From contig NZ_BTTW01000008.1 of NCBI RefSeq assembly GCF_036245865.1, forward strand, positions 96,396 through 160,395: a stretch of 64,000 bases of DNA. The letters run 5' to 3'. Numbering within the stretch: the first letter of the stretch is position 1; each line of letters begins with the position of its first letter. The notes below the pieces were generated by a model. It made no database searches. It saw only the letters and a program-made list of their open reading frames with translations, and was not told the origin of the DNA. Origin of the DNA: Corallococcus caeni (GTDB lineage Bacteria > Myxococcota > Myxococcia > Myxococcales > Myxococcaceae). A program made the position numbers and the translations under genes. This document shows, piece after piece, positions 1 to 64,000 of this stretch.

Positions 1-2114
1 TCCGGGTGCACGGCGCGCACGGTGCCCTCCACGTCCAGGAACTCGGTGGCCCGGCTCTGCACCACCATGGAGCCCAGCACGCCCGGGCGGCGCGTCTCAC
101 GCTGGAGCGAAAGCTCCACCTCCGCGACGTCGAGGATGGCGTCCACCACCAGCCCCACGCGCGTGTCCGAGTGCGTGGCGACGACGACGGACAGCGACTC
201 GCCGAACGCGACCTGGAGGCCTTGCGTGAGCCGCTCCGTCGCGCCGGGCCTCGCCTCCAGCACGGAGGCCACGCGCACCAGCGGCAGCAGCTGGCCGTGA
301 TAGCGCGCCATCTCCATGCCTCCGCTCAGCCGCTCCACGTCCGACGCGGGCAGCTCCTCCAGCCGCGCTACGCGGGACAGCGGGATGGCCACGCGGCCCT
401 CCGCGCCGGTGCGGCACAGCAGCACCCGCTCGCGCGCGTCCTCGGGGCGGGGCGCCTCCGGAGCGGCCTCGGGGACGACGACCTGGGCCTGCGCCTCCGC
501 GACGGTGCCCACGCGGCGGCCCAGCCCCATGGCGTCCAGGATGAGCGCCACGCGCCCGTCGCCCAGCACCGTCGCGCCGGCGTAGCAGGCCAGCCCCTTC
601 AGGTGCTTCCACAGCGGCTTGACGACGATCTCCTCCGTGTCGTGGATGGCGTCCACCCACAGCCCGAAGGCGCGCTCCCCGGCCTGCAACACGACGATGG
701 TGGCGCCCTCGTCCAGCTCCGGCGTCGCGGGCCCCACGCCCAGCTCGGAGGCCAGCACCACCAGCGGCAGCAGCTCTCCGCGCAGCCGGAGCACGCAGGC
801 GCCCTGGATGCGGCTGATGTCCCTGCGGGCCTGCGCCGGCTCCAGCCACACCACCTCCCGCAGGGAGGCCTGCGGCAGCGCGTAGCGGTCACCCCGGCAC
901 GTCACGAGCAGCGCCGGGATGATGGCCAGCGTGAGGGGAATCTTCAGGGTGAACGTCGTGCCCTGACCGGGCCGGCTGTGCACCTCCACGGTGCCGCCGA
1001 TGCGCTCCACCTGCGTGCGCACCACGTCCATGCCCACGCCCCGGCCGGACAGCGACGTGACGCGCTCCGCGGTGCTGAAGCCAGGCATGAAGATGAGCAT
1101 CAGCGCGTCCGCGTCCGGCAGCCGCGCCGCCTGGTCGGCCGTGAGCAGGCCGCGCTGCACCGCGACCTGCCGCACGCGCTGCACGTCGATGCCCGCGCCG
1201 TCGTCGGACATGCCCAGGTGCACGAGCCCGCCCTCGTGCGACGCGCTCAGCGTCAGGCACCCCACGGGCGGCTTGCCCGCCTCGCGGCGCTGCTCGGGCG
1301 TCTCCACGCCGTGGTCCACGGCGTTGCGCAACAGGTGGGTGAGCGGATCATGCAGCGCCTCCACCAGCGTCTTGTCCAGCTCCGTGTCCGCGCCGTGGAG
1401 CTGCAGCCGCACCTGCTTGCCGCACCCGTGCGCCAGCTCGCGCACGAGCCGGGGGAAGCGGTTCCACACCTGGCCCACCGGCTGGAGCCGCGTCTTCATC
1501 ACCACCTGCTGCACCTGCGTGGTGACGACGTCCAGCCGCTGCGACGCGGTCATCAGGTCCGCGCCCGGCGTGGGGGAGGCCGCGCACTGGAGGATGCGGT
1601 TGCGCGCCAGCACCAGCTCGCCCATCAGGTTCATCAGCCGGTCCAGCAGCGCCACGTCCACGCGCAGCTTGGAGTCCACGCCGGTGGCGGCGCCGCGCCA
1701 GGGCAGGGCGCCCGGGGGTGTCAGGGGCTCCGAAAGCTCCGCGGGGGCGTTCGCCGTCGCCGCGCCCGCCATGCGCGCGAGCAACGCGGCGTGGTCCACC
1801 GCGGGCTCCAGCCCCGTCGCCTCGATGTGCTCCAGCGCCGCGCGCGCCGCGTCCGCCAGCGCCAGCAGCGTGGACACGCGCTCGCGGTCCAGCACCAGGC
1901 GCCGGTCGCGCGCCAGGCCGAGCAGCTCCTCGGCGGCGTGCATCAGCGCCTCCAGGCGGGTGAAGCCCAGGAAGCCGCAGGTGCCCTTCACGGTGTGCAG
2001 GCCGCGGAACAGCTGCGCCAGCAGGGGCTGCGAGCCCGGCTGCGCCTCCAGCTCCAGCACCGTCGCCTCGATGCTCTGCACGTGCTCGCGGGACTCGAGG
2101 AGGAACTCCCGCAT
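1..2114 (-). CDS. CheA-like chemotaxis histidine kinase (Hpt, dimerization, HATPase_c, CheW-like domains); 3' end lies beyond the window start
   Basis: The minus-strand translation has an Hpt motif (HTVKGTCGFLGF) and HATPase G-boxes (DALMLIFMPGFSTAE, SGRGVGMDVV) followed by CheW-like segments. It is absent from the ORF track only because it runs off the window edge. ATG at ~2114; an alternative GTG lies at ~2144. Confidence 0.8.
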   Translation of the reverse strand, partial: MREFLLESREHVQSIEATVLELEAQPGSQPLLAQLFRGLHTVKGTCGFLGFTRLEALMHAAEELLGLARDRRLVLDRERVSTLLALADAARAALEHIEATGLEPAVDHAALLARMAGAATANAPAELSEPLTPPGALPWRGAATGVDSKLRVDVALLDRLMNLMGELVLARNRILQCAASPTPGADLMTASQRLDVVTTQVQQVVMKTRLQPVGQVWNRFPRLVRELAHGCGKQVRLQLHGADTELDKTLVEALHDPLTHLLRNAVDHGVETPEQRREAGKPPVGCLTLSASHEGGLVHLGMSDDGAGIDVQRVRQVAVQRGLLTADQAARLPDADALMLIFMPGFSTAERVTSLSGRGVGMDVVRTQVERIGGTVEVHSRPGQGTTFTLKIPLTLAIIPALLVTCRGDRYALPQASLREVVWLEPAQARRDISRIQGACVLRLRGELLPLVVLASELGVGPATPELDEGATIVVLQAGERAFGLWVDAIHDTEEIVVKPLWKHLKGLACYAGATVLGDGRVALILDAMGLGRRVGTVAEAQAQVVVPEAAPEAPRPEDARERVLLCRTGAEGRVAIPLSRVARLEELPASDVERLSGGMEMARYHGQLLPLVRVASVLEARPGATERLTQGLQVAFGESLSVVVATHSDTRVGLVVDAILDVAEVELSLQRETRRPGVLGSMVVQSRATEFLDVEGTVRAVHP

Positions 2115-2319
2115 CACGTCGTCCCAGCCCGGAGTTTCACTCACGGACAGGATGCCCTTTGACGGAAGTCCATGAGGACTGTATGTCTTTGATGGTACGG
2201 ATTTGACTGGCGCTGCCCATGGGCAACGGCCCCCCCGACCCCCCGGACTCCGGAGTCGAATCCCCAGCATGTCGCAAGGCGCGCGCCGCGAAAGCTGTCC
2301 CGGAGGGAAGGCGCCCTGG

Positions 2320-3243
2320 TCAGAAGAACAGGCGGAGCAGGTCGTACCGCGTCTCCGCCCCCAGCTTCCGGAGCAGGTTCGCCTGATGGAATTTTACGGT
2401 GCGCTCGGTAATCCCTAACACGGTGGAGATGTCGGTGGGCGAGCGGCCGAGCGCGAGATATCGCAACACATCGCCCTCCCGCTCCGACAGCCGCGCCGCG
2501 TTCGCCATCCTCCGCACCTTCGCCTCGAAGAGGCCGCTGAGCGTGGCGTCACCGATGGTGTGCACGCTGACGCGCGCGGTGCCGGCGCCCGTGGGCGTGG
2601 CGGTGACGACCTCGTAGCCGTCGCCGTGCTCGGAGGCCTGCCGCACGATGGTGTGGGGCCAGGACGCGGGGGACGTCGCCGTCAGCGGGCAGTCCAGGCA
2701 GGGCGCGTCGCGGTGGGCGAAGGCACCGAAGCAGGGCTGGCCCACCATCTCCTCCTGCTGTGCGTGCCCGGAGGTCCACACCGCCTTGAGCGTGCCGAAC
2801 GACGCCAGCTCGGTGGAGATTTCATAGTTCAGGTCCTGGTGGGGGCCGGAGGCGCGGGACGGCCCGGCGCTGGCGGTGGGCTCCGGGACGGAGAGCGGCG
2901 GTGACGCGCGCATGATGATGGCCACCAGCCGCAGCGGCGGCCGGCCCACGGCGGTCACGTCCAGCTCCACCGACAGCCGCTCGCCGCCGCGCGTGAGCAC
3001 CTGCGTCTCCAGCCGGTGCTCGGCGTGGGTGAAGACGGCCCGCAGCGCCTGGCCCACCTCGCGCCCGTGTTCCGGCGGCGTGCAGACCTCCGTCCAGCGG
3101 CGCCCCAGCAACTCCTCGCGGGGCCGGCCCAAGAGCGACGTGAAGGCGCCATTCGCCAGCTCGATGCGGCCGCGCCGGTCCATCACGACGATGGGGCGCG
3201 TGTCCCGCTCGGCGAGCAGGGATGCCGTCAACGACCAGTCCAT
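2320..3243 (-). CDS. PAS-domain LuxR/GerE-family transcriptional regulator
   Basis: N-terminal PAS-like region and a C-terminal LuxR-type HTH (ERTVKFHQANLLRKLG). Confidence 0.8.
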   Translation of the reverse strand: MDWSLTASLLAERDTRPIVVMDRRGRIELANGAFTSLLGRPREELLGRRWTEVCTPPEHGREVGQALRAVFTHAEHRLETQVLTRGGERLSVELDVTAVGRPPLRLVAIIMRASPPLSVPEPTASAGPSRASGPHQDLNYEISTELASFGTLKAVWTSGHAQQEEMVGQPCFGAFAHRDAPCLDCPLTATSPASWPHTIVRQASEHGDGYEVVTATPTGAGTARVSVHTIGDATLSGLFEAKVRRMANAARLSEREGDVLRYLALGRSPTDISTVLGITERTVKFHQANLLRKLGAETRYDLLRLFF

Positions 3244-3534
3244 GATGCCCCCCAGCCGGCCGTTGCAACCACGGTCAAGCTTTACAGATGTAGTGCGGAA
3301 ATCCTTGGTTTGAATAGCTTACAGCGCTTCGCCTGCGTTTGCATTTGGACGCCCCGCCAATCACAGACCGTCTCGTTGGGAGGGAGACAGGCCGTGCGTG
3401 CCCGTCCGCCTGGAGGGCGTGCCAGAAACCTGGAACGTCGCCCTGATTCCAGGCAACCTGCTGCATCGCCTGGGCTCCGGGATTACTCCCTGGGGCCCAC
3501 CTCGGTTTTTCCGCCTGGGAGAGGAGCTGAACGC

Positions 3535-4593
3535 ATGAGCGCATCGCGACGACCCGCGCAGTTCGACCTCTTCACCGGCGCGGTGGAGGAGCCCCCCGTG
3601 TCCTCACGGCGCCGGACCCAGCCGGTAGGGCCCGCCGAGCCGTCCGACAGCCTGCGCATGCTGGGCGAGCAGCTCCCCCAGGGCGTCTACCTGGGCACGT
3701 CGTCGTGGACCTTCCCGGGCTGGAACGGCCTCGTCTACGACCACGAGGCCAGCACCACCCAGCTGGCGCGCGAGGGCCTGGCCGCCTATGCGCACCACCC
3801 GGTGCTGCGCACGGTGGGCATCGACCGGACGTTCTATGCGCCCGTGCCGGCGGCCACCTTCACCGAGTACGCCCAGCAGGTACCGGACGGCTTCCGCTTC
3901 CTGGTGAAGGCCCACGAGGCCTGCACGCTGGCCCGCTTCCCCGTGCACGAGCGCTACGGCGCGCACCGGGGGCAGGTGAACGACCGGTTCCTCCAGGCGG
4001 CCTACGCGATGGACCACGTGGTGGCGCCGTTCGTGGAGGGGCTGGGGGACAAGGCCGGCCCGCTCGTCTTCCAGTTCCCACCGCAGGACCCCGCGGCGCT
4101 GGGCGGCGCGGGCCGCTTCGTGGAGCGGCTGCACGCGTTCTTCTCCGCGCTGCCGAAAGGCCCGCTGTACGCGGTGGAGGTCCGCAACGAGGAGCTGCTC
4201 ACGGAGGGCTTCGCGCAGGCGCTCGCGGACACGGGCGTGAGTCCGGTGCTCGCGGTGTGGGCCCACATGCCGCCCGTCGCGCGGCAGGCGAAGCTCACGC
4301 GCGCCTTCGAGGCTCGCGCGGTGGTGGTGCGCTGGATGCTGCCGCCGAACCTCGGCTACGAGGAGGCCTACGCCCGCTACGCGCCCTTCAACCGGCTGGT
4401 GGATGAGGACGTGGGCACCCGCGACGTGCTGGCCCGCGTGTGCATGGCGGCCGTGCGGCGCGAGCGTCCCGTCTTCGTGACCATCAACAACAAGGCGGAG
4501 GGCAGCGCGCCCCTGTCCGCCGTCCGGCTCGCGGAACGCGTCGTGTCACACAAGGAGGAGGGCGGCCAGCGAAGCGTTGCTCACGCAACATGA
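3535..4593 (+). CDS. DUF72 (UPF0759/YecE-like) family protein
   Basis: Matches DUF72-type conserved blocks (LGTSSWTFPGW, GIDRTFY). ATG at 3535 follows a GGAGAGGAG Shine-Dalgarno-like sequence. The upstream part of the 3016..4593 ORF is judged non-coding. Confidence 0.75.
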   Translation: MSASRRPAQFDLFTGAVEEPPVSSRRRTQPVGPAEPSDSLRMLGEQLPQGVYLGTSSWTFPGWNGLVYDHEASTTQLAREGLAAYAHHPVLRTVGIDRTFYAPVPAATFTEYAQQVPDGFRFLVKAHEACTLARFPVHERYGAHRGQVNDRFLQAAYAMDHVVAPFVEGLGDKAGPLVFQFPPQDPAALGGAGRFVERLHAFFSALPKGPLYAVEVRNEELLTEGFAQALADTGVSPVLAVWAHMPPVARQAKLTRAFEARAVVVRWMLPPNLGYEEAYARYAPFNRLVDEDVGTRDVLARVCMAAVRRERPVFVTINNKAEGSAPLSAVRLAERVVSHKEEGGQRSVAHAT

Positions 4594-4631
4594 CTTGCGC
4601 GCGAGCACGCCGCTTGCTTACGTGAAAGGCC

Positions 4632-4943
4632 ATGAAGGCGATGACCCTGGCTGCCCTGCTGATGCAGATGACCTCCGCCGGTGGTGCCGGCTCGGAAGGC
4701 AAGCGGGCGGGCAACCACGTCGACGAGGCGAACGCCCACCCGCAGGGCGCGGTGACGGAGGAGATCACCTCGCTCAAGGGGGAGATCACCAGCCTCAAGG
4801 AACAGTTCCGGCTCGCGCGCGAGCGCCAGCGTCTGGCGGCCGAGGAGAAGGCCCGCCTGGAGGAGGCCCGCTACGGTGTCACGCCGAAAGCCACTCCCGC
4901 CCCTGCCGCCGGAGGGTCCGGAGCCTCCGCCCACGCTCGATGA
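4632..4943 (+). CDS. Small hypothetical protein with a hydrophobic N-terminus and a coiled-coil-like repeat (EEITSLKGEITSLKE)
   Basis: ORF with high GC3. It overlaps the next gene by 68 nt. No recognisable family. Confidence 0.35.
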   Translation: MKAMTLAALLMQMTSAGGAGSEGKRAGNHVDEANAHPQGAVTEEITSLKGEITSLKEQFRLARERQRLAAEEKARLEEARYGVTPKATPAPAAGGSGASAHAR

Positions 4944-5214
4944 GCTGGGAGCGGTAGAAATTCCGGTCGATGGAAACCTCGACCTGCATCTCTTCCAGCC
5001 TCGCGAGGTGAAGGAGCTCGTCACCGAGTACCTCTGGGCCTGCCGCCAGAAGGGCGTGCTGGACGTGCGCATCATCCACGGCAAGGGGACGGGCGCGCTG
5101 CGGCGCACCGTGCAGTCCCTGCTGCCCACGCTGCCGGAAGTGGAAGGCTTCCAGACCGCCTCCGAGGCGGACGGAGGCTGGGGCGCGACGTGGGTACGGC
5201 TCAAGCCCCTGTAA
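4876..5214 (+). CDS. Smr-domain protein (MutS2 C-terminal-like small nuclease/RNA-binding domain)
   Basis: Smr signature (DLHLF, RIIHGKGTGALRRTV). The start is a GTG (track position 4876). The start assignment is uncertain. Confidence 0.6.
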   Translation: MSRRKPLPPLPPEGPEPPPTLDELGAVEIPVDGNLDLHLFQPREVKELVTEYLWACRQKGVLDVRIIHGKGTGALRRTVQSLLPTLPEVEGFQTASEADGGWGATWVRLKPL

Positions 5215-5241
5215 CGGGGCCCTGCTCGGAGCGCAGAGGCT

Positions 5242-8070
5242 TCAGGACAGCCAGAAGTACGCGGAGGCGATGAGGGTGCGCTTCTCCGTCACGCGCCCCT
5301 TGTTGGCCAGCTCCGCCAGCTGCCGGTCCTTGGAGGCGTAGCGCTTCTCCTCTTCATTGCGCAGCGACGCCAGCTTGCGGCGGTAGTCGCGCTCCAGGCG
5401 GTCCGAGTGCGCCCGCGCCTTCGCGCGCTCCGCGACGTCCTCGATGCCGGAGACGTCCTTGCGCGCGTCGAACCACGCCTGGCGCGCGGCCTCCACCACC
5501 TCGCGCGACTCCATCAGGCAGTCCTCGACGTAGCGGTCCGCGCGCTCCTTGGCCTTGTCCAGCTCCAACGCGTTGCGCCGTTCCGCGGCCCGAATCAGCT
5601 CATCCTTGGCGGTCATGAGCGACTGCTCTTGCATGAGCTGGACCGACACCGGCGCGGGCTGCCGTCGCTTCTCCTCCTTGGCGTCGAGCTTCGTGAAGTG
5701 GACACCGTCCGTCAGCGGCAGGGCCCGGAAGCCGCCGTCCCGGTCCTTCACCAGCACCAGGTGGACCAGCTTCTCCTCCGGCTTGAGGCCGGTGGTCTCG
5801 AACTTGTAGACGAACCACCAGCCCTCGCTGCCGGCCAGCCGCGCCAGCCGTGAAGGCAGGCCCGCCGCGTCCAGCTGCAGGTAGCTGACGGTGTCCTGGG
5901 TGCGGTCGCGCACCGCGTAGGCGGCCTTGGCCACCTGGAGCCGTCCGGAGGTGCGGCTGCCCAGCACGGAGCCGGTGAGCGCCTTCGCCTCCTGCTGGCG
6001 CTTGGCCACCACTTCCTTGGCCGCGTCTCCCGCCACGCGCAGCCGGCGGCGCACGTCGCCGTCGAAGCGCTCCAGCACCACGGAGCGCATCGACGTCATG
6101 CGCTGGTTGATGCTGCCCTCCAGCTCCTCGCGCAGCTTGTCGAAGGCGACGTTGATGTCCTTCGGGTCGCGGCAGGACTGGTAGATGTCCAGCACGCGGC
6201 GCTCGAAGTCGACGCCGCTCTCCAGCGCGCCCAGGATTTCATCCGACGCGCCGAACACGCCGTCGAAGAGGTTGAGCTTCTTCTCCAAGAGCTCGAACAG
6301 GCGCGCGTCCGCCGCGTTCTGCCGGTTGAGGAAGTTCACCACCAGCACGTCGCGCTGCTGGCCGTAGCGGTGGCACCGGCCGATGCGCTGCTCCACGCGC
6401 TGCGGGTTCCACGGCAGGTCGTAGTTCACCACCAGGTTGCAGAACTGGAGGTTGAGGCCCTCCGCGCCCGCTTCCGTGCAGATGAGGATCTGCGTCTTGT
6501 GGCGGAACTCCTCCACCAGCGCCCGGCGCTCCTCGGGCGTGCCGCCGGCGTCGCCGGACAGGAGGGAAATCTTGTCCTTGTAACCGTGCTCCGACAGCAG
6601 GTTGAAGAGGTACTGCTGCGTGCGCTTGGACTCCGTGAAGATGAGCGCCTTCTCCGGCCAGGAGTGCGTGCGCATCACCGCGAAGGTGCGGTCCAGCGCG
6701 CGCTTGAGGGCCTCACCCTTGGCGTTGATGCGGATGGAGTCCGCGAGGTCCGCGTACTGGCGCAGCTCCCAGACCTCCTGCTCCAGCGTGCGGACCTGGG
6801 GCGCCTTGGCGGGGTCGTCGGACCACTCCTCGCCTTCCTCCACGAACTGCTTGGCCTCTTCCGGCTCGAAGAGCGACAGGGCCTGCTGTCCCAGCCGCGC
6901 GGCCATCAGGCGCTTCTCCAGGTTCTCCGACAGCCGCCGCAGCGTGGGCGCGATGGCGAACGTGGAGGAGGCCAGCAGCTTGCGGTAGCACAGCGTCAGG
7001 AGCGTCTTCTTGCCCGGCTCGATGGCCGCGGCCTCCGAGCGCTGCAGGTACTCACTGACCTTCTCGTAGAGGTCGTGCTCCTGGGGCGACGGGTGGAAGT
7101 CCTCCACGATGCTGCGGCGGTTGGTGTAGCGGACGTATTCGCGCACCTGCCGGCGCAGCGTGCGCTGCACCACCGGAGCCAGCCGCTCCTTCAGTTCGCA
7201 CGCGGCGGCCTCCGTCATGCCGCCGCCCTCGTCGGCGCGGTAGCGGCTGCGGAAGGCGTGCTCGGGGCCGAGGATCTGCTCGTCCAGCAGCGACATCAGG
7301 CCGAACAGCTCCATCAGGTCGTTCTGGAGCGGGGTGGCGGTGAGCAGCAGCTTGGGGCGGCCCGCCAGCGACGCGCGCAGCGCCTGGCCCGTCTTGTTGT
7401 TGGCCCGGTGCGCGTTACGCAGCCGGTGGGCCTCGTCGATGATGACCAGGTCCCAGGGAATCTCCGACACGAGCGCGGACTTGTTCGCGGCGAACGGGTG
7501 CGAACAGATGACGGGGAAGGGCTGGTCGAAGCAGTTGTTGTGCTTCTTCACGTCGCGGCCGTCGACGAGGACGCTGTCCAGGTCGAACTTCTCACGCAGC
7601 TCCGCGTTCCACTGCGCGCGCAGCACCGCCGGGGCCAGGATGAGGATGCGGTTCTTGCCCTCGGCCATGAGCTGGGCGACGACGAGGCCCGCCTCGATGG
7701 TCTTCCCCAGGCCCACCTCGTCCGCCAGCATGCAGCCGCCGCGCGACAGCGCGTCCAGCGCGAACATCGCCGCTTCGACCTGGTGGGGGTTGAGGTCCAC
7801 CTTCGCTTCGGCCAGCGCGTTGGCCAGCCGCTGCTGCGTGTCACCGCTGCGCGCCAGCAACTCCTCGGCGAGGAGCCGCTCGTGGAAGGGCGTCAGCCCC
7901 GCCTCCACCAGCTCCTCCGCGGCGCGGGCCGCGATGGCCGCGGCGTCCGCCTCCACTTCCAGCTTCAAACCCCTCGCTACCTCCGCCAAGTCCCGCCTCC
8001 CGTCCGGTTTGGAGCGTGCGCGCGTGCGCGCGAACAGTTGAGGCGCGCCATTCTGGGCAGCGATCCGCAT
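5242..8070 (-). CDS. SNF2/HepA-family helicase (SNF2_N plus Helicase_C) with a ~330-aa C-terminal extension
   Basis: Walker A DEVGLGKTIEAG, DEAHRLRN and LLLTATPLQN motifs, and helicase motif VI QRIGRCHRYGQ. ATG at 8070 is in frame with the track ORF. The track's 1444-aa form is an artefactual upstream read-through that overlaps the DUF58 gene in another frame. Confidence 0.85.
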   Translation of the reverse strand: MRIAAQNGAPQLFARTRARSKPDGRRDLAEVARGLKLEVEADAAAIAARAAEELVEAGLTPFHERLLAEELLARSGDTQQRLANALAEAKVDLNPHQVEAAMFALDALSRGGCMLADEVGLGKTIEAGLVVAQLMAEGKNRILILAPAVLRAQWNAELREKFDLDSVLVDGRDVKKHNNCFDQPFPVICSHPFAANKSALVSEIPWDLVIIDEAHRLRNAHRANNKTGQALRASLAGRPKLLLTATPLQNDLMELFGLMSLLDEQILGPEHAFRSRYRADEGGGMTEAAACELKERLAPVVQRTLRRQVREYVRYTNRRSIVEDFHPSPQEHDLYEKVSEYLQRSEAAAIEPGKKTLLTLCYRKLLASSTFAIAPTLRRLSENLEKRLMAARLGQQALSLFEPEEAKQFVEEGEEWSDDPAKAPQVRTLEQEVWELRQYADLADSIRINAKGEALKRALDRTFAVMRTHSWPEKALIFTESKRTQQYLFNLLSEHGYKDKISLLSGDAGGTPEERRALVEEFRHKTQILICTEAGAEGLNLQFCNLVVNYDLPWNPQRVEQRIGRCHRYGQQRDVLVVNFLNRQNAADARLFELLEKKLNLFDGVFGASDEILGALESGVDFERRVLDIYQSCRDPKDINVAFDKLREELEGSINQRMTSMRSVVLERFDGDVRRRLRVAGDAAKEVVAKRQQEAKALTGSVLGSRTSGRLQVAKAAYAVRDRTQDTVSYLQLDAAGLPSRLARLAGSEGWWFVYKFETTGLKPEEKLVHLVLVKDRDGGFRALPLTDGVHFTKLDAKEEKRRQPAPVSVQLMQEQSLMTAKDELIRAAERRNALELDKAKERADRYVEDCLMESREVVEAARQAWFDARKDVSGIEDVAERAKARAHSDRLERDYRRKLASLRNEEEKRYASKDRQLAELANKGRVTEKRTLIASAYFWLS

Positions 8071-8204
8071 CTGTAAAGGGGGTCCTCCGCGAGGCCGAAA
8101 ACTCGGCCTCCGCGCGATTGGCAAGCGTGGCGTTCGGCGAAACGCCACGCGCGTGCGCGTGCACCGGAGTGTTCCAAAAGGCTTGACGAATGCGACAGGA
8201 CTCC

Positions 8205-9533
8205 TCAGAGCCGCCCGCGCGCCTTCACGTCCAGGTACACGTTGAGTGCAGCGGCGCCGAAGCCGCGTGCCGGTGCGCGCACCACCAGCGCCCCCGCGTC
8301 GCGCAGCGTGGTGGCGGTGCGGCGGTACTCGGCCTCCATGCGGGCGGCGGCCTGGCGCGCGTAGGCGGAAGGGGCGTCGCCGGGGACGTCGGTGGCGGCG
8401 GCCTCCAGGTCCTCGTCCAGCAGCGACGCGACGACGGGCAGGTGCCGGGGGCGCAGGGCCAGCGTGCGCGTGAGGAGCGCGGCGGACGCGTCCGGATCCA
8501 CCAGGTCGGTGAAGAGCACCACCAGCGTGCGGCGCGTCTGGCGGGCGAACGCGAAGTCGAACGCGCGGCCGTAGTCGCTCTCCTCCAGGCCGGCCTCCGC
8601 GCGGTAGAGCGACTCGGTGATGAGGCGCAGGTGCTCCGCGCCCTTGCGCGGAGGCAGGAAGGCGCGCACGTCGCTGGCGAACGCGAGCACGCCCACCACG
8701 TCCCCCGCGTCCAGGCTCACGCGCGCCAGCCGCAGCGCCGCGTCCACCGCGTGGTCCAGCTTCCTGCGCCCCTGCACCCGGCCCGCCATGTGACGGCCGC
8801 AGTCCAATAGCAGCAGCACCGGCTGGTTGCGCTCCGGCTGCCACGTGCGCACCAGCGTGCGGCCATGGCGCGCGGAGGACTTCCAGTCGATGTGGCGGTA
8901 GTCGTCTCCGGGGCGGTACTCGCGCAGCGATTCGAACTCGCGGCCCTCCACCGACTTGCGCAGGAGCGTGCGCGCGGACACGGCCTCCGACGCGCGCGCC
9001 AGCGTCAGCGCCTCGCGCGACAGGGCGCTCAGGTCCGGATACACCTTCACGTCGCGAGCCGCGGGCAGCTTCACCTGCCGCGAGCACAGGCCCAGCGGGC
9101 CCATCAGGCGCAGGTTCACGTCGCCAAAGCGCGCGTCGCCACGGGCGGGAGGACGCACGCGGTACGTCAGCCGCGTGGACGCGCCGCCCGCCTCCAGCGT
9201 GAAGGGCTGCCGGTGGCCGTGGCTCTCCACGTCCAGGGGCGGCTCGTCGCGCAGCTCGCCGCGCACGGGCCGGTCCGTGCGCGACCGCAGCTCCCAGCGC
9301 ACGGGGTTGTCCACGCCGGAGGAGAGGATGGGCTCCACCTCGCGGCGCGCCTCCAGGTCTTGGGCACGGGGCGCGCGCAGGAAGTCCACCGCGCACAGCA
9401 GCAGGACGGCCACGTCCACCGCGAGCGCCAGCCACCCGAAGGCGGGGCTCGCCACCGCGAGCGCGGCGGGCACGAGCGCCCCGGCGAACAGCGCCACGGC
9501 GAGGCCGCTGGGGACGGGACGCCCGAGGCTCAC
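8205..9533 (-). CDS. DUF58 (vWA-like) domain protein, MoxR-associated
   Basis: DUF58 core ([24 protein letters not shown]) with two N-terminal TM helices. It overlaps the moxR stop by 4 nt. Confidence 0.8.
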
Positions 9534-10465
9534 CGGGGCACTCGCACCCGTTCGAGCATCTGCTTGAGCACGTCATCCGCGGTGACGCCCTCCACCTCCG
9601 CCTCGGCCTTGAGGAGGAGGCGGTGGTTGAGGACGCCAGGCGTGACGGCCTTCACGTCGTCCGGGGTGACGAAGTCGGTGCCCCGCAGCGCCGCGGCCGC
9701 CTTGGCCGCCGCGAGCAGGGCCTGCGCGGCGCGGGGGCTCGCGCCCAGCCGCACGCGGGGGTGGGCGCGGGTGTCGCGCACGAGCTGCACGACGTACTGG
9801 AGGATGGAGTCGTCGCACGCGACGCGGGCCGCGCGGTCCTGAAGCTCCGTCAACGTGGCCGCGTCCAGCACGCGGGACACGCCGGGCGGGCGGCCCTCGC
9901 GCTGGTGGAAGGCACGGAGCAGCGCCGTCTCCGAGTCTCCGTCCGGGTAGCCCACGCGCACGCGCATGAGGAAGCGGTCGAGCTGCGCCTCGGGGAGGGG
10001 ATAGGTGCCCTCCAGCTCCAGCGGATTCTGCGTGGCGACGACGAAGAAGTGCGGCGGCAGCGCGTGCGTGACGCCGTCGATGGTGACCTGCCGCTCCTCC
10101 ATGGCCTCCAGCAGCGCGGCCTGCGTCTTGGGCGGGGTGCGGTTGATCTCATCCGCGACCAGGACCTCCGTGAAGACGGGGCCCTTCATCAGGCGGAAGG
10201 CCTGCGACTGCGGCTGGAAGACGTTGGTGCCCAGGATGTCCGCGGGCATCAGGTCCGGCGTGAACTGCACGCGGGAGAAGGACAGGCCCAGCGCCCCCGC
10301 CATGCTGCGCGCGGTGAGCGTCTTGGCGACGCCGGGCACGCCCTCCAGCAGCACGTGGCCGCGCGCGAGGAAGGCCGTCACCAGGTCGGCCAGCACGCGG
10401 GGCTGGCCCACGACGGCCGAGCCCAGCGCGTCGAGGAGGCGGGAGAGGGGCGTGGCGTCGGACAT
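9530..10465 (-). CDS. MoxR-family AAA+ ATPase
   Basis: Walker [32 protein letters not shown], and a C-terminal MoxR lid domain. Confidence 0.9.
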
Positions 10466-10523
10466 GGTGGCCGGCGACGGTAGCCCGCCTCCCGTCCAGC
10501 GAGGCAGCGAAATCCTCGGGGCC

Positions 10524-11201
10524 CTAATCCTGCTGGCGCTTCAGCCCCATGAGGCCACCCAGCACCGCGATGACGCCGCCGAGGATGCCCAGGAAGCAGC
10601 CGATGCTCGGCGACGAGTTCATCATCTCCGAGTTGCCGAGCGGCGACGGCACCAGCGTGGTGTCCGAGGAGAGCTTCAGGAACACCAGCGACCACACGAG
10701 CGTCACCACGCTGCAGACCATCTGCGCGCCCCACGGCAGCATGGGGTTCACCCAGGTCATCACCTGACGCGCGCGCAGGCCCACGAAGACCATGGTCGCG
10801 ATGGCGAAGAGGAAGGAGATGAACCCCAGGCTGATGAGGCCCAGGAAGTCGCCGTCCGCCGCCGTCTCCTTCCACGGGATGAAGCAGGAGAGCACCACCA
10901 GCGTCGCGCCCCAGAACGCGATGCGGTCGCCGCCCTCCAGCTCGCGCAGGAACGAGCGCGCGTCGTCCAGCAGGACCTCCGGATCATCGATGGGAGAGCG
11001 GGGAGACTCCAACTCGCGCGCCTCGCGGGACCACGGATCCGCCACGGCGTCGCCGGAGTCGTCCTCCTCCTCGATGGGCGCGGGGGCCGGGGCGCGGCGG
11101 GCGGCCGGTGCCCGTGCGGGAGCGGCCTTGGCTGCGCCGCTGCCCGCGCGCGACGGGGCACGCTGGGCCTTCTCCCGGGCGATGTCCTCCATGCTGCGCA
11201 C
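10524..11201 (-). CDS. Multi-pass membrane protein; a zinc-ribbon coding segment continues upstream in frame without a canonical start (see findings)
   Basis: Pro/Ala-rich linker and four predicted TM helices. The in-frame upstream sequence encodes CPGCNRKVADDTAICPNCDY with very high GC3, so the true N-terminus probably lies upstream of the GTG at 11201. Confidence 0.6.
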   Translation of the reverse strand: MRSMEDIAREKAQRAPSRAGSGAAKAAPARAPAARRAPAPAPIEEEDDSGDAVADPWSREARELESPRSPIDDPEVLLDDARSFLRELEGGDRIAFWGATLVVLSCFIPWKETAADGDFLGLISLGFISFLFAIATMVFVGLRARQVMTWVNPMLPWGAQMVCSVVTLVWSLVFLKLSSDTTLVPSPLGNSEMMNSSPSIGCFLGILGGVIAVLGGLMGLKRQQD

Positions 11202-11590
11202 GTTGGTGGCGTCGTCGCTCGGAGGAGGCGCGGCGGGACGGGGGCCCGTCTTGGCGCGGGCCGGGGCAGGGCGCGCACGGGGCTCCGGCGCGGCGCGGGC
11301 CGCGGGCGGACGCGAGCGCGGCGGAGGTCCGACCCCGGTGCTCTCGTCATCGCCGGAGTCCCCCTCGTCCCCGGCTCCCCCAAGGAAGGACTGATCGATG
11401 ATGTAGTCGCAGTTGGGGCAGATGGCGGTGTCGTCCGCGACCTTGCGATTGCAGCCTGGGCAGTTCAGGGCCGGTGCTCCGGGAGGGGGGAAACGGCGCG
11501 ATATCTTCCCGGCCCCGGCGCGCGGCTGTCAAACCTGTTCAGCGCCATAACCCCTGGATTTTCGCGGGGAATTGACCTAGCCCCGCTGCC

Positions 11591-13723
11591 ATGGCCCGCC
11601 TGCCCGCCGCAGTGTCCGCCGGATTCCTCCTCGTGAGCGCCTGTGCCCACACGGTGCCGCCGCCCGCTCCGCCGCCGCCGGAGACGCCTGCCCAGGTGAT
11701 GGCGCGCATCCAGGATTGGGAGGACCGCCGCTCGCTGGGAGGCGGTGAGCTCGTGCGGCTCGCCACCGCCGCGCCGGAGGTGAGCGTGCGCATGCGTGCC
11801 CTGCGTGCCCTGGCGCGCATCCAGGACGTGGAGACGCTGGAGGCCGTCGTCGCCGAGCTGACGGCGCCGGACAAGGCCGTGCGCGACGAGGCCGCCTTCG
11901 CCGCGGGCGAGCTGGCGCAGTCGTGGGAGCCGCTGCCGGAGGACGCTCGGACGGCGCTGACCGCCGCGCTGCTACGCGCCGAGGCCGCGGAAGCGGATGG
12001 CGATGTGCGCATCACGCTGCTGGAGGCGTTGGGCAAGCTGGCCACGCCTGGCGCGGTGGAGGTGCTGACGGCCCGGCTTTCTCCCGCCGAAGGCCCGTGG
12101 TCCGAGGCCGCGGCGACGGCGCTGGGCGTGGCGGCGCGCAAGGCCGGCGCGGCGGCGGTGGCGAACGTTCCGCTGGAGGCGATCCGCGCGCTGTTGAAGC
12201 CCCGTGAGCGGATCGAGGTGAACCTCGCCGGGGCGTACCTCCTGGCGGCGTCGAAGCGGCCGGACGCCGTGGAGGCGCTGCGCGCGTGTCTGTCCAACGC
12301 CCATCCGGATGTGATGGCCCTCTGCGTGAAGGGCCTGGGCGACGTGGGCAGCCCCAGCGACACGCTGGGGCTGAACCTGATGCTGGGGGACGCCACGCCG
12401 CGCGTGTCGGCGGAGGCGGCGCGGGCGCTGGCGAAGCTCGCGGTGAAGTGCGCGCCCGGCGCGTCCTGCGCTCCGCTCCTGGCCCTGGAAGGCCAGGCGC
12501 ACCTGGCGAAGCGGGTCGCGGAAGGGAAGGCGGCGCAGGGCCATGCGTTGCTGGCGGTGGCGCAGCAGGGCCTTCCGCTCCAGGGCCGTCCGGTGTTGTC
12601 GCGCCTGAGGAAGGCCCTCGCGGAAGCCGACCGCACCGCCGTGTCCGACGAAGCGCACGCGGACCTCGCCTGGCTGGACTGCCGGTTCGCGGCGGCGATG
12701 GACCGGCAGCAGGGCTCGTTGGAGCAGGTATTCCAGTGCGGCTACGGCCGCGTGCCCGAAGCCCGATGGCTCGCCCTCGGACTCCATGAAGTGGCCCAGT
12801 TCAAGGGAGCGCCCACCACGGCATCGAAGCCGGGCGAGGCCAGCCCCGCGGTGCCTGGCGCGGCGTTCGCGGTGCCCTACCTGAACCACGCCAGTCCCCT
12901 CGTGCGTGGCGCCGCGCTGGACGCCCTCTCCGAGCGCCCCGTCCCCGAAGCGATGGCGCCCGTGCGCGCGCTCATCGGGGGAGGCGACGCGGTGGTGGCG
13001 GGGCTCGCCGCGGCCACCGCTGGCAAGTTGAAGGACGCCGCGGCGCTGCCCGCATTGGAGGCCCTGGCCGAGCGCGTTCCCAAGGAGCCGGACCTGGCGG
13101 AGGCGGTGGCCGGCGCGCTCGTCGCGTTGCAGGGCCGCGCGGCGGAGCCACGCCTGCGCGAATGGCTGACCCATCCGCACGTCAACGTGCGCCGGGTCGC
13201 GGCCGAGTCCCTCACCACGCTCACCGGCACGCCCGTCCGCTCCGCGCGCGTGGAGCTGCCCGCGGACACCTACCGTCCGCCGGCCGCGCCCGCGGGGACG
13301 ACGCTCACGCTGCGCACGCGCAAGGGCGACATCACCGTCCTGTTGGATCCGGACGCGCCGCTCACGGGCGGCAACCTGGTGGCGCTCGCGAAGCAGGGCT
13401 ACTTCCGGGGCATCACCTTCCACCGCGTGGTGCCGGACTTCGTCGCGCAGGGCGGAGACCCGCGCGGAGACGGGGAGGGCGGTCCCGGGCACTCCATCCG
13501 CTGTGAGATGACGCGCCGGCCGTATGCACGGGGCACGGTGGGGATGGCGCTGTCGGGCAAGGACACCGGCGGCAGCCAGTTCTTCTTCACCCACTCACCG
13601 CAGCCGCACCTGGACGGCCGCTACACGGCCTTCGGCGAAGTCGTCAGCGGCATGGACGTCGTGGACGCGCTGCTGGAGGGCACGGTCATCGACGACGTCG
13701 TCGTCGGAACCCGCGCCCCCTGA
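11591..13723 (+). CDS. Lipoprotein with HEAT/ARM-like repeats fused to a C-terminal cyclophilin-type peptidyl-prolyl isomerase domain
   Basis: Lipobox LLVSAC. C-terminal cyclophilin motifs (FHRVVPDFVAQGGDP, GMALSGKDTGGSQFFF). Confidence 0.8.
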   Translation: MARLPAAVSAGFLLVSACAHTVPPPAPPPPETPAQVMARIQDWEDRRSLGGGELVRLATAAPEVSVRMRALRALARIQDVETLEAVVAELTAPDKAVRDEAAFAAGELAQSWEPLPEDARTALTAALLRAEAAEADGDVRITLLEALGKLATPGAVEVLTARLSPAEGPWSEAAATALGVAARKAGAAAVANVPLEAIRALLKPRERIEVNLAGAYLLAASKRPDAVEALRACLSNAHPDVMALCVKGLGDVGSPSDTLGLNLMLGDATPRVSAEAARALAKLAVKCAPGASCAPLLALEGQAHLAKRVAEGKAAQGHALLAVAQQGLPLQGRPVLSRLRKALAEADRTAVSDEAHADLAWLDCRFAAAMDRQQGSLEQVFQCGYGRVPEARWLALGLHEVAQFKGAPTTASKPGEASPAVPGAAFAVPYLNHASPLVRGAALDALSERPVPEAMAPVRALIGGGDAVVAGLAAATAGKLKDAAALPALEALAERVPKEPDLAEAVAGALVALQGRAAEPRLREWLTHPHVNVRRVAAESLTTLTGTPVRSARVELPADTYRPPAAPAGTTLTLRTRKGDITVLLDPDAPLTGGNLVALAKQGYFRGITFHRVVPDFVAQGGDPRGDGEGGPGHSIRCEMTRRPYARGTVGMALSGKDTGGSQFFFTHSPQPHLDGRYTAFGEVVSGMDVVDALLEGTVIDDVVVGTRAP

Positions 13724-13740
13724 AAAAGCCCCCTCGCGCG

Positions 13741-14862
13741 TCAGGCCCCGGCGGCGCGCGCGGGCATCGGCTCGCCCTGGGCGTTGAGCTTGCCGCCCGT
13801 CCAGCGGTGGGTCTCCGCTTCTTCCATCAGCTCCACCTCGCGGCGGATGCGGGCCCACTCGGTCTCCGGCAGGCCGAGGAACGCCTCCGCGAGCGCCGGA
13901 TCGAACTGCGTGCCCGCGCAGCGGCGGACCTCGTCGCGCGCCACGCTCATGGGGCGCCCCTTGCGATAGGGCCGGTCGGAGGTGATGGCGTCCAGCGTGT
14001 CCACGAGACAGAAGATGCGCGCGCCGACGACGATCTCCTCGCCCTTGAGCCCCAGCGGATAGCCCTTGCCGTCCCAGCGCTCCTGGTGCTGCAGGACGAT
14101 GAGCGCCGCCTCGTGCAGGTAGGGCATCTTCGCCATCATCCGGTAGCCGAACTCCGGGTGCTGCTTCATCTCCACCCACTCATCCGGCGTGAGGGGCCCG
14201 GGCTTGAGCAGGATGGAGTCCCGGACTCCAATCTTCCCGATGTCGTGCAAGAGCGCGCCCTGTTCCACCACGTCCAGCGCCGGCCCGCTGAGGCCAATCT
14301 CCTGCGCCAGCCGCCGCGCGTACAGCGACACGCGACGCGAGTGCCACTGCGTCTCCGTGTCCCGGTAGTCCAGCGCGCTGATGAGCCCGTCCAGAAGCCC
14401 CGTCGTGCGCTCGACGACCCGGCGCTCCAGGTCCATGTTGATGGCCAAGAGCTCCGCGTTCTTGTCCGCGACCTCGCGCGTCAGCCGCTCGTTGGCCGCC
14501 ACCAGCCGGTGGTGCTCGAAGGCCTGCCGGATGCTGCTCGTCAGCTCGCTCAGGGCCCACGGCTTGCCCAGCAGCCGGAAGACCTCGCCCCGGTTCACCG
14601 CCTCCGACGCGACCTTGAAGTCCGCCGCCGCCGTCAACATCAATCGCACCGCGCGCGGGTTCTTCTCCCGCAGCGCCGACAACAGCTCGATGCCGTTGAG
14701 GTACGGCATCATGAAGTCCGTCAGGACGACGTCGAATCCCTGCTCCCGCGACGCCACCACCGGATCGCTGTGCATCACGACCTCGTAACCCTCCGCCTGG
14801 AGGATCCGGGACAGCGCCGCGAGGATGAGCACGTCGTCGTCCACCACGAGGATTCGGGCCAT
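13741..14862 (-). CDS. Response regulator with an HD-GYP phosphodiesterase output domain (RpfG-like)
   Basis: REC domain (ILVVDDD...D), then an HD-GYP domain (HDIGK, GKGYP). Confidence 0.85.
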   Translation of the reverse strand: MARILVVDDDVLILAALSRILQAEGYEVVMHSDPVVASREQGFDVVLTDFMMPYLNGIELLSALREKNPRAVRLMLTAAADFKVASEAVNRGEVFRLLGKPWALSELTSSIRQAFEHHRLVAANERLTREVADKNAELLAINMDLERRVVERTTGLLDGLISALDYRDTETQWHSRRVSLYARRLAQEIGLSGPALDVVEQGALLHDIGKIGVRDSILLKPGPLTPDEWVEMKQHPEFGYRMMAKMPYLHEAALIVLQHQERWDGKGYPLGLKGEEIVVGARIFCLVDTLDAITSDRPYRKGRPMSVARDEVRRCAGTQFDPALAEAFLGLPETEWARIRREVELMEEAETHRWTGGKLNAQGEPMPARAAGA

Positions 14863-15109
14863 GGGCTGATACGCTCCGAGCGAGTGGGCTGCGTCTTTTC
14901 TCAGAGTCTTATAGCCGGTCCAGGAGCGGCCAAACAGGCCCCCCCAAGCTTTCCAGTGCCGCTAAACTGCCGGAATCCTTGAAGTTTCGCTCAACCCGGA
15001 GGTCGCTGGACTCCACGTCCTGCTTGCCTGCCTGTCGAGCCGTGTTCTATGGTGGCCGCCTACCCGTCGTAAATGGCTGTAACCCCTTGGAATTCGGGAG
15101 CAATCTCCG

Positions 15110-16111
15110 ATGGCTAGAGCCCCTGATGGGCCGGTGCCGGTGGTGGTGATGGGGCTGGGGTTCATCGGGCAGGAGATTGCCAGGGCGGCCCTGTCATCCC
15201 CCGAAGTGGAGCTGATGGGCGCGGTGGACTCGCAGCCCTCCCTGGTGGGCCGTCCCCTGGGCGACGTGCTGGGGCTGGCCGGGCCGCGCTTCAAGGTCGC
15301 GGACACGCTGGAGCGCGCCGTGGGGCGCCGCAAGGGCGTGGTGGTGCTGCACGCCACCAGCTCCCGGCTGTCGCAGGTGATGGATCAGCTGCTGGACGCG
15401 CTGAAGCTGGGGCTGCCCGTGGCCAGCACCTGCGAGGAGCTGGCGTTCCCGCACCTCAAGTACCCGGAGCTGGCGGAGAAGCTGGAGCGCGCCGCGCAGA
15501 AGGCGGGCGTCGCCATCGTGGGCACGGGCGTGAACCCCGGCTTCGTGCTGGACCGGCTGGTGGCCACCGCCGGGCAGGTGTGCGGCCCCGTGCGCAAGGT
15601 GACGGCCAGCCGGGTGGTGGACGCCCGGACGCGCCGTGAAGCCCTGCAGCGCAAGGTGGGCGCGGGCCTGACGGAGGAGGAGTTCTTCGACCTGGTGGAC
15701 CGCGAGGAGCTGGGCCACGTGGGGCTGGTGGAGTCCGCGGCGCTGGCGGCGCTGGGGCTGGGGCTGGACTGCGACGACTTCGAGGAGGAGGTCGCGCCCG
15801 TCTTCGCCGAGGAGGAGATCACCGGCGGCGCATTTGTCGTGAAGAAAGGCCGCGTCGCGGGCATGTTCCAGTCCGTGGTGGGTTTGGAGGAGGGGCAGGA
15901 GCGGGTCCGCCTGGAGCTGACCATCGCGGTAGGGGCGGACAACCCACGGGATCGCATCGAGATCGACGCGGACCCCAGGCTGGTGCTGGAAATACCGGGG
16001 GGAGTGGCGGGTGACCGGGCCACCGCGAACGCGCTGGTGAATGCCGCGCCACGTTTGACGGCCGCGGAGGCAGGGCTCCTGACGGTGCTCGAGCTTCCGG
16101 CAGGCCGCTGA
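15110..16111 (+). CDS. DapB-like NAD(P)-binding oxidoreductase (dihydrodipicolinate-reductase / amine-dehydrogenase family)
   Basis: N-terminal Rossmann motif VVVMGLGFIGQ. The overall length and layout are typical of the DapB-like family. Confidence 0.55.
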   Translation: MARAPDGPVPVVVMGLGFIGQEIARAALSSPEVELMGAVDSQPSLVGRPLGDVLGLAGPRFKVADTLERAVGRRKGVVVLHATSSRLSQVMDQLLDALKLGLPVASTCEELAFPHLKYPELAEKLERAAQKAGVAIVGTGVNPGFVLDRLVATAGQVCGPVRKVTASRVVDARTRREALQRKVGAGLTEEEFFDLVDREELGHVGLVESAALAALGLGLDCDDFEEEVAPVFAEEEITGGAFVVKKGRVAGMFQSVVGLEEGQERVRLELTIAVGADNPRDRIEIDADPRLVLEIPGGVAGDRATANALVNAAPRLTAAEAGLLTVLELPAGR

Positions 16112-16131
16112 AGGATCATCAGGAGAGGGAA

Positions 16132-16581
16132 ATGCTGGACAAGAACGCGATTGGCCGCGCCTCGCCGCCGACGCTCAACGAGGTGGAGAAGGGCGCCATC
16201 CGGCGCTTCGCCGAGGCGATTGGCGACTACAATCCCATCTACTACGACGAGGAGTACGCCCGTGCTTCGGGCTACCCCACCATCGTCGCGCCGCCCACGT
16301 TCCCCGCGTCGTTCCATTCCGCCGCGGACCTCCGGGAACTCCTGGGGGTGGGCATCAAGAGCCTGCTGCACGCCGAACAGGGCTTCGACTACGAGCGGCC
16401 CATCTTCGCGGGGGACCGCATCTACGTGTCCACCCGCGTGTCGGACGTCTTCGAGCGGCCGGGCATGTCCGGCAAGATGGACATCGCGGTCATCGAGGAC
16501 GAAGGCCGGGACGAAGAGGGCAACCTCGTCTTCCGCGCCCGCCGGACCCTCGTGGTGCGTGCCGCCAAGGAGAACGCCTGA
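16132..16581 (+). CDS. Hot-dog fold MaoC-like dehydratase subunit (HadA-like)
   Basis: MaoC N-terminal-type sequence. Its stop overlaps the next gene's start (ATGA). Confidence 0.6.
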   Translation: MLDKNAIGRASPPTLNEVEKGAIRRFAEAIGDYNPIYYDEEYARASGYPTIVAPPTFPASFHSAADLRELLGVGIKSLLHAEQGFDYERPIFAGDRIYVSTRVSDVFERPGMSGKMDIAVIEDEGRDEEGNLVFRARRTLVVRAAKENA

Positions 16582-17279
16582 TGCCCGCGCGCAAGCTCTA
16601 CTTCGAATCCATCCGCGTCGGTGACGAGCTGCCGGCGCTGGCCAAGGCCCCGGTGGACCGCGTCCAGCTGTCGCGCTACGCGGGCGCCTCCGGCGACTAC
16701 AACCCCGTGCACGTGGACGAGCTCTACGCCAAGAGCGTGGGCATGCCGTCCGTCTACGCCCCGGGCATGCTCGTCATGGGCATGCTCGGTCAGCTCATCA
16801 GCGACTGGGCGCGCGGCGGGCAGCTGCGGCGCTACAACGTCCGCTTCATCAAGATGGTGTGGCCGGGCGACACCGTGGTCTGCAAGGGCCGCGTGAGCGA
16901 CCGCCACGGCTCCGGCGGCCGGTACTTCGTCGAGATCGACCTCTGGGCGGAGAACCAGAAGGGCGAACTCGTCATGAAGGGCGGCTCGCAGATCCAGCTC
17001 TTCTACTCGCTGGAGGACGAGAACCGGCAGCGCTCCGGCCAGTCCCCCATCGTGGTGGAGGTCCCCCGCGAGAGCCTGGTCGTCCCGGCCCCCGCCACCC
17101 CGGACGCCGCCGCGAGCGCCCCGCCGGCCGCCCCCGAGCGGGACCGCGACGAGGACGAGGAGGACGACGAGGAGGCGGACGAGCCCCGCACCGGTGCCTC
17201 GTCCAAGAAGACCGCCCCCCGGGAGAAGCCCGCCGCGAAGACGGCGTCCCTCCCGGCCGCGAAGAAGGCCAAGAAGTAG
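16581..17279 (+). CDS. Hot-dog fold MaoC-like (R)-hydratase/dehydratase subunit (HadB-like) with a Lys/Ala-rich C-terminal tail
   Basis: MaoC motif (YAGASGDYNPVHVD), then an acidic run and a KKAKK tail. Confidence 0.65.
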   Translation: MPARKLYFESIRVGDELPALAKAPVDRVQLSRYAGASGDYNPVHVDELYAKSVGMPSVYAPGMLVMGMLGQLISDWARGGQLRRYNVRFIKMVWPGDTVVCKGRVSDRHGSGGRYFVEIDLWAENQKGELVMKGGSQIQLFYSLEDENRQRSGQSPIVVEVPRESLVVPAPATPDAAASAPPAAPERDRDEDEEDDEEADEPRTGASSKKTAPREKPAAKTASLPAAKKAKK

Positions 17280-17467
17280 GCGTTCCCGGACGAAATCCCG
17301 CGTTCGAGCAGGGCAGCTTTCGACTGCTGCTCAACGCGGGGTGTCATCTTGGGTTGACTCAAAAATCAGTCGACGCCACACTTCCTGCGTCACATGGGCC
17401 GCTGACCCTTACTTTTTCCCGCCCTGCGGGAAGCAGGCAGGCAGCGAGCCCCTACGCAGGAGTGGCC

Positions 17468-19312
17468 ATGTCCGCCGGCATCAACACCTACAAGACCGAC
17501 CTTCGAGAGATCTTCTTCACGCTGTTCGAGCAGTTCGGCTTCGGCCAGGTGGCGGGCCAGGCTCCTTATGACGCCTGGGGGCCGGACGAGGCGAAGGCGG
17601 TCCTCACGGAGACGTACCGCTTCGCGCGCGAGGTGCTGGGGCCCCTCAACTCGGTGGGTGACCGCGAGGGCTGCCGGGTGGAGAACGGCGCCGTCTTCAC
17701 GCCCAAGGGCTTCAAGGACGCGTGGAACAAGCTCTACGAGCAGGGCTTCAAGACGGTGGCGGTGAGCCCCGACCACGGCGGCCAGGGCGCGCCGATGATG
17801 CTCCAGGTGACGGTGGAGGAGATCCTCTCCGGCGCCAACACGGCCTTCAACATGTACCCGGGCCTCGCCTTCGGCGCGGCGGAGGTCATCGCGGAGTGCG
17901 GCACGCCCGCGCAGCAGAAGCAGTTCGTGGAGCGCATGCTCAACGGCACGTGGGGCGGCACCATGTGCCTCACGGAGCCGCACGCCGGCTCCGACGTGGG
18001 CGCGGCCAAGTCCACCGCGCGCCGCAACGCGGACGGCACGTACAACATCCGGGGCACGAAGATCTTCATCTCCGGCGGCGACCACGACATGGCCGGCAAC
18101 ATCATCCACCTGGTGCTCGCGCGCATTGACGGCGCGCCGGTGGGCACCAAGGGCCTGTCGCTGTTCATCGTCCCCAAGCTGCGCATCAACGCGGACGGCT
18201 CCGCGGGCCAGCCCAACGACGTCACCGTGGCGTCCATCGAGCACAAGATGGGCATCAACGGCTCCGCCACGTGTGTCCTCAACTTCGGTGAGAACGACGG
18301 CTGTCTGGGCGAGCTCGTGGGCACCGTCGAGCACGTGGGCATGAGCCAGATGTTCAAGATGATGAACGGCGCGCGCATCGCCGTGGGCATCCAGGGCGTG
18401 AGCCTGGCGTCGGCCGCGTACTACAACGCGCTCGACTACGCGAAGGACCGCAAGCAGGGCTCCCACTTCACCAAGTGGAAGGACCCGGCCGCGCCGCGCG
18501 CCGCCATCCTCGAGCACCCGGACGTCCGCCGCATGCTGCTGGACATCAAGGCGCACGTCGAAGGCATCCGCGCGCTGATCATCAAGCTGGCCATGCACCT
18601 GGACAAGGCGAAGCAGCTGGCGGGCAAGGACGACGACGCGGCCAGCTACCACAAGGGCCAGGTGGAGGTGCTGACCCCGCTGGTGAAGTCCTACGGCTCC
18701 GACCAGGCCTTCCGCCTCTGCGCGCAGGCCATCCAGGTGTACGGCGGCGCCGGCTACATCCAGGACTACCCGGTGGAGCAGTACACGCGCGACTCGAAGA
18801 TCTTCTCCATCTACGAGGGCACCAACCACATCCAGGCCATGGACCTGGTCGGCCGCAAGATGGGCCAGGCGGGCGGCGCGCACTTCCAGCAGTTCATGGG
18901 CGACGTGGGCAGCTTCGTGGAAGCGCACCGCGAGCACCCGGTGCTGGGCGAGGCCGTGAAGACGCTGGCCGGCGCGCAGGAAGGCCTGATGTCCAGCGCG
19001 ATGGCGCTGTTCGGCTGGTCGCAGGACGCGGGCCGCTTCCCGCTCATCCCGCTGTCCGCCAACCGCTTCCTCAACATGATGTCGGAGGTCGCCGTGGGCT
19101 GGCTGCTGCTGGACGCGGCCGTCATCGCGGAGAAGGCCGCCGCCAGCGTGAGCGCGGACCACCCGGACAAGGCGTTCTACGAGGGCAAGAAGTTCAGCGC
19201 CCTCTGGTACGCGCGCAACGTGCTGCCCAACGTGGAGTACGCCGCGCGCCTCATCGCCACCGAGGACACGTCCCCCATGGACATCACCGACGCGGCGTTC
19301 GGCGGCGTCTGA
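17468..19312 (+). CDS. Long-type acyl-CoA dehydrogenase
   Basis: ACAD N, middle and C-terminal blocks (GGTMCLTEPHAGSD, IYEGTNHIQ). ATG at 17468 is in frame with the track ORF. Confidence 0.85.
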   Translation: MSAGINTYKTDLREIFFTLFEQFGFGQVAGQAPYDAWGPDEAKAVLTETYRFAREVLGPLNSVGDREGCRVENGAVFTPKGFKDAWNKLYEQGFKTVAVSPDHGGQGAPMMLQVTVEEILSGANTAFNMYPGLAFGAAEVIAECGTPAQQKQFVERMLNGTWGGTMCLTEPHAGSDVGAAKSTARRNADGTYNIRGTKIFISGGDHDMAGNIIHLVLARIDGAPVGTKGLSLFIVPKLRINADGSAGQPNDVTVASIEHKMGINGSATCVLNFGENDGCLGELVGTVEHVGMSQMFKMMNGARIAVGIQGVSLASAAYYNALDYAKDRKQGSHFTKWKDPAAPRAAILEHPDVRRMLLDIKAHVEGIRALIIKLAMHLDKAKQLAGKDDDAASYHKGQVEVLTPLVKSYGSDQAFRLCAQAIQVYGGAGYIQDYPVEQYTRDSKIFSIYEGTNHIQAMDLVGRKMGQAGGAHFQQFMGDVGSFVEAHREHPVLGEAVKTLAGAQEGLMSSAMALFGWSQDAGRFPLIPLSANRFLNMMSEVAVGWLLLDAAVIAEKAAASVSADHPDKAFYEGKKFSALWYARNVLPNVEYAARLIATEDTSPMDITDAAFGGV

Positions 19313-19338
19313 AGCCCGGCGTGAAGTCCTGAAATGAA

Positions 19339-19380
19339 GAAGGCCCTCCGGCATGCGTGCCGGGGGGCCTTCTGCTTTTC
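19339..19380. terminator. Bidirectional intrinsic terminator between the convergent acyl-CoA dehydrogenase and exbD genes
   Basis: GC-rich 15-bp stem with one mismatch (GAAGGCCCTCCGGCA / TGCCGGGGGGCCTTC), flanked by T-rich tracts on both strands. Confidence 0.55.
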
Positions 19381-19388
19381 TTCCGCGC

Positions 19389-19844
19389 CTAGTTGCCTTC
19401 GCGCACGCCGATGGCGAGCTGCGCGAGGCCGGCCTTCTTCGCCAGCTCCATCACCTGCACCACGGTGCCGTGGGAGACGCCTTCGTCCGCCTGCACGATG
19501 ACCACGGTGTCGGGGTTCTGGTTCTTCGCGGTCTCGAAGGCCTGCTTCAATTCGGCCTCCGCGACGACGTTGCCCGCGAGCATGAAGCGGCCGTCCGCCA
19601 GCACCGCCACGGACAGGTCCGTGGTGCGCGCGGTGACGTCCGCGGCGCCGCCCTTGGGCAGGTTCACCTTGAGGCCCGCCTTGGCGCCGCCCCCCGGGCC
19701 CTGCTGGGTGATGACCGAGCTGGTCACCATGAAGATGATGAGCAGCACGAGCATCACGTCCGTCAGCGGCGTGATGTTGATCTCCGCGAAGCCCGCGCCC
19801 TCCAGCTCGTCGTCGCCCGAGCCGGGCGTCTTTCCCATGGCCAT
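19389..19844 (-). CDS. ExbD/TolR-family biopolymer transport protein
   Basis: Single N-terminal TM helix and a conserved ExbD periplasmic domain. Confidence 0.8.
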   Translation of the reverse strand: MAMGKTPGSGDDELEGAGFAEINITPLTDVMLVLLIIFMVTSSVITQQGPGGGAKAGLKVNLPKGGAADVTARTTDLSVAVLADGRFMLAGNVVAEAELKQAFETAKNQNPDTVVIVQADEGVSHGTVVQVMELAKKAGLAQLAIGVREGN

Positions 19845-19859
19845 GGTGGGCGTCTCTCC

Positions 19860-20588
19860 TTACGAGGCGGGCTGCGGATCCGGCCGCGGGGCCGGGGGCG
19901 TGGCGCTCTCGCGCGAGGGCGTGGCTTCCGGCAGGGGCCCGCCGGCGGCGCGCTCCTTGAGGGTCTCCACGAACTCGTCGCCCAGGAGGCGCAGCTCCAC
20001 CAGCACCCGGGACAGCCGGGCCTGGAAGTAGTTGTAGAAGACCATCGCCTGCACGGCGACGAGGATGCCCACGGCGGTGGCGACGAGCGCTTCCGAGATG
20101 CCCGTCATCACGGCCGCGGAGCCGCCGGTGCCGCCGGCCTCCACGTCCACGCCCAGGTCCTTGAACGAGCGCATGATGCCGGCCACGGTGCCGAAGAGGC
20201 CCACGAAGGGCGTCGTCGAACCGATGGTGGCGAGCAGCCACAGGTTGCGCCGCAGCTTCAAACCCACCTGGGCGCGCTCGCGCTCCACGGCGGACTCGAT
20301 GCCGTTGCCCCCGGTGGAGCGGGAGCGCTCCCAGCGGTCGAAGCCGGCGAGGAAGATGTCGGCCGCCACGGCGTCGGAGCGCTCGGCGGCGGTGCGGGCG
20401 GCGGCCACGTCCCCCCGGAGGAGGTGCTTCTGGACGATCTCCCCCAGGTTGCGGGAGCGCTCGCTCACGCCCCAGAGGGCGATGAGCCGCTCGATGGCCA
20501 CGCCCAGGGCCACCACGGAGGCGCCCAGGAGGAGGGCGAGGGTGACGCCGCCCAGGCGAAGGTAATGAAGTAGATCGTTCAGGCTCAT
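19860..20588 (-). CDS. MotA/TolQ/ExbB-family proton channel
   Basis: Three TM helices and the conserved TolQ C-terminal region (LATIGSTTPFVGLFGTVAGIM). Confidence 0.8.
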   Translation of the reverse strand: MSLNDLLHYLRLGGVTLALLLGASVVALGVAIERLIALWGVSERSRNLGEIVQKHLLRGDVAAARTAAERSDAVAADIFLAGFDRWERSRSTGGNGIESAVERERAQVGLKLRRNLWLLATIGSTTPFVGLFGTVAGIMRSFKDLGVDVEAGGTGGSAAVMTGISEALVATAVGILVAVQAMVFYNYFQARLSRVLVELRLLGDEFVETLKERAAGGPLPEATPSRESATPPAPRPDPQPAS

Positions 20589-20603
20589 GATGGATGACCG
20601 GGC

Positions 20604-21461
20604 ATGCGGCCCTGGCTCACACTAGGACATATGAACCGCGCAGCCGCCGCAATCTTCCTGGCCCTCCTCTGTTCGGCCTGCCCCAAACGCCTCGAGTTCG
20701 GTCCGGAAGGCCGCATCGAGGATGCCCAGACGCTCTACCAGCACGTGCGCGAGCGGCAGGCGCAGGTCGTGAACCTGGAGGGCGACGCCAAGCTGCACGT
20801 CGACTCGCCCCAGGGCAGCGGCACCCTCTCCACGTTCCTCTCCATCACCCGCCCGGGCTTCATCCACCTGGAGACGTACGACTTCTTCAACCGCCCGGTG
20901 GCCTCGCTCGTCTCCAACGGAGAGCGCTTCGGCGTCTACCAGGCGGGGGAGAACACGTACCTCCAGGGCCCGGCCAGCGCGGAGAACGTGTCCCGCTTCC
21001 TGCCTGTCGTCCTGCCGAGCGAGGAGCTGGTGGCGGTGATGCTGGGCCAGGTCCCCCTCCTGCCTCCGGAGTCCATGACCCTGGAGCTGGATGAGAAGGA
21101 GCGGGTGTACGTGCTGAAGCTCCAGCGGGGCCCCGCGACACAGACACTCCGCGTGGACCCGAAGCACCTGCGCGTGGTGAAGAGCGAGGTCCGGGGCGTG
21201 CCGGGCTATGACCTGGCGTTCGAGGACTTCGAGCAGCGCGGCGACCAGCTCTTCCCCGGCAAGGTGCACCTCATCGCCTCCACGGCGGACACGAAGCTGG
21301 ACCTGAAGTACACGGACATCCGCCTCAACGGCCGCCCGGACCTGACGCTCTATGAGCTGGTGGCGCCCGAGGGGGCCAGGGTGGTGGACGTCGACGCACG
21401 GGGCCAGGAAGTCCGCTCGGGGGGCACGGTGTCGCCCGCGCCCCCCGCGCCGGGTTCCTGA
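20604..21461 (+). CDS. Lipoprotein, DUF4292/LolB-like
   Basis: Lipobox LLCSAC and a LolA/LolB-like beta-fold profile. The first gene of the long co-directional block. Confidence 0.5.
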   Translation: MRPWLTLGHMNRAAAAIFLALLCSACPKRLEFGPEGRIEDAQTLYQHVRERQAQVVNLEGDAKLHVDSPQGSGTLSTFLSITRPGFIHLETYDFFNRPVASLVSNGERFGVYQAGENTYLQGPASAENVSRFLPVVLPSEELVAVMLGQVPLLPPESMTLELDEKERVYVLKLQRGPATQTLRVDPKHLRVVKSEVRGVPGYDLAFEDFEQRGDQLFPGKVHLIASTADTKLDLKYTDIRLNGRPDLTLYELVAPEGARVVDVDARGQEVRSGGTVSPAPPAPGS

Positions 21462-21520
21462 GCTTCCAGGCGTCGAAAGACAGCGCCCCGGCGCAAACCG
21501 GGTACTATGGCGCGCACGAC

Positions 21521-22273
21521 ATGGCACAGATCAAGCTCGGAGAACTGCTGATCAAGGCGAACGTCCTGCAGGAGAGCCAGCTCAAGGCGGCGCTCGCCGA
21601 GCAGGCCAAGTGGGGCGGGAAGCTGGGCGAGATCCTCGTCCGGATGAACCTCGTGTCCGAGGACATCCTCGTGCGCGCCCTGTCGAAGCAGCTCGGCATG
21701 CCGGCGGTGAACCTGGACGCCGTGCAGATGGTGCCGCCGCACGTGAAGTCCAAGATCCCGGCGCAGACCGCGCGCGACTTCTCCGTGGTGCCGCTGCAGC
21801 TGCGCGACGACGGCAAGACGCTCGTGGTCGCCATGTCGGACCCGCTCAACGTGCGGGTGCTGGACGAGCTGCGGGCCCTGTCCAAGTGCCGCATCGTGGC
21901 CAACGTGGCGGGGCGCACCTCCGTGGCGCGGGCGTTCGCGCGCCTCTACGAGGAGACGGCGGAGCTGGAGGACGCGGACACCAACTTCAAGGTGGTGGAC
22001 GCGCAGGGCCGCACCGTCGTGAAGAACCTGAAGGACCTGGACCCGGCCGCCGCCGTCGCCATGTCCCCCAAGCCCGCCGCCGCCGCTCCGCCCCGGCCAC
22101 CGCCCCCCGCGGAGGCCCCCCGTCAGGCCGCCTCCGGCAGCCCCGCGGAGCTGCTCAAGAGCGTGGAGGAGGTCCAGCGCAAGGAGGTCGCGGCGCTGAA
22201 GGCCATGGTGGAGCTGCTCATTGAGAAGGGTGTTTTCTCCCGCGAGGAATACCTCGCCAAGGTCAAGCGGTAG
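21521..22273 (+). CDS. Stand-alone MshEN / T2SS-E N-terminal (GSPII_E_N) domain protein
   Basis: Two tandem 24-residue MshEN-type motifs (KLGELLIKANVLQESQLKAALAEQ; KLGEILVRMNLVSEDILVRALSKQ). No ATPase domain. Confidence 0.7.
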   Translation: MAQIKLGELLIKANVLQESQLKAALAEQAKWGGKLGEILVRMNLVSEDILVRALSKQLGMPAVNLDAVQMVPPHVKSKIPAQTARDFSVVPLQLRDDGKTLVVAMSDPLNVRVLDELRALSKCRIVANVAGRTSVARAFARLYEETAELEDADTNFKVVDAQGRTVVKNLKDLDPAAAVAMSPKPAAAAPPRPPPPAEAPRQAASGSPAELLKSVEEVQRKEVAALKAMVELLIEKGVFSREEYLAKVKR

Positions 22274-22282
22274 CCCCCGGCC

Positions 22283-23271
22283 ATGCGCAAGAAGATTGGT
22301 GAACTCCTCGTCCAGGCCGGAGTGGTGACGGACGAGCAGGTGAAGCAGGCCCTTGCCTCCGGACGTCGCGGCCAGGGCCGCAAGCTGGGCGAGGTGCTGG
22401 TGTCCATGGGCCTGTGCACGGGCCGGGACATCGCGCGGGCGCTGGCGGCGCAGCACGAGCTGCCCTTCGTGGAGATCCCCGAGTACATCCCGCACGGGGT
22501 GTCCTCGCTGGTGTCCATGGACTTCCAGAGCGAGCACCGGGTGCTCCTCTTCGCTTCGGAGCAGGACGGCCGCAGCGAGAAGATCCACGTCGCGGTGGAG
22601 GACCCGGGCAACCTGATGCTGGTGGACGAGCTGCGCTTCCAGCTGCGCAAGCAGCTCAAGGTATTCGTCGCCGCGTCGGATGACATGGAGCAGGCGCTCG
22701 CGCGCGGCCGGGGCGAGCCCCTGGACATCGTGGAGGCTGAACCGATGGACATGGACGAGGACGATTCGCCGGACATCCTGCCGTCGCCGCCTTCCGCCTC
22801 CGCGCGGCCCCCGGCGCCGCCGCGCCCGCCCGCGCCGCCGGCGCTGGACTGGGACCTGCCTCCACCGCCGCCGCACGAGTCGGGCGTCGACGGCGCGGAG
22901 GTGCTGGAAGACATCCTGGGCTCCAAGCCCCGCCCCAAGGCCCCGCGTCCCCCGCCGCCGCCCGCCGCGGCCCGGCCGCCGCCCCCTCCGCCCTCCGAGC
23001 CCGAGGACCCGAGCAAGCCGCGCGTGCCGGTGGTGCTCTTCGGCGGCGCCGCGCAGGGCGCGAAGCCGTCCATGGCGCTCACGCCCACGCCGGACTTCTC
23101 CGAGGAGGACCTGGCGGTGCTGGACGACATCGACCGCATCTCGCGCGGCGAGGAGGCCAGCCTGGACACGGAGAAGGTGAAGCCCGCGCGCATGGTCGCG
23201 AGCCTCATCCGCCTGCTCATCCGCAAGGGGCTCATCCAGGAGGCGGAGTTCCTGGAGGAGCTGGCCCAGAA

Positions 23272-23275
<4 letters not shown>
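22283..23275 (+). CDS. Second stand-alone MshEN / T2SS-E N-terminal domain protein with a Pro-rich linker
   Basis: Motifs [24 protein letters not shown] and [24 protein letters not shown]. The C-terminal helix resembles that of the first MshEN gene. Confidence 0.7.
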
Positions 23276-24305
<1,030 letters not shown>

Positions 24306-24309
<4 letters not shown>

Positions 24310-25361
24310 GCGAACCCCTGGTCCAGGTGCGCGACCTGAAGGTGCACTTCCCGGTGAAGGGCGGCCTGCTGGGGCGCACGCGCGGCACGGTGCGCGCGGT
24401 GGACGGCGTGTCCTTCGACGTCGCCCGGGGCGAGACGCTGGGCCTGGTGGGGGAGAGCGGCTGCGGCAAGAGCACCCTGGGACGCGCGGTGCTGCGCCTC
24501 ATCGACCCGACCTCCGGCTCCATCCGCGTGGCCGGGCGCGAGCTGACCGGCCTGTCTCAGCGCGAGCTGCGGCCGCTGCGCCGGCAGATGCAGCTCGTCT
24601 TCCAGGACCCGTACGCGTCGCTCAACCCGCGCATGACGGTGGGGGACATCCTCGCGGAGCCCTTCGCCATCCATGGCCTCGCGAAGGGCAGGGCGCGCGA
24701 GGACGAGGTGCTGGCGCTGCTCGACGCCATGGGGCTGCCCCGCGAGGCGCGGCACCGCTACCCGCACGAGTTCTCCGGCGGCCAGCGTCAGCGCATCGGC
24801 ATTGCACGTGCCATCGCGTTGCGTCCGGACCTGGTGGTGGCGGACGAGCCCATCAGCGCGCTGGACGTCTCCATCCAGGCGCAGATCGTCAACCTGCTGG
24901 TGGACCTGCAGCGCGAGCGCAGGCTCACATACGTCTTCATCGCGCACGACCTCAAGATCGTGGAGTACGTGTCCTCGCGCGTGGCGGTGATGTACCTGGG
25001 CCGCATCGTGGAGGTCGCGCCGTCGCGGGCGCTGTACGCCGGGCCTCGCCACCCGTACACGCAGGCCCTGCTGTCCGCGGTGCCGGTGCCGGATCCGGAG
25101 CGTCCCCGCGCGCGACTGCTCCTGCCGGGAGAGCCGCCCTCGCCGCTGTCGCCGCCGACCGGCTGCGCGTTCCACCCGCGCTGCCCCCATGCGATGGAGC
25201 GCTGCCGGCGCGAGTCGCCGCCGCTGTATCCGCTGGGCGGAGGCCACGCCGCGGCGTGCTTCCTGGCGGAAGGGGACTCGCGGGAAGTGCAGGACGGGAC
25301 CGCTGTTTCCGCGTCCGGAGGAGGCGCCGGTGTTCTGGCTCAGCCATCATCACGCGGATGA
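24306..25361 (+). CDS. ABC transporter ATP-binding protein, OppF/DppF type
   Basis: Walker A GESGCGKS, signature FSGGQRQR, and a C-terminal Cys motif. ATGA overlap with the upstream gene. Confidence 0.85.
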
Positions 25362-25737
25362 GTACAACCGCACGTACGTGCTCGCGGGCGTGCGCGTGTG
25401 CGCGCGGTGCCTGGGGACGTACCCGGTGCTCGCCGCCGTGTTCCTGGGGTTGTTCGCGCTGAAGGCGCCGCTCCGGTGGGAGTGGGACGTGCCGGTGGTG
25501 CTGGCCCTCACGCTGCCCGCGCTGGTGGACTGGGCGGTGGGACGCTTCCGGCCCGCTTCCGGTTCCAACGCGCTGCGCACGCTGACGGGCGTCCTCCTGG
25601 GAGTGGGGCTTGGCCGCTCGCTGTACGTGCACGTGCAGCGCCCGCTGCCGGCGGTGCTGCTGGCGCAGGCACTTCTGGTGACAGGGGTGGCGGTCCCTGT
25701 CATTCTCGCCACTTACCGGCGGCCACGGCCGGAATAG
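25330..25737 (+). CDS. DUF2085 family small membrane protein
   Basis: Motif [10 protein letters not shown] and three or four TM helices. GTG preceded by GGAGGAGG. It overlaps the 3' end of the oppF-like gene by 32 nt. Confidence 0.55.
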
Positions 25738-25768
25738 ACCTTTCGCGCACGGCTGTCCGTTACAGGCC

Positions 25769-26449
25769 GTGGGCGGTGAAGGGGATGGCACCCGTGGCTT
25801 CATGGGCACTGGGGGAAGTTTGGCACCCGAAACCTCAGACGAGCAGCTGATGCTCGCCTTCCAGGCGGGAGACGCGCGCGCGTTCGAAGCGTTGGTGCGC
25901 AAGCACCGCGCGCCGGTGTTCAACTTCATCCTGCGCTTCGTGGGGCAGCGGGCACGGGCGGAGGACGTGCTGCAGGAGACGTGGCTCAAGGTGGTCCGCA
26001 GCGCCCGGGAATACGAGCCCAAGGCCCGGTTCACGACCTGGCTGTACACCATCGCGAGGAACCTCTGCGTGGACAGCACGCGCAAAGAGAGCTACCGCCA
26101 GGCGACGTCCCTGGAAGCCCCCACGGCGGGTGCCGACGGGGACGAGGGACGTCCGCTGGGCGAGGGGCTGCCGGATGCCGGCGCCAGTCCGGAGCGCGGG
26201 GCGCACAACGCGCGCCTGCGGCCCCTGCTGGAGCGCGCCCTGTCGGGCCTGCCGGAGGAGCAGCGCGAGGTGTTCGTGCTGCGGGAGTACAGCGGCATCC
26301 CGTTCAAGGAGATCGCCGAGGTGACGGGCGTGTCCGAGAACACGGTGAAGAGCCGGATGCGCTACGCGCTGGAGGGCCTGCGCCGCCGCCTGGGAGAGCT
26401 GGGCGTGGATGGCGACCTGTCGGAGGATGGAAGGACGGTGGCGGGATGA
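25769..26449 (+). CDS. ECF (RpoE-like) sigma-70 family sigma factor
   Basis: Region 2 (AFEALVRKH...TWLYTIARN) and region 4 (REYSGIPFKEIAEVTGVSENTVKSR). The true start may be the internal Met at ~25802. Confidence 0.85.
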   Translation: MGGEGDGTRGFMGTGGSLAPETSDEQLMLAFQAGDARAFEALVRKHRAPVFNFILRFVGQRARAEDVLQETWLKVVRSAREYEPKARFTTWLYTIARNLCVDSTRKESYRQATSLEAPTAGADGDEGRPLGEGLPDAGASPERGAHNARLRPLLERALSGLPEEQREVFVLREYSGIPFKEIAEVTGVSENTVKSRMRYALEGLRRRLGELGVDGDLSEDGRTVAG

Positions 26450-27876
26450 GTGCCCAGAATGCCCACGCGCACGAGGACCGGCTCCTCGACTTCGCCTACG
26501 GCGAGCTGCCCGCGTCGGAGGCCCGGTCGCTGGAGCAGCACGTCCAGGGCTGCGCGCGCTGCACGAAGGCGCTGGCGGACATCCGCGGCGTGCGGACCAC
26601 CATGGCGCAGCTGTCGTCGGAGCCCGCGCCGGACGCGGGCCTGGAGTCGCTGCTCGCGTACGCGCAGCAGTCCGCGCGCCGCGCCGCCGCGGGGCCCGAG
26701 CCGAAGCCCTCGCGCTGGCGCCGCTGGCTCCTGCCCGCGGTGGGCCTGGCCACGGTGAGCACCTTCGGCCTCCTGACGCTGACGGTCAGCGAGAACCTCC
26801 ACCTGGAGCCGAACCTGACGCAGAAGGCCTCCAGCCCGACGATGGAGGCGGCGAAGCAGAAGGCGGAGTATCCCGCCTCGCGCGCCGCGATGCCCCCGCC
26901 CGCGCCTTCGAGCGCGCCCCTGGCGACGGCCGCGCCCGAGCCGATGGAGCAGCTCGCGGACCGGAAGCAGGGCGACGCGCAGGCAGAGCTCAAGGGCGCG
27001 GCCGGCGCCCGTCCGTCGGACTGGATGAACGCGGGCAGCGGTGGCGCGCTGCTGGAGCGGCGTCGCGCGGACGCCGACGCACCGAAGAAGAAGATGGCCA
27101 AGGCCGTCCGGGACGCGGACGAGTTCGCGGCGCTCGAGCCGGCCCCGGCCGCCGCGGTCGCGCAGGAGATGTCTCCGCCTCCGAAGGAAGAGGAGGCCGA
27201 CAGCGCCCTCGCCATGAAGGACGCCCCCGCGCCGCGGCGCGCACCCGGTGCAAGCAGCGACAAGGCGAAGGTCGCGAAGAACGACTCCCTGCGCCTGGGC
27301 GGTGCGTCTTATGGCCGTGGGCTCGCCCTGGACGATGAAGCCGAAGGCATGGCCGCGGGCGCGGCCCCGCCGCCTCCTCCCGTGGCCTCCGCGCCCATGG
27401 CCGAGGCCGTGGCTCCCGTCGCCACGGGCGCGCTGGGCCGCCAGCCCGCGCCCGCGAACACGACGCTCTCAGCCCCCGAACAGCGGAAGGAGTCCACCCG
27501 CGCGGAGGCCGCGAAGCCCAGGCCCGTGGAGAAGTCCGCCTCCTCCGAAGATGCGATGACGTCACGCGACCTGTCCGCCCAGGCCCAGGCCGCCGCGAGC
27601 CAGGGGGACCGCGCCCGGGAAGCACAGCTGCTGCGCGCCGCACTCGCCGCCGGAGCCACGGGCAGCGAGCGGTTGGGGCTGCTCTCACGGCTCTGCGAGT
27701 CGGAGTCCGTCCAGGGCCGGAGCCAGGAAGCCGCCACCGTCTGCGGGCAGATCATCACCGAGGCCCCCGGCTCCAGCGCGGCCCAGCTGGCCCAGCGCCG
27801 CCTGCGTCAGGCCTCGCCTCCCGCCGCCCCCGCGTCGGCTCCCGCCAAGGTCGCCCCCTCCACGCCCGCGCAGTAG
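26446..27876 (+). CDS. Anti-sigma factor (zf-HC2) with one TM helix and a long Ala/Pro-rich periplasmic region
   Basis: HxxxCxxC motif (HVQGCARC). ATGA overlap with the sigma gene. TM helix WLLPAVGLATVSTFGLLTL. Confidence 0.7.
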   Translation: MSAQNAHAHEDRLLDFAYGELPASEARSLEQHVQGCARCTKALADIRGVRTTMAQLSSEPAPDAGLESLLAYAQQSARRAAAGPEPKPSRWRRWLLPAVGLATVSTFGLLTLTVSENLHLEPNLTQKASSPTMEAAKQKAEYPASRAAMPPPAPSSAPLATAAPEPMEQLADRKQGDAQAELKGAAGARPSDWMNAGSGGALLERRRADADAPKKKMAKAVRDADEFAALEPAPAAAVAQEMSPPPKEEEADSALAMKDAPAPRRAPGASSDKAKVAKNDSLRLGGASYGRGLALDDEAEGMAAGAAPPPPPVASAPMAEAVAPVATGALGRQPAPANTTLSAPEQRKESTRAEAAKPRPVEKSASSEDAMTSRDLSAQAQAAASQGDRAREAQLLRAALAAGATGSERLGLLSRLCESESVQGRSQEAATVCGQIITEAPGSSAAQLAQRRLRQASPPAAPASAPAKVAPSTPAQ

Positions 27877-27894
27877 GGGAGGGGGGCAGTCCAC

Positions 27895-28188
27895 ATGACC
27901 GATGCGTGGAAGGCCCGGGTCCTGGATAATGGGGCCATGAGGTCGGACGTGCACGCTCCCCCCGTGAACAGCCCCCGGAAGTCTCCGCCCCGCCGGATCC
28001 GCCGTGGCCAGGCCATGGTGGAGTACTCGATGATCAACTGGGTGTTGATCGTCGGGCTCGTCGTCGGCGCCACGGTGAAGATCCGCTGGAACGAGGACAA
28101 GCAGACCAACGTCATCGACCTGTTCCTCGAGGCGTACCAGATTTATTACGACTCGTTCTACTTCGTGCTGAACCTGCCGTTCCCCTGA
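27895..28188 (+). CDS. Flp/Fap-family type IVb prepilin
   Basis: Class III signal-peptide motif G/QAMVEY followed by a hydrophobic helix (SMINWVLIVGLVVGATV). Strong Shine-Dalgarno-like sequence. The leader is unusually long; an internal start at ~27937 is possible. Confidence 0.65.
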   Translation: MTDAWKARVLDNGAMRSDVHAPPVNSPRKSPPRRIRRGQAMVEYSMINWVLIVGLVVGATVKIRWNEDKQTNVIDLFLEAYQIYYDSFYFVLNLPFP

Positions 28189-28288
28189 ACGGGACGGAGG
28201 AAGGCCGCGGATCAGGCCCGTGTGTCGCGCCGTCCTCCCCACCCGGCGGACAGGCGCCGCGAGCCCCGGGTGTCCCGGGATTCCGCTT

Positions 28289-28341
28289 TGTCACGAGAGG
28301 TGGTTTTGACACCTGCTCTGGGGCATGGCTAACATCTTGCC
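28289..28341 (+). promoter_or_regulatory. Candidate sigma54 (-24/-12) promoter TGGCTAACATCTTGC with an adjacent inverted repeat TGTCA-N13-TGACA, upstream of cpaB
   Basis: The GG and GC elements have the canonical 10-nt spacing (TGGC at 28326-28329, TTGC at 28337-28340). The inverted repeat spans 28289-28311. cpaB ATG is at 28426. Confidence 0.4.
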
Positions 28342-28425
28342 CCGTTCGCGCCCTGGCATCGCCCCCTCGTCCAAAGCTGTCCTGCCGCCACGACGGCGCC
28401 CCACCGTTCTGGAGGACCTAGAACC

Positions 28426-29244
28426 ATGTTGAAGGGTAAGACCCCGCTCGTCGTCGCACTGGTGCTCGGTTTGCTCGCCGGCATCGTGGCCTACTCGGCC
28501 ATCAAGAAGAAGGAATCGGATGTGCGCCGCGGGTGGAACCTGGTGCCCGTGGTGGTGGCGGGCCAGGACATGCCCGAGGGGTCGGTCATCACGTACGAGA
28601 TGATCTCCCAGCGCTCCGTGCCCGAGCAGTTCGTCACCTCGTCGGTGGTGAAGCCGGACTCCGCGAACTACATCGTGAACCAGAAGGTGCTGGTGGCGCT
28701 GCAGGCCGGCGACCCCATCCTCTGGAGCCAGTTCGAGACGACGAAGGCCGCCGAGCGCCTGTCCACGAAGGTGCAGAAGAAGGCGCGCGCCATCACCATC
28801 GAGGCGAAGCAGACCACGTCCGTGGGCGGGTGGATCCGCCCCAACGACCACGTGGACATCATCGGCACGTTCCGCGATCCGCAGACGGATGAGAGCGTCG
28901 CCGTGACGCTGCTGCAGAACATCATCGTGGTCGCGACGGGCAAGATCACCGGCACCACGAACATCAACCTCATCCCGGAGAACCAGCGCGAGTACAACAA
29001 CGTCTCGCTGATGGTGCTGCCGGAAGAGGCGGAGATCCTGGTGCTGGCGGCGGAGCTGGGGCAGCTGACGCTGTCGCTGCGCAACGAGGACGACGTGGAC
29101 CTCATCGAGGAGCGCGGCCGCGCCACCATCAGCACGCTGCTGTCCGGCGAGCGCACCCGCGTGCTGGAGCAGAAGCGCCGGGAGATCATCCAGATCATCA
29201 AGGGCAGTGGCAGCGGCGAGAAGGCCTCGGCCGGCTCCCCGTAG
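28426..29244 (+). CDS. CpaB/RcpC-family Flp pilus assembly protein
   Basis: N-terminal TM helix, SAF-like domain, and an RcpC C-terminal domain. GGAGGA Shine-Dalgarno-like sequence. Confidence 0.75.
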   Translation: MLKGKTPLVVALVLGLLAGIVAYSAIKKKESDVRRGWNLVPVVVAGQDMPEGSVITYEMISQRSVPEQFVTSSVVKPDSANYIVNQKVLVALQAGDPILWSQFETTKAAERLSTKVQKKARAITIEAKQTTSVGGWIRPNDHVDIIGTFRDPQTDESVAVTLLQNIIVVATGKITGTTNINLIPENQREYNNVSLMVLPEEAEILVLAAELGQLTLSLRNEDDVDLIEERGRATISTLLSGERTRVLEQKRREIIQIIKGSGSGEKASAGSP

Positions 29245-29320
29245 TCGTCGCGCGCGGGGCTGCTTCCCAAGCTGAAGCGGCCCTGCCGACCCCTCCCTCA
29301 TCCCCCGGGGATTCGCGCCC

Positions 29321-30166
29321 ATGCTCGCAGGTATCGTCCTCCTCCTCGTCACCGGCTCGGTGTTCTTCTTCAGCCTGGTGATCTTCAGCGTCCTGTCGAA
29401 GGCGTACGAGCAGTACCAGGAGCGGTACGTCGCCAAGTCGATGAACGACTTGAGCGACATGTTCCTCTTCATCGACGCGCGGCAGATGTTGATCCTCAAC
29501 ATCGCCTGCATGTGCCTCCTGGGCATCCTCAGCTACATCATCTTCAACCCCATCCTGGCGGTGCTGGCGACCATCTTCGGCTTCTTCCTGCCGATGCTGC
29601 TCGTGAAGCACTACCGCAAGCGCCGCATCAAGAAGTTCAACGTGCAGCTGGTGGACGCGCTGCAGGCCATGGCCAACGCGTTCAAGGCGGGCCTCACGTT
29701 CCCCCAGGCCATCGAGCACGTGGCGCGCGAGGCGATGCCGCCCCTGTCCCAGGAGTTCGGCCTCTTCGTGAAGGAAGTGAAGCTGGGCGTGCCCCTGGAA
29801 GAGGCGCTCGTCAACATGGGCAAGCGCGTGGGCAGCGACGACCTGGAGCTGGTGGTGGTGTCCACCAACATCGCGCGTCAGCTGGGCGGCAACATGGCGG
29901 AGATGTTCGAGACCATCTCCACGGTGATTCGCGAGCGCTTCCGTCTGGAAGGCAAGATCGACGCGTTGACCTCCCAGGGCAAGCTCCAGGGGTGGATCGT
30001 CGCGGCCATGCCGGCGGTGCTGGGCATGGTGCTCAACTACATGCGTCCGGACCTGATGGAGCCGATGATGAACCACATCTTCGGCTACATCCTGGTGACC
30101 CTGATCGCCATCATGGAGATCATGGGCATCCTCATCATCCGGCGCATCGTCAACATCGACATCTGA
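29321..30166 (+). CDS. TadB-like inner-membrane platform protein (T2SSF domain)
   Basis: T2SS F-type domain flanked by TM helices. Confidence 0.75.
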   Translation: MLAGIVLLLVTGSVFFFSLVIFSVLSKAYEQYQERYVAKSMNDLSDMFLFIDARQMLILNIACMCLLGILSYIIFNPILAVLATIFGFFLPMLLVKHYRKRRIKKFNVQLVDALQAMANAFKAGLTFPQAIEHVAREAMPPLSQEFGLFVKEVKLGVPLEEALVNMGKRVGSDDLELVVVSTNIARQLGGNMAEMFETISTVIRERFRLEGKIDALTSQGKLQGWIVAAMPAVLGMVLNYMRPDLMEPMMNHIFGYILVTLIAIMEIMGILIIRRIVNIDI

Positions 30167-30179
30167 AACGAGGCGCACC

Positions 30180-31070
30180 GTGCAGGAAGTCCTGACATTT
30201 CTGCTGATGGGCGGCTCGGCACTGCTGACCGCGGGCGCGGTGGCGTTCCTGGGCATCGGCCTGTACTCCAACGTCCTGGAGCGCTTCCTGTCGGAAGTCC
30301 GGGACGAGTCCGCGGGCGGCGTGAAGGGCGCGGGCTCCGTCGCCATCCGCAAGCTGGGCGCGATGAACCGGCGCTTCATGTGGCCGGGCTACGAGTCCAA
30401 GACGCGCCGCAAGCTCATCAAGGCGGGCGAGCCGTCGCAGTACAAGCCCGAGGACATCATGGCGCTGCAGGAGATCAGCGCCTTCTTCGCCCTGCTGGCC
30501 GGCCTGTTCGTCGTCAACGGCATCGGGATGAACCTGGCCTGGTCACTGCTGGTGATGCTGCTGGGCCTGTTCTATCCGCTCATCTGGTTGAACGATCAGG
30601 TGAAGCGCCGTCACCTGGCCATCAGCCGCGCGCTTCCGTACAACCTGGACCTGCTGACGCTGTCGGTGGAAGCGGGCATGGACTTCACGGGCGCGCTGGC
30701 GAAGGTGGTGGAGAAGGGCCGCCAGGGCCCGCTGCGCGAGGAGCTGCAGCTGGTGCTCAAGCAGCTCAAGATGGGCAAGACGCGTGAGGAGGGCCTCAAG
30801 AGCATGATCGTGCGCGTGGACCTGCCGTCCCTGACGACCTTCGTCACGGCGCTGATCCAGGCGGACAAGATGGGCACGAGCCTGGGCAAGGTGCTGCGCA
30901 TCCAGTCCACGCAGATGCGCATCGACCGCACGCAGCGCGCGGAGAAGCTGGCCGGCGAGGCCCCGGTGAAGATGCTGTTCCCGCTCATCGCCTGCATCTT
31001 CCCGACGGTGTTCATGGTGCTCTTCGGGCCCATCGTGTTCCAGTTCATGTTCGGCAACGTCGGGGGCTAG
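30180..31070 (+). CDS. TadC-like inner-membrane platform protein (T2SSF domain)
   Basis: T2SS F-type domain (LPYNLDLLTLSVEAGMDFTGAL) with N- and C-terminal TM helices. Confidence 0.75.
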   Translation: MQEVLTFLLMGGSALLTAGAVAFLGIGLYSNVLERFLSEVRDESAGGVKGAGSVAIRKLGAMNRRFMWPGYESKTRRKLIKAGEPSQYKPEDIMALQEISAFFALLAGLFVVNGIGMNLAWSLLVMLLGLFYPLIWLNDQVKRRHLAISRALPYNLDLLTLSVEAGMDFTGALAKVVEKGRQGPLREELQLVLKQLKMGKTREEGLKSMIVRVDLPSLTTFVTALIQADKMGTSLGKVLRIQSTQMRIDRTQRAEKLAGEAPVKMLFPLIACIFPTVFMVLFGPIVFQFMFGNVGG

Positions 31071-31143
31071 TCCTCTGCCCATCCTGCTCACCATCACCCA
31101 GGGGCTCCAGGTCGGACGGGAGCTCGCCTTCGAGCAGGCCGAG

Positions 31144-34080
31144 GTGAAGATCGGCCGGACCTCGGAGAACGACCTGGTGCTGCATGACCACGGTGTCTCC
31201 CGGCGTCATGCCCGCATCACGGCGAGGGATGGGCGCTACTTCGCCGAGGACGTCGGCAGCGCGAACGGCACGCAGCTGAACGGCCAGCCGCTGGGCGGCG
31301 AGAAGCAGCTGCGCGACGGCGACCGCATCACCGTCGGTCCGGTGGAGTTCACGTTCGTCTGGGTGGCGCCGGAGGATGACGACGACGTCACCCGGCCCAT
31401 CCGGCGCGCGCTCGCGCCGCCGCATGCGCGGGTGTCGCCGCAGGGCGTGGAGCAGGCTTCGCTCGCGGAGATCGAAGCGGCGCCCACGAGCTACCAGCAG
31501 TCGATGCCCGCGATGGCGCGGCCCGCGTCCCTGCCGCGCCCCGGGATGGCCGTGCCCGCCGCGAAGGGTGGGGCGGCTGTTCCCGCGATGCCGGTGATGC
31601 CGGTGATGCCGAGCGCTACGCCGAAGCGGCCCTCCGCGCCGGATCTGCCAGCGGTCGGTGCCGCTCCGGCCAGGACTCCCCCGGGGCCTCCCGTGTTGGG
31701 AGCTGCGGCATCGGGAGCGGCCGTTCCGAGCAGGGCTCCCGCTGGACCTCCCGTGCTGGGGGCTTCCGCGCCCGGAGGTCAGGTGGCCGGAGCTCCGGCC
31801 AAGGCTCCCGGGGCGAGCGCTTCCGCGTCGGGCAGATCCTCCGCGCCGGGCTTGCCCGCGGTGGGGGCGTCCCCGGCGAACAAGGCCGGCGCGACGCCTC
31901 CAGCCCCAGGGGCTTCCCCCTCGGGAAGAGCCTCGGCGCCGGGCTTGCCCGCCGTCGGTGCCTCGGGTTCAGGCCGGTCGTCCGTACCGGGCGCGACCTC
32001 CATGCCCGCGGGGGTTCCCGAGCCCGCGCACCCGACGGCGCGTGAGCTTCCCGTGGTGGGCGCCCCTGCCTCGGTGGAAGCTGCTCCAGCGCCTGAGAAG
32101 GCCGCGGCCCCAGGCCCCGGAGAGCCGGCCGCTTCCGCGAAGCGCAAGGCTGGCGCGAACCTCCCCGGTGTCGGCGCGCCCGCGCTGAACCGTCCCGAGC
32201 TGGGTCGTGGCGCGGCACGTGCGTCCGCGGCTCCCGCGTCCAGCCTGCCGTTGATGACGCCGCCGGGGTTCATGGCTCCGCCTCCGCCGGCACGGCCTCC
32301 TGTCGCCCCGCCTCCCGTGGACCTCGCTCCGGTGATGCCGGACGAACCCGAGGAGCGCACGCTGATGGCGATCTCCACCGTGGATTCGCCCGTGCCCACC
32401 TCCACGCTGGCCCCCGTGCTGCCCGTCCCGGACCTGGAGGAGCCCGAGGAGCGCACGCTGATGGCGATCTCCACCGTGGATTCGCCCGTGCCCGCCTCCA
32501 CGCTGGCCCCCGTGCTGCCCGTCCCGGACCTGGAGGAGCCCGAGGAGCACACGCTGATGGCGATTCCGGCGACCCCGGAAGCGCCGCCCCGGGTGGAAGA
32601 CGCGCCGCCGTTGGACGCTTCATCCGCGCTGCCCGTGCCGACGATGGAGGAGCCCGAGGAGCGGACCGTCCTCGACCTCCGGCCCATCACCCCGGTCAGC
32701 CCGCTGGTGGCCAGGCCGCTGCGCTTTGGCGTCGCGGTGGCGACTCCCCCCGCGCCGGGCGCCCCCGAACCGGCGACCTTCGTCGGCCAGGACGACGCCA
32801 TCCCCGCGGACGCTCCGGAGGAGACCCGGGCATCCCCCACCTTCGCGGGCCAGAACGCTCCCGCTGCTCCCGCTTTGGCGCCTCCGCCCGCCTGGAGTCC
32901 CCCCGTCCCGCCGCCTTCGCCGGAGCCGGAGCCGGTCACGCTCGTGGGCCGGAACCGGTCCGCGTCTCCGCCGAAGCTCGACGCCGGACCGATGCCCGGC
33001 GAGGCGCCGCTGCTGGCTCCCGCGCTCGTCCCGGAAGGGGAGGGCAACGCCACCCAGCCCCACCCTCCCGGACTGGAAGCCTCCGCGATCGAGCCCGGGC
33101 CCAAGGGGCCGGTGACGGTCGTCGCGAAGGTCGAACCGTCGTCCGCCGCCGACAAGGCGCGCAAGCGGCGTCAGCTGGGCAAGACGCTCAAGGGCCAGTT
33201 CCTCCTCTTCTGGCAGCGCCAGTCGTTGCCCCGGCGCATTGGCTTCGCGTCGCTGGCGGGGCTGGGCGCGCTGGCGCTGGTGACGCTGCTCGTGGCGCTC
33301 GTGGTGCCCTCGGCGATCCGGCTCCCCGGCCGCGAACCCTACAAGCTGGGCATGGATCCGGTGCCGGACTCCTTTGGCCTGGGCGAGGGCGTGCGGTGGG
33401 TGCACGCCGACGACAAGCTCTTCGACTTCCGCTTCGTGTCCCCCACGCGCGCGGTGGCCGTGCTGCACTACCAGGCCAGCAACATCGCCCGGGACGAGGT
33501 CAACCTGTCCCTCAACGGGGTGTCCCTGGGGTGGGTGCCCCCGGACACGGCGCAGACGGCCGAGCGCGAGCTGGAGCAGGTCCTGCCCCCCAGCCTCCTG
33601 CGCCGCAACGCCAACAACCAGCTGCTCTTCGACAACGCCCTCAACCCGCCCGGCCGCGACCCCTGGCGCATCTGGAACCTGCGCCTGGAAGTCATCCCGG
33701 TGCCCGAGCTGCCGCCGGATCAGCTGGTCGCTTCCGCCCGGGAGTCCGCCAAGACCGGGGCCCGCTTCTACGAGCTGAAGGACGTGGGCGCGGAGAACCT
33801 GTTCAAGGCGTGGCGGGAGTACCGCGCCGCGTGGATCACCCTGGAAGCGCTCGACGAAAAGCCGGAGCTGTACGACGACGTCCGGGAGCGGATCGCCCAG
33901 ATTTCAACGGAGCTGGACCACCGCTGCGGGCAGTTGATGATGCAATTCCAGCGGGCGGTTCAGTTCCGCAGCCGACGGGATGCGGTCGCGACCCTCGAAG
34001 ACGTGCGGAGACGCTTCCCTACCGCCGAGCATCGCTGCCACAATCTGGCGCTGGAAAAAGCCTATGAGCACGAGCTTTAG
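31144..34080 (+). CDS. FHA-domain protein with a Pro/Ala-rich repeat region, one TM helix and a periplasmic C-terminal domain; the true start is probably upstream (~31075)
   Basis: FHA core (IGRTSENDLVLHDHGVSRRHARI...GSANGTQLNG). Internal near-perfect 96-nt tandem repeats. TM helix FASLAGLGALALVTLLVALVV. Confidence 0.75.
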   Translation: MKIGRTSENDLVLHDHGVSRRHARITARDGRYFAEDVGSANGTQLNGQPLGGEKQLRDGDRITVGPVEFTFVWVAPEDDDDVTRPIRRALAPPHARVSPQGVEQASLAEIEAAPTSYQQSMPAMARPASLPRPGMAVPAAKGGAAVPAMPVMPVMPSATPKRPSAPDLPAVGAAPARTPPGPPVLGAAASGAAVPSRAPAGPPVLGASAPGGQVAGAPAKAPGASASASGRSSAPGLPAVGASPANKAGATPPAPGASPSGRASAPGLPAVGASGSGRSSVPGATSMPAGVPEPAHPTARELPVVGAPASVEAAPAPEKAAAPGPGEPAASAKRKAGANLPGVGAPALNRPELGRGAARASAAPASSLPLMTPPGFMAPPPPARPPVAPPPVDLAPVMPDEPEERTLMAISTVDSPVPTSTLAPVLPVPDLEEPEERTLMAISTVDSPVPASTLAPVLPVPDLEEPEEHTLMAIPATPEAPPRVEDAPPLDASSALPVPTMEEPEERTVLDLRPITPVSPLVARPLRFGVAVATPPAPGAPEPATFVGQDDAIPADAPEETRASPTFAGQNAPAAPALAPPPAWSPPVPPPSPEPEPVTLVGRNRSASPPKLDAGPMPGEAPLLAPALVPEGEGNATQPHPPGLEASAIEPGPKGPVTVVAKVEPSSAADKARKRRQLGKTLKGQFLLFWQRQSLPRRIGFASLAGLGALALVTLLVALVVPSAIRLPGREPYKLGMDPVPDSFGLGEGVRWVHADDKLFDFRFVSPTRAVAVLHYQASNIARDEVNLSLNGVSLGWVPPDTAQTAERELEQVLPPSLLRRNANNQLLFDNALNPPGRDPWRIWNLRLEVIPVPELPPDQLVASARESAKTGARFYELKDVGAENLFKAWREYRAAWITLEALDEKPELYDDVRERIAQISTELDHRCGQLMMQFQRAVQFRSRRDAVATLEDVRRRFPTAEHRCHNLALEKAYEHEL
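32351..32575 (+). repeat. Near-perfect 96-nt (32-aa) in-frame tandem repeat, ~2.3 copies, inside the FHA gene
   Basis: Unit 1 (32351-32446) and unit 2 (32447-32542) are each 96 nt. They differ at one nucleotide, plus a partial third copy. Encodes EERTLMAISTVDSPVP(T/A)STLAPVLPVPDLEEP. Confidence 0.8.
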
Positions 34081-34107
34081 GGCCCGTGCCCCCCTCAGCA
34101 GGACGCG

Positions 34108-35856
34108 GTGACCGCCATGTCGAACGCACCACCCCCCGCCCGCCGACGGCCTACATCCGGTACGCCCTCTTCCGGGACCGGACAGCGCGCGCCGGTCCGC
34201 CGGTCCACCGCCGGTGCCGCCGCGGCCCGCCCCGCGAAGCTCGTCGTCATCGCCGGTCCCATGGAGGGTGAGGAGTTCGCGCTCGCCGACCTCGAGTACA
34301 CGGTCGGCCGCGCCACGGACAACCCCATCTGCATCCAGGACACGTCGGTCTCCCGCAAGCACGTGACGCTGCGCAAGGAGTCCGCCGGCTGGATGGTCAG
34401 CGACATGGGCTCCGGCAACGGCACCATCGTCAACGGCGAGCCCATCACCGAGGAGACGCTCCTCGCCAACGGGGACGTCATCACGCTGGGCGACTCGGAG
34501 CTGCGTTACGAGGACACCGCCAACAGCACCGCCAAGGTGCAGGCCCCCTCCGGCTCCCGGCCCCGTCCGTCCACGGCGGCGGGGCGCGGTCCCACGGCCG
34601 TGCCCTCGCGTCCTTCCCGCGAGGGACGTGCGCGCCCGCAGACGGCGCGGGCCGCGGCCGCCGCGGAGCTCACGCCGGAGATGCAGCGCAAGCGCATGCG
34701 GATGAAGCTCGCGGGCGCCGCCGTGCTGGTGCTGCTCTTCGCGGGCCTGGGCGTCGCGCGCTCGCGCATGCGGCACCAGCAGGAGGAGCAGGGCCGCATC
34801 GAGGCGGAGCAGCGCCAGTACCGCGAGCAGCTGGGCGGCCTCTTCCAGGAGGCCAAGAACCTGGTGCGCGAGGGCCAGTGGCAGCAGGCCAAGGCGAAGC
34901 TGGAGGAGCTCCACGCGCAGGCGCCGGACTACCCCGGCGTGGAGGACTACCTCAAGGCCGCGGAGCGGGAGATCCCCAACCAGAACCACCTGAGCACGGC
35001 CCAGGCGGCGCTGGACAAGGGGGAGCTCGCCAGCGCGAAGGCGTCCATCGCGAAGGTGAGCGCCGACACGCAGCTCTACGAGCAGCTGAAGACGGCGCGC
35101 AAGAACCTGACGGACGCCGCCGACAAGCGCACGAAGGAAGCCAAGCAGCTGCTGGACACCCGCCAGCTGGAGAACGTGCAGAAGGCCAAGGCCATCACCG
35201 ACGACGTGCTCGCGACCTTCCCGGAGCACCGCGACGGCAAGCTCGTGAACGACGATGCCGTGCGCGTCATCGCGGACCTGACCCGTCCGGATCCGGTGCG
35301 CGTGGCCGCGGCGCCCAAGCCGTGGGAGCCCGCCGTGGACCGCTTCCGCGACGGTGACACGTCCGGCGCGGTGGCCATCCTCAACGCGTGCGCGGCCAAG
35401 ACGCCGCAGTGCAAGCAGCTGATGGGGCAGGTGACGGAGTTCGGCAACCTCTACAAGAAGCTGGAGGAGCTGGACGCCAAGGGCCTCACCCGGTTGCTCG
35501 CGCTGGACAAGGACATCACCGACGGGCGCGGCAGCAAGATGGGCCGCAACGCGGGCACCCGCGCGTCGACCATCTATTACAAGAGCGCCGCGGGCGCGAA
35601 GGCCGCCGGCCAGTGGTCGCGCGCCATGGAGTTCGCCCGCCGCGCGCTCCAGGCGGACCCCAACCACACGGGCGCCGCCAACATCGTCAACGACCTCAAG
35701 GGCAAGGCGAAGGACCTGTACATGCAGGCCTACTCCATCAAGGACTCCAGCCCGGAGGACGCGCTGCCCAAGTTCCGCGACGTCGTCACGATGACGCCGC
35801 CCGACGACGAGCTGCACGGCAAGGCCCAGGGCTGGGTCGAGAAGCTGTCGCGATGA
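34108..35856 (+). CDS. Second FHA-domain protein with a TM helix and TPR/coiled-coil-like periplasmic region
   Basis: FHA core (VGRATDNPICIQDTSVSRKHVTLRK...GSGNGTIVNG). TM helix LAGAAVLVLLFAGLGV. Its stop overlaps the xseA start (ATGA). Confidence 0.75.
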   Translation: MTAMSNAPPPARRRPTSGTPSSGTGQRAPVRRSTAGAAAARPAKLVVIAGPMEGEEFALADLEYTVGRATDNPICIQDTSVSRKHVTLRKESAGWMVSDMGSGNGTIVNGEPITEETLLANGDVITLGDSELRYEDTANSTAKVQAPSGSRPRPSTAAGRGPTAVPSRPSREGRARPQTARAAAAAELTPEMQRKRMRMKLAGAAVLVLLFAGLGVARSRMRHQQEEQGRIEAEQRQYREQLGGLFQEAKNLVREGQWQQAKAKLEELHAQAPDYPGVEDYLKAAEREIPNQNHLSTAQAALDKGELASAKASIAKVSADTQLYEQLKTARKNLTDAADKRTKEAKQLLDTRQLENVQKAKAITDDVLATFPEHRDGKLVNDDAVRVIADLTRPDPVRVAAAPKPWEPAVDRFRDGDTSGAVAILNACAAKTPQCKQLMGQVTEFGNLYKKLEELDAKGLTRLLALDKDITDGRGSKMGRNAGTRASTIYYKSAAGAKAAGQWSRAMEFARRALQADPNHTGAANIVNDLKGKAKDLYMQAYSIKDSSPEDALPKFRDVVTMTPPDDELHGKAQGWVEKLSR

Positions 35857-37568
35857 AGAAGCGCAAGGGGCTGGAGCCGCCCCCGGCCGAGGAGCCGGGG
35901 CAGGGCGACCTGTTCGGCACGTCGCTGCTGCCACCCCTGCGCCCCCCTCCCGCGAAGGCCGCGAGCCCGAGCAAGCCACCCGTGGCCCCGCCGCCCGCGC
36001 CGGTGGCCGAAGCCGCGCCGCCGCCGCTGCCCGTCACCGTCACGCCGCCGCCGCGCCCGGAGCGCACGGTGCTGTCGGTGGGGGAGCTCACCCGGCAGAT
36101 CAAGCAGACAGTGGAGTCGCGCTTCCCGCGCGTACTGGTGCGCGGCGAGGTGTCCAGCTTCCGGGGCGCCAACGCTCGCGGCCACTGGTACTTCACGCTC
36201 AAGGACGCGGACGCCTCCATCGACGCGAAGGTGTGGGCGTCCATGGCGGGGCGGATGCGCTTCGCGCTGCGCGACGGCATGGAGGTGCTGGCCGAAGGCA
36301 GCGTGGACCTGTACGAGCCCCAGGGGCGCTACAGCCTCATCGTGTCCCGGCTGGAGCCGGTGGGCGAGGGCGCGCTGGCGCTCGCGTTCGAGCAGCTCAA
36401 GCAGCGGCTGGCGGCGGAGGGGCTCATCGGCGACCGGCGCGTGCGGCCGCCCCGGCCCGTGCCGTTCCTGCCCCGGCGCATCGGCGTCGTGACGAGCCGC
36501 ACCGGCGCGGCGCTCCAGGACTTCCTGCGCGTGCTGCACTCGCGCAACCCCCGGCTGGGCGTGCTCCTGGCGGACGCGCGCGTGCAGGGCGAGGGCTCCG
36601 CGGAGGACGTGGCGCGGGCCATCGAGCGGCTGGGGCGCACCGACGTGGACGTCATCGTCGTGACGCGCGGCGGAGGGTCCGTGGAGGACCTCTGGACGTT
36701 CAACGAGGAGCGGGTGGCGCGGGCCATCTTCGCCTCGCCGGTGCCGGTGGTGTCCGCCATCGGGCACGAGATCGACTTCACCATCTCCGACTTCGTCGCG
36801 GACCTGCGCGCGCCCACGCCCAGCGCGGCGGCGGAGCGGCTGGCGCCGGTGCTGGCGGACCTGGAGCTGACGCTGGCCACGCAGTCCGGCCGCCTGCGCC
36901 GGGCCATGGAGCGGCGGGTGCTGGAGCTGCGCGAGCGCCAGGGTCAGCTTCGCGCGCGGCTGCCGGATCCGCGCCGCGAGGTGAACCATCAGCGGCTGCA
37001 CCTGTCCGAACAGGTGGAGGCGATGATGCGCGTGCTGCGCCCCCGCGTGCGTCAGGACCGGGAGACGCTGCGCGGCCTCCAGGAGCGGCTGCAGCGCTCG
37101 CGGCCCCAGACGCGGCTGTCGGAGCAGCGGGCCCATCTGCTCAAGCTGGCCATGCGCCTGTCGGAGGCGGCCCGCGCGGGCGTGTCCCGGCGGCGGGGCG
37201 CGCTGGCGGACGCGCGGCTGAGCCTGGAGCGGGCCTCGCCCACGGCGCGGGTGGCCACCGAGCGGGCGAGGGTGGCGCAGGCCCGGTCGCGGCTCCTGGA
37301 GCTGCAGCGGGGCATGCTGTCGTCCGCGCAGACGCACTTCGGGCGGCTGGGGGGCCGGCTGGACGCCCTGAGCCCCCTGAAGGTGATGTCGCGCGGCTAC
37401 GCGGTGGCGTTCCGCCAGCGGGACGGCGGGGTGGTGCGTTCCATGGCGGACGTGGCGGTGGGGGACGTGCTGGGCATCAAGCTGGCGGCCCACGGGGCGA
37501 AAACCCTGGGAGGGTGTGAAGAAATCGAAGCGACCGTTACCAGCCTGAAAGGCCCGGTGGACTGCTAG
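35853..37568 (+). CDS. xseA: Exodeoxyribonuclease VII large subunit
   Basis: OB-fold N-terminus and XseA catalytic core (GVVTSRTGAALQDFL, VVTRGGGSVEDLWTFN). ATG at 35853 is in frame with the track ORF. Confidence 0.9.
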   Translation: MKKRKGLEPPPAEEPGQGDLFGTSLLPPLRPPPAKAASPSKPPVAPPPAPVAEAAPPPLPVTVTPPPRPERTVLSVGELTRQIKQTVESRFPRVLVRGEVSSFRGANARGHWYFTLKDADASIDAKVWASMAGRMRFALRDGMEVLAEGSVDLYEPQGRYSLIVSRLEPVGEGALALAFEQLKQRLAAEGLIGDRRVRPPRPVPFLPRRIGVVTSRTGAALQDFLRVLHSRNPRLGVLLADARVQGEGSAEDVARAIERLGRTDVDVIVVTRGGGSVEDLWTFNEERVARAIFASPVPVVSAIGHEIDFTISDFVADLRAPTPSAAAERLAPVLADLELTLATQSGRLRRAMERRVLELRERQGQLRARLPDPRREVNHQRLHLSEQVEAMMRVLRPRVRQDRETLRGLQERLQRSRPQTRLSEQRAHLLKLAMRLSEAARAGVSRRRGALADARLSLERASPTARVATERARVAQARSRLLELQRGMLSSAQTHFGRLGGRLDALSPLKVMSRGYAVAFRQRDGGVVRSMADVAVGDVLGIKLAAHGAKTLGGCEEIEATVTSLKGPVDC

Positions 37569-37609
37569 CGGGCCACCCTCTACATTCCGCGCCCCGCTCG
37601 GGGAGGTGG

Positions 37610-37948
37610 ATGGCCGTGGCGAAGTCGGACAAGAACCCCAAGGTGGAGCCCGCTCCGGAGCAGTACGGGGACGTGGTGTCGCGCCTGGAAGAGACGGTGG
37701 CGCGGCTGGAAAGCGGCGACCTGTCGCTGGAAGAGTCGCTCAAGGCGTTCGAGGAGGGCATCCGCCTGGTCCGCCGGGGCGAGAAGCTGCTCACGGAGGC
37801 CGAGCAGCGCATCGAGCAGCTGCTGGTGGACGAGGATGGCCAGGAGGTCGTCGCGCCGCTGGCGGTGGGGGCCCGGCCCGCTCCCCAGGCCGCACCCCGG
37901 TCGGCCGCGCAGGCGCGTCCGCCACCGGAGGACGATGTCCCGTTCTAG
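37610..37948 (+). CDS. xseB: Exodeoxyribonuclease VII small subunit
   Basis: XseB helical motif (LEETVARLESGDLSLEESLKAFEEG). Confidence 0.85.
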   Translation: MAVAKSDKNPKVEPAPEQYGDVVSRLEETVARLESGDLSLEESLKAFEEGIRLVRRGEKLLTEAEQRIEQLLVDEDGQEVVAPLAVGARPAPQAAPRSAAQARPPPEDDVPF

Positions 37949-37975
37949 GCATCAGGGGAAGGGCGGAGGCCGGGC

Positions 37976-38365
37976 ATGTCGAAGCCGAAGATTACGATTG
38001 TCGATGACGACCGGGACACGCGCGAGCTGCTCGCCGAGGCCCTGGGGGCCGAGGGGTTCGAGGTGATGTCCGCGGCCAACGGCCTGCGGCTCGTCGCGTC
38101 GCTGGAGCTGCACCGGCCGCACGCCATCCTCCTGGACGTGAACATGTCCTGGATCAACGGCTTCGAGCTGTGTCAGGCCGTGAAGCAGAACAAGCAGTTC
38201 CGGGACATCCCCATCATCTTCATCAGCGGGCGGGGAGACCCGGAGGACAAGCGGCGCGGCATGGAGGTCGGCGCGGCCGACTACTTCGTGAAGCCGCTGG
38301 AACTGGACGCGCTCGTCAAGCGCATCCGCGAACTCATCCCCGCCGACGTGGCGAAGGAGCCCTGA
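37976..38365 (+). CDS. Single-domain response regulator (CheY-like receiver)
   Basis: REC motifs (ITIVDDD, ILLDVNM, K at FVKPL). Confidence 0.8.
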   Translation: MSKPKITIVDDDRDTRELLAEALGAEGFEVMSAANGLRLVASLELHRPHAILLDVNMSWINGFELCQAVKQNKQFRDIPIIFISGRGDPEDKRRGMEVGAADYFVKPLELDALVKRIRELIPADVAKEP

Positions 38366-38370
38366 CGCCG

Positions 38371-39264
38371 ATGGCCGCTTTCAACCTGGACCCCTTCATG
38401 CGCACGCAGCAGGAGCGGGTGGAGACGCTCCTGCGCGAGAGCGCGGAACGCTGGGGCCCCGCGGGCACGCCGCCGAAGCTGGCGGAGTCCATGCGCTACT
38501 CGCTGCTCGCGGGCGGCAAGCGCCTGCGCCCGGTGCTGTGCCTGGCCTTCGCGGACGCGGTGACCCAGTCGAGCACCGACACCGCCGCCGTGCGGGACGC
38601 CGCGTGCGCGCTGGAGTACGTGCACACGTACTCGCTGGTGCATGACGACCTCCCCTCCATGGACAACGACGACCTGCGCCGGGGCGTGCCCACGAACCAC
38701 AAGGTCTACGGCGAGCCGCTGGCGCTGCTGGCCGGGGACGGGCTGCTCACGGAGGCCTTCTCGCTGCTCGCCTCCGGGCCGGAGCCGGTGCGCGGCACGC
38801 TGTGCGCGGAGCTGGCGCGCGCTTCGGGCGCGGCGGGGATGGTGGGCGGGCAGGCGCTGGACATCGCGGCGGACCGGGCCGCGACGCTGGACTACCTGCT
38901 GCGGCTGCACCGGCTGAAGACGGGCGCGCTCATCCTGGCGGCGTGCCGGATGGGCGTCCTGGCGGCCGGAGGCGACGCGGCGGCGCTCGCGAGCGCGGTG
39001 GCGTACGGAGAAGCCGTGGGCCTGGCCTTCCAGATCGCCGACGACGTGCTGGACGTGACGTCGAGCGCGGAGGCCATGGGCAAGCCGGTGGGCGCGGACG
39101 CGGAGGCCGGGCGCTTCACGTTCCCGGCGGTGGTGGGGCTGGACGAGTCGCGCCGCATGGCCGCGGAGCTGGTGGCCCGGGCGGAAGCCGCGGTGCGCCC
39201 GCTCGAGGGCGCGGACGGACCGCTGGCGGCGCTGGCGCGCTACTCGGTGGAGCGGAAGTCCTGA
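38371..39264 (+). CDS. ispA: Polyprenyl (farnesyl/geranylgeranyl) diphosphate synthase
   Basis: First aspartate-rich motif LVHDDLPSMDNDDLRRG and second motif FQIADDVLD. Confidence 0.85.
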   Translation: MAAFNLDPFMRTQQERVETLLRESAERWGPAGTPPKLAESMRYSLLAGGKRLRPVLCLAFADAVTQSSTDTAAVRDAACALEYVHTYSLVHDDLPSMDNDDLRRGVPTNHKVYGEPLALLAGDGLLTEAFSLLASGPEPVRGTLCAELARASGAAGMVGGQALDIAADRAATLDYLLRLHRLKTGALILAACRMGVLAAGGDAAALASAVAYGEAVGLAFQIADDVLDVTSSAEAMGKPVGADAEAGRFTFPAVVGLDESRRMAAELVARAEAAVRPLEGADGPLAALARYSVERKS

Positions 39265-41039
39265 TGGCGGACGTGCTGTCCGGCGTGGCGTCTCCCGCGG
39301 ATGTGCGCGCGCTCCCCGAGGCCGCGCTGCCCGGCCTGTGCGAGGCGCTGCGCGAGGCCATCATCACCACGTGCGGCCGCGTGGGCGGGCACCTGGGCGC
39401 GTCGCTGGGCGCGGTGGAGCTGGTGGTGGCCCTCCACCGCGTCTTCCACACGCCGCAGGACGCGCTCCTCTTCGACGTGGGGCACCAGGCGTACGCGCAC
39501 AAGCTGCTCACCGGCCGGCGCGACCGCATGCACACGCTGCGGCAGGCGGGAGGCATCGCGCCGTTCCTGGATCCGCGCGAGAGCCACCACGACGCGCTGG
39601 CGGCGGGGCATGCGTGCACGGCCATCTCCGCGGCGCTGGGCCTGCTCGCCGGTCGGCGGCAGCTGGGCCATCCGGGCCACGTGGTGGCGGTGGTGGGCGA
39701 CGGCGCGCTCACCGGAGGCCTGAGCTTCGAGGGGCTCAACAACGCGGGGGGCAGCCCGCTGCCGCTCGTGGTGGTGCTCAACGACAACCAGATGTCCATC
39801 AGCGCGAACGTGGGCGCCATCCCCGCGCTCCTGCGCACGCGCAACGCCCGCGCCTTCTTCGAATCGCTGGGCTTCACCTACCTGGGCCCGGTGGACGGGC
39901 ATGACCTGGGGGCGCTCACCCGGGCGCTGCGCGAGGCGAAGGCGTCCTCGCGCCCCGTGGTGGTGCACGCGCTGACGAAGAAGGGGCGGGGCTTTCCTCC
40001 CGCGGAGGCCGACGAGCAGACGCGCGGCCACGCGATGGGGCCGTACGAGTGGCGCGACGGCAAGCTGGTGCGCTCGCGCGGCGGGCGGCCCACGTTCAGC
40101 GAGGCCTTCGCCCAGGTGCTGGGGGAGGCGCTGGAGCGCGACCCGCGCGTGGTGGCCGTGACGCCCGCGATGCTGGAGGGCAGCGCGCTCACCGGCTTGA
40201 AGGCGCGCTTCCCGGACCGCGTGCACGACGTGGGCATCGCGGAGCAGCACGCCGTGACCTTCTGCGCGGGGCTGGCCGCGGCGGGGGCGAAGCCGGTCTG
40301 CGTCATCTACTCCACCTTCCTCCAGCGCGCGTACGACCAGGTGGTCCACGACGTGTGCCTGCCGGGCCTGCCCGTAATCTTCGCGGTGGACCGGGCGGGG
40401 CTCGTGGGCGCGGACGGCGCCACGCACCAGGGCGCCTACGACGTGTCCTTCCTCCGGCCGCTGCCGGGCCTCACGCAGTGGGCCCCGGTGGTGGGAGAGG
40501 ACCTGGCGCCCATGCTCGCCGCCGCGCTCCAGGCCTCCGGGCCCTCCGTGCTGCGCTTCCCGCGAGGCACGCTGCCGGACCTTCCGCCAGAGCTGGCGAA
40601 CGCGGAGTCCGAAGCCTCCAGGCCGGACGCGCTGACGGTTTCAGGTGCCCGCTGGCTCAGGCGTGTCCCCGGCTCACGGCTGACGCTGGTGACGCTCGGG
40701 CCGCTGGGCCTGTCCGCGCTGGAGGCGGCCCGGAATGAGCCCGGCTGGAGCGTCCTGGACGCGCGCCGGGCGTGGCCCCTGGACGAGGCCGCGCTCCTGG
40801 AGGCCGCGGCGGGCGGGCACGTGGTGGTGGCGGAGGAGGGCACCGTCCGGGGCGGCCTGGGCAGCGCGGTGCTGGAGCTGTACGCGGCGGCCGGCATCTC
40901 GCCCCGGGTGAAGCTCCTGGGCATGCCGGACGTGTTCCTGCCGCACGGGGACGCGCGGGTGCAGCGCACGGAGTTGGGACTGGACGCGGCGGGCCTGCGG
41001 CGCGCGGGCCATGCGCTGCTTGAAGAGGAGCGCCGGTGA
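39264..41039 (+). CDS. dxs: 1-deoxy-D-xylulose-5-phosphate synthase
   Basis: TPP-binding motif (GDGALTGG) and transketolase-like pyrimidine and C-terminal domains. TGATG overlap with ispA. Confidence 0.9.
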   Translation: MADVLSGVASPADVRALPEAALPGLCEALREAIITTCGRVGGHLGASLGAVELVVALHRVFHTPQDALLFDVGHQAYAHKLLTGRRDRMHTLRQAGGIAPFLDPRESHHDALAAGHACTAISAALGLLAGRRQLGHPGHVVAVVGDGALTGGLSFEGLNNAGGSPLPLVVVLNDNQMSISANVGAIPALLRTRNARAFFESLGFTYLGPVDGHDLGALTRALREAKASSRPVVVHALTKKGRGFPPAEADEQTRGHAMGPYEWRDGKLVRSRGGRPTFSEAFAQVLGEALERDPRVVAVTPAMLEGSALTGLKARFPDRVHDVGIAEQHAVTFCAGLAAAGAKPVCVIYSTFLQRAYDQVVHDVCLPGLPVIFAVDRAGLVGADGATHQGAYDVSFLRPLPGLTQWAPVVGEDLAPMLAAALQASGPSVLRFPRGTLPDLPPELANAESEASRPDALTVSGARWLRRVPGSRLTLVTLGPLGLSALEAARNEPGWSVLDARRAWPLDEAALLEAAAGGHVVVAEEGTVRGGLGSAVLELYAAAGISPRVKLLGMPDVFLPHGDARVQRTELGLDAAGLRRAGHALLEEERR

Positions 41040-41776
41040 AGCCGAAGAAGGAACGGCTGGACGTGCTGGTCGTGGAGCGCGGGCTCGCCGAGTCGCGCAC
41101 CAAGGCGCAGGCGCTCATCCTCGCGGGCCAGGTCGTGGTCGCGGATCAGCGCGTGGACAAGCCCGGCTCCCTGGTCCCCGTGGAGGCGGAGCTGCGCCTC
41201 AAGGGCGAGGTGCTCCCGTACGTGTCGCGCGGCGGCCTCAAGCTGAAGGCGGCCATGGACCGCTTCGGCCTGGACGTGACGGGCCGCGTGGGCGCGGACA
41301 TCGGCGCCAGCACGGGCGGCTTCACCGACTGCATGCTCCAGCACGGCGCGGTGCGGGTGCACGCCATCGACGTGGGCTACGGCCAGCTCCACGAGAAGCT
41401 GCGCGTGGACCCCCGCGTCCGCTCGCGCGAGCGCGTCAACGCGCGCTACCTCACGGACGAGGACCTGCCGGAGAAGGTGGGCGTGGTCGTCATCGACGTG
41501 AGCTTCATCTCGCTCACCCAGGTGCTGCCGTCGGTGCTGCCGTTCCTGGTCCCGGGCGGCCTGCTGGTGGCGCTGGTGAAGCCCCAGTTCGAGGTGGGGC
41601 CGGACCGGGTGGGCAAGGGCGGCGTGGTGCGCGACCCCGCGGCGCGGCAGGACGCCATCGACACCGTGACGGCGTTCGTGCGCGAGCACGGGCTCACCGT
41701 GCGCGGGGTGATGGACTCGCCCGTGCCCGGGCCCGCCGGCAACGTGGAGGCGCTCCTCGTCGCCGACAGGCTCTGA
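41036..41776 (+). CDS. tlyA: TlyA-family rRNA 2'-O-methyltransferase (hemolysin A-like)
   Basis: S4 domain, then a FtsJ-like SAM methyltransferase domain (GADIGASTGGFTDC). Confidence 0.85.
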   Translation: MKPKKERLDVLVVERGLAESRTKAQALILAGQVVVADQRVDKPGSLVPVEAELRLKGEVLPYVSRGGLKLKAAMDRFGLDVTGRVGADIGASTGGFTDCMLQHGAVRVHAIDVGYGQLHEKLRVDPRVRSRERVNARYLTDEDLPEKVGVVVIDVSFISLTQVLPSVLPFLVPGGLLVALVKPQFEVGPDRVGKGGVVRDPAARQDAIDTVTAFVREHGLTVRGVMDSPVPGPAGNVEALLVADRL

Positions 41777-41785
41777 CGGCCGCTG

Positions 41786-43348
41786 CTACGGCTTGACGGC
41801 GCGGTAGTCGCTCAGCGGCAGGGCCTGGACCAGGTTGTTGCCCACGCGCATCCACAGCCGTCCGCTGTCATCCACGGAGCAGGACAGGCTGCTGGAGACC
41901 TCGTAGCGGAACAGCTCGCCCTTCTCGGCGGAGTCCACCGCGACGATTTCAACGGGCAGCGTGCCGGCCGCGTCCGGGCCGTTGAGCAGGTAGAACTCCG
42001 GGCTCGTCGGCAGGCCCAGCTGCACCTGGCGGATGCGCAGCTGTCCGGACGCGTCGACGGAGACGCCGCCCTTGTTGGCGACGAGGCCGTTCCCCGTATT
42101 CAGGAACCACACGCGCTGCGTCCCGATGGCCGCCAGCTTCGAGCCCGCGGAGAAGGGGAGCAGGAAGTTCAGCGGCACCGGCAGCGTGACGCTCATCCAC
42201 TTGAGCGCGGAGCCCTCGCAGCCCGGCACCTCCGTGGAGCAGGCCTGCACCCGCGACTGGTTGTTGGCGAAGGAGAGCGCCAGGAAGACGGTCCCGCCGT
42301 CCGGGCTGAGCGAGACGGGGGGCGGTGACGCGGAGTCGCCCTGGTACTGGGTGATGATCCGCTCGTGCACCAGGGGCACCTTGTCTCCGGAGGCCTCGAC
42401 GGCCAGCGTAACCACCACGAGCTCGAGGAGGTTGGGCGACGCCTCGTTGGGCACGCGCGACATGGGGAAGATGACCTCCGCCCCCTTCTGCTGCGCCGGC
42501 CCGACGGGCCGCCACGACGACTGGTGCGTCCACTGGAACGCGCCGTTCGTCGACGTGTGCTTGAGCCGCGAGACGTTGATGCCATTGATGACGAGCGCGT
42601 CCCCGTTGTCCATGACGGAGAATCGCTCCGGCCTGTAGGTGGTCGCCGTCCGGCCGGAGATGACGAAGTTGTTGTCGATGGCCACCGCGCCGATGCCGGG
42701 CGTCCACACCCACCGCTTGCCGCTCTGCGCGTTGACGCTGGTGATGACCGTGTCCGTGCTGCACGGGATGCCCATCTCCACCGAGTTGCGCACCGCGCCC
42801 GCCGAGTCCACGCGGAAGAGCGTGCCGGAGCCGGTGGTGGGGTTGCCACACCCGAGGAAGGCGACGTTCGTGCCGCTGCCCTCGGCGATGAAGAAGTCCG
42901 TCACCACCTGGCCGTTGGGATCCGGATCCTTGATCACCTTCGTCACCGGCAGGAACGTGGCCGCCTGGGGCTGGGACACGTTGCTCCGGCCGTCCGAGCA
43001 CGTCGCCCGCGCGTTGAGCGACAGGCCCACGGCCAGGCCGCGGGTGTACTTGATCTCGTTCTGCGCCAGCTCGAAGTCCATGGACCCGCTGGTGTAGGGG
43101 ACCGTCTTCAGGAACGTGTCCCGGTCGTAGATGTCCACCTGCGCCACGGAGTCACACCCGGACACGATGACCCGCACCGTCAGCGACGGGGCCGCCGTGT
43201 TGGGCTGCGGCACGGTGAGGGTCACCACCGGCGGATCCGGAACAGGGGGCGGCTTGTCGCCACCACAAGCGGCGAACACGGAAGCGCAGAGGGTCAGCGT
43301 GGCCAGGAAGGCCCGCTGCGCGAACAGGCGCGAAGGGACGGAGTGCAT
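41786..43348 (-). CDS. Hypothetical lipoprotein (beta-rich, no recognisable family)
   Basis: Signal peptide plus lipobox (TLTLCASVFAAC). ATG at 43348 is in frame. The track's upstream extension to 43546 is judged non-coding. Confidence 0.5.
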   Translation of the reverse strand: MHSVPSRLFAQRAFLATLTLCASVFAACGGDKPPPVPDPPVVTLTVPQPNTAAPSLTVRVIVSGCDSVAQVDIYDRDTFLKTVPYTSGSMDFELAQNEIKYTRGLAVGLSLNARATCSDGRSNVSQPQAATFLPVTKVIKDPDPNGQVVTDFFIAEGSGTNVAFLGCGNPTTGSGTLFRVDSAGAVRNSVEMGIPCSTDTVITSVNAQSGKRWVWTPGIGAVAIDNNFVISGRTATTYRPERFSVMDNGDALVINGINVSRLKHTSTNGAFQWTHQSSWRPVGPAQQKGAEVIFPMSRVPNEASPNLLELVVVTLAVEASGDKVPLVHERIITQYQGDSASPPPVSLSPDGGTVFLALSFANNQSRVQACSTEVPGCEGSALKWMSVTLPVPLNFLLPFSAGSKLAAIGTQRVWFLNTGNGLVANKGGVSVDASGQLRIRQVQLGLPTSPEFYLLNGPDAAGTLPVEIVAVDSAEKGELFRYEVSSSLSCSVDDSGRLWMRVGNNLVQALPLSDYRAVKP

Positions 43349-43787
43349 GGTTTCACACTCTACCGCGCTCCCCTGGGAAGCGGGCGGGGCCACGACCCAC
43401 CGGCTTTTCCCCCCGGATCCTGATCGCGCGGGCCACGAAAAACCCCGCCGGGTCATGCCTGTCCGGCCAGCCTCCAGCCGGGCATGAAAGGTAGTATGGG
43501 AAGAAAGGGACAGCCCCGCTGTTTTCGCGCAGTTCCACCCCTTCAAGGGGCTGGGCAGGCGATTCGGGTCACCGGACCGTCACGCGCATACGGGATTCCG
43601 GAGGAAGGACACCGGGCCGGGGTATACGTCGCGCGCCCTTTCTCACCCCTCTCACTCAGGAGAGCCCCGTCCATCCGCTGGCCCGCGGACGGGTTAGACG
43701 GCATGATCCGGAATCGACCATGACCCCTTCCGCACCCAACGGGTTTCCGCGACGTCGTTCCCTGGCCAGGCGGGGCGGAGGCGCGCT

Positions 43788-46301
43788 GTGAGGATCGAGA
43801 TGCTGTCGTCGGAGCAGCGGGGGCGGGTGCTCGTCCTCGCGGCGAAGGCCGCGGGTGACGCGCTGGTGGAGCGGCTCACGGCGAGTGGGTACCAGTGCGC
43901 CTCCACCGAACGGGAGACCGGGCTGGCGGAGATGGTGGATCAGCTCCAGCCAGAGGTGGTGCTGCTGGCGGTGACGGCCAAGCGGGCGGCGGAGCTGCTG
44001 GAGACGGTGCGCAAGACGGACAAGCTCCAGCGCCTGCCGGTGCTGGTGGATCAGGGCCGCGCCCGCTCCGCGGAGGCCTTCAAGCGGCTGGCGGTAGACG
44101 ACTTCGTGCGCGGCGCGGATGAGCTGGTGCCCCGGCTGGAGTCCGCCCTGCGCGCCTGGAGGCTGAAGGAGCGCGAGGAGCGCATCCGCATGCGCATGGG
44201 GATGCTGCTGGAAATCACCCAGGCGGCCACCAGCTCCCTGGAGCTGGAGGAGATCCTCCGCATCGCGGTGGAGAAGGTCGGCCAGGTCACGGGCACGGAC
44301 CGCTGCTCCGTGGTGCTGGTGGAGGGCAGCCACGCGCGCACGGCCACGGTCGTCGCGACGCAGGAGGACCCCAGCCTCGTCCAGCTGGACATCGAGGTGG
44401 CGCGCTATCCGGAGCTGCGCCGCGCGCTGGAGACGCGGCAGCCCGTGCTGATTGAAGAGGCGCAGCGCGACCCGCTGATGGCGGAGGTGCGCACGTCGCT
44501 CCTGCCGCAGGGCGTGAAGTCCATCCTGGTGCAGCCGCTCATCTGCCAGGACGACCTCCTGGGCGCGCTCTTCCTGCGCGTGTCCAAGGGCGAGGCGTCC
44601 ATCGGGCGCGACGAGCAGGAGTTCGCGGAGGCCGTGGCGGGCGTGCTCGCCAACTCCATCCGCAACGCGCGCCTGCACACGGCGGTGAAGAAGAAGCGCG
44701 AGGACATGGAGCTGGCGTACGTGGAGCGCTACCGCGAGCTCACCGACGCGAACCGCCGCCTGAAGGAGCTCAACCGCCTCAAGGATGAGATCATCGCGGT
44801 GTGCAGCCACGACCTGCGCGCCCCGCTCCAGGTGCTCCTGGGGCACGGCCGGCTGCTCCTGGAAGGGCCGCTGGAGGCGCAGCAGAAGCAGTCCGCGGAG
44901 GCGATGATCCGCCAGGGCCGGAAGATCCTCACCCTGGTCGAGTCGCTGCTGGAGAAGGGCAAGGGCGAGGCGGCGCGGCTGTCCATCGAGCCCCGCGTGC
45001 TGGACGTGGCGCAGCTGTGCCGCGACGCCGTGGCGGAGCTCGAAATCCTGGCGGCGGAGAAGGCCGTGGCGCTGCGCTCCGAGTGCCCCGACAGCCTGAT
45101 GCTGATTGGCGACGAGGTGAAGCTGCACGAGGTGCTGCAGAACCTCATCAGCAACGCCATCCAGCACGCCAGCGAACCGGGCTCGGTGGTGGTGCGCACG
45201 CAGCGGCTGTCCCGCCCGGACGGCGACGCGGTGCGGGTGATGGTGAGCGACAACGGGGTGGGCATCCCCCCGGACGAGCTGCACCTCGTGTTCGACCGCT
45301 ACCGCCACGGGCCCAAGGGCACCGGGCTGGGGCTGGCCATCTGCAAGGAGTTCGTGGAGCTGCACGGCGGTGAAATCTGGGCGGAGAGCCCGGCCGACGG
45401 CGGCTGCACCTTCGTCTTCACGCTGCCCCTGGCGCAGGAGGCCGCGCGCAACCCCCGGCCGCAGCCCGCGCCCGGCGCCGCGCCCGAGCAGCCGCGCGTG
45501 CTGGTGGTGGAGGACGAGCCGGAAATCGCCGCGGTGCTGTCGGAGGTGCTGCGCTCGAAGTACCGCGTGGAGGTGGCGCGCGACGGCGCGGAGGGCCTGG
45601 CGAAGGCGCGTGCGTCCCGGCCGGACCTGGTGGTCATGGACGTGTTCCTGCCCAAGCTGGACGGCCTGGACGCGGCCATGGCGCTCAAGTCCTCGTCGGA
45701 CACGGCGCACATCCCCGTCATCCTCCTGTCCGCCCACCAGGGCGTGGCCGACAAGGTCCGCGCGCTCAACCTGGGCGCGGTGGACTACATGGCCAAGCCC
45801 TTCAACGCGGTGGAGCTGCTCAACCGCACCGAGCGCGCGCTCAAGCTGCGCCAGGGTGACAAGGAGCAGCAGGACAAGACGAACTCGCTCCAGCGCCGCA
45901 CCGGCAGCGACCCGGCAACGGGCCTGCTCGACCGCCGCGGCCTGCTCTTGCGCCTGGAGCAGGAGGTGGCCCGCAGCCGGCGCTACCACCGTGCCCTCAC
46001 GCTGGCGGTGCTCCGTCCGGACCGCGACCTGGACGCCATGCCGCCCAACATGGGGGACGTGATGCGCAAGCGCGTGCGCCACCCGGACTCCATCGCCCAC
46101 CTGGGACTGGGCGTCTTCGCGGTGGTGCTGCCCGAGTGCAACGCGGACGCGGCGCGCACGGTCATCAACCGCCTGATGCCGGACGTGGAGAAGGTGACCT
46201 CCATCGAGTACCGGGCCGCCATGGCGGACGTCAGCCAGGACAGCGATCCGGTGGAGAAGCTGCTGGAGAAGCTGGGGGCGCCCCCTCCCGAGGTCCACTA
46301 G
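43788..46301 (+). CDS. sgmT: Hybrid sensor histidine kinase: pseudo-receiver, GAF, HisKA, HATPase_c, REC, degenerate GGDEF (SgmT-like architecture)
   Basis: HisKA (CSHDLRAPL), HATPase (DNGVGIP, GTGLGLAICK), REC (VLVVEDEP...DLVVMDVFLP), and a C-terminal GGDEF-like domain whose active-site motif is replaced by GLGVF. The symbol rests on architecture and synteny and is unverified. Confidence 0.7.
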   Translation: MRIEMLSSEQRGRVLVLAAKAAGDALVERLTASGYQCASTERETGLAEMVDQLQPEVVLLAVTAKRAAELLETVRKTDKLQRLPVLVDQGRARSAEAFKRLAVDDFVRGADELVPRLESALRAWRLKEREERIRMRMGMLLEITQAATSSLELEEILRIAVEKVGQVTGTDRCSVVLVEGSHARTATVVATQEDPSLVQLDIEVARYPELRRALETRQPVLIEEAQRDPLMAEVRTSLLPQGVKSILVQPLICQDDLLGALFLRVSKGEASIGRDEQEFAEAVAGVLANSIRNARLHTAVKKKREDMELAYVERYRELTDANRRLKELNRLKDEIIAVCSHDLRAPLQVLLGHGRLLLEGPLEAQQKQSAEAMIRQGRKILTLVESLLEKGKGEAARLSIEPRVLDVAQLCRDAVAELEILAAEKAVALRSECPDSLMLIGDEVKLHEVLQNLISNAIQHASEPGSVVVRTQRLSRPDGDAVRVMVSDNGVGIPPDELHLVFDRYRHGPKGTGLGLAICKEFVELHGGEIWAESPADGGCTFVFTLPLAQEAARNPRPQPAPGAAPEQPRVLVVEDEPEIAAVLSEVLRSKYRVEVARDGAEGLAKARASRPDLVVMDVFLPKLDGLDAAMALKSSSDTAHIPVILLSAHQGVADKVRALNLGAVDYMAKPFNAVELLNRTERALKLRQGDKEQQDKTNSLQRRTGSDPATGLLDRRGLLLRLEQEVARSRRYHRALTLAVLRPDRDLDAMPPNMGDVMRKRVRHPDSIAHLGLGVFAVVLPECNADAARTVINRLMPDVEKVTSIEYRAAMADVSQDSDPVEKLLEKLGAPPPEVH

Positions 46302-46306
46302 CCCGC

Positions 46307-48193
46307 GTGCGCCCGCTCCCGCTCCTCAGCCGTGCCGCCGTGTTGTGCCTCGCGCTGGCCGCCGGAGGTTCGGGGGCCGCGCCCGCGAGGAAGGCCCCGC
46401 CTCCGCACGTCGACCGCGAGGCGATGCGCGAGGCCATGGACTCGAGCGACCGCGACGACGAGCCGTCCGCGTCGTCCGCCAGCTACGCGCACTACCTCCA
46501 GTCGCGGCTGATGCACCTGGAGGGCAACCACCGGGCCGCCGTCGACGAGCTGCGGCTGGCGCTCGCCACCGACGACGGCAACCCGAACCTCCTCACCCAG
46601 CTGGGCGAGGAGTACGCGCGCCTGGGCGACCTGGAGCGCGCCGAGCGCGAGCTGCGCCGCGCAGTGGAGAAGGCCCCCACGCACTACGCCGCCCACGTGC
46701 TCCTGGGCCGGGTGCTGATGGAGTCCGGCCGTGCGCCGCGCGCCCGCCAGCACCTGCGCCGCGCCATGGCCCTGCGTCCCCGCGACCCGGAGGCGTACCT
46801 CGTCCTGTCGCAGCTGTACCTCGACGCGAAGGACCCCGACGAGGCGGTGAAGGTGGTGGAGGCGCTGGCCCACGCACTGCCGGGCGAGCCCTCCGGCTAC
46901 CGGCGGCTGGGGCTGGTGCTCGCCGAGCGGGGCGATGCGGCCCGCGCCGAACGCCTGCTGGTGAAGGCCTCCGAGCGCGACCCGGGCGACGTGGAGGTGT
47001 GGTCCACGCTGGCCCGCCTCTACGAGGAGTCCGGCCGGGCGAGGGACGCGGAGGACGCGCTGGCCCACGCGCTGGAGGCTGATCCGGACAGCCGGGAGGT
47101 GCTGCTGTCGGCGGGCCGCGCCGCGCTGAAGGGCGGGTCGGTGACGCGGGCGCGGGCGTACTTCGACCGGCTCTTGTCGCTGTCCGCGTCGCCGGAGCTG
47201 GCCGTGCGGGTGGCCTTCAGCTACCTGGCCGCGGGAGAGCCCACCGCCGCGGAGGTCGTGCTGGCCGCCGCGCGCAGGGACGCGCCGGACGAGCCCCGGC
47301 TGGCGTACTACGCGGGCCTCGTCGCGGAGCGGACGCGCCGCTTCACCGTCGCCGCCGCGGACTTCGCGGGCGTGCCCCCGGACTCGGAGGTGTTCCCCGA
47401 CGCCCGCGTGCGCCAGGCCCGCTGCCTGTCGCTGGCCGGCGACCATCCGCGCGCGCTGGCGCTCTACCGCGCCGCCATGGCGGAGGCGCCCGACGACGTG
47501 GAGGCGCGCGTCGGCTACGCCCGGGCGCTGGAGCGGAGCGGGGCGGCGGCGAAGGCGGAAGGGGTGCTGCGCGAGGCGCTGGCGGGGGAGGGTGGGGCGA
47601 TGGCGTACGACGCGCTGGCCACCCTGCTGGAGCGCCAGGGCCGGGCCCCGGAGGCGCTCACGCTCCTGCGGGACGCCGTCGCGAAGGCTCCGAGGAACCT
47701 GGACCTGCAGTTCGCCCTGGGCACCCTGCTGGAGCGCCATGGCGACGTGGCGGGGGCGCTTTCACGCATGCGGGCGGTGCTCGCGCTGAAGCCGGCGCAC
47801 TCCGCGGCGCTGAACTTCATGGGCTACACGCTGGCGCAGCGGGGCCGGGACCTGGAGGAGGCGGAGCGGCTGGTGCGCCGCGCGCTGGCGCTCCAGCCCG
47901 ACAACGCGGCCTACGTGGACTCCCTGGGGTGGGTGCACTTCCAGCGCGGCGAGGCGAAGAAGGCCGTGGAGGTCCTGGAGCGCGCGGTGGACCTGTCTCC
48001 GGACGACCCCGCCATCCTGGAGCACCTGGGGGACGCCTACCTCAAGGCGGGCCGTGCCCCGGAGGCCGTCCGGGTCTGGAAGCGCGCGCTGGAGGTGCTG
48101 ACCCTGGAGCCGGAGGCCGCCGAGCCCGCGGATCAGCGCACCACCCTGGAGCGCAAGTTGAAGGCGCTACCCTCGACGGCGCCGGGCCGCTAA
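46307..48193 (+). CDS. Secreted TPR-repeat protein
   Basis: Signal peptide (RPLPLLSRAAVLCLALAAG) and many TPR-like repeats. The GTG at 46307 lies just after the kinase stop. Confidence 0.6.
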   Translation: MRPLPLLSRAAVLCLALAAGGSGAAPARKAPPPHVDREAMREAMDSSDRDDEPSASSASYAHYLQSRLMHLEGNHRAAVDELRLALATDDGNPNLLTQLGEEYARLGDLERAERELRRAVEKAPTHYAAHVLLGRVLMESGRAPRARQHLRRAMALRPRDPEAYLVLSQLYLDAKDPDEAVKVVEALAHALPGEPSGYRRLGLVLAERGDAARAERLLVKASERDPGDVEVWSTLARLYEESGRARDAEDALAHALEADPDSREVLLSAGRAALKGGSVTRARAYFDRLLSLSASPELAVRVAFSYLAAGEPTAAEVVLAAARRDAPDEPRLAYYAGLVAERTRRFTVAAADFAGVPPDSEVFPDARVRQARCLSLAGDHPRALALYRAAMAEAPDDVEARVGYARALERSGAAAKAEGVLREALAGEGGAMAYDALATLLERQGRAPEALTLLRDAVAKAPRNLDLQFALGTLLERHGDVAGALSRMRAVLALKPAHSAALNFMGYTLAQRGRDLEEAERLVRRALALQPDNAAYVDSLGWVHFQRGEAKKAVEVLERAVDLSPDDPAILEHLGDAYLKAGRAPEAVRVWKRALEVLTLEPEAAEPADQRTTLERKLKALPSTAPGR

Positions 48194-48205
48194 GGTCCCG
48201 GGCTC

Positions 48206-49042
48206 ATGGCCCGCCACGACGAAGGCTTCTTCACCGGGAAGGACAACACCCGGCTGTTCTGGACGCTGGACCTGCCGGACGCGGCCCCCCGCGCGCACGT
48301 CGCCATCGTCCACGGCTACGGCGACCACATCGGCCGCTACCGGCCCGTCATCGACGCGCTGGTGCAGGACGGCTTCGCCGTGCACGGCTTCGACTACCGG
48401 GGCCACGGCCGCGCGGACGGCCGGCGCGCCTACGCCGCGAAGTGGACGGAGTTCCTCGACGACCTGGACGGCTTCTGGCAGCGCGTGCGCAAGGCCGCGG
48501 GCGACCAGAAGATCTTCCTCCTGGCCCACAGCCACGGCGGCCTGATGGCCGCGCACGCCCTGGCCGGGAGGCTGGAGGGCCTCTCCGGCGCCATCCTCTC
48601 CGCGCCCTACCTCAAGCTGGCCATCACACCGCCGGCCGCGAAGGTGCTCGCCGCGCGCATGGTGGGCTCCGTGGTGCCGTGGATGAAGGTCCCCTCGGGC
48701 CTGGCCCCGGAGATGCTCAGCACCGACCCGGACATCCAGAAGGCAGTCACCGCGGACCCGCTGTACGTGCCCTTCGCCACGCCCCGCTGGTTCGTGGAGT
48801 CCACGGCCGCCCAGGGGCAGACGCTCGCGCTGGCGCCGAAGATTCAAGTGCCGCTGTTCGTGCTGTGCGGCCAGGAGGACGGGGTGGCGCTGCCGGCGGC
48901 GGCGCGGGCCTTCTTCGAGGCGGCGGGGACGGCGGACAAGAAGTTCAAGGAGTACCCCGGCATGCGGCACGAGCCGCTCAACGAGCGGGACCGCGCGACG
49001 GTGTTCCAGGACATCTCCGGCTGGATCTCCGCGCATCTCTGA
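48206..49042 (+). CDS. Alpha/beta hydrolase (lysophospholipase / monoacylglycerol-lipase-like)
   Basis: Nucleophile elbow LLAHSHGG and a HGYGDH oxyanion region. Confidence 0.8.
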   Translation: MARHDEGFFTGKDNTRLFWTLDLPDAAPRAHVAIVHGYGDHIGRYRPVIDALVQDGFAVHGFDYRGHGRADGRRAYAAKWTEFLDDLDGFWQRVRKAAGDQKIFLLAHSHGGLMAAHALAGRLEGLSGAILSAPYLKLAITPPAAKVLAARMVGSVVPWMKVPSGLAPEMLSTDPDIQKAVTADPLYVPFATPRWFVESTAAQGQTLALAPKIQVPLFVLCGQEDGVALPAAARAFFEAAGTADKKFKEYPGMRHEPLNERDRATVFQDISGWISAHL

Positions 49043-49095
49043 CATAATCAGGTCGCCCCGCTCCCGGTGGAGCAGGCGCTGGCGAGGATCACCTC

Positions 49096-49437
49096 ATGGC
49101 ACAGGGTGAAACGGGCATCATTGGCAAGGGCATCGTCATCAGGGGCAACCTCACGGGCGGAGGGGACCTGGTCATCGAAGGGCGTGTGGAGGGGCAGATC
49201 GCCCTGAAGAACCACCTCACCATCGAAGGCACCGGCAAGGTCCAGGCGGACATCCGCGCCGAGGAGCTGACCATCAACGGCGAGGCGAGCGGCAACATCG
49301 ACGCTTCCACGCGCGTGGCCATCAACGCCTCGGCGAAGGTGGCGGGTGACATCAAGGCCCCGCGGGTCGTCATCGAGGACGGAGCGGTGTTCAACGGCTC
49401 CATCGAGATGGACGTGAAGTTGCCGGACGACATCTAG
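49096..49437 (+). CDS. bacN: Bactofilin
   Basis: Bactofilin beta-helical repeat domain (DUF583). First of three tandem paralogues followed by a ParB-like gene. The symbol is inferred from order. Confidence 0.8.
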   Translation: MAQGETGIIGKGIVIRGNLTGGGDLVIEGRVEGQIALKNHLTIEGTGKVQADIRAEELTINGEASGNIDASTRVAINASAKVAGDIKAPRVVIEDGAVFNGSIEMDVKLPDDI

Positions 49438-49502
49438 CATCCACCGGGGTCCGTCCCACGGGCCCCCCAGGCGCACAGCTTCGAGCAAGGCGGACAACAC
49501 TC

Positions 49503-59636: not shown

Positions 59637-59791
59637 ATCGAAGGCCCTCTGGGAAACCAGGGGGCCTTTTTCTTTCTCTCCGTGCGGTACCGCCACGGTG
59701 CACCATGGCAGGCGGGCGCGCGAGGGACCGGCGGTCCGCTGTTCCAGGGCGTTCGCCACCGGCGGACCCTTTGCGGTATGGATACCGGCGC

Positions 59792-60571
59792 ATGATTCGC
59801 AACTTCCGGGAACTCTATTCGTACCGGGGGCTCCTCCTCAGCCTGGTGCAGCGCGAGCTGAAGGCGCGCTATCGCGGCTCGGTGCTGGGCTTCTTCTGGA
59901 CGTTCCTGAACCCCACCCTGCACATGCTGGTCTACGCGCTGCTGTTCGGCGTGTTCATGAAGAACCAGATTCCGCACTACGCCTACTTCATGTTCGTGGG
60001 CCTGCTGCCGTGGATCTGGTTCTCCACGTCGGTGTCCGCCGGCGCCAGCGCCATCAGCGACCGGCGCGACCTGATGACCAAGGTGCGCTTCCCGGCCCAG
60101 GTGCTGCCGGCGACGGTGGTGGCCACCAACTTCTGCAACTTCATCTTCTCCCTGCCGCTGATGGTGGTGCTGGGGCTCATCTTCGGCGTGGTGCCGACCT
60201 GGCACATGGTGCTGTTCCCCGTGGTGGTGCTGATCCAGATGTGCTTCACCTTCGCGGTGGTGTACGCGGTCAGCGCCTTCAACGTGACGTTCCGGGACCT
60301 GCAGCACATCGTGATGAACCTGATGACGCTGTGGTTCTTCATGACGCCGGTGCTCTACAAGCTGTCCACCATCCCGGAGGAGTACCGGCGCGTGCTGCAG
60401 GTGCTCAATCCGATGTCCATCCTCATCACCTCGTACCAGGCCATCTTCTACGAGCACCGTCTGCCGGACGCGGTGCCGCTCGTGTCGCTCCTGGGCGTCT
60501 CCATCGTGCTGCTGTGGGGTGCCACGCAGATCTTCGAGAGCCGCCGCGAGGAGTTCGCGGAGTCCATCTAG
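59792..60571 (+). CDS. wzm: ABC-2 type polysaccharide/O-antigen export permease (Wzm/KpsM-like)
   Basis: Six TM helices and the ABC-2 family signature. ATG at 59792 is in frame. The track's N-terminal extension overlaps the tRNAs and is rejected. Confidence 0.8.
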   Translation: MIRNFRELYSYRGLLLSLVQRELKARYRGSVLGFFWTFLNPTLHMLVYALLFGVFMKNQIPHYAYFMFVGLLPWIWFSTSVSAGASAISDRRDLMTKVRFPAQVLPATVVATNFCNFIFSLPLMVVLGLIFGVVPTWHMVLFPVVVLIQMCFTFAVVYAVSAFNVTFRDLQHIVMNLMTLWFFMTPVLYKLSTIPEEYRRVLQVLNPMSILITSYQAIFYEHRLPDAVPLVSLLGVSIVLLWGATQIFESRREEFAESI

Positions 60572-61918
60572 ATGGTCCAGTCACCGACCGAGGACGCCAT
60601 CGTCATCCAGGACGTGGTGAAGAACTTCCGGAAGAAGACCATCCGGGGGGAATACACCACGTTCAAGTCGGAGCTCGTGCGCTGGCTGCGAGGGCAGCGG
60701 CACGCGTCCCAGCAGGGGCGCTTCATCGAGTCCCTGCGCGGCGTCAACCTGCGCATCCCCAAGGGCCAGACGGTGGCCATCCTGGGGCGCAACGGCTCTG
60801 GCAAGAGCACGCTGCTGAAGCTCATCACCGGCATCTATTCGCCCACGTCCGGCAGCATCCAGGTGAACGGGCGCATCTCCGCGCTGCTGGACCTGGGGGC
60901 GGGCTTCCACCCGGACTTCTCCGGCCGGGAGAACATCCTCATCAACGGCATCATCCTCGGCATGTCCCGGACCGAGGTGCGCGCGAAGATGGACGACATC
61001 ATCGCGTTCAGCGAGCTGGGGGAGTTCATCGACGAGCCGGTGCGCACGTACTCCAGCGGCATGTACATGCGCCTGGCGTTCTCCGTGGCCACGCACGTGG
61101 ACCCGGACATCCTCATCATCGATGAGATCCTCGCCGTCGGCGACGAGCACTTCAGCAAGAAGAGCCTCGCGAAGATGACGGAGTTCAAGCGGCTGGGGAA
61201 GACCATCGTCCTGGTCACGCACGACATGTCCACCGTGGAGCGCTGGTGCGACCAGGCGGCGTGGCTGGACGGCGGGCGGATCCGCCGCGTAGGCACTCCG
61301 GCCGAAATCGCCGCCGAGTACCGGCAGGCGGTGTCGCTCGCGGAGGCGCGCTCCACGGTGTTCACCCCGCCGGCCCTGACTGAAGGGGGCGGGGCGCTGC
61401 CGTCGCTGTCGGAGGGCGCGGTGGTGCGGGACGAGCCGCCGGCGTCGCCGCCCGTCGCTGTGTCGCGGGTGTGGCTGAGCGGGCCGCGCGGGGAGGAGCT
61501 GGGGCTCGTCACCACGGAGACGCGCGCGGAGGTCTGCATCGACTACGTGGCGCGCGAGTCAGTGGAGGACGTGGAGTTCGTCCTCACGCTGTCCACCGCG
61601 GACGGGGCGGTGCTGTACGTGACGAGTACTCGGACGGACCGGGTGCCGCTGCCGACGCCGCTGCCGCCGCAGGGCCGGCTGCGCTTCGTGCTTCCCCGGC
61701 TGGGGCTGCTGGGTGGCTCCTACGTGCTGAGCGTGGAGCTGAAGACGGGCAACAACGCGAATCCGGAGCCGGGCCGGGAAGCGCGCTGCACCTTCTCCGT
61801 GTCCACGGAGCACGACGACCGGGGCGTCTTCCGGCCGGAGCATTCCTGGGTGGTGGAGGAGGCTCCGGCCGCTCCCGTCCAGGCGGTCTCCGTGTCCAAG
61901 CATGCCGCGGCCTCCTGA
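60572..61918 (+). CDS. wzt: ABC transporter ATP-binding protein (Wzt-like) with a C-terminal carbohydrate-binding-type domain
   Basis: Walker A GRNGSGKST, signature YSSGMYMRLAF, Walker B ILIIDE. The 200-aa C-terminal extension is typical of Wzt. Confidence 0.85.
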   Translation: MVQSPTEDAIVIQDVVKNFRKKTIRGEYTTFKSELVRWLRGQRHASQQGRFIESLRGVNLRIPKGQTVAILGRNGSGKSTLLKLITGIYSPTSGSIQVNGRISALLDLGAGFHPDFSGRENILINGIILGMSRTEVRAKMDDIIAFSELGEFIDEPVRTYSSGMYMRLAFSVATHVDPDILIIDEILAVGDEHFSKKSLAKMTEFKRLGKTIVLVTHDMSTVERWCDQAAWLDGGRIRRVGTPAEIAAEYRQAVSLAEARSTVFTPPALTEGGGALPSLSEGAVVRDEPPASPPVAVSRVWLSGPRGEELGLVTTETRAEVCIDYVARESVEDVEFVLTLSTADGAVLYVTSTRTDRVPLPTPLPPQGRLRFVLPRLGLLGGSYVLSVELKTGNNANPEPGREARCTFSVSTEHDDRGVFRPEHSWVVEEAPAAPVQAVSVSKHAAAS

Positions 61919-62003
61919 GGGGGGAGGAGGCCTCCCGCACGCCGCGGCCCGGGGCCTTGAAAAAAGGGGAGGCGCCTGGGAAGTGAGTACCTTGTTCCAC
62001 ACC

Positions 62004-64000
62004 ATGCCCGAGGGGGGGCAGGCCGCGGAGTCCGCCGGGGAGCTCGCCGAGCGCATCGCCGCCCTGCGCGCGGAGCCCTCCGAGGCCAACGCCCGGGAGC
62101 TCGCGGTGCTGACGGAGCGGCTGCGCCGGCTGGTGCCTCCGGCCAACACGCCCCTGTCGCCGCTGCTGGCCGCGGCGAGGCTCGCCGTCCCGTTCGACTT
62201 CTCCGTGCCGCCGTCGCACCGGGCGTCGGGAGGCCAGTGGGTGACGGCCGCCAAGCGCGCCTTCGTCCTGGGCCTGCGCCCGCTGCACGTCGAACTGCTC
62301 AAGCCCCAGGCCGCCTTCAACCAGCGCGTGCTGCGCGTGCTGGAGCGGCTGGAGGCCCGGCGCGACCAGGGCACCCGTGAGGACCTGACGGACTGGGTCC
62401 GGGGGCAGCTGGACGCGCAGGGGGGCGGCAGGGACGCCTCAGCGGCTGCCGCGCGTGCTCCTCACGGCACGCTGAACTTCGTGGAGGTCGGGGCCGCGGG
62501 TGGACCGCGCGAGCGGCGCAAGGCGCGCGGCTTCGCTCCCGTGGACATGGCCTGGAAGCTGGCGTGGCGCGCGTGGCGCCGGGCGATGCGGCCCGTGCTG
62601 GAGCCGCTGCTCGAGCGCCAGGCGGAGTGGAACGCGCGGATGCGCGAGACCCTGCTGTCCGTCGCCGCCGCGCCGGGTGCCGGCACTCCGGAGCCGCTGG
62701 ACGCCACGCACCGGGTGGCGCGGCTCGTGGCGCTGGCGTCTCCGCTGGCCCAGCCGGGGCTGCCCCGGGGCGTCCGGGCCTCCGCACCGCTGTGGAGCGA
62801 AGTGCTGCGCCGGCAGTCCCGCTTCAACGGTGAGGCGGTGGTGGCGCTGGCCGCCATCCTCGGCGTGCGTACGCCGCCCCCGCCCGTGCCCGCGCTGGAG
62901 GACTTCCACCACTGGTGCACGCTGCGCGAGTCCGGAGACATCCACGCCGCCCGCGAGGCCGTGGCTCGGCTGCCGCGCCGTCCCCGGCTGTCCCTCCTCG
63001 TCGCCACCGCGGGGGCCTGTCCCGCGCACCTGCGCGAGTGCCTCGCGTCGGTGGAGGCGCAGGTGTACCCGGAGTGGGAGCTGGTGCTCGTGGGGCCGGA
63101 GGACGGGCCCGCGCTGCCCGAGCCCTGGGCCTCGTCGCGCCGTCAGCCGCGCATCCGCCGGGTGACGCTCTCCGGGCCCACCGACTTCGCCCGCGCGCTG
63201 CGCGTGGGCCTCCAGGCCGCCAGTGGTGACTTCGTGGGTGTGCTGGGCGCGGAGGACACGCTCGCCCCCCATGCCCTGGCGAAGGTGGCGCTGGCCCTGG
63301 GCGCGACCCCGGGCCTGGACGTCGTCTACGGCGACGAGGACCGGCTGGACACGCGAGGGCGCCGCACGGCCCCCTTCTTCAAGCCGGACTGGTCCCCGGA
63401 CCTGCTGCGCTCGGTGGACTACCTGGGCCGGGGGGTGCTCGCGCGCCGCTCGCTGGTGGAGTCCGTGGGCGGCTTCCGCGAGGGCTTCCCGGGCGCCGAG
63501 GAGTACGACCTCTTCCTGCGCCTCAGCGAGGCGACGGAGCGCATCGGCCACGTGCCGCACCTGCTCTACCACCGGCGCCTGGGCGCCGTGGGACAGGTGT
63601 CGCAGGAGGGCCGCCGCGCGCTCTCCGCGCACCTGGCGCGCCGGGGCGAGGACGCCGAGGTGACGGTGCCAGGGCCCGGCCGCTACCGCGTGCGCTACGC
63701 CGTCCGGGGCACCCCGAAGGTGTCCATCATCGTCCCGTTCAAGGACCGGCCGGACCTCCTGAAGACGCTCACGGACACGCTGCTGGAGCGCACGACGTAC
63801 CCGCACTTCGAGCTGGTGCTCGTGTCCAACAACAGCGTCCGCCCGGAGACCTTCGCGCTCCTGGACACGCTGAACGACCCGCGCGTGGTGAAGCGCACCT
63901 GGGACTTCCCCTTCAACTACCCGGCCATCAACAACTGGGCGGCGGGGCAGGCTACGGGCGAGCTGCTGCTGTTCCTCAACAACGACATGGAAGTGGTGGA
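62004..64000 (+). CDS. wbgA: Glycosyltransferase family 2 protein (tandem GT2 domains, WbgA-like); 3' end beyond the window
   Basis: An ORF in the frame containing ATG 62004 runs to the window edge. GT2 motifs (SLLVATAG...VYPEWELVLV; SIIVPFKDRPDLL...ELVLVSNN). The symbol is by analogy and unverified. Confidence 0.65.
   Translation, partial: MPEGGQAAESAGELAERIAALRAEPSEANARELAVLTERLRRLVPPANTPLSPLLAAARLAVPFDFSVPPSHRASGGQWVTAAKRAFVLGLRPLHVELLKPQAAFNQRVLRVLERLEARRDQGTREDLTDWVRGQLDAQGGGRDASAAAARAPHGTLNFVEVGAAGGPRERRKARGFAPVDMAWKLAWRAWRRAMRPVLEPLLERQAEWNARMRETLLSVAAAPGAGTPEPLDATHRVARLVALASPLAQPGLPRGVRASAPLWSEVLRRQSRFNGEAVVALAAILGVRTPPPPVPALEDFHHWCTLRESGDIHAAREAVARLPRRPRLSLLVATAGACPAHLRECLASVEAQVYPEWELVLVGPEDGPALPEPWASSRRQPRIRRVTLSGPTDFARALRVGLQAASGDFVGVLGAEDTLAPHALAKVALALGATPGLDVVYGDEDRLDTRGRRTAPFFKPDWSPDLLRSVDYLGRGVLARRSLVESVGGFREGFPGAEEYDLFLRLSEATERIGHVPHLLYHRRLGAVGQVSQEGRRALSAHLARRGEDAEVTVPGPGRYRVRYAVRGTPKVSIIVPFKDRPDLLKTLTDTLLERTTYPHFELVLVSNNSVRPETFALLDTLNDPRVVKRTWDFPFNYPAINNWAAGQATGELLLFLNNDMEVV

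Follow-up and report, generated by a model that had tools for sequence, protein, structure and literature searches.

An old, modular gene neighbourhood in Corallococcus caeni unites the orthologues of Myxococcus xanthus operon 24 and of the Kil cluster II core

The 14 genes at positions 20604-35856 of the 64,000-nucleotide stretch of Corallococcus caeni DNA analysed here (the window) are best read as orthologous to two catalogued M. xanthus gene sets placed end to end, modular in build and with any coupling to the pilus being regulatory, a reading to which we give a probability of roughly 0.55. One set, called "operon 24" (MXAN_4667-4661), runs MshEN-MshEN-OppD-OppF-DUF2085-ECF sigma-anti-sigma; the other, the Kil cluster II core (MXAN_4655, 4652-4648), comprises KilK, KilB, KilG, KilH and a pair of FHA proteins. 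In front of both stands a gene for a LolB-like lipoprotein. The Kil pilus is a known prey-killing system of which this locus is the orthologue, and the conserved operon to its left combines the leftover of a peptide-uptake system, two genes resembling c-di-GMP sensors and a sigma/anti-sigma pair. This is a genuine and ancient neighbourhood, made of several separately promoted units.

Gene content of the block

GC3 phase analysis together with Pfam/NCBIfam scans bore out the earlier note's description of 14 consecutive plus-strand genes, encoding in order DUF4292, MshEN, MshEN, OppD-like ABC, OppF-like ABC, DUF2085, ECF sigma, zf-HC2 anti-sigma, a Flp-like 97-aa protein, CpaB/RcpC, two T2SSF (TadB/C-like), FHA and FHA-TPR proteins; no credible minus-strand gene was found by these means within the block. 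Its left edge is a divergent minus-strand pair (19389-20588; Pfam PF01618 and PF02472, GC3 phase), consisting of exbB (MotA/ExbB family; 19860-20588) and, downstream of it, exbD (19389-19859), and the exbD-exbB/DUF4292 junction is kept in both crown and deep lineages. On the right, the co-directional run into housekeeping genes was seen, as claimed, through xseA, xseB, a response-regulator gene, ispA, dxs and tlyA, the response-regulator gene between xseB and ispA having been missed before. The stop/start overlaps are also those originally listed (GTGA at 23272; ATGA at 24306, 26446 and 35853; 32 nt at 25330). The intergenic gaps are generally small, as described, except for a large one of 237 bp between kilK and kilB (28189-28425), which carries a sigma70-like promoter match.

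The first gene (20604-21461) encodes a DUF4292, LolB-like lipoprotein (Pfam PF14125; 44 bits against NCBIfam LolB1, under the 50-bit cut-off) and occupies the position of MXAN_4668. It is followed by a 59-bp gap with a promoter and is probably a transcription unit of its own; operon 24 of M. xanthus likewise excludes MXAN_4668 (PMC8844925).

The two MshEN proteins (Pfam PF05157) are encoded at 21521-22273 (MshEN1, MXAN_4667 orthologue) and 22283-23275 (MshEN2, MXAN_4666 orthologue, more degenerate). They share the tandem 24-residue motifs of the MshEN domain of MshE/PilB/PilF-type ATPases (Wang et al. 2016, PMC5013675) and pass the NCBIfam 53-residue c-di-GMP motif model NF053729 (64.8 and 56.2 bits, respectively; cut-off 38), but unlike those ATPases they are stand-alone, without an ATPase domain, their best PDB matches being the solved N-terminal domains of PilF, PilB and MshE, as seen for MshEN1. 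MshEN1 consists of a stand-alone MshEN domain, a Pro-rich linker and a C-terminal helix, and retains the 24+5+24 layout; in MshEN2, Gly stands in place of Gln in motif I and the spacer has 6 residues. Compared with canonical MshEN domains (PMC5013675), both fail the strict motif (Lys for Arg, Asn for the turn Gly, both seen in MshEN1).

Next come two ABC ATPases of ABC_tran plus oligo_HPY architecture. The OppD/DppD-like one (23272-24309; MXAN_4665 orthologue) has DppD/OppD models as its top NCBIfam matches, under their equivalog cut-offs, and its Walker A, signature and Walker B motifs are all intact; the OppF/DppF-like one (24306-25361; MXAN_4664 orthologue) scores 415 bits against PRK11308 (cut-off 408) and is about 80% identical between crown genera. 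The DUF2085 membrane protein (25330-25737; PF09858; MXAN_4663 orthologue) shows the conserved motifs FWLSHH, CARCLG and DWAxGRF in an alignment of 38 orthologues.

The ECF sigma gene (25769-26449; Sigma70_r2 and r4_2; MXAN_4662 orthologue) scores 269 bits against PRK12513 (cut-off 206). Its true start is probably the TTG at 25820, as distant homologues align only from residue 18, just after a GAGGA-like Shine-Dalgarno sequence. It overlaps, by ATGA, the zf-HC2 anti-sigma gene (26446-27876; PF13490), whose orthologue MXAN_4661 is listed as a "putative zinc-finger" in the eLife supplementary table and is the last gene of the published Kil cluster II (PMC8460266).

After a gap of 18 nt without a promoter match lies the orthologue of kilK (27895-28188, although its start may be at 27937 instead), the function of which, a Flp-type "adapter" minor pilin, is taken from PMC12075869. 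In an alignment with its 76-aa counterparts from Stigmatella and Myxococcus and with those of the deep clade, RGQAM(V/L)EYS is invariant. KilB (CpaB/RcpC; 28426-29244; SAF and RcpC domains; MXAN_4652 orthologue) is 100% identical to its counterparts in C. exercitus and C. interemptor and 93% to that of M. xanthus. The platform proteins KilG (TadB/CpaG-like; 29321-30166; MXAN_4651 orthologue) and KilH (TadC/CpaH-like; 30180-31070; MXAN_4650 orthologue) were assigned from T2SSF matches, synteny and the eLife supplement (PMC8460266). The FHA protein that follows (31075-34080; FHA and Yop-YscD_cpl; MXAN_4649 orthologue) comprises the FHA domain, a Pro/Ala-rich linker, a TM segment and a C-terminal domain. 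Its start had been placed at GTG 31144; we rejected that codon, since the start codons of homologues match the position of CTG 31075, 4 nt past the kilH stop, where ATG, GTG, TTG and CTG alternate. Loci L057-L079 and several related metagenome loci yielded no gene of this type; in them, a single FHA-TPR gene follows kilH. The FHA-TPR gene itself (34108-35856; FHA, Yop-YscD_cpl, TPR; MXAN_4648 orthologue) overlaps xseA at its stop, and xseA comes next in all loci with enough flank.

Synteny and ancestry of the orphan ABC pair

The comparison across relatives that the earlier note had called for covered 80 genome and 64 metagenome loci (~140 in all), all of one family-level clade, and found the gene order conserved: MshEN1-MshEN2-ABC-ABC-DUF2085-ECF-anti-sigma-(pilin/tip genes)-kilB-kilG-kilH-FHA-xseA recurs across Corallococcus, Myxococcus, Pyxidicoccus, Stigmatella, Archangium, Cystobacter, Hyalangium and deep uncultured relatives. 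The seven genes from MshEN1 to the anti-sigma gene correspond to MXAN_4667-4661, and those from the anti-sigma to the FHA-TPR gene are orthologues within Kil cluster II (MXAN_4648-4661). Operon 24, one predicted operon in Kuzmich et al. 2022 mBio (PMC8844925), has the same seven genes with the same overlaps (overlaps/gaps of -4/-4/-32/+31/-4 here against -3/-36/-31/+44/-3 in M. xanthus) and matching gene lengths. It was set by a 50-bp distance rule in a catalogue of c-di-GMP-associated genes, which drew no connection to Kil, to an Opp ancestry or to an ECF-type promoter. Kil cluster II (Seef et al. 2021 eLife, PMC8460266; Herrou et al. 2025 Nat Commun, PMC12075869) shares the order anti-sigma, KilK, KilB, KilG, KilH, FHA, FHA-TPR, with xseA downstream in both organisms. 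In contrast to M. xanthus, Corallococcus is devoid of the whole Tip4 set (KilM4/N4/L4) and of other unnamed genes between anti-sigma and kilB, so that only kilK and the promoter-bearing spacer are left there. The published Kil boundary is the anti-sigma gene (the ECF sigma gene in a 2026 preprint), with DUF2085, OppDF, the MshEN genes and DUF4292 outside. Our literature search found no paper that discusses MXAN_4662-4667, nor any experiment tying these genes to predation.

The ABC pair had been called transporter-less, which holds for this locus, where no binding-protein or permease gene lies within the window, and for close relatives; sister lineages, however, have an oppABC set at this very site (one SBP_bac_5 gene followed by a pair of BPD_transp_1 genes), in the order DUF4292-oppA-oppB-oppC-MshEN1-MshEN2-oppD-oppF-DUF2085-ECF-anti-sigma-kilK-kilBGH. 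The full oppABC set lies directly 5' of MshEN1 in L057-L079, L083, L092, L101, L111 and L112. Gene order and homology thus show that the pair once supplied the ATPases of an Opp/Dpp-type peptide importer, of which it is one half: the ancestral operon, oppABC followed by mshEN1-mshEN2-oppDF-DUF2085, persists whole in sister lineages, and oppABC was deleted in Corallococcus, Myxococcus and Stigmatella. The architecture is that of OppABCDF importers with two additions: a pair of MshEN genes, served by a promoter of its own, separates oppC from oppD, and a DUF2085 gene is attached at the end. In the oppABC-less lineages, identity between the ABC proteins is about 80% where that of KilB is 87.5%; in the oppABC-bearing ones it is 54-58% where that of KilB is 82%. 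By this measure the orphan OppDF, intact as it is, evolves no faster than in transporter-bearing lineages.

Further indels mark the region: oppDF is missing from L095, L115 and L136 (the contigs of L095 and L136 stop short of the kil region, while L115 keeps its downstream kil genes), MshEN2 is missing from L119, L123 and L131, and insertions occurred both as a Tip4 segment of 7-8 kb and in the interval from DUF2085 to the ECF gene. MshEN1, DUF2085 (even in lineages without oppDF), the ECF sigma and anti-sigma genes and kilBGH were present in every locus whose retrieved sequence extended over their positions. The association with the pilus genes therefore recurs across genera, as had been supposed, but Opp parts were lost repeatedly while the Kil genes stayed, which argues that they are not obligatory in the pilus machine.

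Promoters within the block

Footprinting across the related loci showed three conserved, predicted promoters inside the block, 5' of MshEN1, of the ECF sigma gene and of kilB, which make it several units rather than one operon. At MshEN1 (21503-21516), the -10 box TACTAT (21503-21508) would direct a start near 21516, 5 nt before the ATG; most lineages have a -10-like hexamer 12-14 nt 5' of the ATG, also where oppC immediately precedes the gene, and no clear box was seen in L081, L098 and L118. The sigma-gene promoter P1 (25678-25715), within the 3' end of the DUF2085 gene, is formed by gTGACA (25678-25683), a 17-nt spacer and CATTCT (25701-25706), with the start near A25715; this block of DNA is conserved whether coding (Corallococcus, Myxococcus) or non-coding (Archangium, Cystobacter). 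Both sites coincide with published M. xanthus Cappable-seq start sites of operon 24. One lies 5 nt before MXAN_4667 and is listed for no time points other than 0 h, where it is strong, and 6 h, where it is weak; the other, 66 nt upstream of MXAN_4662 and 22 nt inside MXAN_4663, is listed for each of the five time points (0-24 h). The third, P_kilB (28306-28335; TTGACA-N18-TAACAT, sigma70-type), about 90 nt upstream of kilB in the kilK-kilB gap, is the only sigma70-like match in 19300-38500 (19.2 kb). Its hexamers are unchanged, with a variable spacer, in 46/80 genome loci, and most of the deep lineages examined have the variant TTGACA-N17/18-TA(G/C)CAT. Starvation is reported to induce the kil genes. 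The earlier expectation of one or a few long transcripts is thus upheld for "a few", which fits the published operon predictions, and not for a single unit.

A bipartite motif, TAGACC-N17-CGTT (25735-25761), is a candidate second, ECF-dependent and autoregulatory promoter of the sigma gene. It occurs once in the window against 0.09 expected, exactly once in each of 46/80 first loci, and 93 times over all loci plus the window; it lies just 5' of the ECF gene in the loci checked, with a spacer varying in sequence and 16-17 nt long. No second strong site was seen in 17 loci inspected, including near any kil gene. Position is the basis for assigning TAGAYC-N16/17-CGTT as a candidate ECF sigma promoter, and no start site from it is reported in M. 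xanthus. As in known autoregulated ECF sigma/zf-HC2 modules, translation of a sigma gene comprising regions 2 and 4 is coupled to that of a single-pass anti-sigma gene, and a -35/-10-like motif ending in CGTT directly precedes the sigma gene; unlike in those, the basal promoter is inside the preceding DUF2085 gene and the co-directional genes downstream are pilins of a Tad-like machine.

The internal promoters are compatible with read-through, and the adjacency may be inertia.

Relation of the left operon to the Kil machine

That all 14 genes form one functional unit on one or two long mRNAs, with the MshEN proteins, the orphan ABC pair and DUF2085 as Kil accessories (for example c-di-GMP-gated energising or assembly factors), seems unlikely to us. 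Co-directionality, four stop/start overlaps, the conserved order, the constraint on the orphan OppDF and a 20-gene M. xanthus operon including kilB/G/H, Tip4 and kilK predicted in the 2026 preprint speak for it; moreover, the Kil ATPase KilF has no MshEN domain, and stand-alone MshEN proteins could supply the c-di-GMP input. It is opposed by the three internal promoters, two of them with mapped start sites, by an MshEN1 start site reported only at 0 and 6 h whereas the kil genes are reported to be starvation-induced, by the losses of MshEN2 and of oppDF (in L115 with kil genes present), and by the clear descent of the ABC pair from a peptide importer. A still more improbable proposal makes OppD/OppF and DUF2085 a new membrane ATPase complex, with DUF2085 replacing the OppBC permeases; the complex would signal to, or process, the single-pass anti-sigma factor. 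The oppF/DUF2085 translational overlap (32 nt; -31 in M. xanthus), the retention of constrained OppDF after oppABC loss and the constant place of DUF2085 immediately before the sigma gene agree with this, but DUF2085 occurs both with complete OppABCDF and without any ABC ATPase, hence independently of them, and in our reading of the alignment this protein of about 135 aa displays no EAA-type coupling loop.

Pure neighbourhood inertia, in which a c-di-GMP-influenced peptide-uptake remnant and an unrelated envelope-stress sigma pair merely sit beside Kil in a region not rearranged within the family, is a possibility we take seriously while doubting it. The xseA/xseB, response-regulator, ispA/dxs, exbBD and acyl-CoA dehydrogenase genes are conserved neighbours too, xseAB, the response-regulator gene and the acyl-CoA dehydrogenase gene equally so, and synteny by itself is therefore no proof of a functional unit; promoters are separate from unit to unit, expression trends differ, and the literature search found no link between the left operon and Kil. 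Against inertia, the ECF/anti-sigma pair is never apart from the pilin/kil genes across the loci despite the many indels, the anti-sigma gene abuts kilK, and at a separate, independent locus a KilB paralogue likewise comes straight after an ECF sigma gene.

We accordingly favour the modular reading with regulatory coupling. The left operon would be a cytoplasmic-membrane sensing module, its likely inputs being c-di-GMP via the MshEN proteins and, ancestrally, also peptide import, and its output the sigma/anti-sigma pair, which would be transcribed from the basal sigma70-type promoter and probably from the autoregulated ECF-type one. The kilBGH-FHA core would be expressed independently from its own strong sigma70-type promoter, possibly with transcripts running on into xseAB; whatever couples the left operon to the pilus would then be regulatory, through pilin/tip supply, and not structural. 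The most plausible candidate for that link to the prey-killing machine is transcription reading from the sigma/anti-sigma pair into kilK and, in other genera, into the Tip4 minor-pilin genes.

Organization of the block and its Kil genes

The earlier note had described 14 genes on a single strand, and this was borne out by third-position GC phase, start-codon inspection and Pfam/NCBIfam matches: plus-strand genes run uninterrupted from 20604 to 35856, and every stop/start overlap that it named was found in the sequence. Since the G+C content of the window is about 71%, raw ORF lists are crowded with shadow frames; a 406-aa plus-strand ORF at 19353-20573 was discarded as the shadow of exbB/exbD, which precede the block divergently on the minus strand (19389-20588). 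The start codons of exbB and of the first gene of the block lie 15 bp apart (20588-20604), so that each promoter must sit within the other gene; alternatively, this first gene starts at an ATG at 20631. On Pfam and NCBIfam evidence, the block encodes a DUF4292, LolB-like lipoprotein, two stand-alone MshEN proteins (MshEN1 and MshEN2), an OppD/DppD-like and an OppF/DppF-like ABC ATPase, both with an oligo_HPY tail (the second passing NCBIfam PRK11308), a DUF2085 protein, an ECF sigma factor with Sigma70 regions 2 and 4 only, a zf-HC2 anti-sigma factor whose gene overlaps the sigma gene by ATGA, a 97-aa Flp-like protein, a CpaB/RcpC protein of the KilB type (Pfam SAF and RcpC), two T2SSF platform proteins of the KilG and KilH types (T2SSF found twice) and, by Pfam, an FHA/Yop-YscD_cpl protein and an FHA plus TPR protein. 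The same-direction run goes on through xseA, xseB, a single-domain response-regulator gene, ispA, dxs and tlyA. This response-regulator gene (37976-38365, between xseB and ispA) is kept in Corallococcus, Myxococcus and Archangium loci; one deep-branching clade lacks it, ispA directly following xseB (16376-17311 in locus L057).

The last genes of the block belong to a known system. For the CpaB protein, identity is 100% with Corallococcus exercitus and C. interemptor and 93% with Myxococcus xanthus, whose Kil cluster II was listed by Seef et al. 2021 (supplementary table, PMC8460266) as MXAN_4648 (FHA-TPR), 4649 (FHA), 4650 (KilH), 4651 (KilG), 4652 (KilB), 4653-4660 (KilK, KilL, KilN, KilM and unknowns) and 4661 (zinc-finger protein). 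Together, these data identify the last five genes of the block as those of KilB, KilG, KilH and the two FHA proteins, and the anti-sigma gene as the counterpart of MXAN_4661. The order KilB, KilG, KilH is common to the window, M. xanthus AM003 and more than 70 relatives, and, as in M. xanthus cluster II, the FHA (MXAN_4649) and FHA-TPR (MXAN_4648) types directly follow kilH. The Flp-type KilK is present too: the 97-aa protein aligns with KilK of Stigmatella and Myxococcus (76-aa genes), KilK being now described as an adapter minor pilin (PMC12075869). In Stigmatella and Myxococcus, a TadE-TadG-TadE set (KilM4/N4/L4, the Tip4 minor pilins) and several unknown genes lie between the anti-sigma gene and kilB, whereas Corallococcus lacks all of them (27876-28426 in the window, versus 12469-19236 and 12695-19669 in the related loci L081 and L082); no TadE/TadG-type gene occurs in this interval in the window or in 12 compact, Corallococcus-type loci (L001-L011 and the MAG locus L068). 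M. xanthus Tip4 is reported to carry T3SS-independent killing activity, and prey-killing genetics for Kil exist in M. xanthus only. The locus is thus a compact, Tip4-less member of the known Kil system.

The first FHA gene starts with CTG at 31075, 4 nt past the kilH stop, the first canonical start lying at 31144. In homologous genes (MXAN_4649 type) the start codon of this region (31068-31144) alternates between ATG, GTG, TTG and CTG from lineage to lineage, the CTG form being found in Corallococcus, Citreicoccus, Pyxidicoccus, Hyalangium and most Archangium. It is a conserved non-canonical start that probably relies on translational coupling, and automatic annotation would truncate the FHA domain.

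Internal promoters and transcription units

A single operon, one of the options in the earlier note's 'one or a few long transcripts', is contradicted by conserved internal promoter boxes at three places (21503, 25678-25706 and 28306-28335), the first two having start sites in M. xanthus. Ahead of MshEN1, the -10 box reads TACTAT in the window (21503) and TAGAAT, TAGAGT or TACAAT in other lineages, and lies 12-14 nt before the ATG in most of them, including those where oppC ends there; no clear box was seen in loci L081, L098 and L118. In M. xanthus, Cappable-seq placed start sites 5 nt ahead of MXAN_4667 and 66 nt ahead of MXAN_4662 (Kuzmich et al. 2022, PMC8844925), and the box fits the former. 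The promoter of the sigma gene lies in the final 60 nt of DUF2085 (gTGACA-N17-CATTCT, then ACTTAC; 25678-25706) and is conserved as DNA even where an insertion left it non-coding (Archangium, Cystobacter); by position it matches the start site that lies 22 nt within MXAN_4663 of M. xanthus, the same geometry being assumed in DK1622. The third promoter, TTGACA-N18-TAACAT (28306-28335), is the only sigma70-like match within 19.2 kb and stands in a 237-bp spacer that, unlike in the earlier note's description, separates the pilin-like gene from cpaB. Its hexamers are constant and its spacer sequence variable in 46 of 80 genome loci, and the variant TTGACA-N17/18-TA(G/C)CAT occurs in most deep lineages examined.

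The DUF2085-ECF spacer is enlarged to 150-700 bp in Archangium and Cystobacter (loci L022 and L025, ~240-900; L051-L053, ~930-1030), with an apparent minus-strand ORF in L022 and L025. These enlarged spacers keep the former 3' end of DUF2085 as a non-coding copy, with a palindrome TGACAG...CTGTCA and TCTCGCCACTTAC, joined to the sigma promoter.

About 20 nt downstream of the sigma-promoter block we found a bipartite motif, TAGAYC-N16/17-CGTT, present once in the window (0.09 copies expected) and immediately upstream of the ECF gene in the loci checked. Exactly one copy per locus was found in 46 of the first 80 loci, and all loci and the window together hold 93 instances; in a PWM scan of 146 loci and the window, the top matches, inspected in 17 loci, showed only the site ahead of the ECF gene and no strong second copy before kilK, Tip4, kilB or MshEN1. 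None of the M. xanthus start sites is assigned to this motif, which by its position and form is a candidate ECF-type promoter, probably autoregulated.

No convincing intrinsic terminator was detected in the block (four weak matches versus 5.3 expected). One between kilK and kilB was rejected, the spacer giving no consensus-scan match and folding like shuffled sequence (z = -0.9). At gathering thresholds, Rfam returned nothing in the block and, elsewhere in the window, only two tRNA genes (59450-59521 and 59562-59633), which have equal scores and lie 40 bp apart, far from the block. A riboswitch or other known RNA, for instance a c-di-GMP riboswitch, was likewise dismissed, as there was no Rfam match in the block, nor any at E <= 1 over 27800-28500. 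With no terminator or known RNA element in the block, transcription may read through from one unit to the next; for M. xanthus, a 20-gene operon spanning kilB/G/H, Tip4 and kilK is predicted in a 2026 preprint. The M. xanthus start site of MshEN1 is very strong at 0 h and later reported only at 6 h, weakly, and for the ECF gene a start site is reported at each of the five time points between 0 and 24 h (PMC8844925); set against the reported induction of kil genes by starvation, this timing indicates that the units are regulated differently. Overall, the comparison of these loci establishes the block as modular, with conserved predicted promoters.

Gene order and Opp ancestry of the ABC pair

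Loci were collected by a one-genome-per-species pattern scan seeded with KilB (80 loci, searched by tblastn with the proteins of the window) and by a second scan of metagenomes with a DUF2085 seed (64 further loci). The comparison of synteny suggested in the earlier note revealed a gene order conserved across genome and metagenome loci, namely MshEN1-MshEN2-ABC-ABC-DUF2085-ECF-anti-sigma, then 0.3 to 8 kb of pilin/tip genes, then KilB-KilG-KilH-FHA-xseA-xseB, which holds in Corallococcus, Citreicoccus, Myxococcus, Pyxidicoccus, Hyalangium, Archangium, Cystobacter, Vitiosangium and many MAGs. Where the left flank reached 9 kb or more (53 loci), the ECF gene was seen in 46; two of the other seven show the anti-sigma gene at the flank edge, one is a KilB paralogue locus, and in the remaining four a large insertion likely pushes the ECF gene out of range. 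Among the metagenome loci, the ECF gene comes next after DUF2085 in 29 of the 31 whose right flank is 1 kb or longer, and kilB is reached in seven of the nine where it is 9.5 kb or longer. MshEN1, DUF2085, the ECF and anti-sigma genes and kilBGH were present wherever the retrieved sequence spanned their positions.

The seven-gene segment from MshEN1 to the anti-sigma gene matches MXAN_4667-4661 in lengths and overlaps, a set termed 'operon 24' by Kuzmich et al. 2022 on the basis of same strand and <=50 bp between genes (PMC8844925). Our literature search did not find MXAN_4662-4667 discussed in the text of any paper, and a methyl-jasmonate-induced DUF2085 gene reported in an Archangium strain could not be tied to the orthologue in the window. 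The Kil system and, as an operon predicted in M. xanthus, the left operon are therefore already known; apparently new, in the literature searched, are the link made explicit between the two gene sets, the descent from Opp with its stepwise decay, the conserved core, the footprints of the promoters and the CTG start codon.

The two ATPases, each consisting of ABC_tran and a C-terminal oligo_HPY domain as in Opp/Dpp importers (Pfam), had been called transporter-less. Such importers have a binding protein and two permeases in their operon, and sister loci have them at the homologous place, whereas no SBP_bac_5 or BPD_transp_1 permease gene exists anywhere within the 64-kb window. In deeper-branching loci, an SBP_bac_5 binding protein and two BPD_transp_1 permeases are encoded just upstream of MshEN1. 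Two loci, L083 and L101, read exbD-exbB (minus strand), then DUF4292-oppA-oppB-oppC-MshEN1-MshEN2-oppD-oppF-DUF2085, followed by ECF-anti-sigma-kilK-kilB-kilG-kilH-FHA-TPR-xseA-xseB (no match to oppA or kilK being detected in L101), and this layout looks like the ancestral one. Only oppABC is missing from this layout in the window, in Stigmatella aurantiaca and in a Myxococcus-like contig; L095, L115 and L136 also lack both ATPase genes, MshEN2 leading straight into DUF2085, and L119, L123 and L131 lack MshEN2. Judged from these layouts, the ABC pair is of Opp ancestry and hence not orphan by descent. Decay of the orphan pair was ruled out, as all of Walker A, signature and Walker B are preserved and the pair diverges less than its counterparts in lineages with oppABC: OppD/OppF are ~80% identical where KilB is 87.5% identical among the oppABC-less genera, versus 54-58% where KilB is 82% in the oppABC-bearing ones. 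The locus is an example of an ABC importer operon that decays stepwise, its ATPase genes staying under constraint after permease loss, and OppDF and oppABC are neighbours dispensable in nature.

The oligo_HPY tails of both ATPases contain a four-cysteine pattern (CAFRDRC..C....C at 24150-24300 and CAFHPRC..C....C at 25170-25290), which binds an Fe-S cluster in some OppD/DppD proteins. DUF2085 proteins of the deep clade have an extra conserved Cys (RCY) beside the SHH and CxxC motifs, absent from that of the window.

A candidate signalling module for Kil

The label 'receptor-like' used for the two MshEN proteins is the right wording. MshEN1 and MshEN2 pass PF05157 at 56.9 and 43.1 bits and NCBIfam NF053729 (a 53-residue c-di-GMP motif) at 64.8 and 56.2 bits, against a cut-off of 38 bits, and the closest solved relatives of both are the PilF, PilB and MshE N-domains (PDB). 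Neither carries the strict published motif, two copies of RLGxx(L/V/I)(L/V/I)xxG(L/V/I)(L/V/I)xxxxLxxxLxxQ separated by 5 residues. In MshEN1 the 24+5+24 layout is retained, with Lys in place of Arg and Asn in place of the turn Gly in both halves, and Geobacter PilB (PDB) also has Asn at the turn position; in MshEN2 the motif-I Gln is replaced by Gly, a Cys occupies one hydrophobic position and the spacer has 6 residues. Judged by these motifs, MshEN1 plausibly binds c-di-GMP, and MshEN2 is a doubtful binder. A minus-strand gene some 6 kb upstream of this pair (13741-14862) encodes an HD-GYP-type HD-domain response regulator, likely a c-di-GMP phosphodiesterase.

According to the discoverers of Kil, one of the unknown genes near the kil clusters may encode the prey-contact sensor. 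In the most likely working model, the left operon would be an inner-membrane sensing module with the ECF sigma/anti-sigma pair as its output; this pair would read directly into kilK, 18 nt away in the window, and in other genera into Tip4, and kilBGH-FHA would be under their own strong promoter, so that any coupling to the pilus would be regulatory rather than structural. At a probability of roughly one in five, we suggest that the conserved core MshEN1-(MshEN2)-DUF2085-ECF-anti-sigma, with its origin in a peptide-import operon, may be the missing 'upstream signalling cascade' of Kil, which would combine c-di-GMP with an envelope or prey-derived (peptide) cue at the inner membrane, release the ECF sigma factor and set the adapter/tip pilins (kilK, Tip4, possibly other tip clusters), OppDF being re-used as signalling ATPases, not transport motors. 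A second KilB paralogue, 75-79% identical and without kilG/H, is present in some MAGs (L056, 8337-10810; also L075); in L056 it follows an ECF sigma gene other than that of the block (27% identity between the two) and lies near a Ser/Thr kinase gene; an ECF sigma gene ahead of a separate KilB paralogue lends weak independent support to the sigma-Kil link.

The claim of the earlier note that the block forms one functional unit gains from the conserved gene order, but at such phylogenetic depth synteny alone does not prove it, since housekeeping neighbours, xseAB on the right and exbBD with an acyl-CoA dehydrogenase gene on the left, are equally conserved; we regard an integral unit as unlikely. 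Pure neighbourhood inertia, in which these genes simply stay together as their housekeeping neighbours do, is unlikely as well, though the least so of the rival readings, and ranks below the regulatory model. Searches with KilB and DUF2085 offered no context outside the family, the best 120 matches being all at least 76-81% identical, and DUF2085 relatives below ~50% identity (L138, L140, L145) have none of the block's neighbours. That OppDF and DUF2085 form a new complex acting on the anti-sigma factor seems very improbable.

Should inertia prove to explain the link to Kil, what remains is a Tip4-less, compact orthologue of a known system. For the trigger of Kil assembly on prey contact, the analysis provides a short, evolutionarily defined list of candidates, namely the ECF sigma factor, the anti-sigma factor, DUF2085 and the two MshEN proteins, together with exact promoter coordinates open to mutation in M. 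xanthus.

Follow-up and report, generated by a model that had tools for sequence, protein, structure and literature searches.

Two adjacent genes in the window, the whole 64-kb stretch of Corallococcus caeni DNA that was analysed, encode MshEN proteins that have no ATPase domain and that, as judged from their sequences, are most likely c-di-GMP receptors. Designated ORF A and ORF B, they are orthologues of MXAN_4667 and MXAN_4666 of M. xanthus and lead a predicted seven-gene operon that continues with genes for OppD- and OppF-like ABC ATPases. Profile searches, structure predictions and comparisons of related loci establish which domains A and B contain, their fold, how well their motifs are conserved, where they lie in the operon and how gene order compares among relatives.

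Tandem MshEN proteins without an ATPase domain

The two ORFs, identified by profile matches and AF2 models, are:

21521 to 22273, + strand: ORF A, MshEN-only protein of 250 aa, MXAN_4667 orthologue
22283 to 23275, + strand: ORF B, MshEN-only protein of 330 aa, MXAN_4666 orthologue

Both are strongly coding (GC3 of 0.96 and 0.94 for ORF A and ORF B, respectively) and the encoded proteins are tandem paralogues with ~31% identity. ORF A has an MshEN_N domain (residues 5 to 57), an MshEN_C/T2SSE_N1 subdomain (~58 to 150), a disordered Pro/Ala linker (~170 to 206) and a C-terminal helical module (207 to 250). ORF B has an MshEN domain (residues 1 to 142), a Pro-rich linker (~143 to 272) and a C-terminal module (272 to 330). 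An earlier note on this DNA had described two tandem MshEN proteins without an ATPase, and this is borne out by two ORFs at exactly these coordinates, both above the cut-offs of two profile models and neither with a T2SSE match. Both passed the profile check that the note had suggested, against Pfam PF05157 (MshEN; curated cut-off 23.1 bits), with ORF A scoring 56.9 bits (E 2e-15, residues 58 to 147) and ORF B 43.1 bits (E 4e-11, residues 59 to 141); the region matched is the MshEN_C/T2SSE_N1 alpha/beta subdomain, present in both proteins. With NCBIfam NF053729 ('cyclic di-GMP-binding domain, MshE-related'; cut-off 38 bits), the scores over residues 4 to 57 were 64.8 and 56.2 bits, respectively. 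The Pfam and NCBIfam profiles detected no T2SSE (PF00437) ATPase domain in ORF A or ORF B, and none was detected among the ORFs scanned against Pfam across the 64-kb window, which were all but a few of those predicted. As there is no T2SSE domain, and the chains end at 250 and 330 aa after the linker and helical module, A and B fall outside the MshE/GspE/PilB ATPase family. The closest sequence matches of the MshEN domain are PilF and PilB (E 1e-37 to 1e-20).

Motifs of the predicted c-di-GMP pocket

MshEN_N domains are recognized by two tandem 24-residue motifs, RLGxxLLxxGLLxxxxLxxxLxxQ, that are separated by a 5-residue spacer and form a four-helix bundle. The motif pairs are:

21533 to 21604, + strand: ORF A motif I, KLGELLIKANVLQESQLKAALAEQ, 24 residues (5 to 28), invariant in 120 orthologues and kept in divergent representatives
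21620 to 21691, + strand: ORF A motif II, KLGEILVRMNLVSEDILVRALSKQ, residues 34 to 57, after the 5-residue spacer AKWGG
22292 to 22363, + strand: ORF B motif I, residues 4 to 27, with Gly rather than Gln at position 24
22382 to 22453, + strand: ORF B motif II, residues 34 to 57, preceded by a 6-residue spacer

The paired motifs read in both proteins by the earlier note have profile support, but not letter-for-letter agreement with the published relaxed regular expression (Wang 2016), which is matched exactly by neither ORF A nor ORF B; profile models were used for the motif assignment because exact matching fails for both. ORF B deviates by having Gly24 in motif I, a spacer of 6 instead of 5 residues and Cys12 in motif II. 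The ORF A motifs have Lys at position 1, and both have Asn at position 10, a residue also present at that motif position in Geobacter PilB.

In an alignment of 120 orthologues, residues 1 to 58 of ORF A are almost invariant, and all 17 divergent A-type representatives (17/17) retain L2, G3, L6, L17, L21 and Q24 of both motifs together with the 5-residue spacer. Identity to ORF A is 72 to 98% in most genomes labelled Myxococcaceae or Archangiaceae and falls to ~51% in the most divergent MAGs. ORF B evolves fast, with 57% identity to the Myxococcus orthologue versus 85% for ORF A. Its motif I lacks Gln24 in both Corallococcus and Myxococcus, and some ORF B orthologues (P0263, P0272) have lost MshEN_N altogether. 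MXAN_4666 and MXAN_4667 have already been listed as probable c-di-GMP-binding MshEN proteins, grouped with PilB and MshE and apart from a column of XpsE-like degenerate proteins (Wang 2016, Suppl. Table 3). Given the motif conservation and this listing, a prediction of c-di-GMP binding is reasonable for both proteins, and strongly so for ORF A.

Predicted structures and the C-terminal module

In the AF2 model of ORF A, a four-helix bundle is combined with an alpha/beta subdomain; pLDDT is >90 over residues 1 to 150 and for all four MshEN_N helices. Confidence is low from ~residue 151, with pLDDT <50 for the linker (172 to 206), and pLDDT is 80 to 92 for C-terminal helices at residues 208 to 235 and 241 to 249. 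ORF B is modelled with a structured domain (residues 1 to 142), a linker (~143 to 272) with block pLDDT values of ~50 to 73, and C-terminal helices at residues 274 to 287, 300 to 314 and 320 to 329. When the ORF A model was used in a Foldseek search, the best matches by TM-score included c-di-GMP-bound MshE (5HTL; TM 0.84, rmsd 2.3 Å), the lowest E-value was obtained with the GSPII-A domain of PilF (9G1W), and Thermus PilF GSPII domains also matched. The fold of the N1 subdomain is matched by 5HTL, 8PDK and 2D28. The C-terminal modules are:

22139 to 22270, + strand: ORF A C-terminal helical module, residues 207 to 250, from AF2 helices and a family-specific profile
23096 to 23272, + strand: ORF B C-terminal module, residues 272 to 330, homologous to the ORF A module

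The duplicated domain, Pro-rich linkers and common C-terminal helix reported earlier are thus all present, the helix being conserved between ORF A and ORF B and throughout their orthologues. When 1.84 billion cluster representatives were searched with a profile of the module, 175 matched, each of them at the extreme C-terminus; the full-length matches inspected have an MshEN-type N-terminus, except for two B-type proteins that lack MshEN_N and one repeat-protein outlier (P0292). As the matches are few, all C-terminal and, where inspected at full length, nearly all behind MshEN-type N-termini, the module is private to the ORF A/B family; with 175 matches among 1.84 billion representatives, a widespread interaction domain was ruled out. 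A resemblance of the C-terminal helix to SHOCT was also rejected as a basis for family assignment, as Pfam searches with both C-terminal peptides were empty at E values up to 10. The C-terminal hairpin aligns weakly by hhalign with MshEN_N motif I, in the predicted register (probability 59%, P 9.5e-5 over 21 columns; P 0.13 for the reversed control), a weak lead to the hairpin being a degenerate third MshEN_N half-motif.

The operon and its surroundings

The genes that adjoin ORF A and ORF B are:

19389 to 20588, - strand: ExbB (19860 to 20588) and ExbD (19389 to 19844), divergent from the DUF4292 gene and ORF A, conserved neighbours
20604 to 21461, + strand: DUF4292/LolB-like lipoprotein, directly upstream of ORF A, a position conserved in nearly all loci including Anaeromyxobacter
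21503 to 21508, + strand: -10-like hexamer TACTAT, 12 nt before the ORF A ATG
23272 to 24309, + strand: OppD-like ABC ATPase (Pfam ABC_tran and oligo_HPY), with a GTG start overlapping the ORF B stop
24306 to 25361, + strand: OppF-like ABC ATPase, overlapping OppD by 4 nt
25330 to 25737, + strand: DUF2085 membrane protein, overlapping the end of OppF; its probable start, GTG at 25330, follows GGAGGAGG
25769 to 26449, + strand: ECF sigma factor, MXAN_4662 orthologue
26446 to 27876, + strand: zf-HC2 anti-sigma factor, MXAN_4661 orthologue, which closes the predicted operon and is outermost in published Kil cluster II

The gap from A to B is 9 nt, and the ORF B TGA overlaps the OppD GTG as GTGA at 23272 to 23275. 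The earlier statement that no cis catalytic partner is visible is consequently wrong, as this overlap leads directly into an ABC ATPase gene, followed by OppF and DUF2085 with further overlaps. Walker A, Walker B and signature motifs are readable in the OppD-like translation and, from their translations and Pfam matches, OppD and OppF both look catalytically intact. From ORF A to the anti-sigma gene, no terminator-like site was found on the + strand. The corresponding M. xanthus genes, MXAN_4667 to MXAN_4661, are predicted 'Operon 24', with MXAN_4667 first (Kuzmich 2022, Table S2), giving the seven-gene order A, B, OppD, OppF, DUF2085, ECF sigma and anti-sigma. A strong transcription start maps 5 nt upstream of MXAN_4667, so that its transcript is near-leaderless (Kuzmich 2022, Table S2), and the TACTAT hexamer would fit such a start. 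The M. xanthus ECF sigma gene also has its own internal, constitutive transcription start. MXAN_4666 and MXAN_4667 are expressed vegetatively and decrease slightly during starvation-induced development (log2FC -0.4 to -0.8).

Downstream of the anti-sigma gene are Tad-like genes orthologous to Kil cluster II, which form the genomic context of the A/B unit rather than a demonstrated part of it:

27895 to 35856, + strand: Kil cluster II core
27895 to 28188, + strand: Flp-like pilin ORF with a G/QAMVEY motif
28426 to 29244, + strand: CpaB/KilB
29321 to 30166, + strand: TadB/KilG
30180 to 31070, + strand: TadC/KilH
31144 to 34080, + strand: FHA protein
34108 to 35856, + strand: FHA-TPR protein

The earlier note had placed A and B just upstream of a Tad-like system without its own ATPase. 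A Tad-like system is indeed downstream, but five genes separate ORF B from the first pilus gene, and the ATPase that serves Kil cluster II in M. xanthus, KilF (MXAN_3107), is encoded in cluster I at a separate locus (Seef 2021). The published kil clusters are MXAN_3102 to MXAN_3108 and MXAN_4648 to MXAN_4661 (Seef 2021), and so exclude MXAN_4667 and MXAN_4666, a distance of five genes past MXAN_4661. The kil genes were reported to be starvation-induced (Seef 2021), a trend opposite to that of MXAN_4666 and MXAN_4667. In most Myxococcaceae loci, including the divergent L085 and L092, A and B nevertheless adjoin Kil cluster II.

Gene order in related genomes

In ~21 divergent relatives, A and B are located between oppC and oppD of an Opp-type operon. 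OppB-OppC are directly upstream of A in 18 GTDB species loci and in three metagenome loci (L084, L085 and L092), with OppA upstream in 18 of these 21, and B, OppD and OppF follow A in the same 21 wherever downstream DNA is present. The junctions read, in L067, L084, L085 and L092, are short, the extremes being a slight overlap and a gap of 49 nt; in L067, ~2.4 kb of unexplained sequence also separates oppD from oppF. Neither the window nor any crown-group locus (Myxococcus, Corallococcus, Hyalangium and Archangium) contains oppABC, and OppD and OppF are therefore ATPases without a visible permease here.

Several lineages have only parts of this arrangement. One with A at 41% identity has nothing of it beyond A-OppD-OppF-DUF2085, after which come unrelated genes on the opposite strand, and has no Kil gene within 10 kb; another has xseA directly after A, and L094 has kept A, B, DUF2085 and the ECF sigma gene but lost OppB, OppC, OppD and OppF. 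L088 and L089 have neither Kil genes within 10 kb of the family member nor an adjacent sigma/anti-sigma pair. Anaeromyxobacter has a single family member, after DUF4292-ExbB-ExbD, with no sigma/anti-sigma pair beside it and no Opp or Kil gene in the 10 kb shown. In A. dehalogenans and related metagenome contigs, DUF4292-ExbB-ExbD-MshEN is a co-directional run with the MshEN gene last and gaps of 118, 3 and 80 nt. ExbB/ExbD and DUF4292 also flank A in nearly every Myxococcaceae locus. Unrelated metabolic genes in the flanks (DAP dehydrogenase, MaoC) are, however, syntenic between Anaeromyxobacter and Corallococcus over equal evolutionary depth, and conservation of the neighbourhood alone is thus weak evidence.

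Possible functions of A and B

By predicted co-transcription and conserved position, A and B belong to an Opp/Dpp-type operon, with oppABC absent from the window itself. Our preferred reading, offered as a tentative one, is that they serve as c-di-GMP-sensing adaptors for the envelope transport proteins encoded by this operon. The four-helix MshEN_N bundle would provide the nucleotide pocket, and the T2SSE_N1-like subdomain, a known protein-docking fold, would be joined by the flexible Pro-rich tether to the family-only C-terminal helical hairpin. Binding of c-di-GMP to MshEN_N could then change the docking of A (and B), through the N1 subdomain and/or the hairpin, onto the transport ATPases or the membrane partner encoded by the operon, and transport activity would thereby track the c-di-GMP level. 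In less derived relatives, A and B are flanked by permease genes on one side and ATPase genes on the other, within a complete Opp-type importer. This scheme presumes ligand binding, a particular partner and the direction in which regulation runs. We know of no precedent for MshEN control of an ABC transporter, and a text search for an MshEN-regulated ABC transporter found none. The crown-group loci without oppABC, L094, Anaeromyxobacter, the xseA lineage and the motif losses in ORF B are points against an Opp adaptor.

Unlikely, by our assessment, is regulation by A and B of the ExbB-ExbD proton-channel motor and/or a DUF4292 LolB-like lipoprotein pathway, the family having originally been a c-di-GMP input to a TolQR/ExbBD-type energiser to which Opp and Kil genes were added later. 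The only Anaeromyxobacter family member ends a co-directional DUF4292-ExbB-ExbD-MshEN run, the same genes surround A in nearly every Myxococcaceae locus and, as a lead based only on locus-tag numbering, the MshEN-listed MXAN_6863 numerically adjoins aglRQS (MXAN_6862 to MXAN_6860), which encode a TolQR-like gliding motor. ExbBD is, however, divergently transcribed in the window and in all Myxococcaceae loci, 4 to 6 kb of opp genes separate it from A in many relatives, the unrelated flanking genes are equally syntenic, and in L085, where A, B, OppD and OppF are present, the 10 kb upstream contain neither ExbBD nor DUF4292. The relay in trans to a secretion or pilus ATPase that the earlier note considered plausible is consistent with ATPase-less MshEN proteins, but OppD and OppF are present in cis; as an input to Kil, through KilF encoded elsewhere, the KilG/KilH platform or the FHA proteins, it is unlikely and not the best-supported reading. 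A and B would then substitute for the N-terminal MshEN domain that a PilB-type motor has and that is missing here. CpaF-class ATPases of Tad-type systems are established to lack an MshEN domain, and MshEN plus N1 are docking modules of type IV filament ATPases, with PilB-PilZ and GspE-GspL among the fold matches. In the window, M. xanthus and most Myxococcaceae loci, the A-B operon lies right next to Kil cluster II, and its predicted last gene, for the anti-sigma factor, was counted in cluster II by Seef et al. Against this are the five intervening genes and the position of the orthologues outside the published clusters, the vegetative expression and slight developmental decrease of MXAN_4666/4667 whereas kil genes are starvation-induced, the family members without Kil genes within 10 kb (L088/L089 and Anaeromyxobacter), and the absence of c-di-GMP and of these genes from the Kil literature searched.

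That one or both proteins, mainly B, have lost c-di-GMP binding and act as a ligand-independent scaffold or tether, through the N1 subdomain and C-terminal hairpin, is improbable, although several features of ORF B fit: the missing motif I Gln24, the 6-residue spacer, the fast evolution and the loss of MshEN_N from P0263 and P0272. The published relaxed motif is matched exactly by neither protein, and binding can be abolished by single substitutions such as G40E (Wang 2016). The ORF A motifs are, however, almost invariant and contain all of the MshE ligand-contact residues (L2, G3, L17, L21 and Q24), both proteins exceed the NCBIfam motif-model cut-off, and changes of charged residues in MshE, including Gln32, apparently have no more than a fivefold effect on affinity. 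An action on the co-transcribed ECF sigma/zf-HC2 anti-sigma pair, resulting in a c-di-GMP-responsive regulon that might include the adjacent kil genes, is slightly less probable still. Precedent exists in Streptomyces, in which c-di-GMP controls the RsiG/sigma-WhiG pair, and the two genes are part of the predicted A/B operon and remain behind A and B in nearly all Myxococcaceae loci, even in L094, which has lost OppBCDF. But transcription of the sigma gene also starts constitutively at a site of its own, L088/L089 and Anaeromyxobacter have no such pair beside the family member, and the sequences give no link between MshEN and sigma factors. A broader proposal, to which we attach the same low probability, is that predatory Myxococcaceae have a 'kill-and-feed' supra-operon specific to them, with A and B as its c-di-GMP switch: hairpin-tethered adaptors that serve both the Opp importer and the Kil pilus. 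The hairpin, perhaps as a degenerate third half-motif, could pair A with B; the adaptors would make an Opp-type peptide importer, with its ATPases, responsive to the second-messenger level, and the contact-killing pilus would be reached through the ECF sigma/anti-sigma pair or by direct docking. If true, regulation of an ABC transporter by MshEN and a second-messenger input to Kil would each be seen for the first time.

A and B bear on the question of what c-di-GMP does in Myxococcus apart from its roles in EPS production, pili and development. The pair is very strongly conserved, is vegetatively expressed from its own strong promoter and lies where the genes of three envelope systems meet, namely those of the ExbBD energiser, the Opp-type ABC transporter and the Kil killing pilus. 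Should A bind c-di-GMP and dock onto OppD/OppF, as in the adaptor reading that we prefer, MshEN signalling would be extended to ABC transporters; docking onto Kil components would instead provide the first regulatory input to contact-dependent predation.

Relationship to characterised MshEN proteins

M. xanthus encodes 17 to 22 MshEN proteins and, except for the pilus ATPase PilB, no dedicated functional study of them was found. Nor did the literature searched contain functional work on MXAN_4662 to MXAN_4668, on MXAN_6863, on MshEN with an oligopeptide ABC transporter or on c-di-GMP with Kil, and neither MXAN_4666 nor MXAN_4667 is named in the main text of the capture-compound study of c-di-GMP in M. 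xanthus. The Kil system is the Tad-like contact-killing system of M. xanthus (Seef 2021; Nat Commun 2025 follow-up), and the CpaB, TadB, TadC, FHA and Flp-like genes downstream are its cluster II orthologues; A and B are their neighbours in most Myxococcaceae, yet are not among the published kil genes, and no data on killing by mutants of them were found in the literature searched.

V. cholerae MshE (PDB 5HTL), PilB of Geobacter and Myxococcus, GspE and Thermus PilF have the same MshEN_N bundle, two 24-residue motifs and T2SSE_N1 subdomain as A and B. Unlike MshE, PilB and GspE, A and B have a disordered tether and private hairpin in place of the T2SSE ATPase, and are not part of a pil, gsp or msh operon. 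MshEN domains also occur in other non-ATPase architectures, namely E. coli NfrB (glycosyltransferase-MshEN), EpsG (MshEN_N-AAA_31), P. aeruginosa PA3740 and Cyanothece cce_1044 (Wang 2016), in which, as predicted for A and B, MshEN is a portable c-di-GMP sensor outside secretion ATPases. In the characterised non-ATPase examples the sensor is fused to the output (NfrB) or consists of MshEN_N only, whereas A and B have a full MshEN with tether and hairpin as a separate polypeptide, duplicated, inside an ABC-transporter operon. In the Xanthomonas PilZ-FimX-PilB complex (PDB 7LKO), a separate c-di-GMP-binding protein signals to the motor ATPase through its MshEN-fold N-domain, a concept that resembles the idea of a relay in trans. 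There, however, the MshEN fold is built into the ATPase and an EAL protein acts as sensor, whereas in A and B the MshEN is itself the free protein.

Two MshEN-domain proteins without an ATPase domain

The earlier note reported a tandem pair of MshEN proteins lacking any ATPase domain, and its coordinates match exactly two adjoining ORFs, designated A and B:

21521-22273, + strand: A, 250 aa, third-position GC 0.96
22283-23275, + strand: B, 330 aa, third-position GC 0.94

In this window (G+C ~70%), such third-position values are usual for real genes of the host genome. Both ORFs were assigned to MshEN by Pfam (PF05157; A 56.9 and B 43.1 bits, cut-off 23.1) and, over residues 4-57, by the NCBIfam model NF053729, 'cyclic di-GMP-binding domain, MshE-related' (64.8 and 56.2 bits, cut-off 38). 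These matches are far above chance expectation, and neither set of profiles detected an ATPase domain in A or B, as the note had stated. There is also no T2SSE ATPase domain among the window ORFs scanned with Pfam, a scan that covered all but a few of the predicted ORFs. AlphaFold2 models, built from a 70-sequence alignment, have in A an MshEN domain (residues 1-150, pLDDT >90), low confidence from approximately residue 151 with a linker at 172-206 below 50, and two confident C-terminal helices (208-235 and 241-249). In B, the MshEN domain (1-142) is followed by a Pro-rich linker (~143-272, block pLDDT ~50-73) and helices at 274-287, 300-314 and 320-329. With Foldseek, model A superimposes on c-di-GMP-bound MshE (5HTL) with a TM of 0.84 and an rmsd of 2.3 Å, and also matches the Thermus PilF GSPII domains, XpsE-N and the Xanthomonas PilB-N/PilZ complex; by sequence, the nearest solved proteins are PilF and PilB.

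The window derives from Corallococcus: A is 98% and B 90-95% identical to proteins of several Corallococcus species. In M. xanthus DK1622 the orthologue of A is MXAN_4667 and that of B is MXAN_4666. The two were aligned and listed by Wang et al. 2016 (PMC5013675, Suppl. Table 3), whose count of MshEN genes in M. xanthus reaches 22 and who placed this pair in the PilB/MshE column, apart from degenerate members such as FrgA. The domain observation itself was therefore already catalogued; no mention of MXAN_4662-4668 was found in the paper texts searched.

Conservation of the predicted ligand site

A has two 24-residue motifs, KLGELLIKANVLQESQLKAALAEQ and KLGEILVRMNLVSEDILVRALSKQ, separated by the canonical 5-residue spacer (AKWGG), and departs from the strict consensus at position 1 (Lys for Arg) and position 10 (Asn for Gly), the latter shared with Geobacter PilB. 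In B, the motifs are parted by a 6-residue spacer (RRGQGR), and the last residue of motif I is Gly in place of the Gln that contacts ribose and phosphate. The paired motifs previously noted are present, but neither protein matches the published relaxed MshEN regular expression exactly, and B deviates in motif I and spacer. Residues 1-58 are almost invariant in 120 A orthologues, and all 17 divergent A-type cluster representatives retain the two motifs and the spacer length of 5 residues, varying only at position 10. B evolves much faster (57-60% identity to Myxococcus and ~43% to Archangium, versus 85% and 76% for A), with spacers of 5 to 8 residues in its orthologues, some of which have lost MshEN_N entirely. 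Given these differences in motif, spacer and domain conservation, A is a strong candidate c-di-GMP receptor and B a weaker one. B-type proteins range from 330 to 1883 aa, the disordered Pro-rich linker being highly variable in length (L067 10768-13332, L085 10001-12427, L094 9313-14964); the N-terminal domain and C-terminal hairpin are retained, except that the giant B of L094 has lost MshEN_N.

A C-terminal module shared by A and B

The helical module proposed as common to both C-termini is real: a profile of it matched no more than 175 of 1.84 billion cluster representatives, in each case at the extreme C-terminus. The full-length proteins inspected have an MshEN-type N-terminus; the exceptions are two B-types without MshEN_N and a single repeat-protein outlier. 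Pfam has no match for the module, which is private to the A/B family. Aligned with MshEN_N motif I by hhalign, a 20-residue stretch pairs with LGELLVEAGxIxxxQLxxAL (probability 59%, P 9.5e-5; reversed control P 0.13). As a lead only, the module may be a degenerate third MshEN half-motif without the ligand-contacting Gly3 and Gln24, and such a lone helical hairpin could dock on a partner or pair with another hairpin, as A might with B.

Operon structure

A and B are separated by 9 nt, the TGA stop of B overlaps the GTG start of an OppD-like ABC ATPase gene (GTGA), oppD and oppF overlap by 4 nt, and the start of a DUF2085 membrane protein lies within the 3′-end of oppF, preceded by the Shine-Dalgarno sequence GGAGGAGG. 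ECF sigma and anti-sigma genes follow, and no terminator-like site was found on the + strand from A to the anti-sigma gene. In M. xanthus, Cappable-seq and RNA-seq defined MXAN_4667-4661 as the predicted 'Operon 24', headed by MXAN_4667; a strong transcription start maps 5 nt ahead of this gene, and an internal start precedes the sigma gene (Kuzmich 2022). A TACTAT box 12 nt upstream of the A ATG fits that mapped start. As judged from these junctions, two ABC ATPases, both predicted to be catalytically intact, are translationally coupled to B, so the statement that no catalytic partner is visible in cis was incorrect. OppD and OppF (23272-25361) each carry a four-cysteine cluster at the end (GCAFRDRC...LC...AACH and GCAFHPRC...RC...AAC, respectively) resembling those of Fe-S-binding Opp/Dpp ATPases. 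Upstream, where the acyl-CoA dehydrogenase and exbD genes converge, a strong 16-bp stem-loop flanked on each side by U/A tracts (19338-19373) probably acts as a terminator in both directions and marks the upstream limit of the ExbBD unit.

Gene order in relatives

Gene order was read in 80 species-representative loci, in which A identity ranges between 51% and 98%. A and B adjoin in all but one locus with sufficient downstream DNA (in L060, A directly precedes OppD), and OppD-OppF-DUF2085-sigma-anti-sigma follows in nearly all. In the 18 loci with A identity ≤70%, OppB and OppC are encoded directly upstream of A, with the binding protein OppA further upstream in 16 of them; OppB-OppC also directly precedes A on three independent metagenome contigs. 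The oppC-A, A-B and B-oppD junctions were read in L067 and the three metagenome contigs (L084, L085, L092), and all are short, the extremes being a small overlap and a gap of 49 nt; an interval of ~2.4 kb between oppD and oppF in L067 is unexplained. In these divergent loci, A and B therefore lie after the permease genes and before the ATPase genes of an Opp-type importer. In the crown group (Myxococcus, Corallococcus, Pyxidicoccus, Hyalangium, Archangium) oppABC are absent from the A/B locus, and neither these nor any permease or binding-protein gene was found in the 64-kb window. Variant loci have A-OppD-OppF-DUF2085 alone followed by unrelated opposite-strand genes, xseA directly after A, or OppA-A-B-DUF2085-sigma without OppB, OppC, OppD and OppF (L094, with a B of 1883 aa and no MshEN_N).

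One subgroup of the C-terminal-module family belongs to the Anaeromyxobacteraceae. A. dehalogenans 2CP-C has a single member (478 aa, near-canonical motifs, motif II ending in Lys), the last gene of a DUF4292-ExbB-ExbD-MshEN run preceded, exactly as in the window, by DAP dehydrogenase-MaoC-MaoC; within 10 kb on each side there are no Opp, second MshEN, ECF pair or Kil genes. A metagenome contig repeats this arrangement. From these single-member loci, DUF4292 and ExbBD appear to be the oldest neighbours of the family, although neighbourhood alone is weak evidence, as unrelated metabolic genes are syntenic over equal depth. MXAN_6863, an MshEN gene in the list of Wang et al., adjoins, by locus-tag numbering only, aglRQS (MXAN_6862-6860), encoding a TolQR-like gliding motor; with the Anaeromyxobacter run, this hints at a recurrent tie of MshEN proteins to TolQR/ExbBD-type motors.

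Kil cluster II

The genes beyond DUF2085 encode the ECF sigma factor, a zf-HC2 anti-sigma factor, a small Flp-type ORF (G/QAMVEY), CpaB, two T2SSF (TadB/TadC) and two FHA proteins, and correspond to Kil cluster II (MXAN_4648-4661), which functions in contact-dependent prey killing. The genes for the Kil secretin and for the ATPase, KilF (MXAN_3107), lie apart in cluster I (Seef 2021). The earlier note was right that no Tad ATPase is found locally, but in M. xanthus it is not missing: its apparent lack reflects the known split of the Kil system and no surrogate is needed. A and B are upstream of the Tad-like genes, five genes outside the published Kil cluster. The Flp-type ORF (27895-28188, + strand, 97 aa) contains RRGQAMVEYSMINWVLIVGLVVG, a prepilin motif (G/XXXXEY then a hydrophobic helix), has no Pfam match and is probably the counterpart of KilK (MXAN_4655) with a later true start. 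The window and other Corallococcus loci lack kilM4, kilN4 and kilL4 (MXAN_4660-4658), the Tip4 minor-pilin genes, in a comparison (27876-28426 versus L001 16421-20718, M. xanthus) aimed at these three rather than at the other small genes (MXAN_4653-4657) lying between the anti-sigma gene and kilB in M. xanthus. Only ~550 bp, with one Flp-like ORF, separate the anti-sigma gene from CpaB/KilB. This short form recurs in L003, L006, L008, L009, L038, L054, L063-L066, L070, L072, L073 and L075; in L061, CpaB is at the short-form distance and the contig then ends. Myxococcus, Pyxidicoccus and Hyalangium have the long form.

Possible roles of A and B

A and B are a real feature with a correctly identified domain and orthologues already listed in the model species, and are best filed as non-ATPase MshEN proteins. 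New here are their location in an Opp-type ABC operon, after the permease genes and before those of the ATPases, with predicted translational coupling to OppD/OppF, the private C-terminal module and the ancestral ExbBD-linked single-gene form in Anaeromyxobacter. Operon structure and the oppC/oppD position best support, tentatively, a model in which A and B would dock onto the operon-encoded OppD/OppF, plus DUF2085. A link to ExbBD/DUF4292, to which the Anaeromyxobacter operon points, seems unlikely.

Relay of c-di-GMP in trans to Kil retains a somewhat smaller probability because A/B-Kil adjacency is kept within the Myxococcaceae; against it, genes intervene between A/B and the Kil cluster, kil genes are reported to be starvation-induced whereas MXAN_4666/4667 are slightly down, and the 10 kb around some family members contain no Kil genes. 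A scaffold role independent of ligand, chiefly for B, appears improbable, and control of the co-transcribed sigma/anti-sigma pair the least probable of these roles.

Two further genes may bear on c-di-GMP. One, ~7 kb upstream of A and kept in position in M. xanthus (L001 2275-3390), encodes a response regulator carrying an HD_5/HD (HD-GYP-type) domain (13741-14862, - strand); as a candidate c-di-GMP phosphodiesterase, it might control c-di-GMP locally for A and B. A hybrid histidine kinase (43788-46301, + strand; GAF, HisKA, HATPase, REC) has a weak, short C-terminal GGDEF match (residues 707-743, E 1.6e-4) that may be the remnant of a diguanylate cyclase domain.

Follow-up and report, generated by a model that had tools for sequence, protein, structure and literature searches.

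Kil systems and the Tad machinery

The closest described system is the Kil machine of Myxococcus xanthus, which assembles at prey contact, where it extends a short pilus of KilP that a Tip-KilK complex primes, and kills the prey. [quoted passage not shown] Within the pilus, KilK is the adapter minor pilin and KilP the major pilin, and it is from the same work that the Flp-pilin-like working of KilK is known (Herrou 2025, PMC12075869). Cluster II of this system comprises MXAN_4648-4661 (Seef 2021 eLife, PMC8460266; Herrou 2025 Nat Commun, PMC12075869), which in the per-gene annotation encode FHA-TPR, FHA, KilH, KilG, KilB, ..., KilK, ..., and a zinc-finger protein (Seef 2021, PMC8460266). A published operon prediction for M. 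xanthus of 20 genes makes the region one transcription unit. An initial annotation of the Corallococcus DNA described here had noted that Kil is split over two loci in Myxococcus, and the literature agrees, including on the gene content of cluster II. The Kil system, its two-cluster split and its presence in Corallococcus are already known, since published tables list KilB, KilG, KilH and their partners in C. coralloides. With the system published, the discovery value of the present locus is small; its details should be useful to those working on Kil.

A Corallococcus locus orthologous to Kil cluster II

The window, by which we mean the whole 64-kb stretch of DNA analysed, is Corallococcus DNA, collinear with C. 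exercitus at approximately 96% nucleotide identity. Positions 27895-35856 (+ strand) encode an Flp-like prepilin, a CpaB protein, two single-domain T2SSF proteins and two FHA-TM proteins, all co-directional, and an ECF sigma/anti-sigma pair forms the 5' neighbours of this run (Table 1). An incomplete, co-directional Tad-like module had been proposed for this region, and the genes were confirmed in place on the + strand. The ECF pair does lie immediately upstream as had been supposed, but the FHA genes, which had been put there with it, lie downstream of tadC. All ORFs of the cluster are intact. The gaps from the anti-sigma gene to FHA2 are 18, 237, 76, 13, 4 and 27 nt, followed by an overlap with xseA, an operon-like packing in keeping with the prediction of a 20-gene operon for M. 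xanthus.

Table 1. Genes and candidate regulatory elements of the Corallococcus locus, with positions in the window.
Feature	Position	Strand	Basis
Palindrome and ECF-like promoter, candidate	25679..25761	+	18-taxon alignment
ECF sigma	25820..26449	+	Sigma70_r2, r4_2, TIGR02937
Membrane anti-sigma, MXAN_4661 ortholog	26428..27876	+	zf-HC2, one TM segment
kilK, MXAN_4655 ortholog	27895..28188	+	G38/QAMVEY motif, synteny
Putative sigma70/sigmaA-type kilB promoter	28306..28335	+	hexamers invariant in 14 taxa
kilB, MXAN_4652 ortholog	28426..29244	+	RcpC, SAF, TIGR03177
kilG, MXAN_4651 ortholog	29321..30166	+	single T2SSF
kilH, MXAN_4650 ortholog	30180..31070	+	single T2SSF
FHA1, MXAN_4649 ortholog	31075..34080	+	FHA domain, one TM segment
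96-bp tandem repeat in FHA1 linker	32340..32564	+	TRF
FHA2, MXAN_4648 ortholog	34108..35856	+	FHA, one TM segment, TPR

The profile matches anticipated for the pilus-assembly core were found. The kilB product, which carries an N-terminal TM anchor, matches Pfam RcpC (6.8e-23) and SAF (3.5e-07), as well as NCBIfam TIGR03177 pilus_cpaB at 191.6 bits against a cut-off of 71. Both kilG (T2SSF 4.3e-17; four hydrophobic segments) and kilH (T2SSF 1.8e-18) encode inner-membrane platform proteins, of the TadB/CpaG and TadC/CpaH type respectively. KilB is 100% identical to its counterparts in C. interemptor and C. exercitus and 93% identical to that of Myxococcus, and the corresponding Myxococcus values are 95% for KilG and ~82% for KilH. 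Across Corallococcus species the KilB, KilG and KilH proteins are 97-100% identical and the DNA changes mostly synonymous, which we count as functional constraint; in kilB the divergence is nearly all synonymous, with 24 synonymous and 6 non-synonymous codon changes relative to C. praedator.

The order and orientation (sigma)-anti-sigma...kilK...kilB-kilG-kilH-FHA(4649)-FHA-TPR(4648)-xseA are the same as in M. xanthus cluster II. Myxococcus likewise has ECF/anti-sigma on one flank and xseA-xseB-response regulator on the other, and an anti-sigma of the MXAN_4661 zinc-finger type stands at the upstream border in both organisms. Judged by synteny and identity, the Corallococcus locus is orthologous to Kil cluster II of M. 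xanthus, which supports the initial reading of its gene content as a second half-cluster.

The small prepilin corresponds to the adapter KilK

The product of the first gene of the run is a 97-aa protein in which RRG/QAMVEY is followed by a hydrophobic helix. Its homologs (n=266) are every one myxobacterial, and R37, G38, Q39, E43 and Y44 together with the C-terminal YYDS.Y.VLNLPFP are invariant in an alignment of 32 sequences. The protein is 69-72% identical to the product of the gene at the MXAN_4655 position of Myxococcus loci, ~1.8 kb upstream of kilB. The usual form has 75 aa, and the 97-aa form results from a leader extension confined to the C. exercitus subgroup. An AF2 model of moderate confidence (pLDDT 64) is mostly helical, with a helix at 33-60, a hairpin and a helix at 73-92. 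Neither the full nor the mature protein matched any Pfam family, including Flp_Fap PF04964, even at E<=10, and NCBIfam gave no family matches. Of the earlier assignment as an Flp-type prepilin, the G/QAMVEY motif stands, but membership of the Flp_Fap profile is rejected. The putative pilin status of the protein rests on the invariant G/XXXXEY motif, the mostly helical model and orthology to KilK.

We also considered the major pilin KilP, which is likewise 97 aa long, and rejected this identity because the Myxococcus ortholog of the small ORF sits at the MXAN_4655 (KilK) position and has 75 aa, because the 97 aa result from a leader extension particular to one lineage, and because KilP has Ala at position 96 where the small ORF ends in LPFP. 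On this comparison, the small pilin of the Corallococcus cluster is assigned as the adapter KilK and not as the major pilin.

Components predicted to act in trans

The locus resembles the canonical Tad/Cpa systems (Caulobacter cpa, Aggregatibacter tad) in its G/XXXXEY motif, its CpaB/RcpC protein and its two T2SSF proteins, equivalent to TadB and TadC. It differs from them in that TadA/CpaF, RcpA/CpaC, TadZ/CpaE and TadV/CpaA are absent in cis, as is a TadE/F/G-type gene homologous to Myxococcus Tip4; moreover, its pilin fails the Flp profile, and the locus additionally carries FHA-TM proteins and an ECF pair. As had been noted from the letters, the window holds no ATPase, secretin, TadZ or peptidase gene: no T2SSE/CpaF, Secretin, Peptidase_A24 or CpaE/ParA-type protein was found by Pfam among the scanned GC3-supported ORFs of the 64 kb, a scan that covered all but ~10 small ones of the ORFs passing the GC3 filter and a minority of those below it. 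The M. xanthus cluster II is alike in having no ATPase, secretin or peptidase gene, which cluster I encodes. TadZ had been listed among the parts that a functional machine needs, and it is indeed absent from the window; however, it is not expected anywhere, since TadZ/CpaE does not figure among the published Kil parts.

In the published table for C. coralloides, KilA/C/F/D have gene indices 4689-4692 and KilH/G/B 4609-4611, so that the two clusters are ~80 genes apart, compared with ~1500 in M. xanthus, and KilP, Tip1 and Tip2 are encoded elsewhere. The same table lists the partner cluster I and KilP in a second Corallococcus as well as in C. coralloides; the documentation of cluster I, KilP and the Tips comes from Corallococcus genomes other than that of the source strain. 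By orthology, KilG and KilH would form the inner-membrane platform, KilB would be a CpaB-type periplasmic protein and KilK an adapter Flp minor pilin. These cluster II parts would combine with the FHA-fused ATPase KilF, the secretin KilC, the peptidase KilA and KilD of cluster I, and the major pilin KilP and the Tip minor-pilin trimers would be supplied from elsewhere in the genome.

Two FHA proteins with single transmembrane segments

Two bitopic FHA proteins of putative role are encoded alongside the Tad-like parts, and the FHA profile matches anticipated for them were found (1.3e-19 for FHA1 and 1e-18 for FHA2). The start of FHA1 is most likely CTG 31075; the first canonical start codon would be GTG 31144. 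Exactly where the CTG stands, relatives have GTG, TTG or ATG, which marks the CTG as a conserved start and not as decay; in Myxococcus the codon is GTG. Calling a gene of the MXAN_4649 family from GTG 31144 cuts into the FHA domain. From the CTG, FHA1 would have 1001 aa. Its FHA domain is cytoplasmic and is joined by ~600 aa of Pro/Ala-rich linker to a TM segment (726-744), beyond which lies a periplasmic part modelled as a CBM-like beta-sandwich plus a TPR-like helical bundle. At about twice the length of its Myxococcus counterpart, the Corallococcus protein owes the difference to the repeat-containing Pro/Ala linker. The repeat in it is a tandem array of 2.3 copies of 96 bp (32 aa per unit; TRF score 422, 96% matches) and is the hypervariable part of the gene; megablast alignment between Corallococcus strains breaks at ~31.6-32.4 kb. 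A homolog search with the FHA1 C-terminal domain gave a nearest match of 63% identity and did not return the ~97% identical Corallococcus orthologs that are visible in the loci.

FHA2 has a disordered N-terminus, a TM segment at 199-217 and a C-terminal TPR. It starts at GTG 34108 or ATG 34117, and its stop codon overlaps the xseA start (ATGA). The initial annotation had taken the FHA proteins to suggest phospho-threonine signalling, which the authors of the Kil work offer as speculation too.

Both proteins are built like SctD (YscD/PrgH) and T6SS TagH/Fha, with the FHA domain in the cytoplasm, one TM segment and a large portion in the periplasm, and both match Pfam Yop-YscD_cpl (1.7e-14 for FHA1 and 5.9e-20 for FHA2). 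However, TIGR02500 (SctD) scored only 20.5 and 31.1 bits on the two proteins against a cut-off of 86, in matches limited to the N-terminal 130-165 positions of a 413-position model, and the GltG scores in NCBIfam were 46-50 against a cut-off of 650; the SctD and GltG matches span the FHA region and some following sequence only. The predicted FHA1 fold differs from ring-building motifs, and SctD/PrgH is not among the listed best fold matches of the FHA1 periplasmic model. We therefore rejected FHA1 as a SctD/PrgH homolog on scores and predicted fold. For MXAN_4649 a PrgH-like HHpred match has been tabulated (Seef 2021, PMC8460266), and the modelled periplasmic fold argues against a PrgH/SctD-like label on FHA1.

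The compact layout and the absence of Tip4

In M. xanthus, cluster II also contains the Tip4 minor-pilin genes kilL4, kilM4 and kilN4 (MXAN_4658-4660) as well as MXAN_4653/4654/4656/4657, and Tip4 is the sole tip with T3SS*-independent killing activity. None of these genes is present in the Corallococcus cluster, where kilK stands directly after the anti-sigma gene, before kilB, and which is compact in all Corallococcus loci. Searches by tblastn with the Myxococcus KilL4, KilM4 and KilN4 proteins found none in the window or in 12 Corallococcus-type loci. Among the top 120 KilN4 homologs, which reach down to 44% identity, the sole Corallococcus entry was 'C. macrosporus', which we infer to be GTDB's Myxococcus macrosporus.

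Compact loci also occur in deep Myxococcia MAGs (L057-L080) and in the Myxococcaceae bacterium GXIMD 01537 (L078). These share sigma-anti-sigma-kilK-kilB-kilG-kilH without Tip4, with xseA downstream and MshEN/ABC upstream, but have one FHA gene (FHA2-like, with no gene of the MXAN_4649 type) where Corallococcus has two. Since Corallococcus has FHA1 like its Tip4-bearing relatives, and the deep compact lineages do not, Tip4 and the four accessory genes are most likely absent through secondary loss. A layout ancestrally compact in Corallococcus is disfavoured, as FHA1 is common to Corallococcus and the Tip4-bearing genera. The natural absence of Tip4 across a predatory genus provides a ready-made test of the Tip4 contribution.

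Weighing the alternatives

Taking the evidence together, we consider it very probable that the locus is a Kil cluster II ortholog whose machine is completed in trans, which most likely lost Tip4 and which is probably transcribed as two units. That it might instead be a decaying Tad remnant that builds nothing is suggested by the absence of motor, secretin, TadZ and peptidase genes from the scanned ORFs, the disappearance of the Tip4 genes of relatives and an FHA1 gene without a canonical start codon. This explanation is largely refuted, and we give it almost no credence: the ORFs are intact, KilB, KilG and KilH are nearly identical across Corallococcus with mostly synonymous DNA changes, the promoter elements of kilB are invariant, and the CTG of FHA1 is at the conserved start position. 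The same split layout works in M. xanthus, and the partner genes are present in C. coralloides.

An ordinary adhesive or surface-sensing Tad pilus, with its missing parts in trans and no role in predation in Corallococcus, would account for parts that are generic to Tad systems (CpaB, TadB, TadC, an Flp-like pilin), and the loss of Tip4 could accompany such a changed role. Corallococcus is itself a predator, however, and its locus shows one-to-one orthology and synteny with the M. xanthus killing machine. Published Kil-type clusters have been reported in predatory lineages only, and KilP, Tip1 and Tip2 are kept in Corallococcus (C. coralloides table), all of which makes a purely adhesive pilus unlikely. 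The FHA-TM proteins could also belong to another envelope machine, such as a SctD-like T3SS* ring or a GltG-like gliding apparatus, and be merely co-located with the Tad-like genes. Their Yop-YscD_cpl matches, the weak NCBIfam matches to SctD and GltG, the HHpred result of Seef 2021 for MXAN_4649 and the functional link between Kil and T3SS* all speak for such an origin, which is nevertheless very unlikely given scores far under the curated cut-offs, the CBM-like sandwich and TPR-like bundle modelled for FHA1, the 4-nt gap that couples FHA1 to kilH, and the retention of FHA2 beside kilH even in deep lineages.

Candidate promoters and transcription units

The ECF sigma factor (Sigma70_r2 6.9e-19, r4_2 9.8e-17; NCBIfam TIGR02937) is the ortholog of the MXAN_4661 neighbour, and its linkage to kilB is kept in all three cluster layouts. 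Conservation in an 18-taxon alignment places its likely start at TTG 25820, which a GGGGGAAG ribosome-binding site precedes; the longest ORF runs from GTG 25769. The last 22 nt of the sigma gene are shared with the beginning of the anti-sigma gene. The anti-sigma product matches zf-HC2 (2.2e-05) and, under the curated cut-off, NF052375 (1.1e-09); it has a single TM segment, and its long extracytoplasmic part is rich in Pro and Ala. This protein evolves fast, with non-synonymous changes exceeding synonymous ones.

Upstream of the ECF sigma gene lie an inverted repeat, TGACAGG (25679-85) and CCTGTCA (25696-702), a box CTGTCATTCTCGCCACTTA at 25697-715 and an ECF-like TAGACC (25735-40)-N17-CGTT (25758-61). 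The 3' end of a DUF2085 gene (25189-25737), stop codon included, runs into this cis-element, which is conserved in the 18-taxon alignment and has no second copy in the window. Of the 80 fetched loci, 46 carry its ECF-like part at the same relative position, among them Archangium loci whose upstream sequence is otherwise unrelated; the remainder are mostly too short upstream or without a sigma match. We infer that the element may act as a promoter/operator.

A putative sigma70-type promoter, comprising TTGACA, 18 nt and TAACAT, precedes the ATG of kilB by ~90 nt. Its two hexamers do not vary across 14 taxa that represent all three layouts, whichever gene lies upstream, and the site is the sole sigma70-like one in 25400-36200, where shuffles predict 0.2. 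A sigma54-type candidate in the same region (TGGCTA-N5-TTGC, 28326-28340) was rejected as chance, because just 2 of 81 sequences have it, those of the window and of the closest strain, and because it overlaps the conserved -10 box. Intrinsic terminators inside the cluster amounted to two weak candidates, against 3.5 expected by chance, and no Rfam match reached the gathering threshold within 20000-42000.

Based on these conserved cis-elements, cluster II is probably transcribed as two units. An ECF-type and possibly autoregulated unit would comprise sigma, anti-sigma and kilK, and a second unit would run from the sigma70-type promoter through kilB-kilG-kilH-FHA1-FHA2 into xseA. The same promoter-like elements are present in Myxococcus where visible. 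The expectation that contact-triggered ECF control, and not constitutive expression, governs the module finds partial support: of the pilus genes, kilK alone stands directly behind the ECF pair, and kilB possesses an invariant putative sigma70-type promoter of its own.

A streamlined, T3SS*-dependent Kil machine and two-unit wiring across myxobacteria can be combined in a joint reading that we offer tentatively. With Tip4 lost, contact killing by Corallococcus should in that reading depend fully on the needle-less T3SS*. The ECF-type unit with its palindromic operator would hold sigma, anti-sigma and kilK, plus the Tip4 genes in Myxococcus, and the core kilB-kilG-kilH-FHA unit would be made from an invariant housekeeping-type promoter. 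With the pilus-priming genes in the ECF unit, an envelope signal received through the fast-evolving anti-sigma would gate priming. The two-unit organization differs from the single transcription unit predicted for M. xanthus. The two conserved promoter regions provide handles on the regulation of the Kil machine.

A Tad-like gene run orthologous to Kil cluster II

Gene calling by third-position GC (GC3) across the window (~71% G+C), followed by profile-library tests of the called ORFs, recovered the incomplete Tad-like module proposed in the initial annotation, with CpaB, two T2SSF and two FHA profile matches on the + strand. Packing is tight from the sigma gene to FHA2, with successive gaps of -22, 18, 237, 76, 13, 4 and 27 nt, and the end of the FHA2 gene shares an ATGA overlap with the start of xseA. 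Among the GC3-supported ORFs of the 64 kb scanned with Pfam, none matched a T2SSE-type ATPase, a secretin, an A24 peptidase or a ParA/CpaE-type protein, confirming the proposed absence in cis of an ATPase, secretin, TadZ and prepilin peptidase. Genes for chemotaxis, metabolism, bactofilin/PadC-like, Tol/Exb and ABC proteins and glycosyltransferases were found among the other scanned ORFs.

Genes of the Tad-like run
Gene	Position	Strand	Evidence
ECF sigma factor	ends 26449	+	profile match
zf-HC2 anti-sigma factor	26428-27876	+	profile match
kilK, 97-aa ORF	27895-28188	+	GC3-called ORF
kilB, CpaB/RcpC protein	28426-29244	+	NCBIfam equivalog, 191.6 bits (cut-off 71)
kilG, single-domain T2SSF protein	29321-30166	+	profile match
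kilH, single-domain T2SSF protein	30180-31070	+	profile match
FHA1, long FHA protein	ends 34080	+	profile match
FHA2, FHA-TM-TPR protein	34108-35856	+	profile match

The Kil genes of M. xanthus lie in two clusters, MXAN_3102-3108 and MXAN_4648-4661 (PMC8460266). Cluster II encodes an FHA-TPR protein (4648), an FHA protein (4649), KilH, KilG, KilB, two unknowns, KilK (4655), two further unknowns, KilL, a TadG-like protein, KilM and a zinc-finger protein (4661) (PMC8460266). Prey lysis by M. xanthus needs the Kil core genes, and KilG-NG forms foci at prey contacts (PMC8460266). A reference-genome scan with KilB returned 80 loci. At ~96% nucleotide identity, the window aligns collinearly with Corallococcus exercitus. 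An annotated Myxococcus locus (L028) has the gene order of M. xanthus cluster II and contains, for each window gene, an ortholog with matching orientation; an ECF sigma gene borders it at one end and xseA-xseB-response regulator at the opposite end. The window region is therefore the Corallococcus ortholog of Kil cluster II, as judged by gene order, orientation and flanks. Together with the published split, this synteny bears out the suggestion that the module is the second half of a divided Kil apparatus, and the Kil interpretation is supported.

In C. coralloides, KilB/G/H are at gene positions 4611-4609, KilP at 2247, Tip1 at 7239-7241 and a Tip2 gene at 626 (Supplementary Data 1, PMC12075869). 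Cluster I (KilA/C/F/D) is ~80 genes from cluster II in this species and another Corallococcus (Supplementary Data 1, PMC12075869), a much narrower split than the ~1500 genes in M. xanthus; this distance still places cluster I beyond a 64-kb window. TadZ, rightly noted as missing from the scanned window ORFs, is not expected elsewhere either, since TadZ/CpaE does not figure among the published Kil parts. Kil cluster II has already been described, and its components already catalogued in Corallococcus.

The small pilin KilK

No Pfam or NCBIfam family, the Flp profile included, matched the 97-aa ORF, even at E<=10. Its homologs (n=266, most commonly 75 aa long) occur only in myxobacteria. An alignment of 32 sequences shows no variation at R37, G38, Q39, E43 and Y44, which form an Flp-type G/XXXXEY site, or in a C-terminal YYDS.Y.VLNLPFP. 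The Myxococcus ortholog lies ~1.8 kb upstream of kilB, at the position of KilK/MXAN_4655. In M. xanthus, KilK is an adapter minor pilin joining Tip complexes to the KilP filament, and the major pilin, KilP (mxan_5121), is encoded elsewhere (PMC12075869). The description as an Flp prepilin was therefore right as to kind, but the protein is Flp-like and not the major subunit. Its 20-odd extra N-terminal residues are a leader extension common only to the C. exercitus subgroup. An AlphaFold model from the family alignment predicts two helices with a short hairpin between them (pLDDT 64 overall), of which only the hydrophobic helix is confident.

Cluster II layouts and probable loss of Tip4

Three layouts were found among the 80 loci. 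The interval from the anti-sigma gene to kilB contains KilM4-KilN4-KilL4-4657-4656-KilK-4654(-4653) in Myxococcus, Pyxidicoccus, Citreicoccus and Hyalangium; this block is inverted in Archangium, Cystobacter and Vitiosangium; and every Corallococcus locus, like a group of deeper-branching MAGs, has kilK alone in the interval. The MXAN_4649-type FHA gene is present in Corallococcus and its Tip4-bearing relatives and missing in the deep compact lineages. Since Corallococcus retains this gene, unlike those lineages, we infer that the Tip4-containing block was lost secondarily in Corallococcus. A search with Myxococcus KilN4 recovered, among its best 120 orthologs (down to 44% identity), proteins from Archangium, Cystobacter and Melittangium, and none named Corallococcus except that of C. 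macrosporus. We infer the latter to be the Myxococcus macrosporus of GTDB, the name used in the published table (Supplementary Data 1, PMC12075869). Tip4 is notable as the only tip in M. xanthus whose killing does not require the needle-less T3SS*. A 2026 preprint remarks that the conserved unit is kilB-kilG-kilH and that kilK and Tip4 are not conserved; their variability is therefore not new. What remains of value is the apparent absence of Tip4 from the sampled Corallococcus genomes, a conserved putative CTG start, two conserved candidate promoter regions and a predicted FHA1 periplasmic fold.

Candidate regulatory signals

The 237-nt kilK-kilB spacer contains TTGACA (28306-11), an 18-nt spacer and TAACAT (28330-35), an arrangement invariant in 14 taxa and all three layouts irrespective of the upstream gene. 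Across 10.8 kb, a consensus scanner found no sigma70-type site other than this putative kilB promoter (0.2 expected by chance). A sigma54-like match in the same spacer was discarded as not conserved. A composite element with a single occurrence in the window (25679-25761) precedes the sigma gene; it combines the palindrome TGACAGG/CCTGTCA with a 19-nt box and with TAGACC-N17-CGTT. Its ECF-like part was found in 46 of the 80 fetched loci, including Archangium loci whose neighbouring DUF2085 gene is not homologous; the rest mostly end short of that upstream region or have no sigma match. These signals suggest two units: an ECF-type unit would comprise sigma, anti-sigma and kilK, and a separate housekeeping-type unit would begin with kilB, in contrast to the single predicted operon of 20 genes in M. 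xanthus.

The DUF2085 membrane-protein gene (25189-25737) separates the ABC ATPases from the ECF sigma gene. The palindrome and box fall in its last ~60 nt, where third codon positions are invariant, so that the coding sequence appears to contain a regulatory DNA element. A stand-alone response-regulator receiver gene (37976-38365) follows xseA/xseB; most loci have it downstream of the cluster, and the predicted M. xanthus operon includes it.

FHA proteins and rates of change

The first in-frame ATG/GTG/TTG of FHA1 is GTG 31144. The 23 residues before it, PLPILLTITQGLQVGRELAFEQAE, are conserved in all relatives, precede the FHA domain and would complete it, and are cut off when the gene is called from GTG 31144. 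No canonical start precedes this conserved N-terminus (31068-31146). CTG 31075 lies 5 nt past the kilH stop and is preceded by a GGGGG run. The homologous codon is CTG in Corallococcus, most Archangium-type, Hyalangium and most Pyxidicoccus-type loci, GTG in M. xanthus-group loci, and TTG or ATG in others. From this comparison FHA1 most likely starts at CTG 31075, giving a product of 1001 aa.

In FHA1 a cytoplasmic FHA domain is followed by a ~600-aa Pro/Ala-rich linker, a single TM segment and 260 aa of periplasmic sequence; FHA2 is an FHA-TM-TPR protein. FHA1 is 939-1123 aa long in Corallococcus versus 482-650 aa in most other loci. The predicted model of its C-terminal part is confident (pLDDT 88, pTM 0.72) and shows a beta-sandwich whose best PDB matches, all weak (TM ~0.25 by query, up to 0.5 by target), were carbohydrate-binding modules, collagen-binding domains, BcsB and Cry toxin domain III, followed by a helical bundle matching generic TPR-like proteins. 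No SctD/PrgH-like fold was among the best structure matches, and NCBIfam scores of the FHA proteins for SctD, TagH and GltG were far under the cut-offs, aligning mainly to the N-terminal FHA region. A word-indexed homolog search with the FHA1 C-terminal domain (33172-34077) did not return near-identical Corallococcus orthologs of the fetched loci, so that a lack of hits there does not mean absence of the protein. Our literature search found no published characterisation of FHA1 or FHA2, and phospho-threonine signalling via Kil FHA proteins is the authors' speculation only (PMC8460266).

The hypervariable, Pro/Ala/Gly/Ser-rich linker (31400-33170) contains a 96-bp tandem repeat (32340-32564), doubles the protein length relative to Myxococcus and varies between Corallococcus strains; M. 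dinghuensis FHA1 (L047) is longer still (~1379 aa).

Core Kil genes are under strong constraint, with mostly synonymous changes. In the anti-sigma factor, FHA2, the FHA1 periplasmic domain and the KilK leader, non-synonymous changes equal or exceed synonymous ones. This fast change may fit envelope- or prey-facing parts, or may reflect relaxed constraint. Between Corallococcus species the anti-sigma factor (26428-27876) and the FHA1 periplasmic part with FHA2 (33172-35856) change much faster than kilB/G/H.

Neighbouring genes

Two adjacent genes (21521-23275) each encode a stand-alone MshEN domain, the N-terminal domain of T2SS/T4P ATPases, with the ATPase part absent. Both sit upstream of the ABC-ATPase pair and the ECF/kil genes, a placement conserved in Corallococcus and the deep compact lineages. 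Unrelated to the Kil finding, two bactofilin genes followed by a ParB_N-domain gene (49048-52044) resemble the bactofilin-PadC chromosome-segregation module of M. xanthus.
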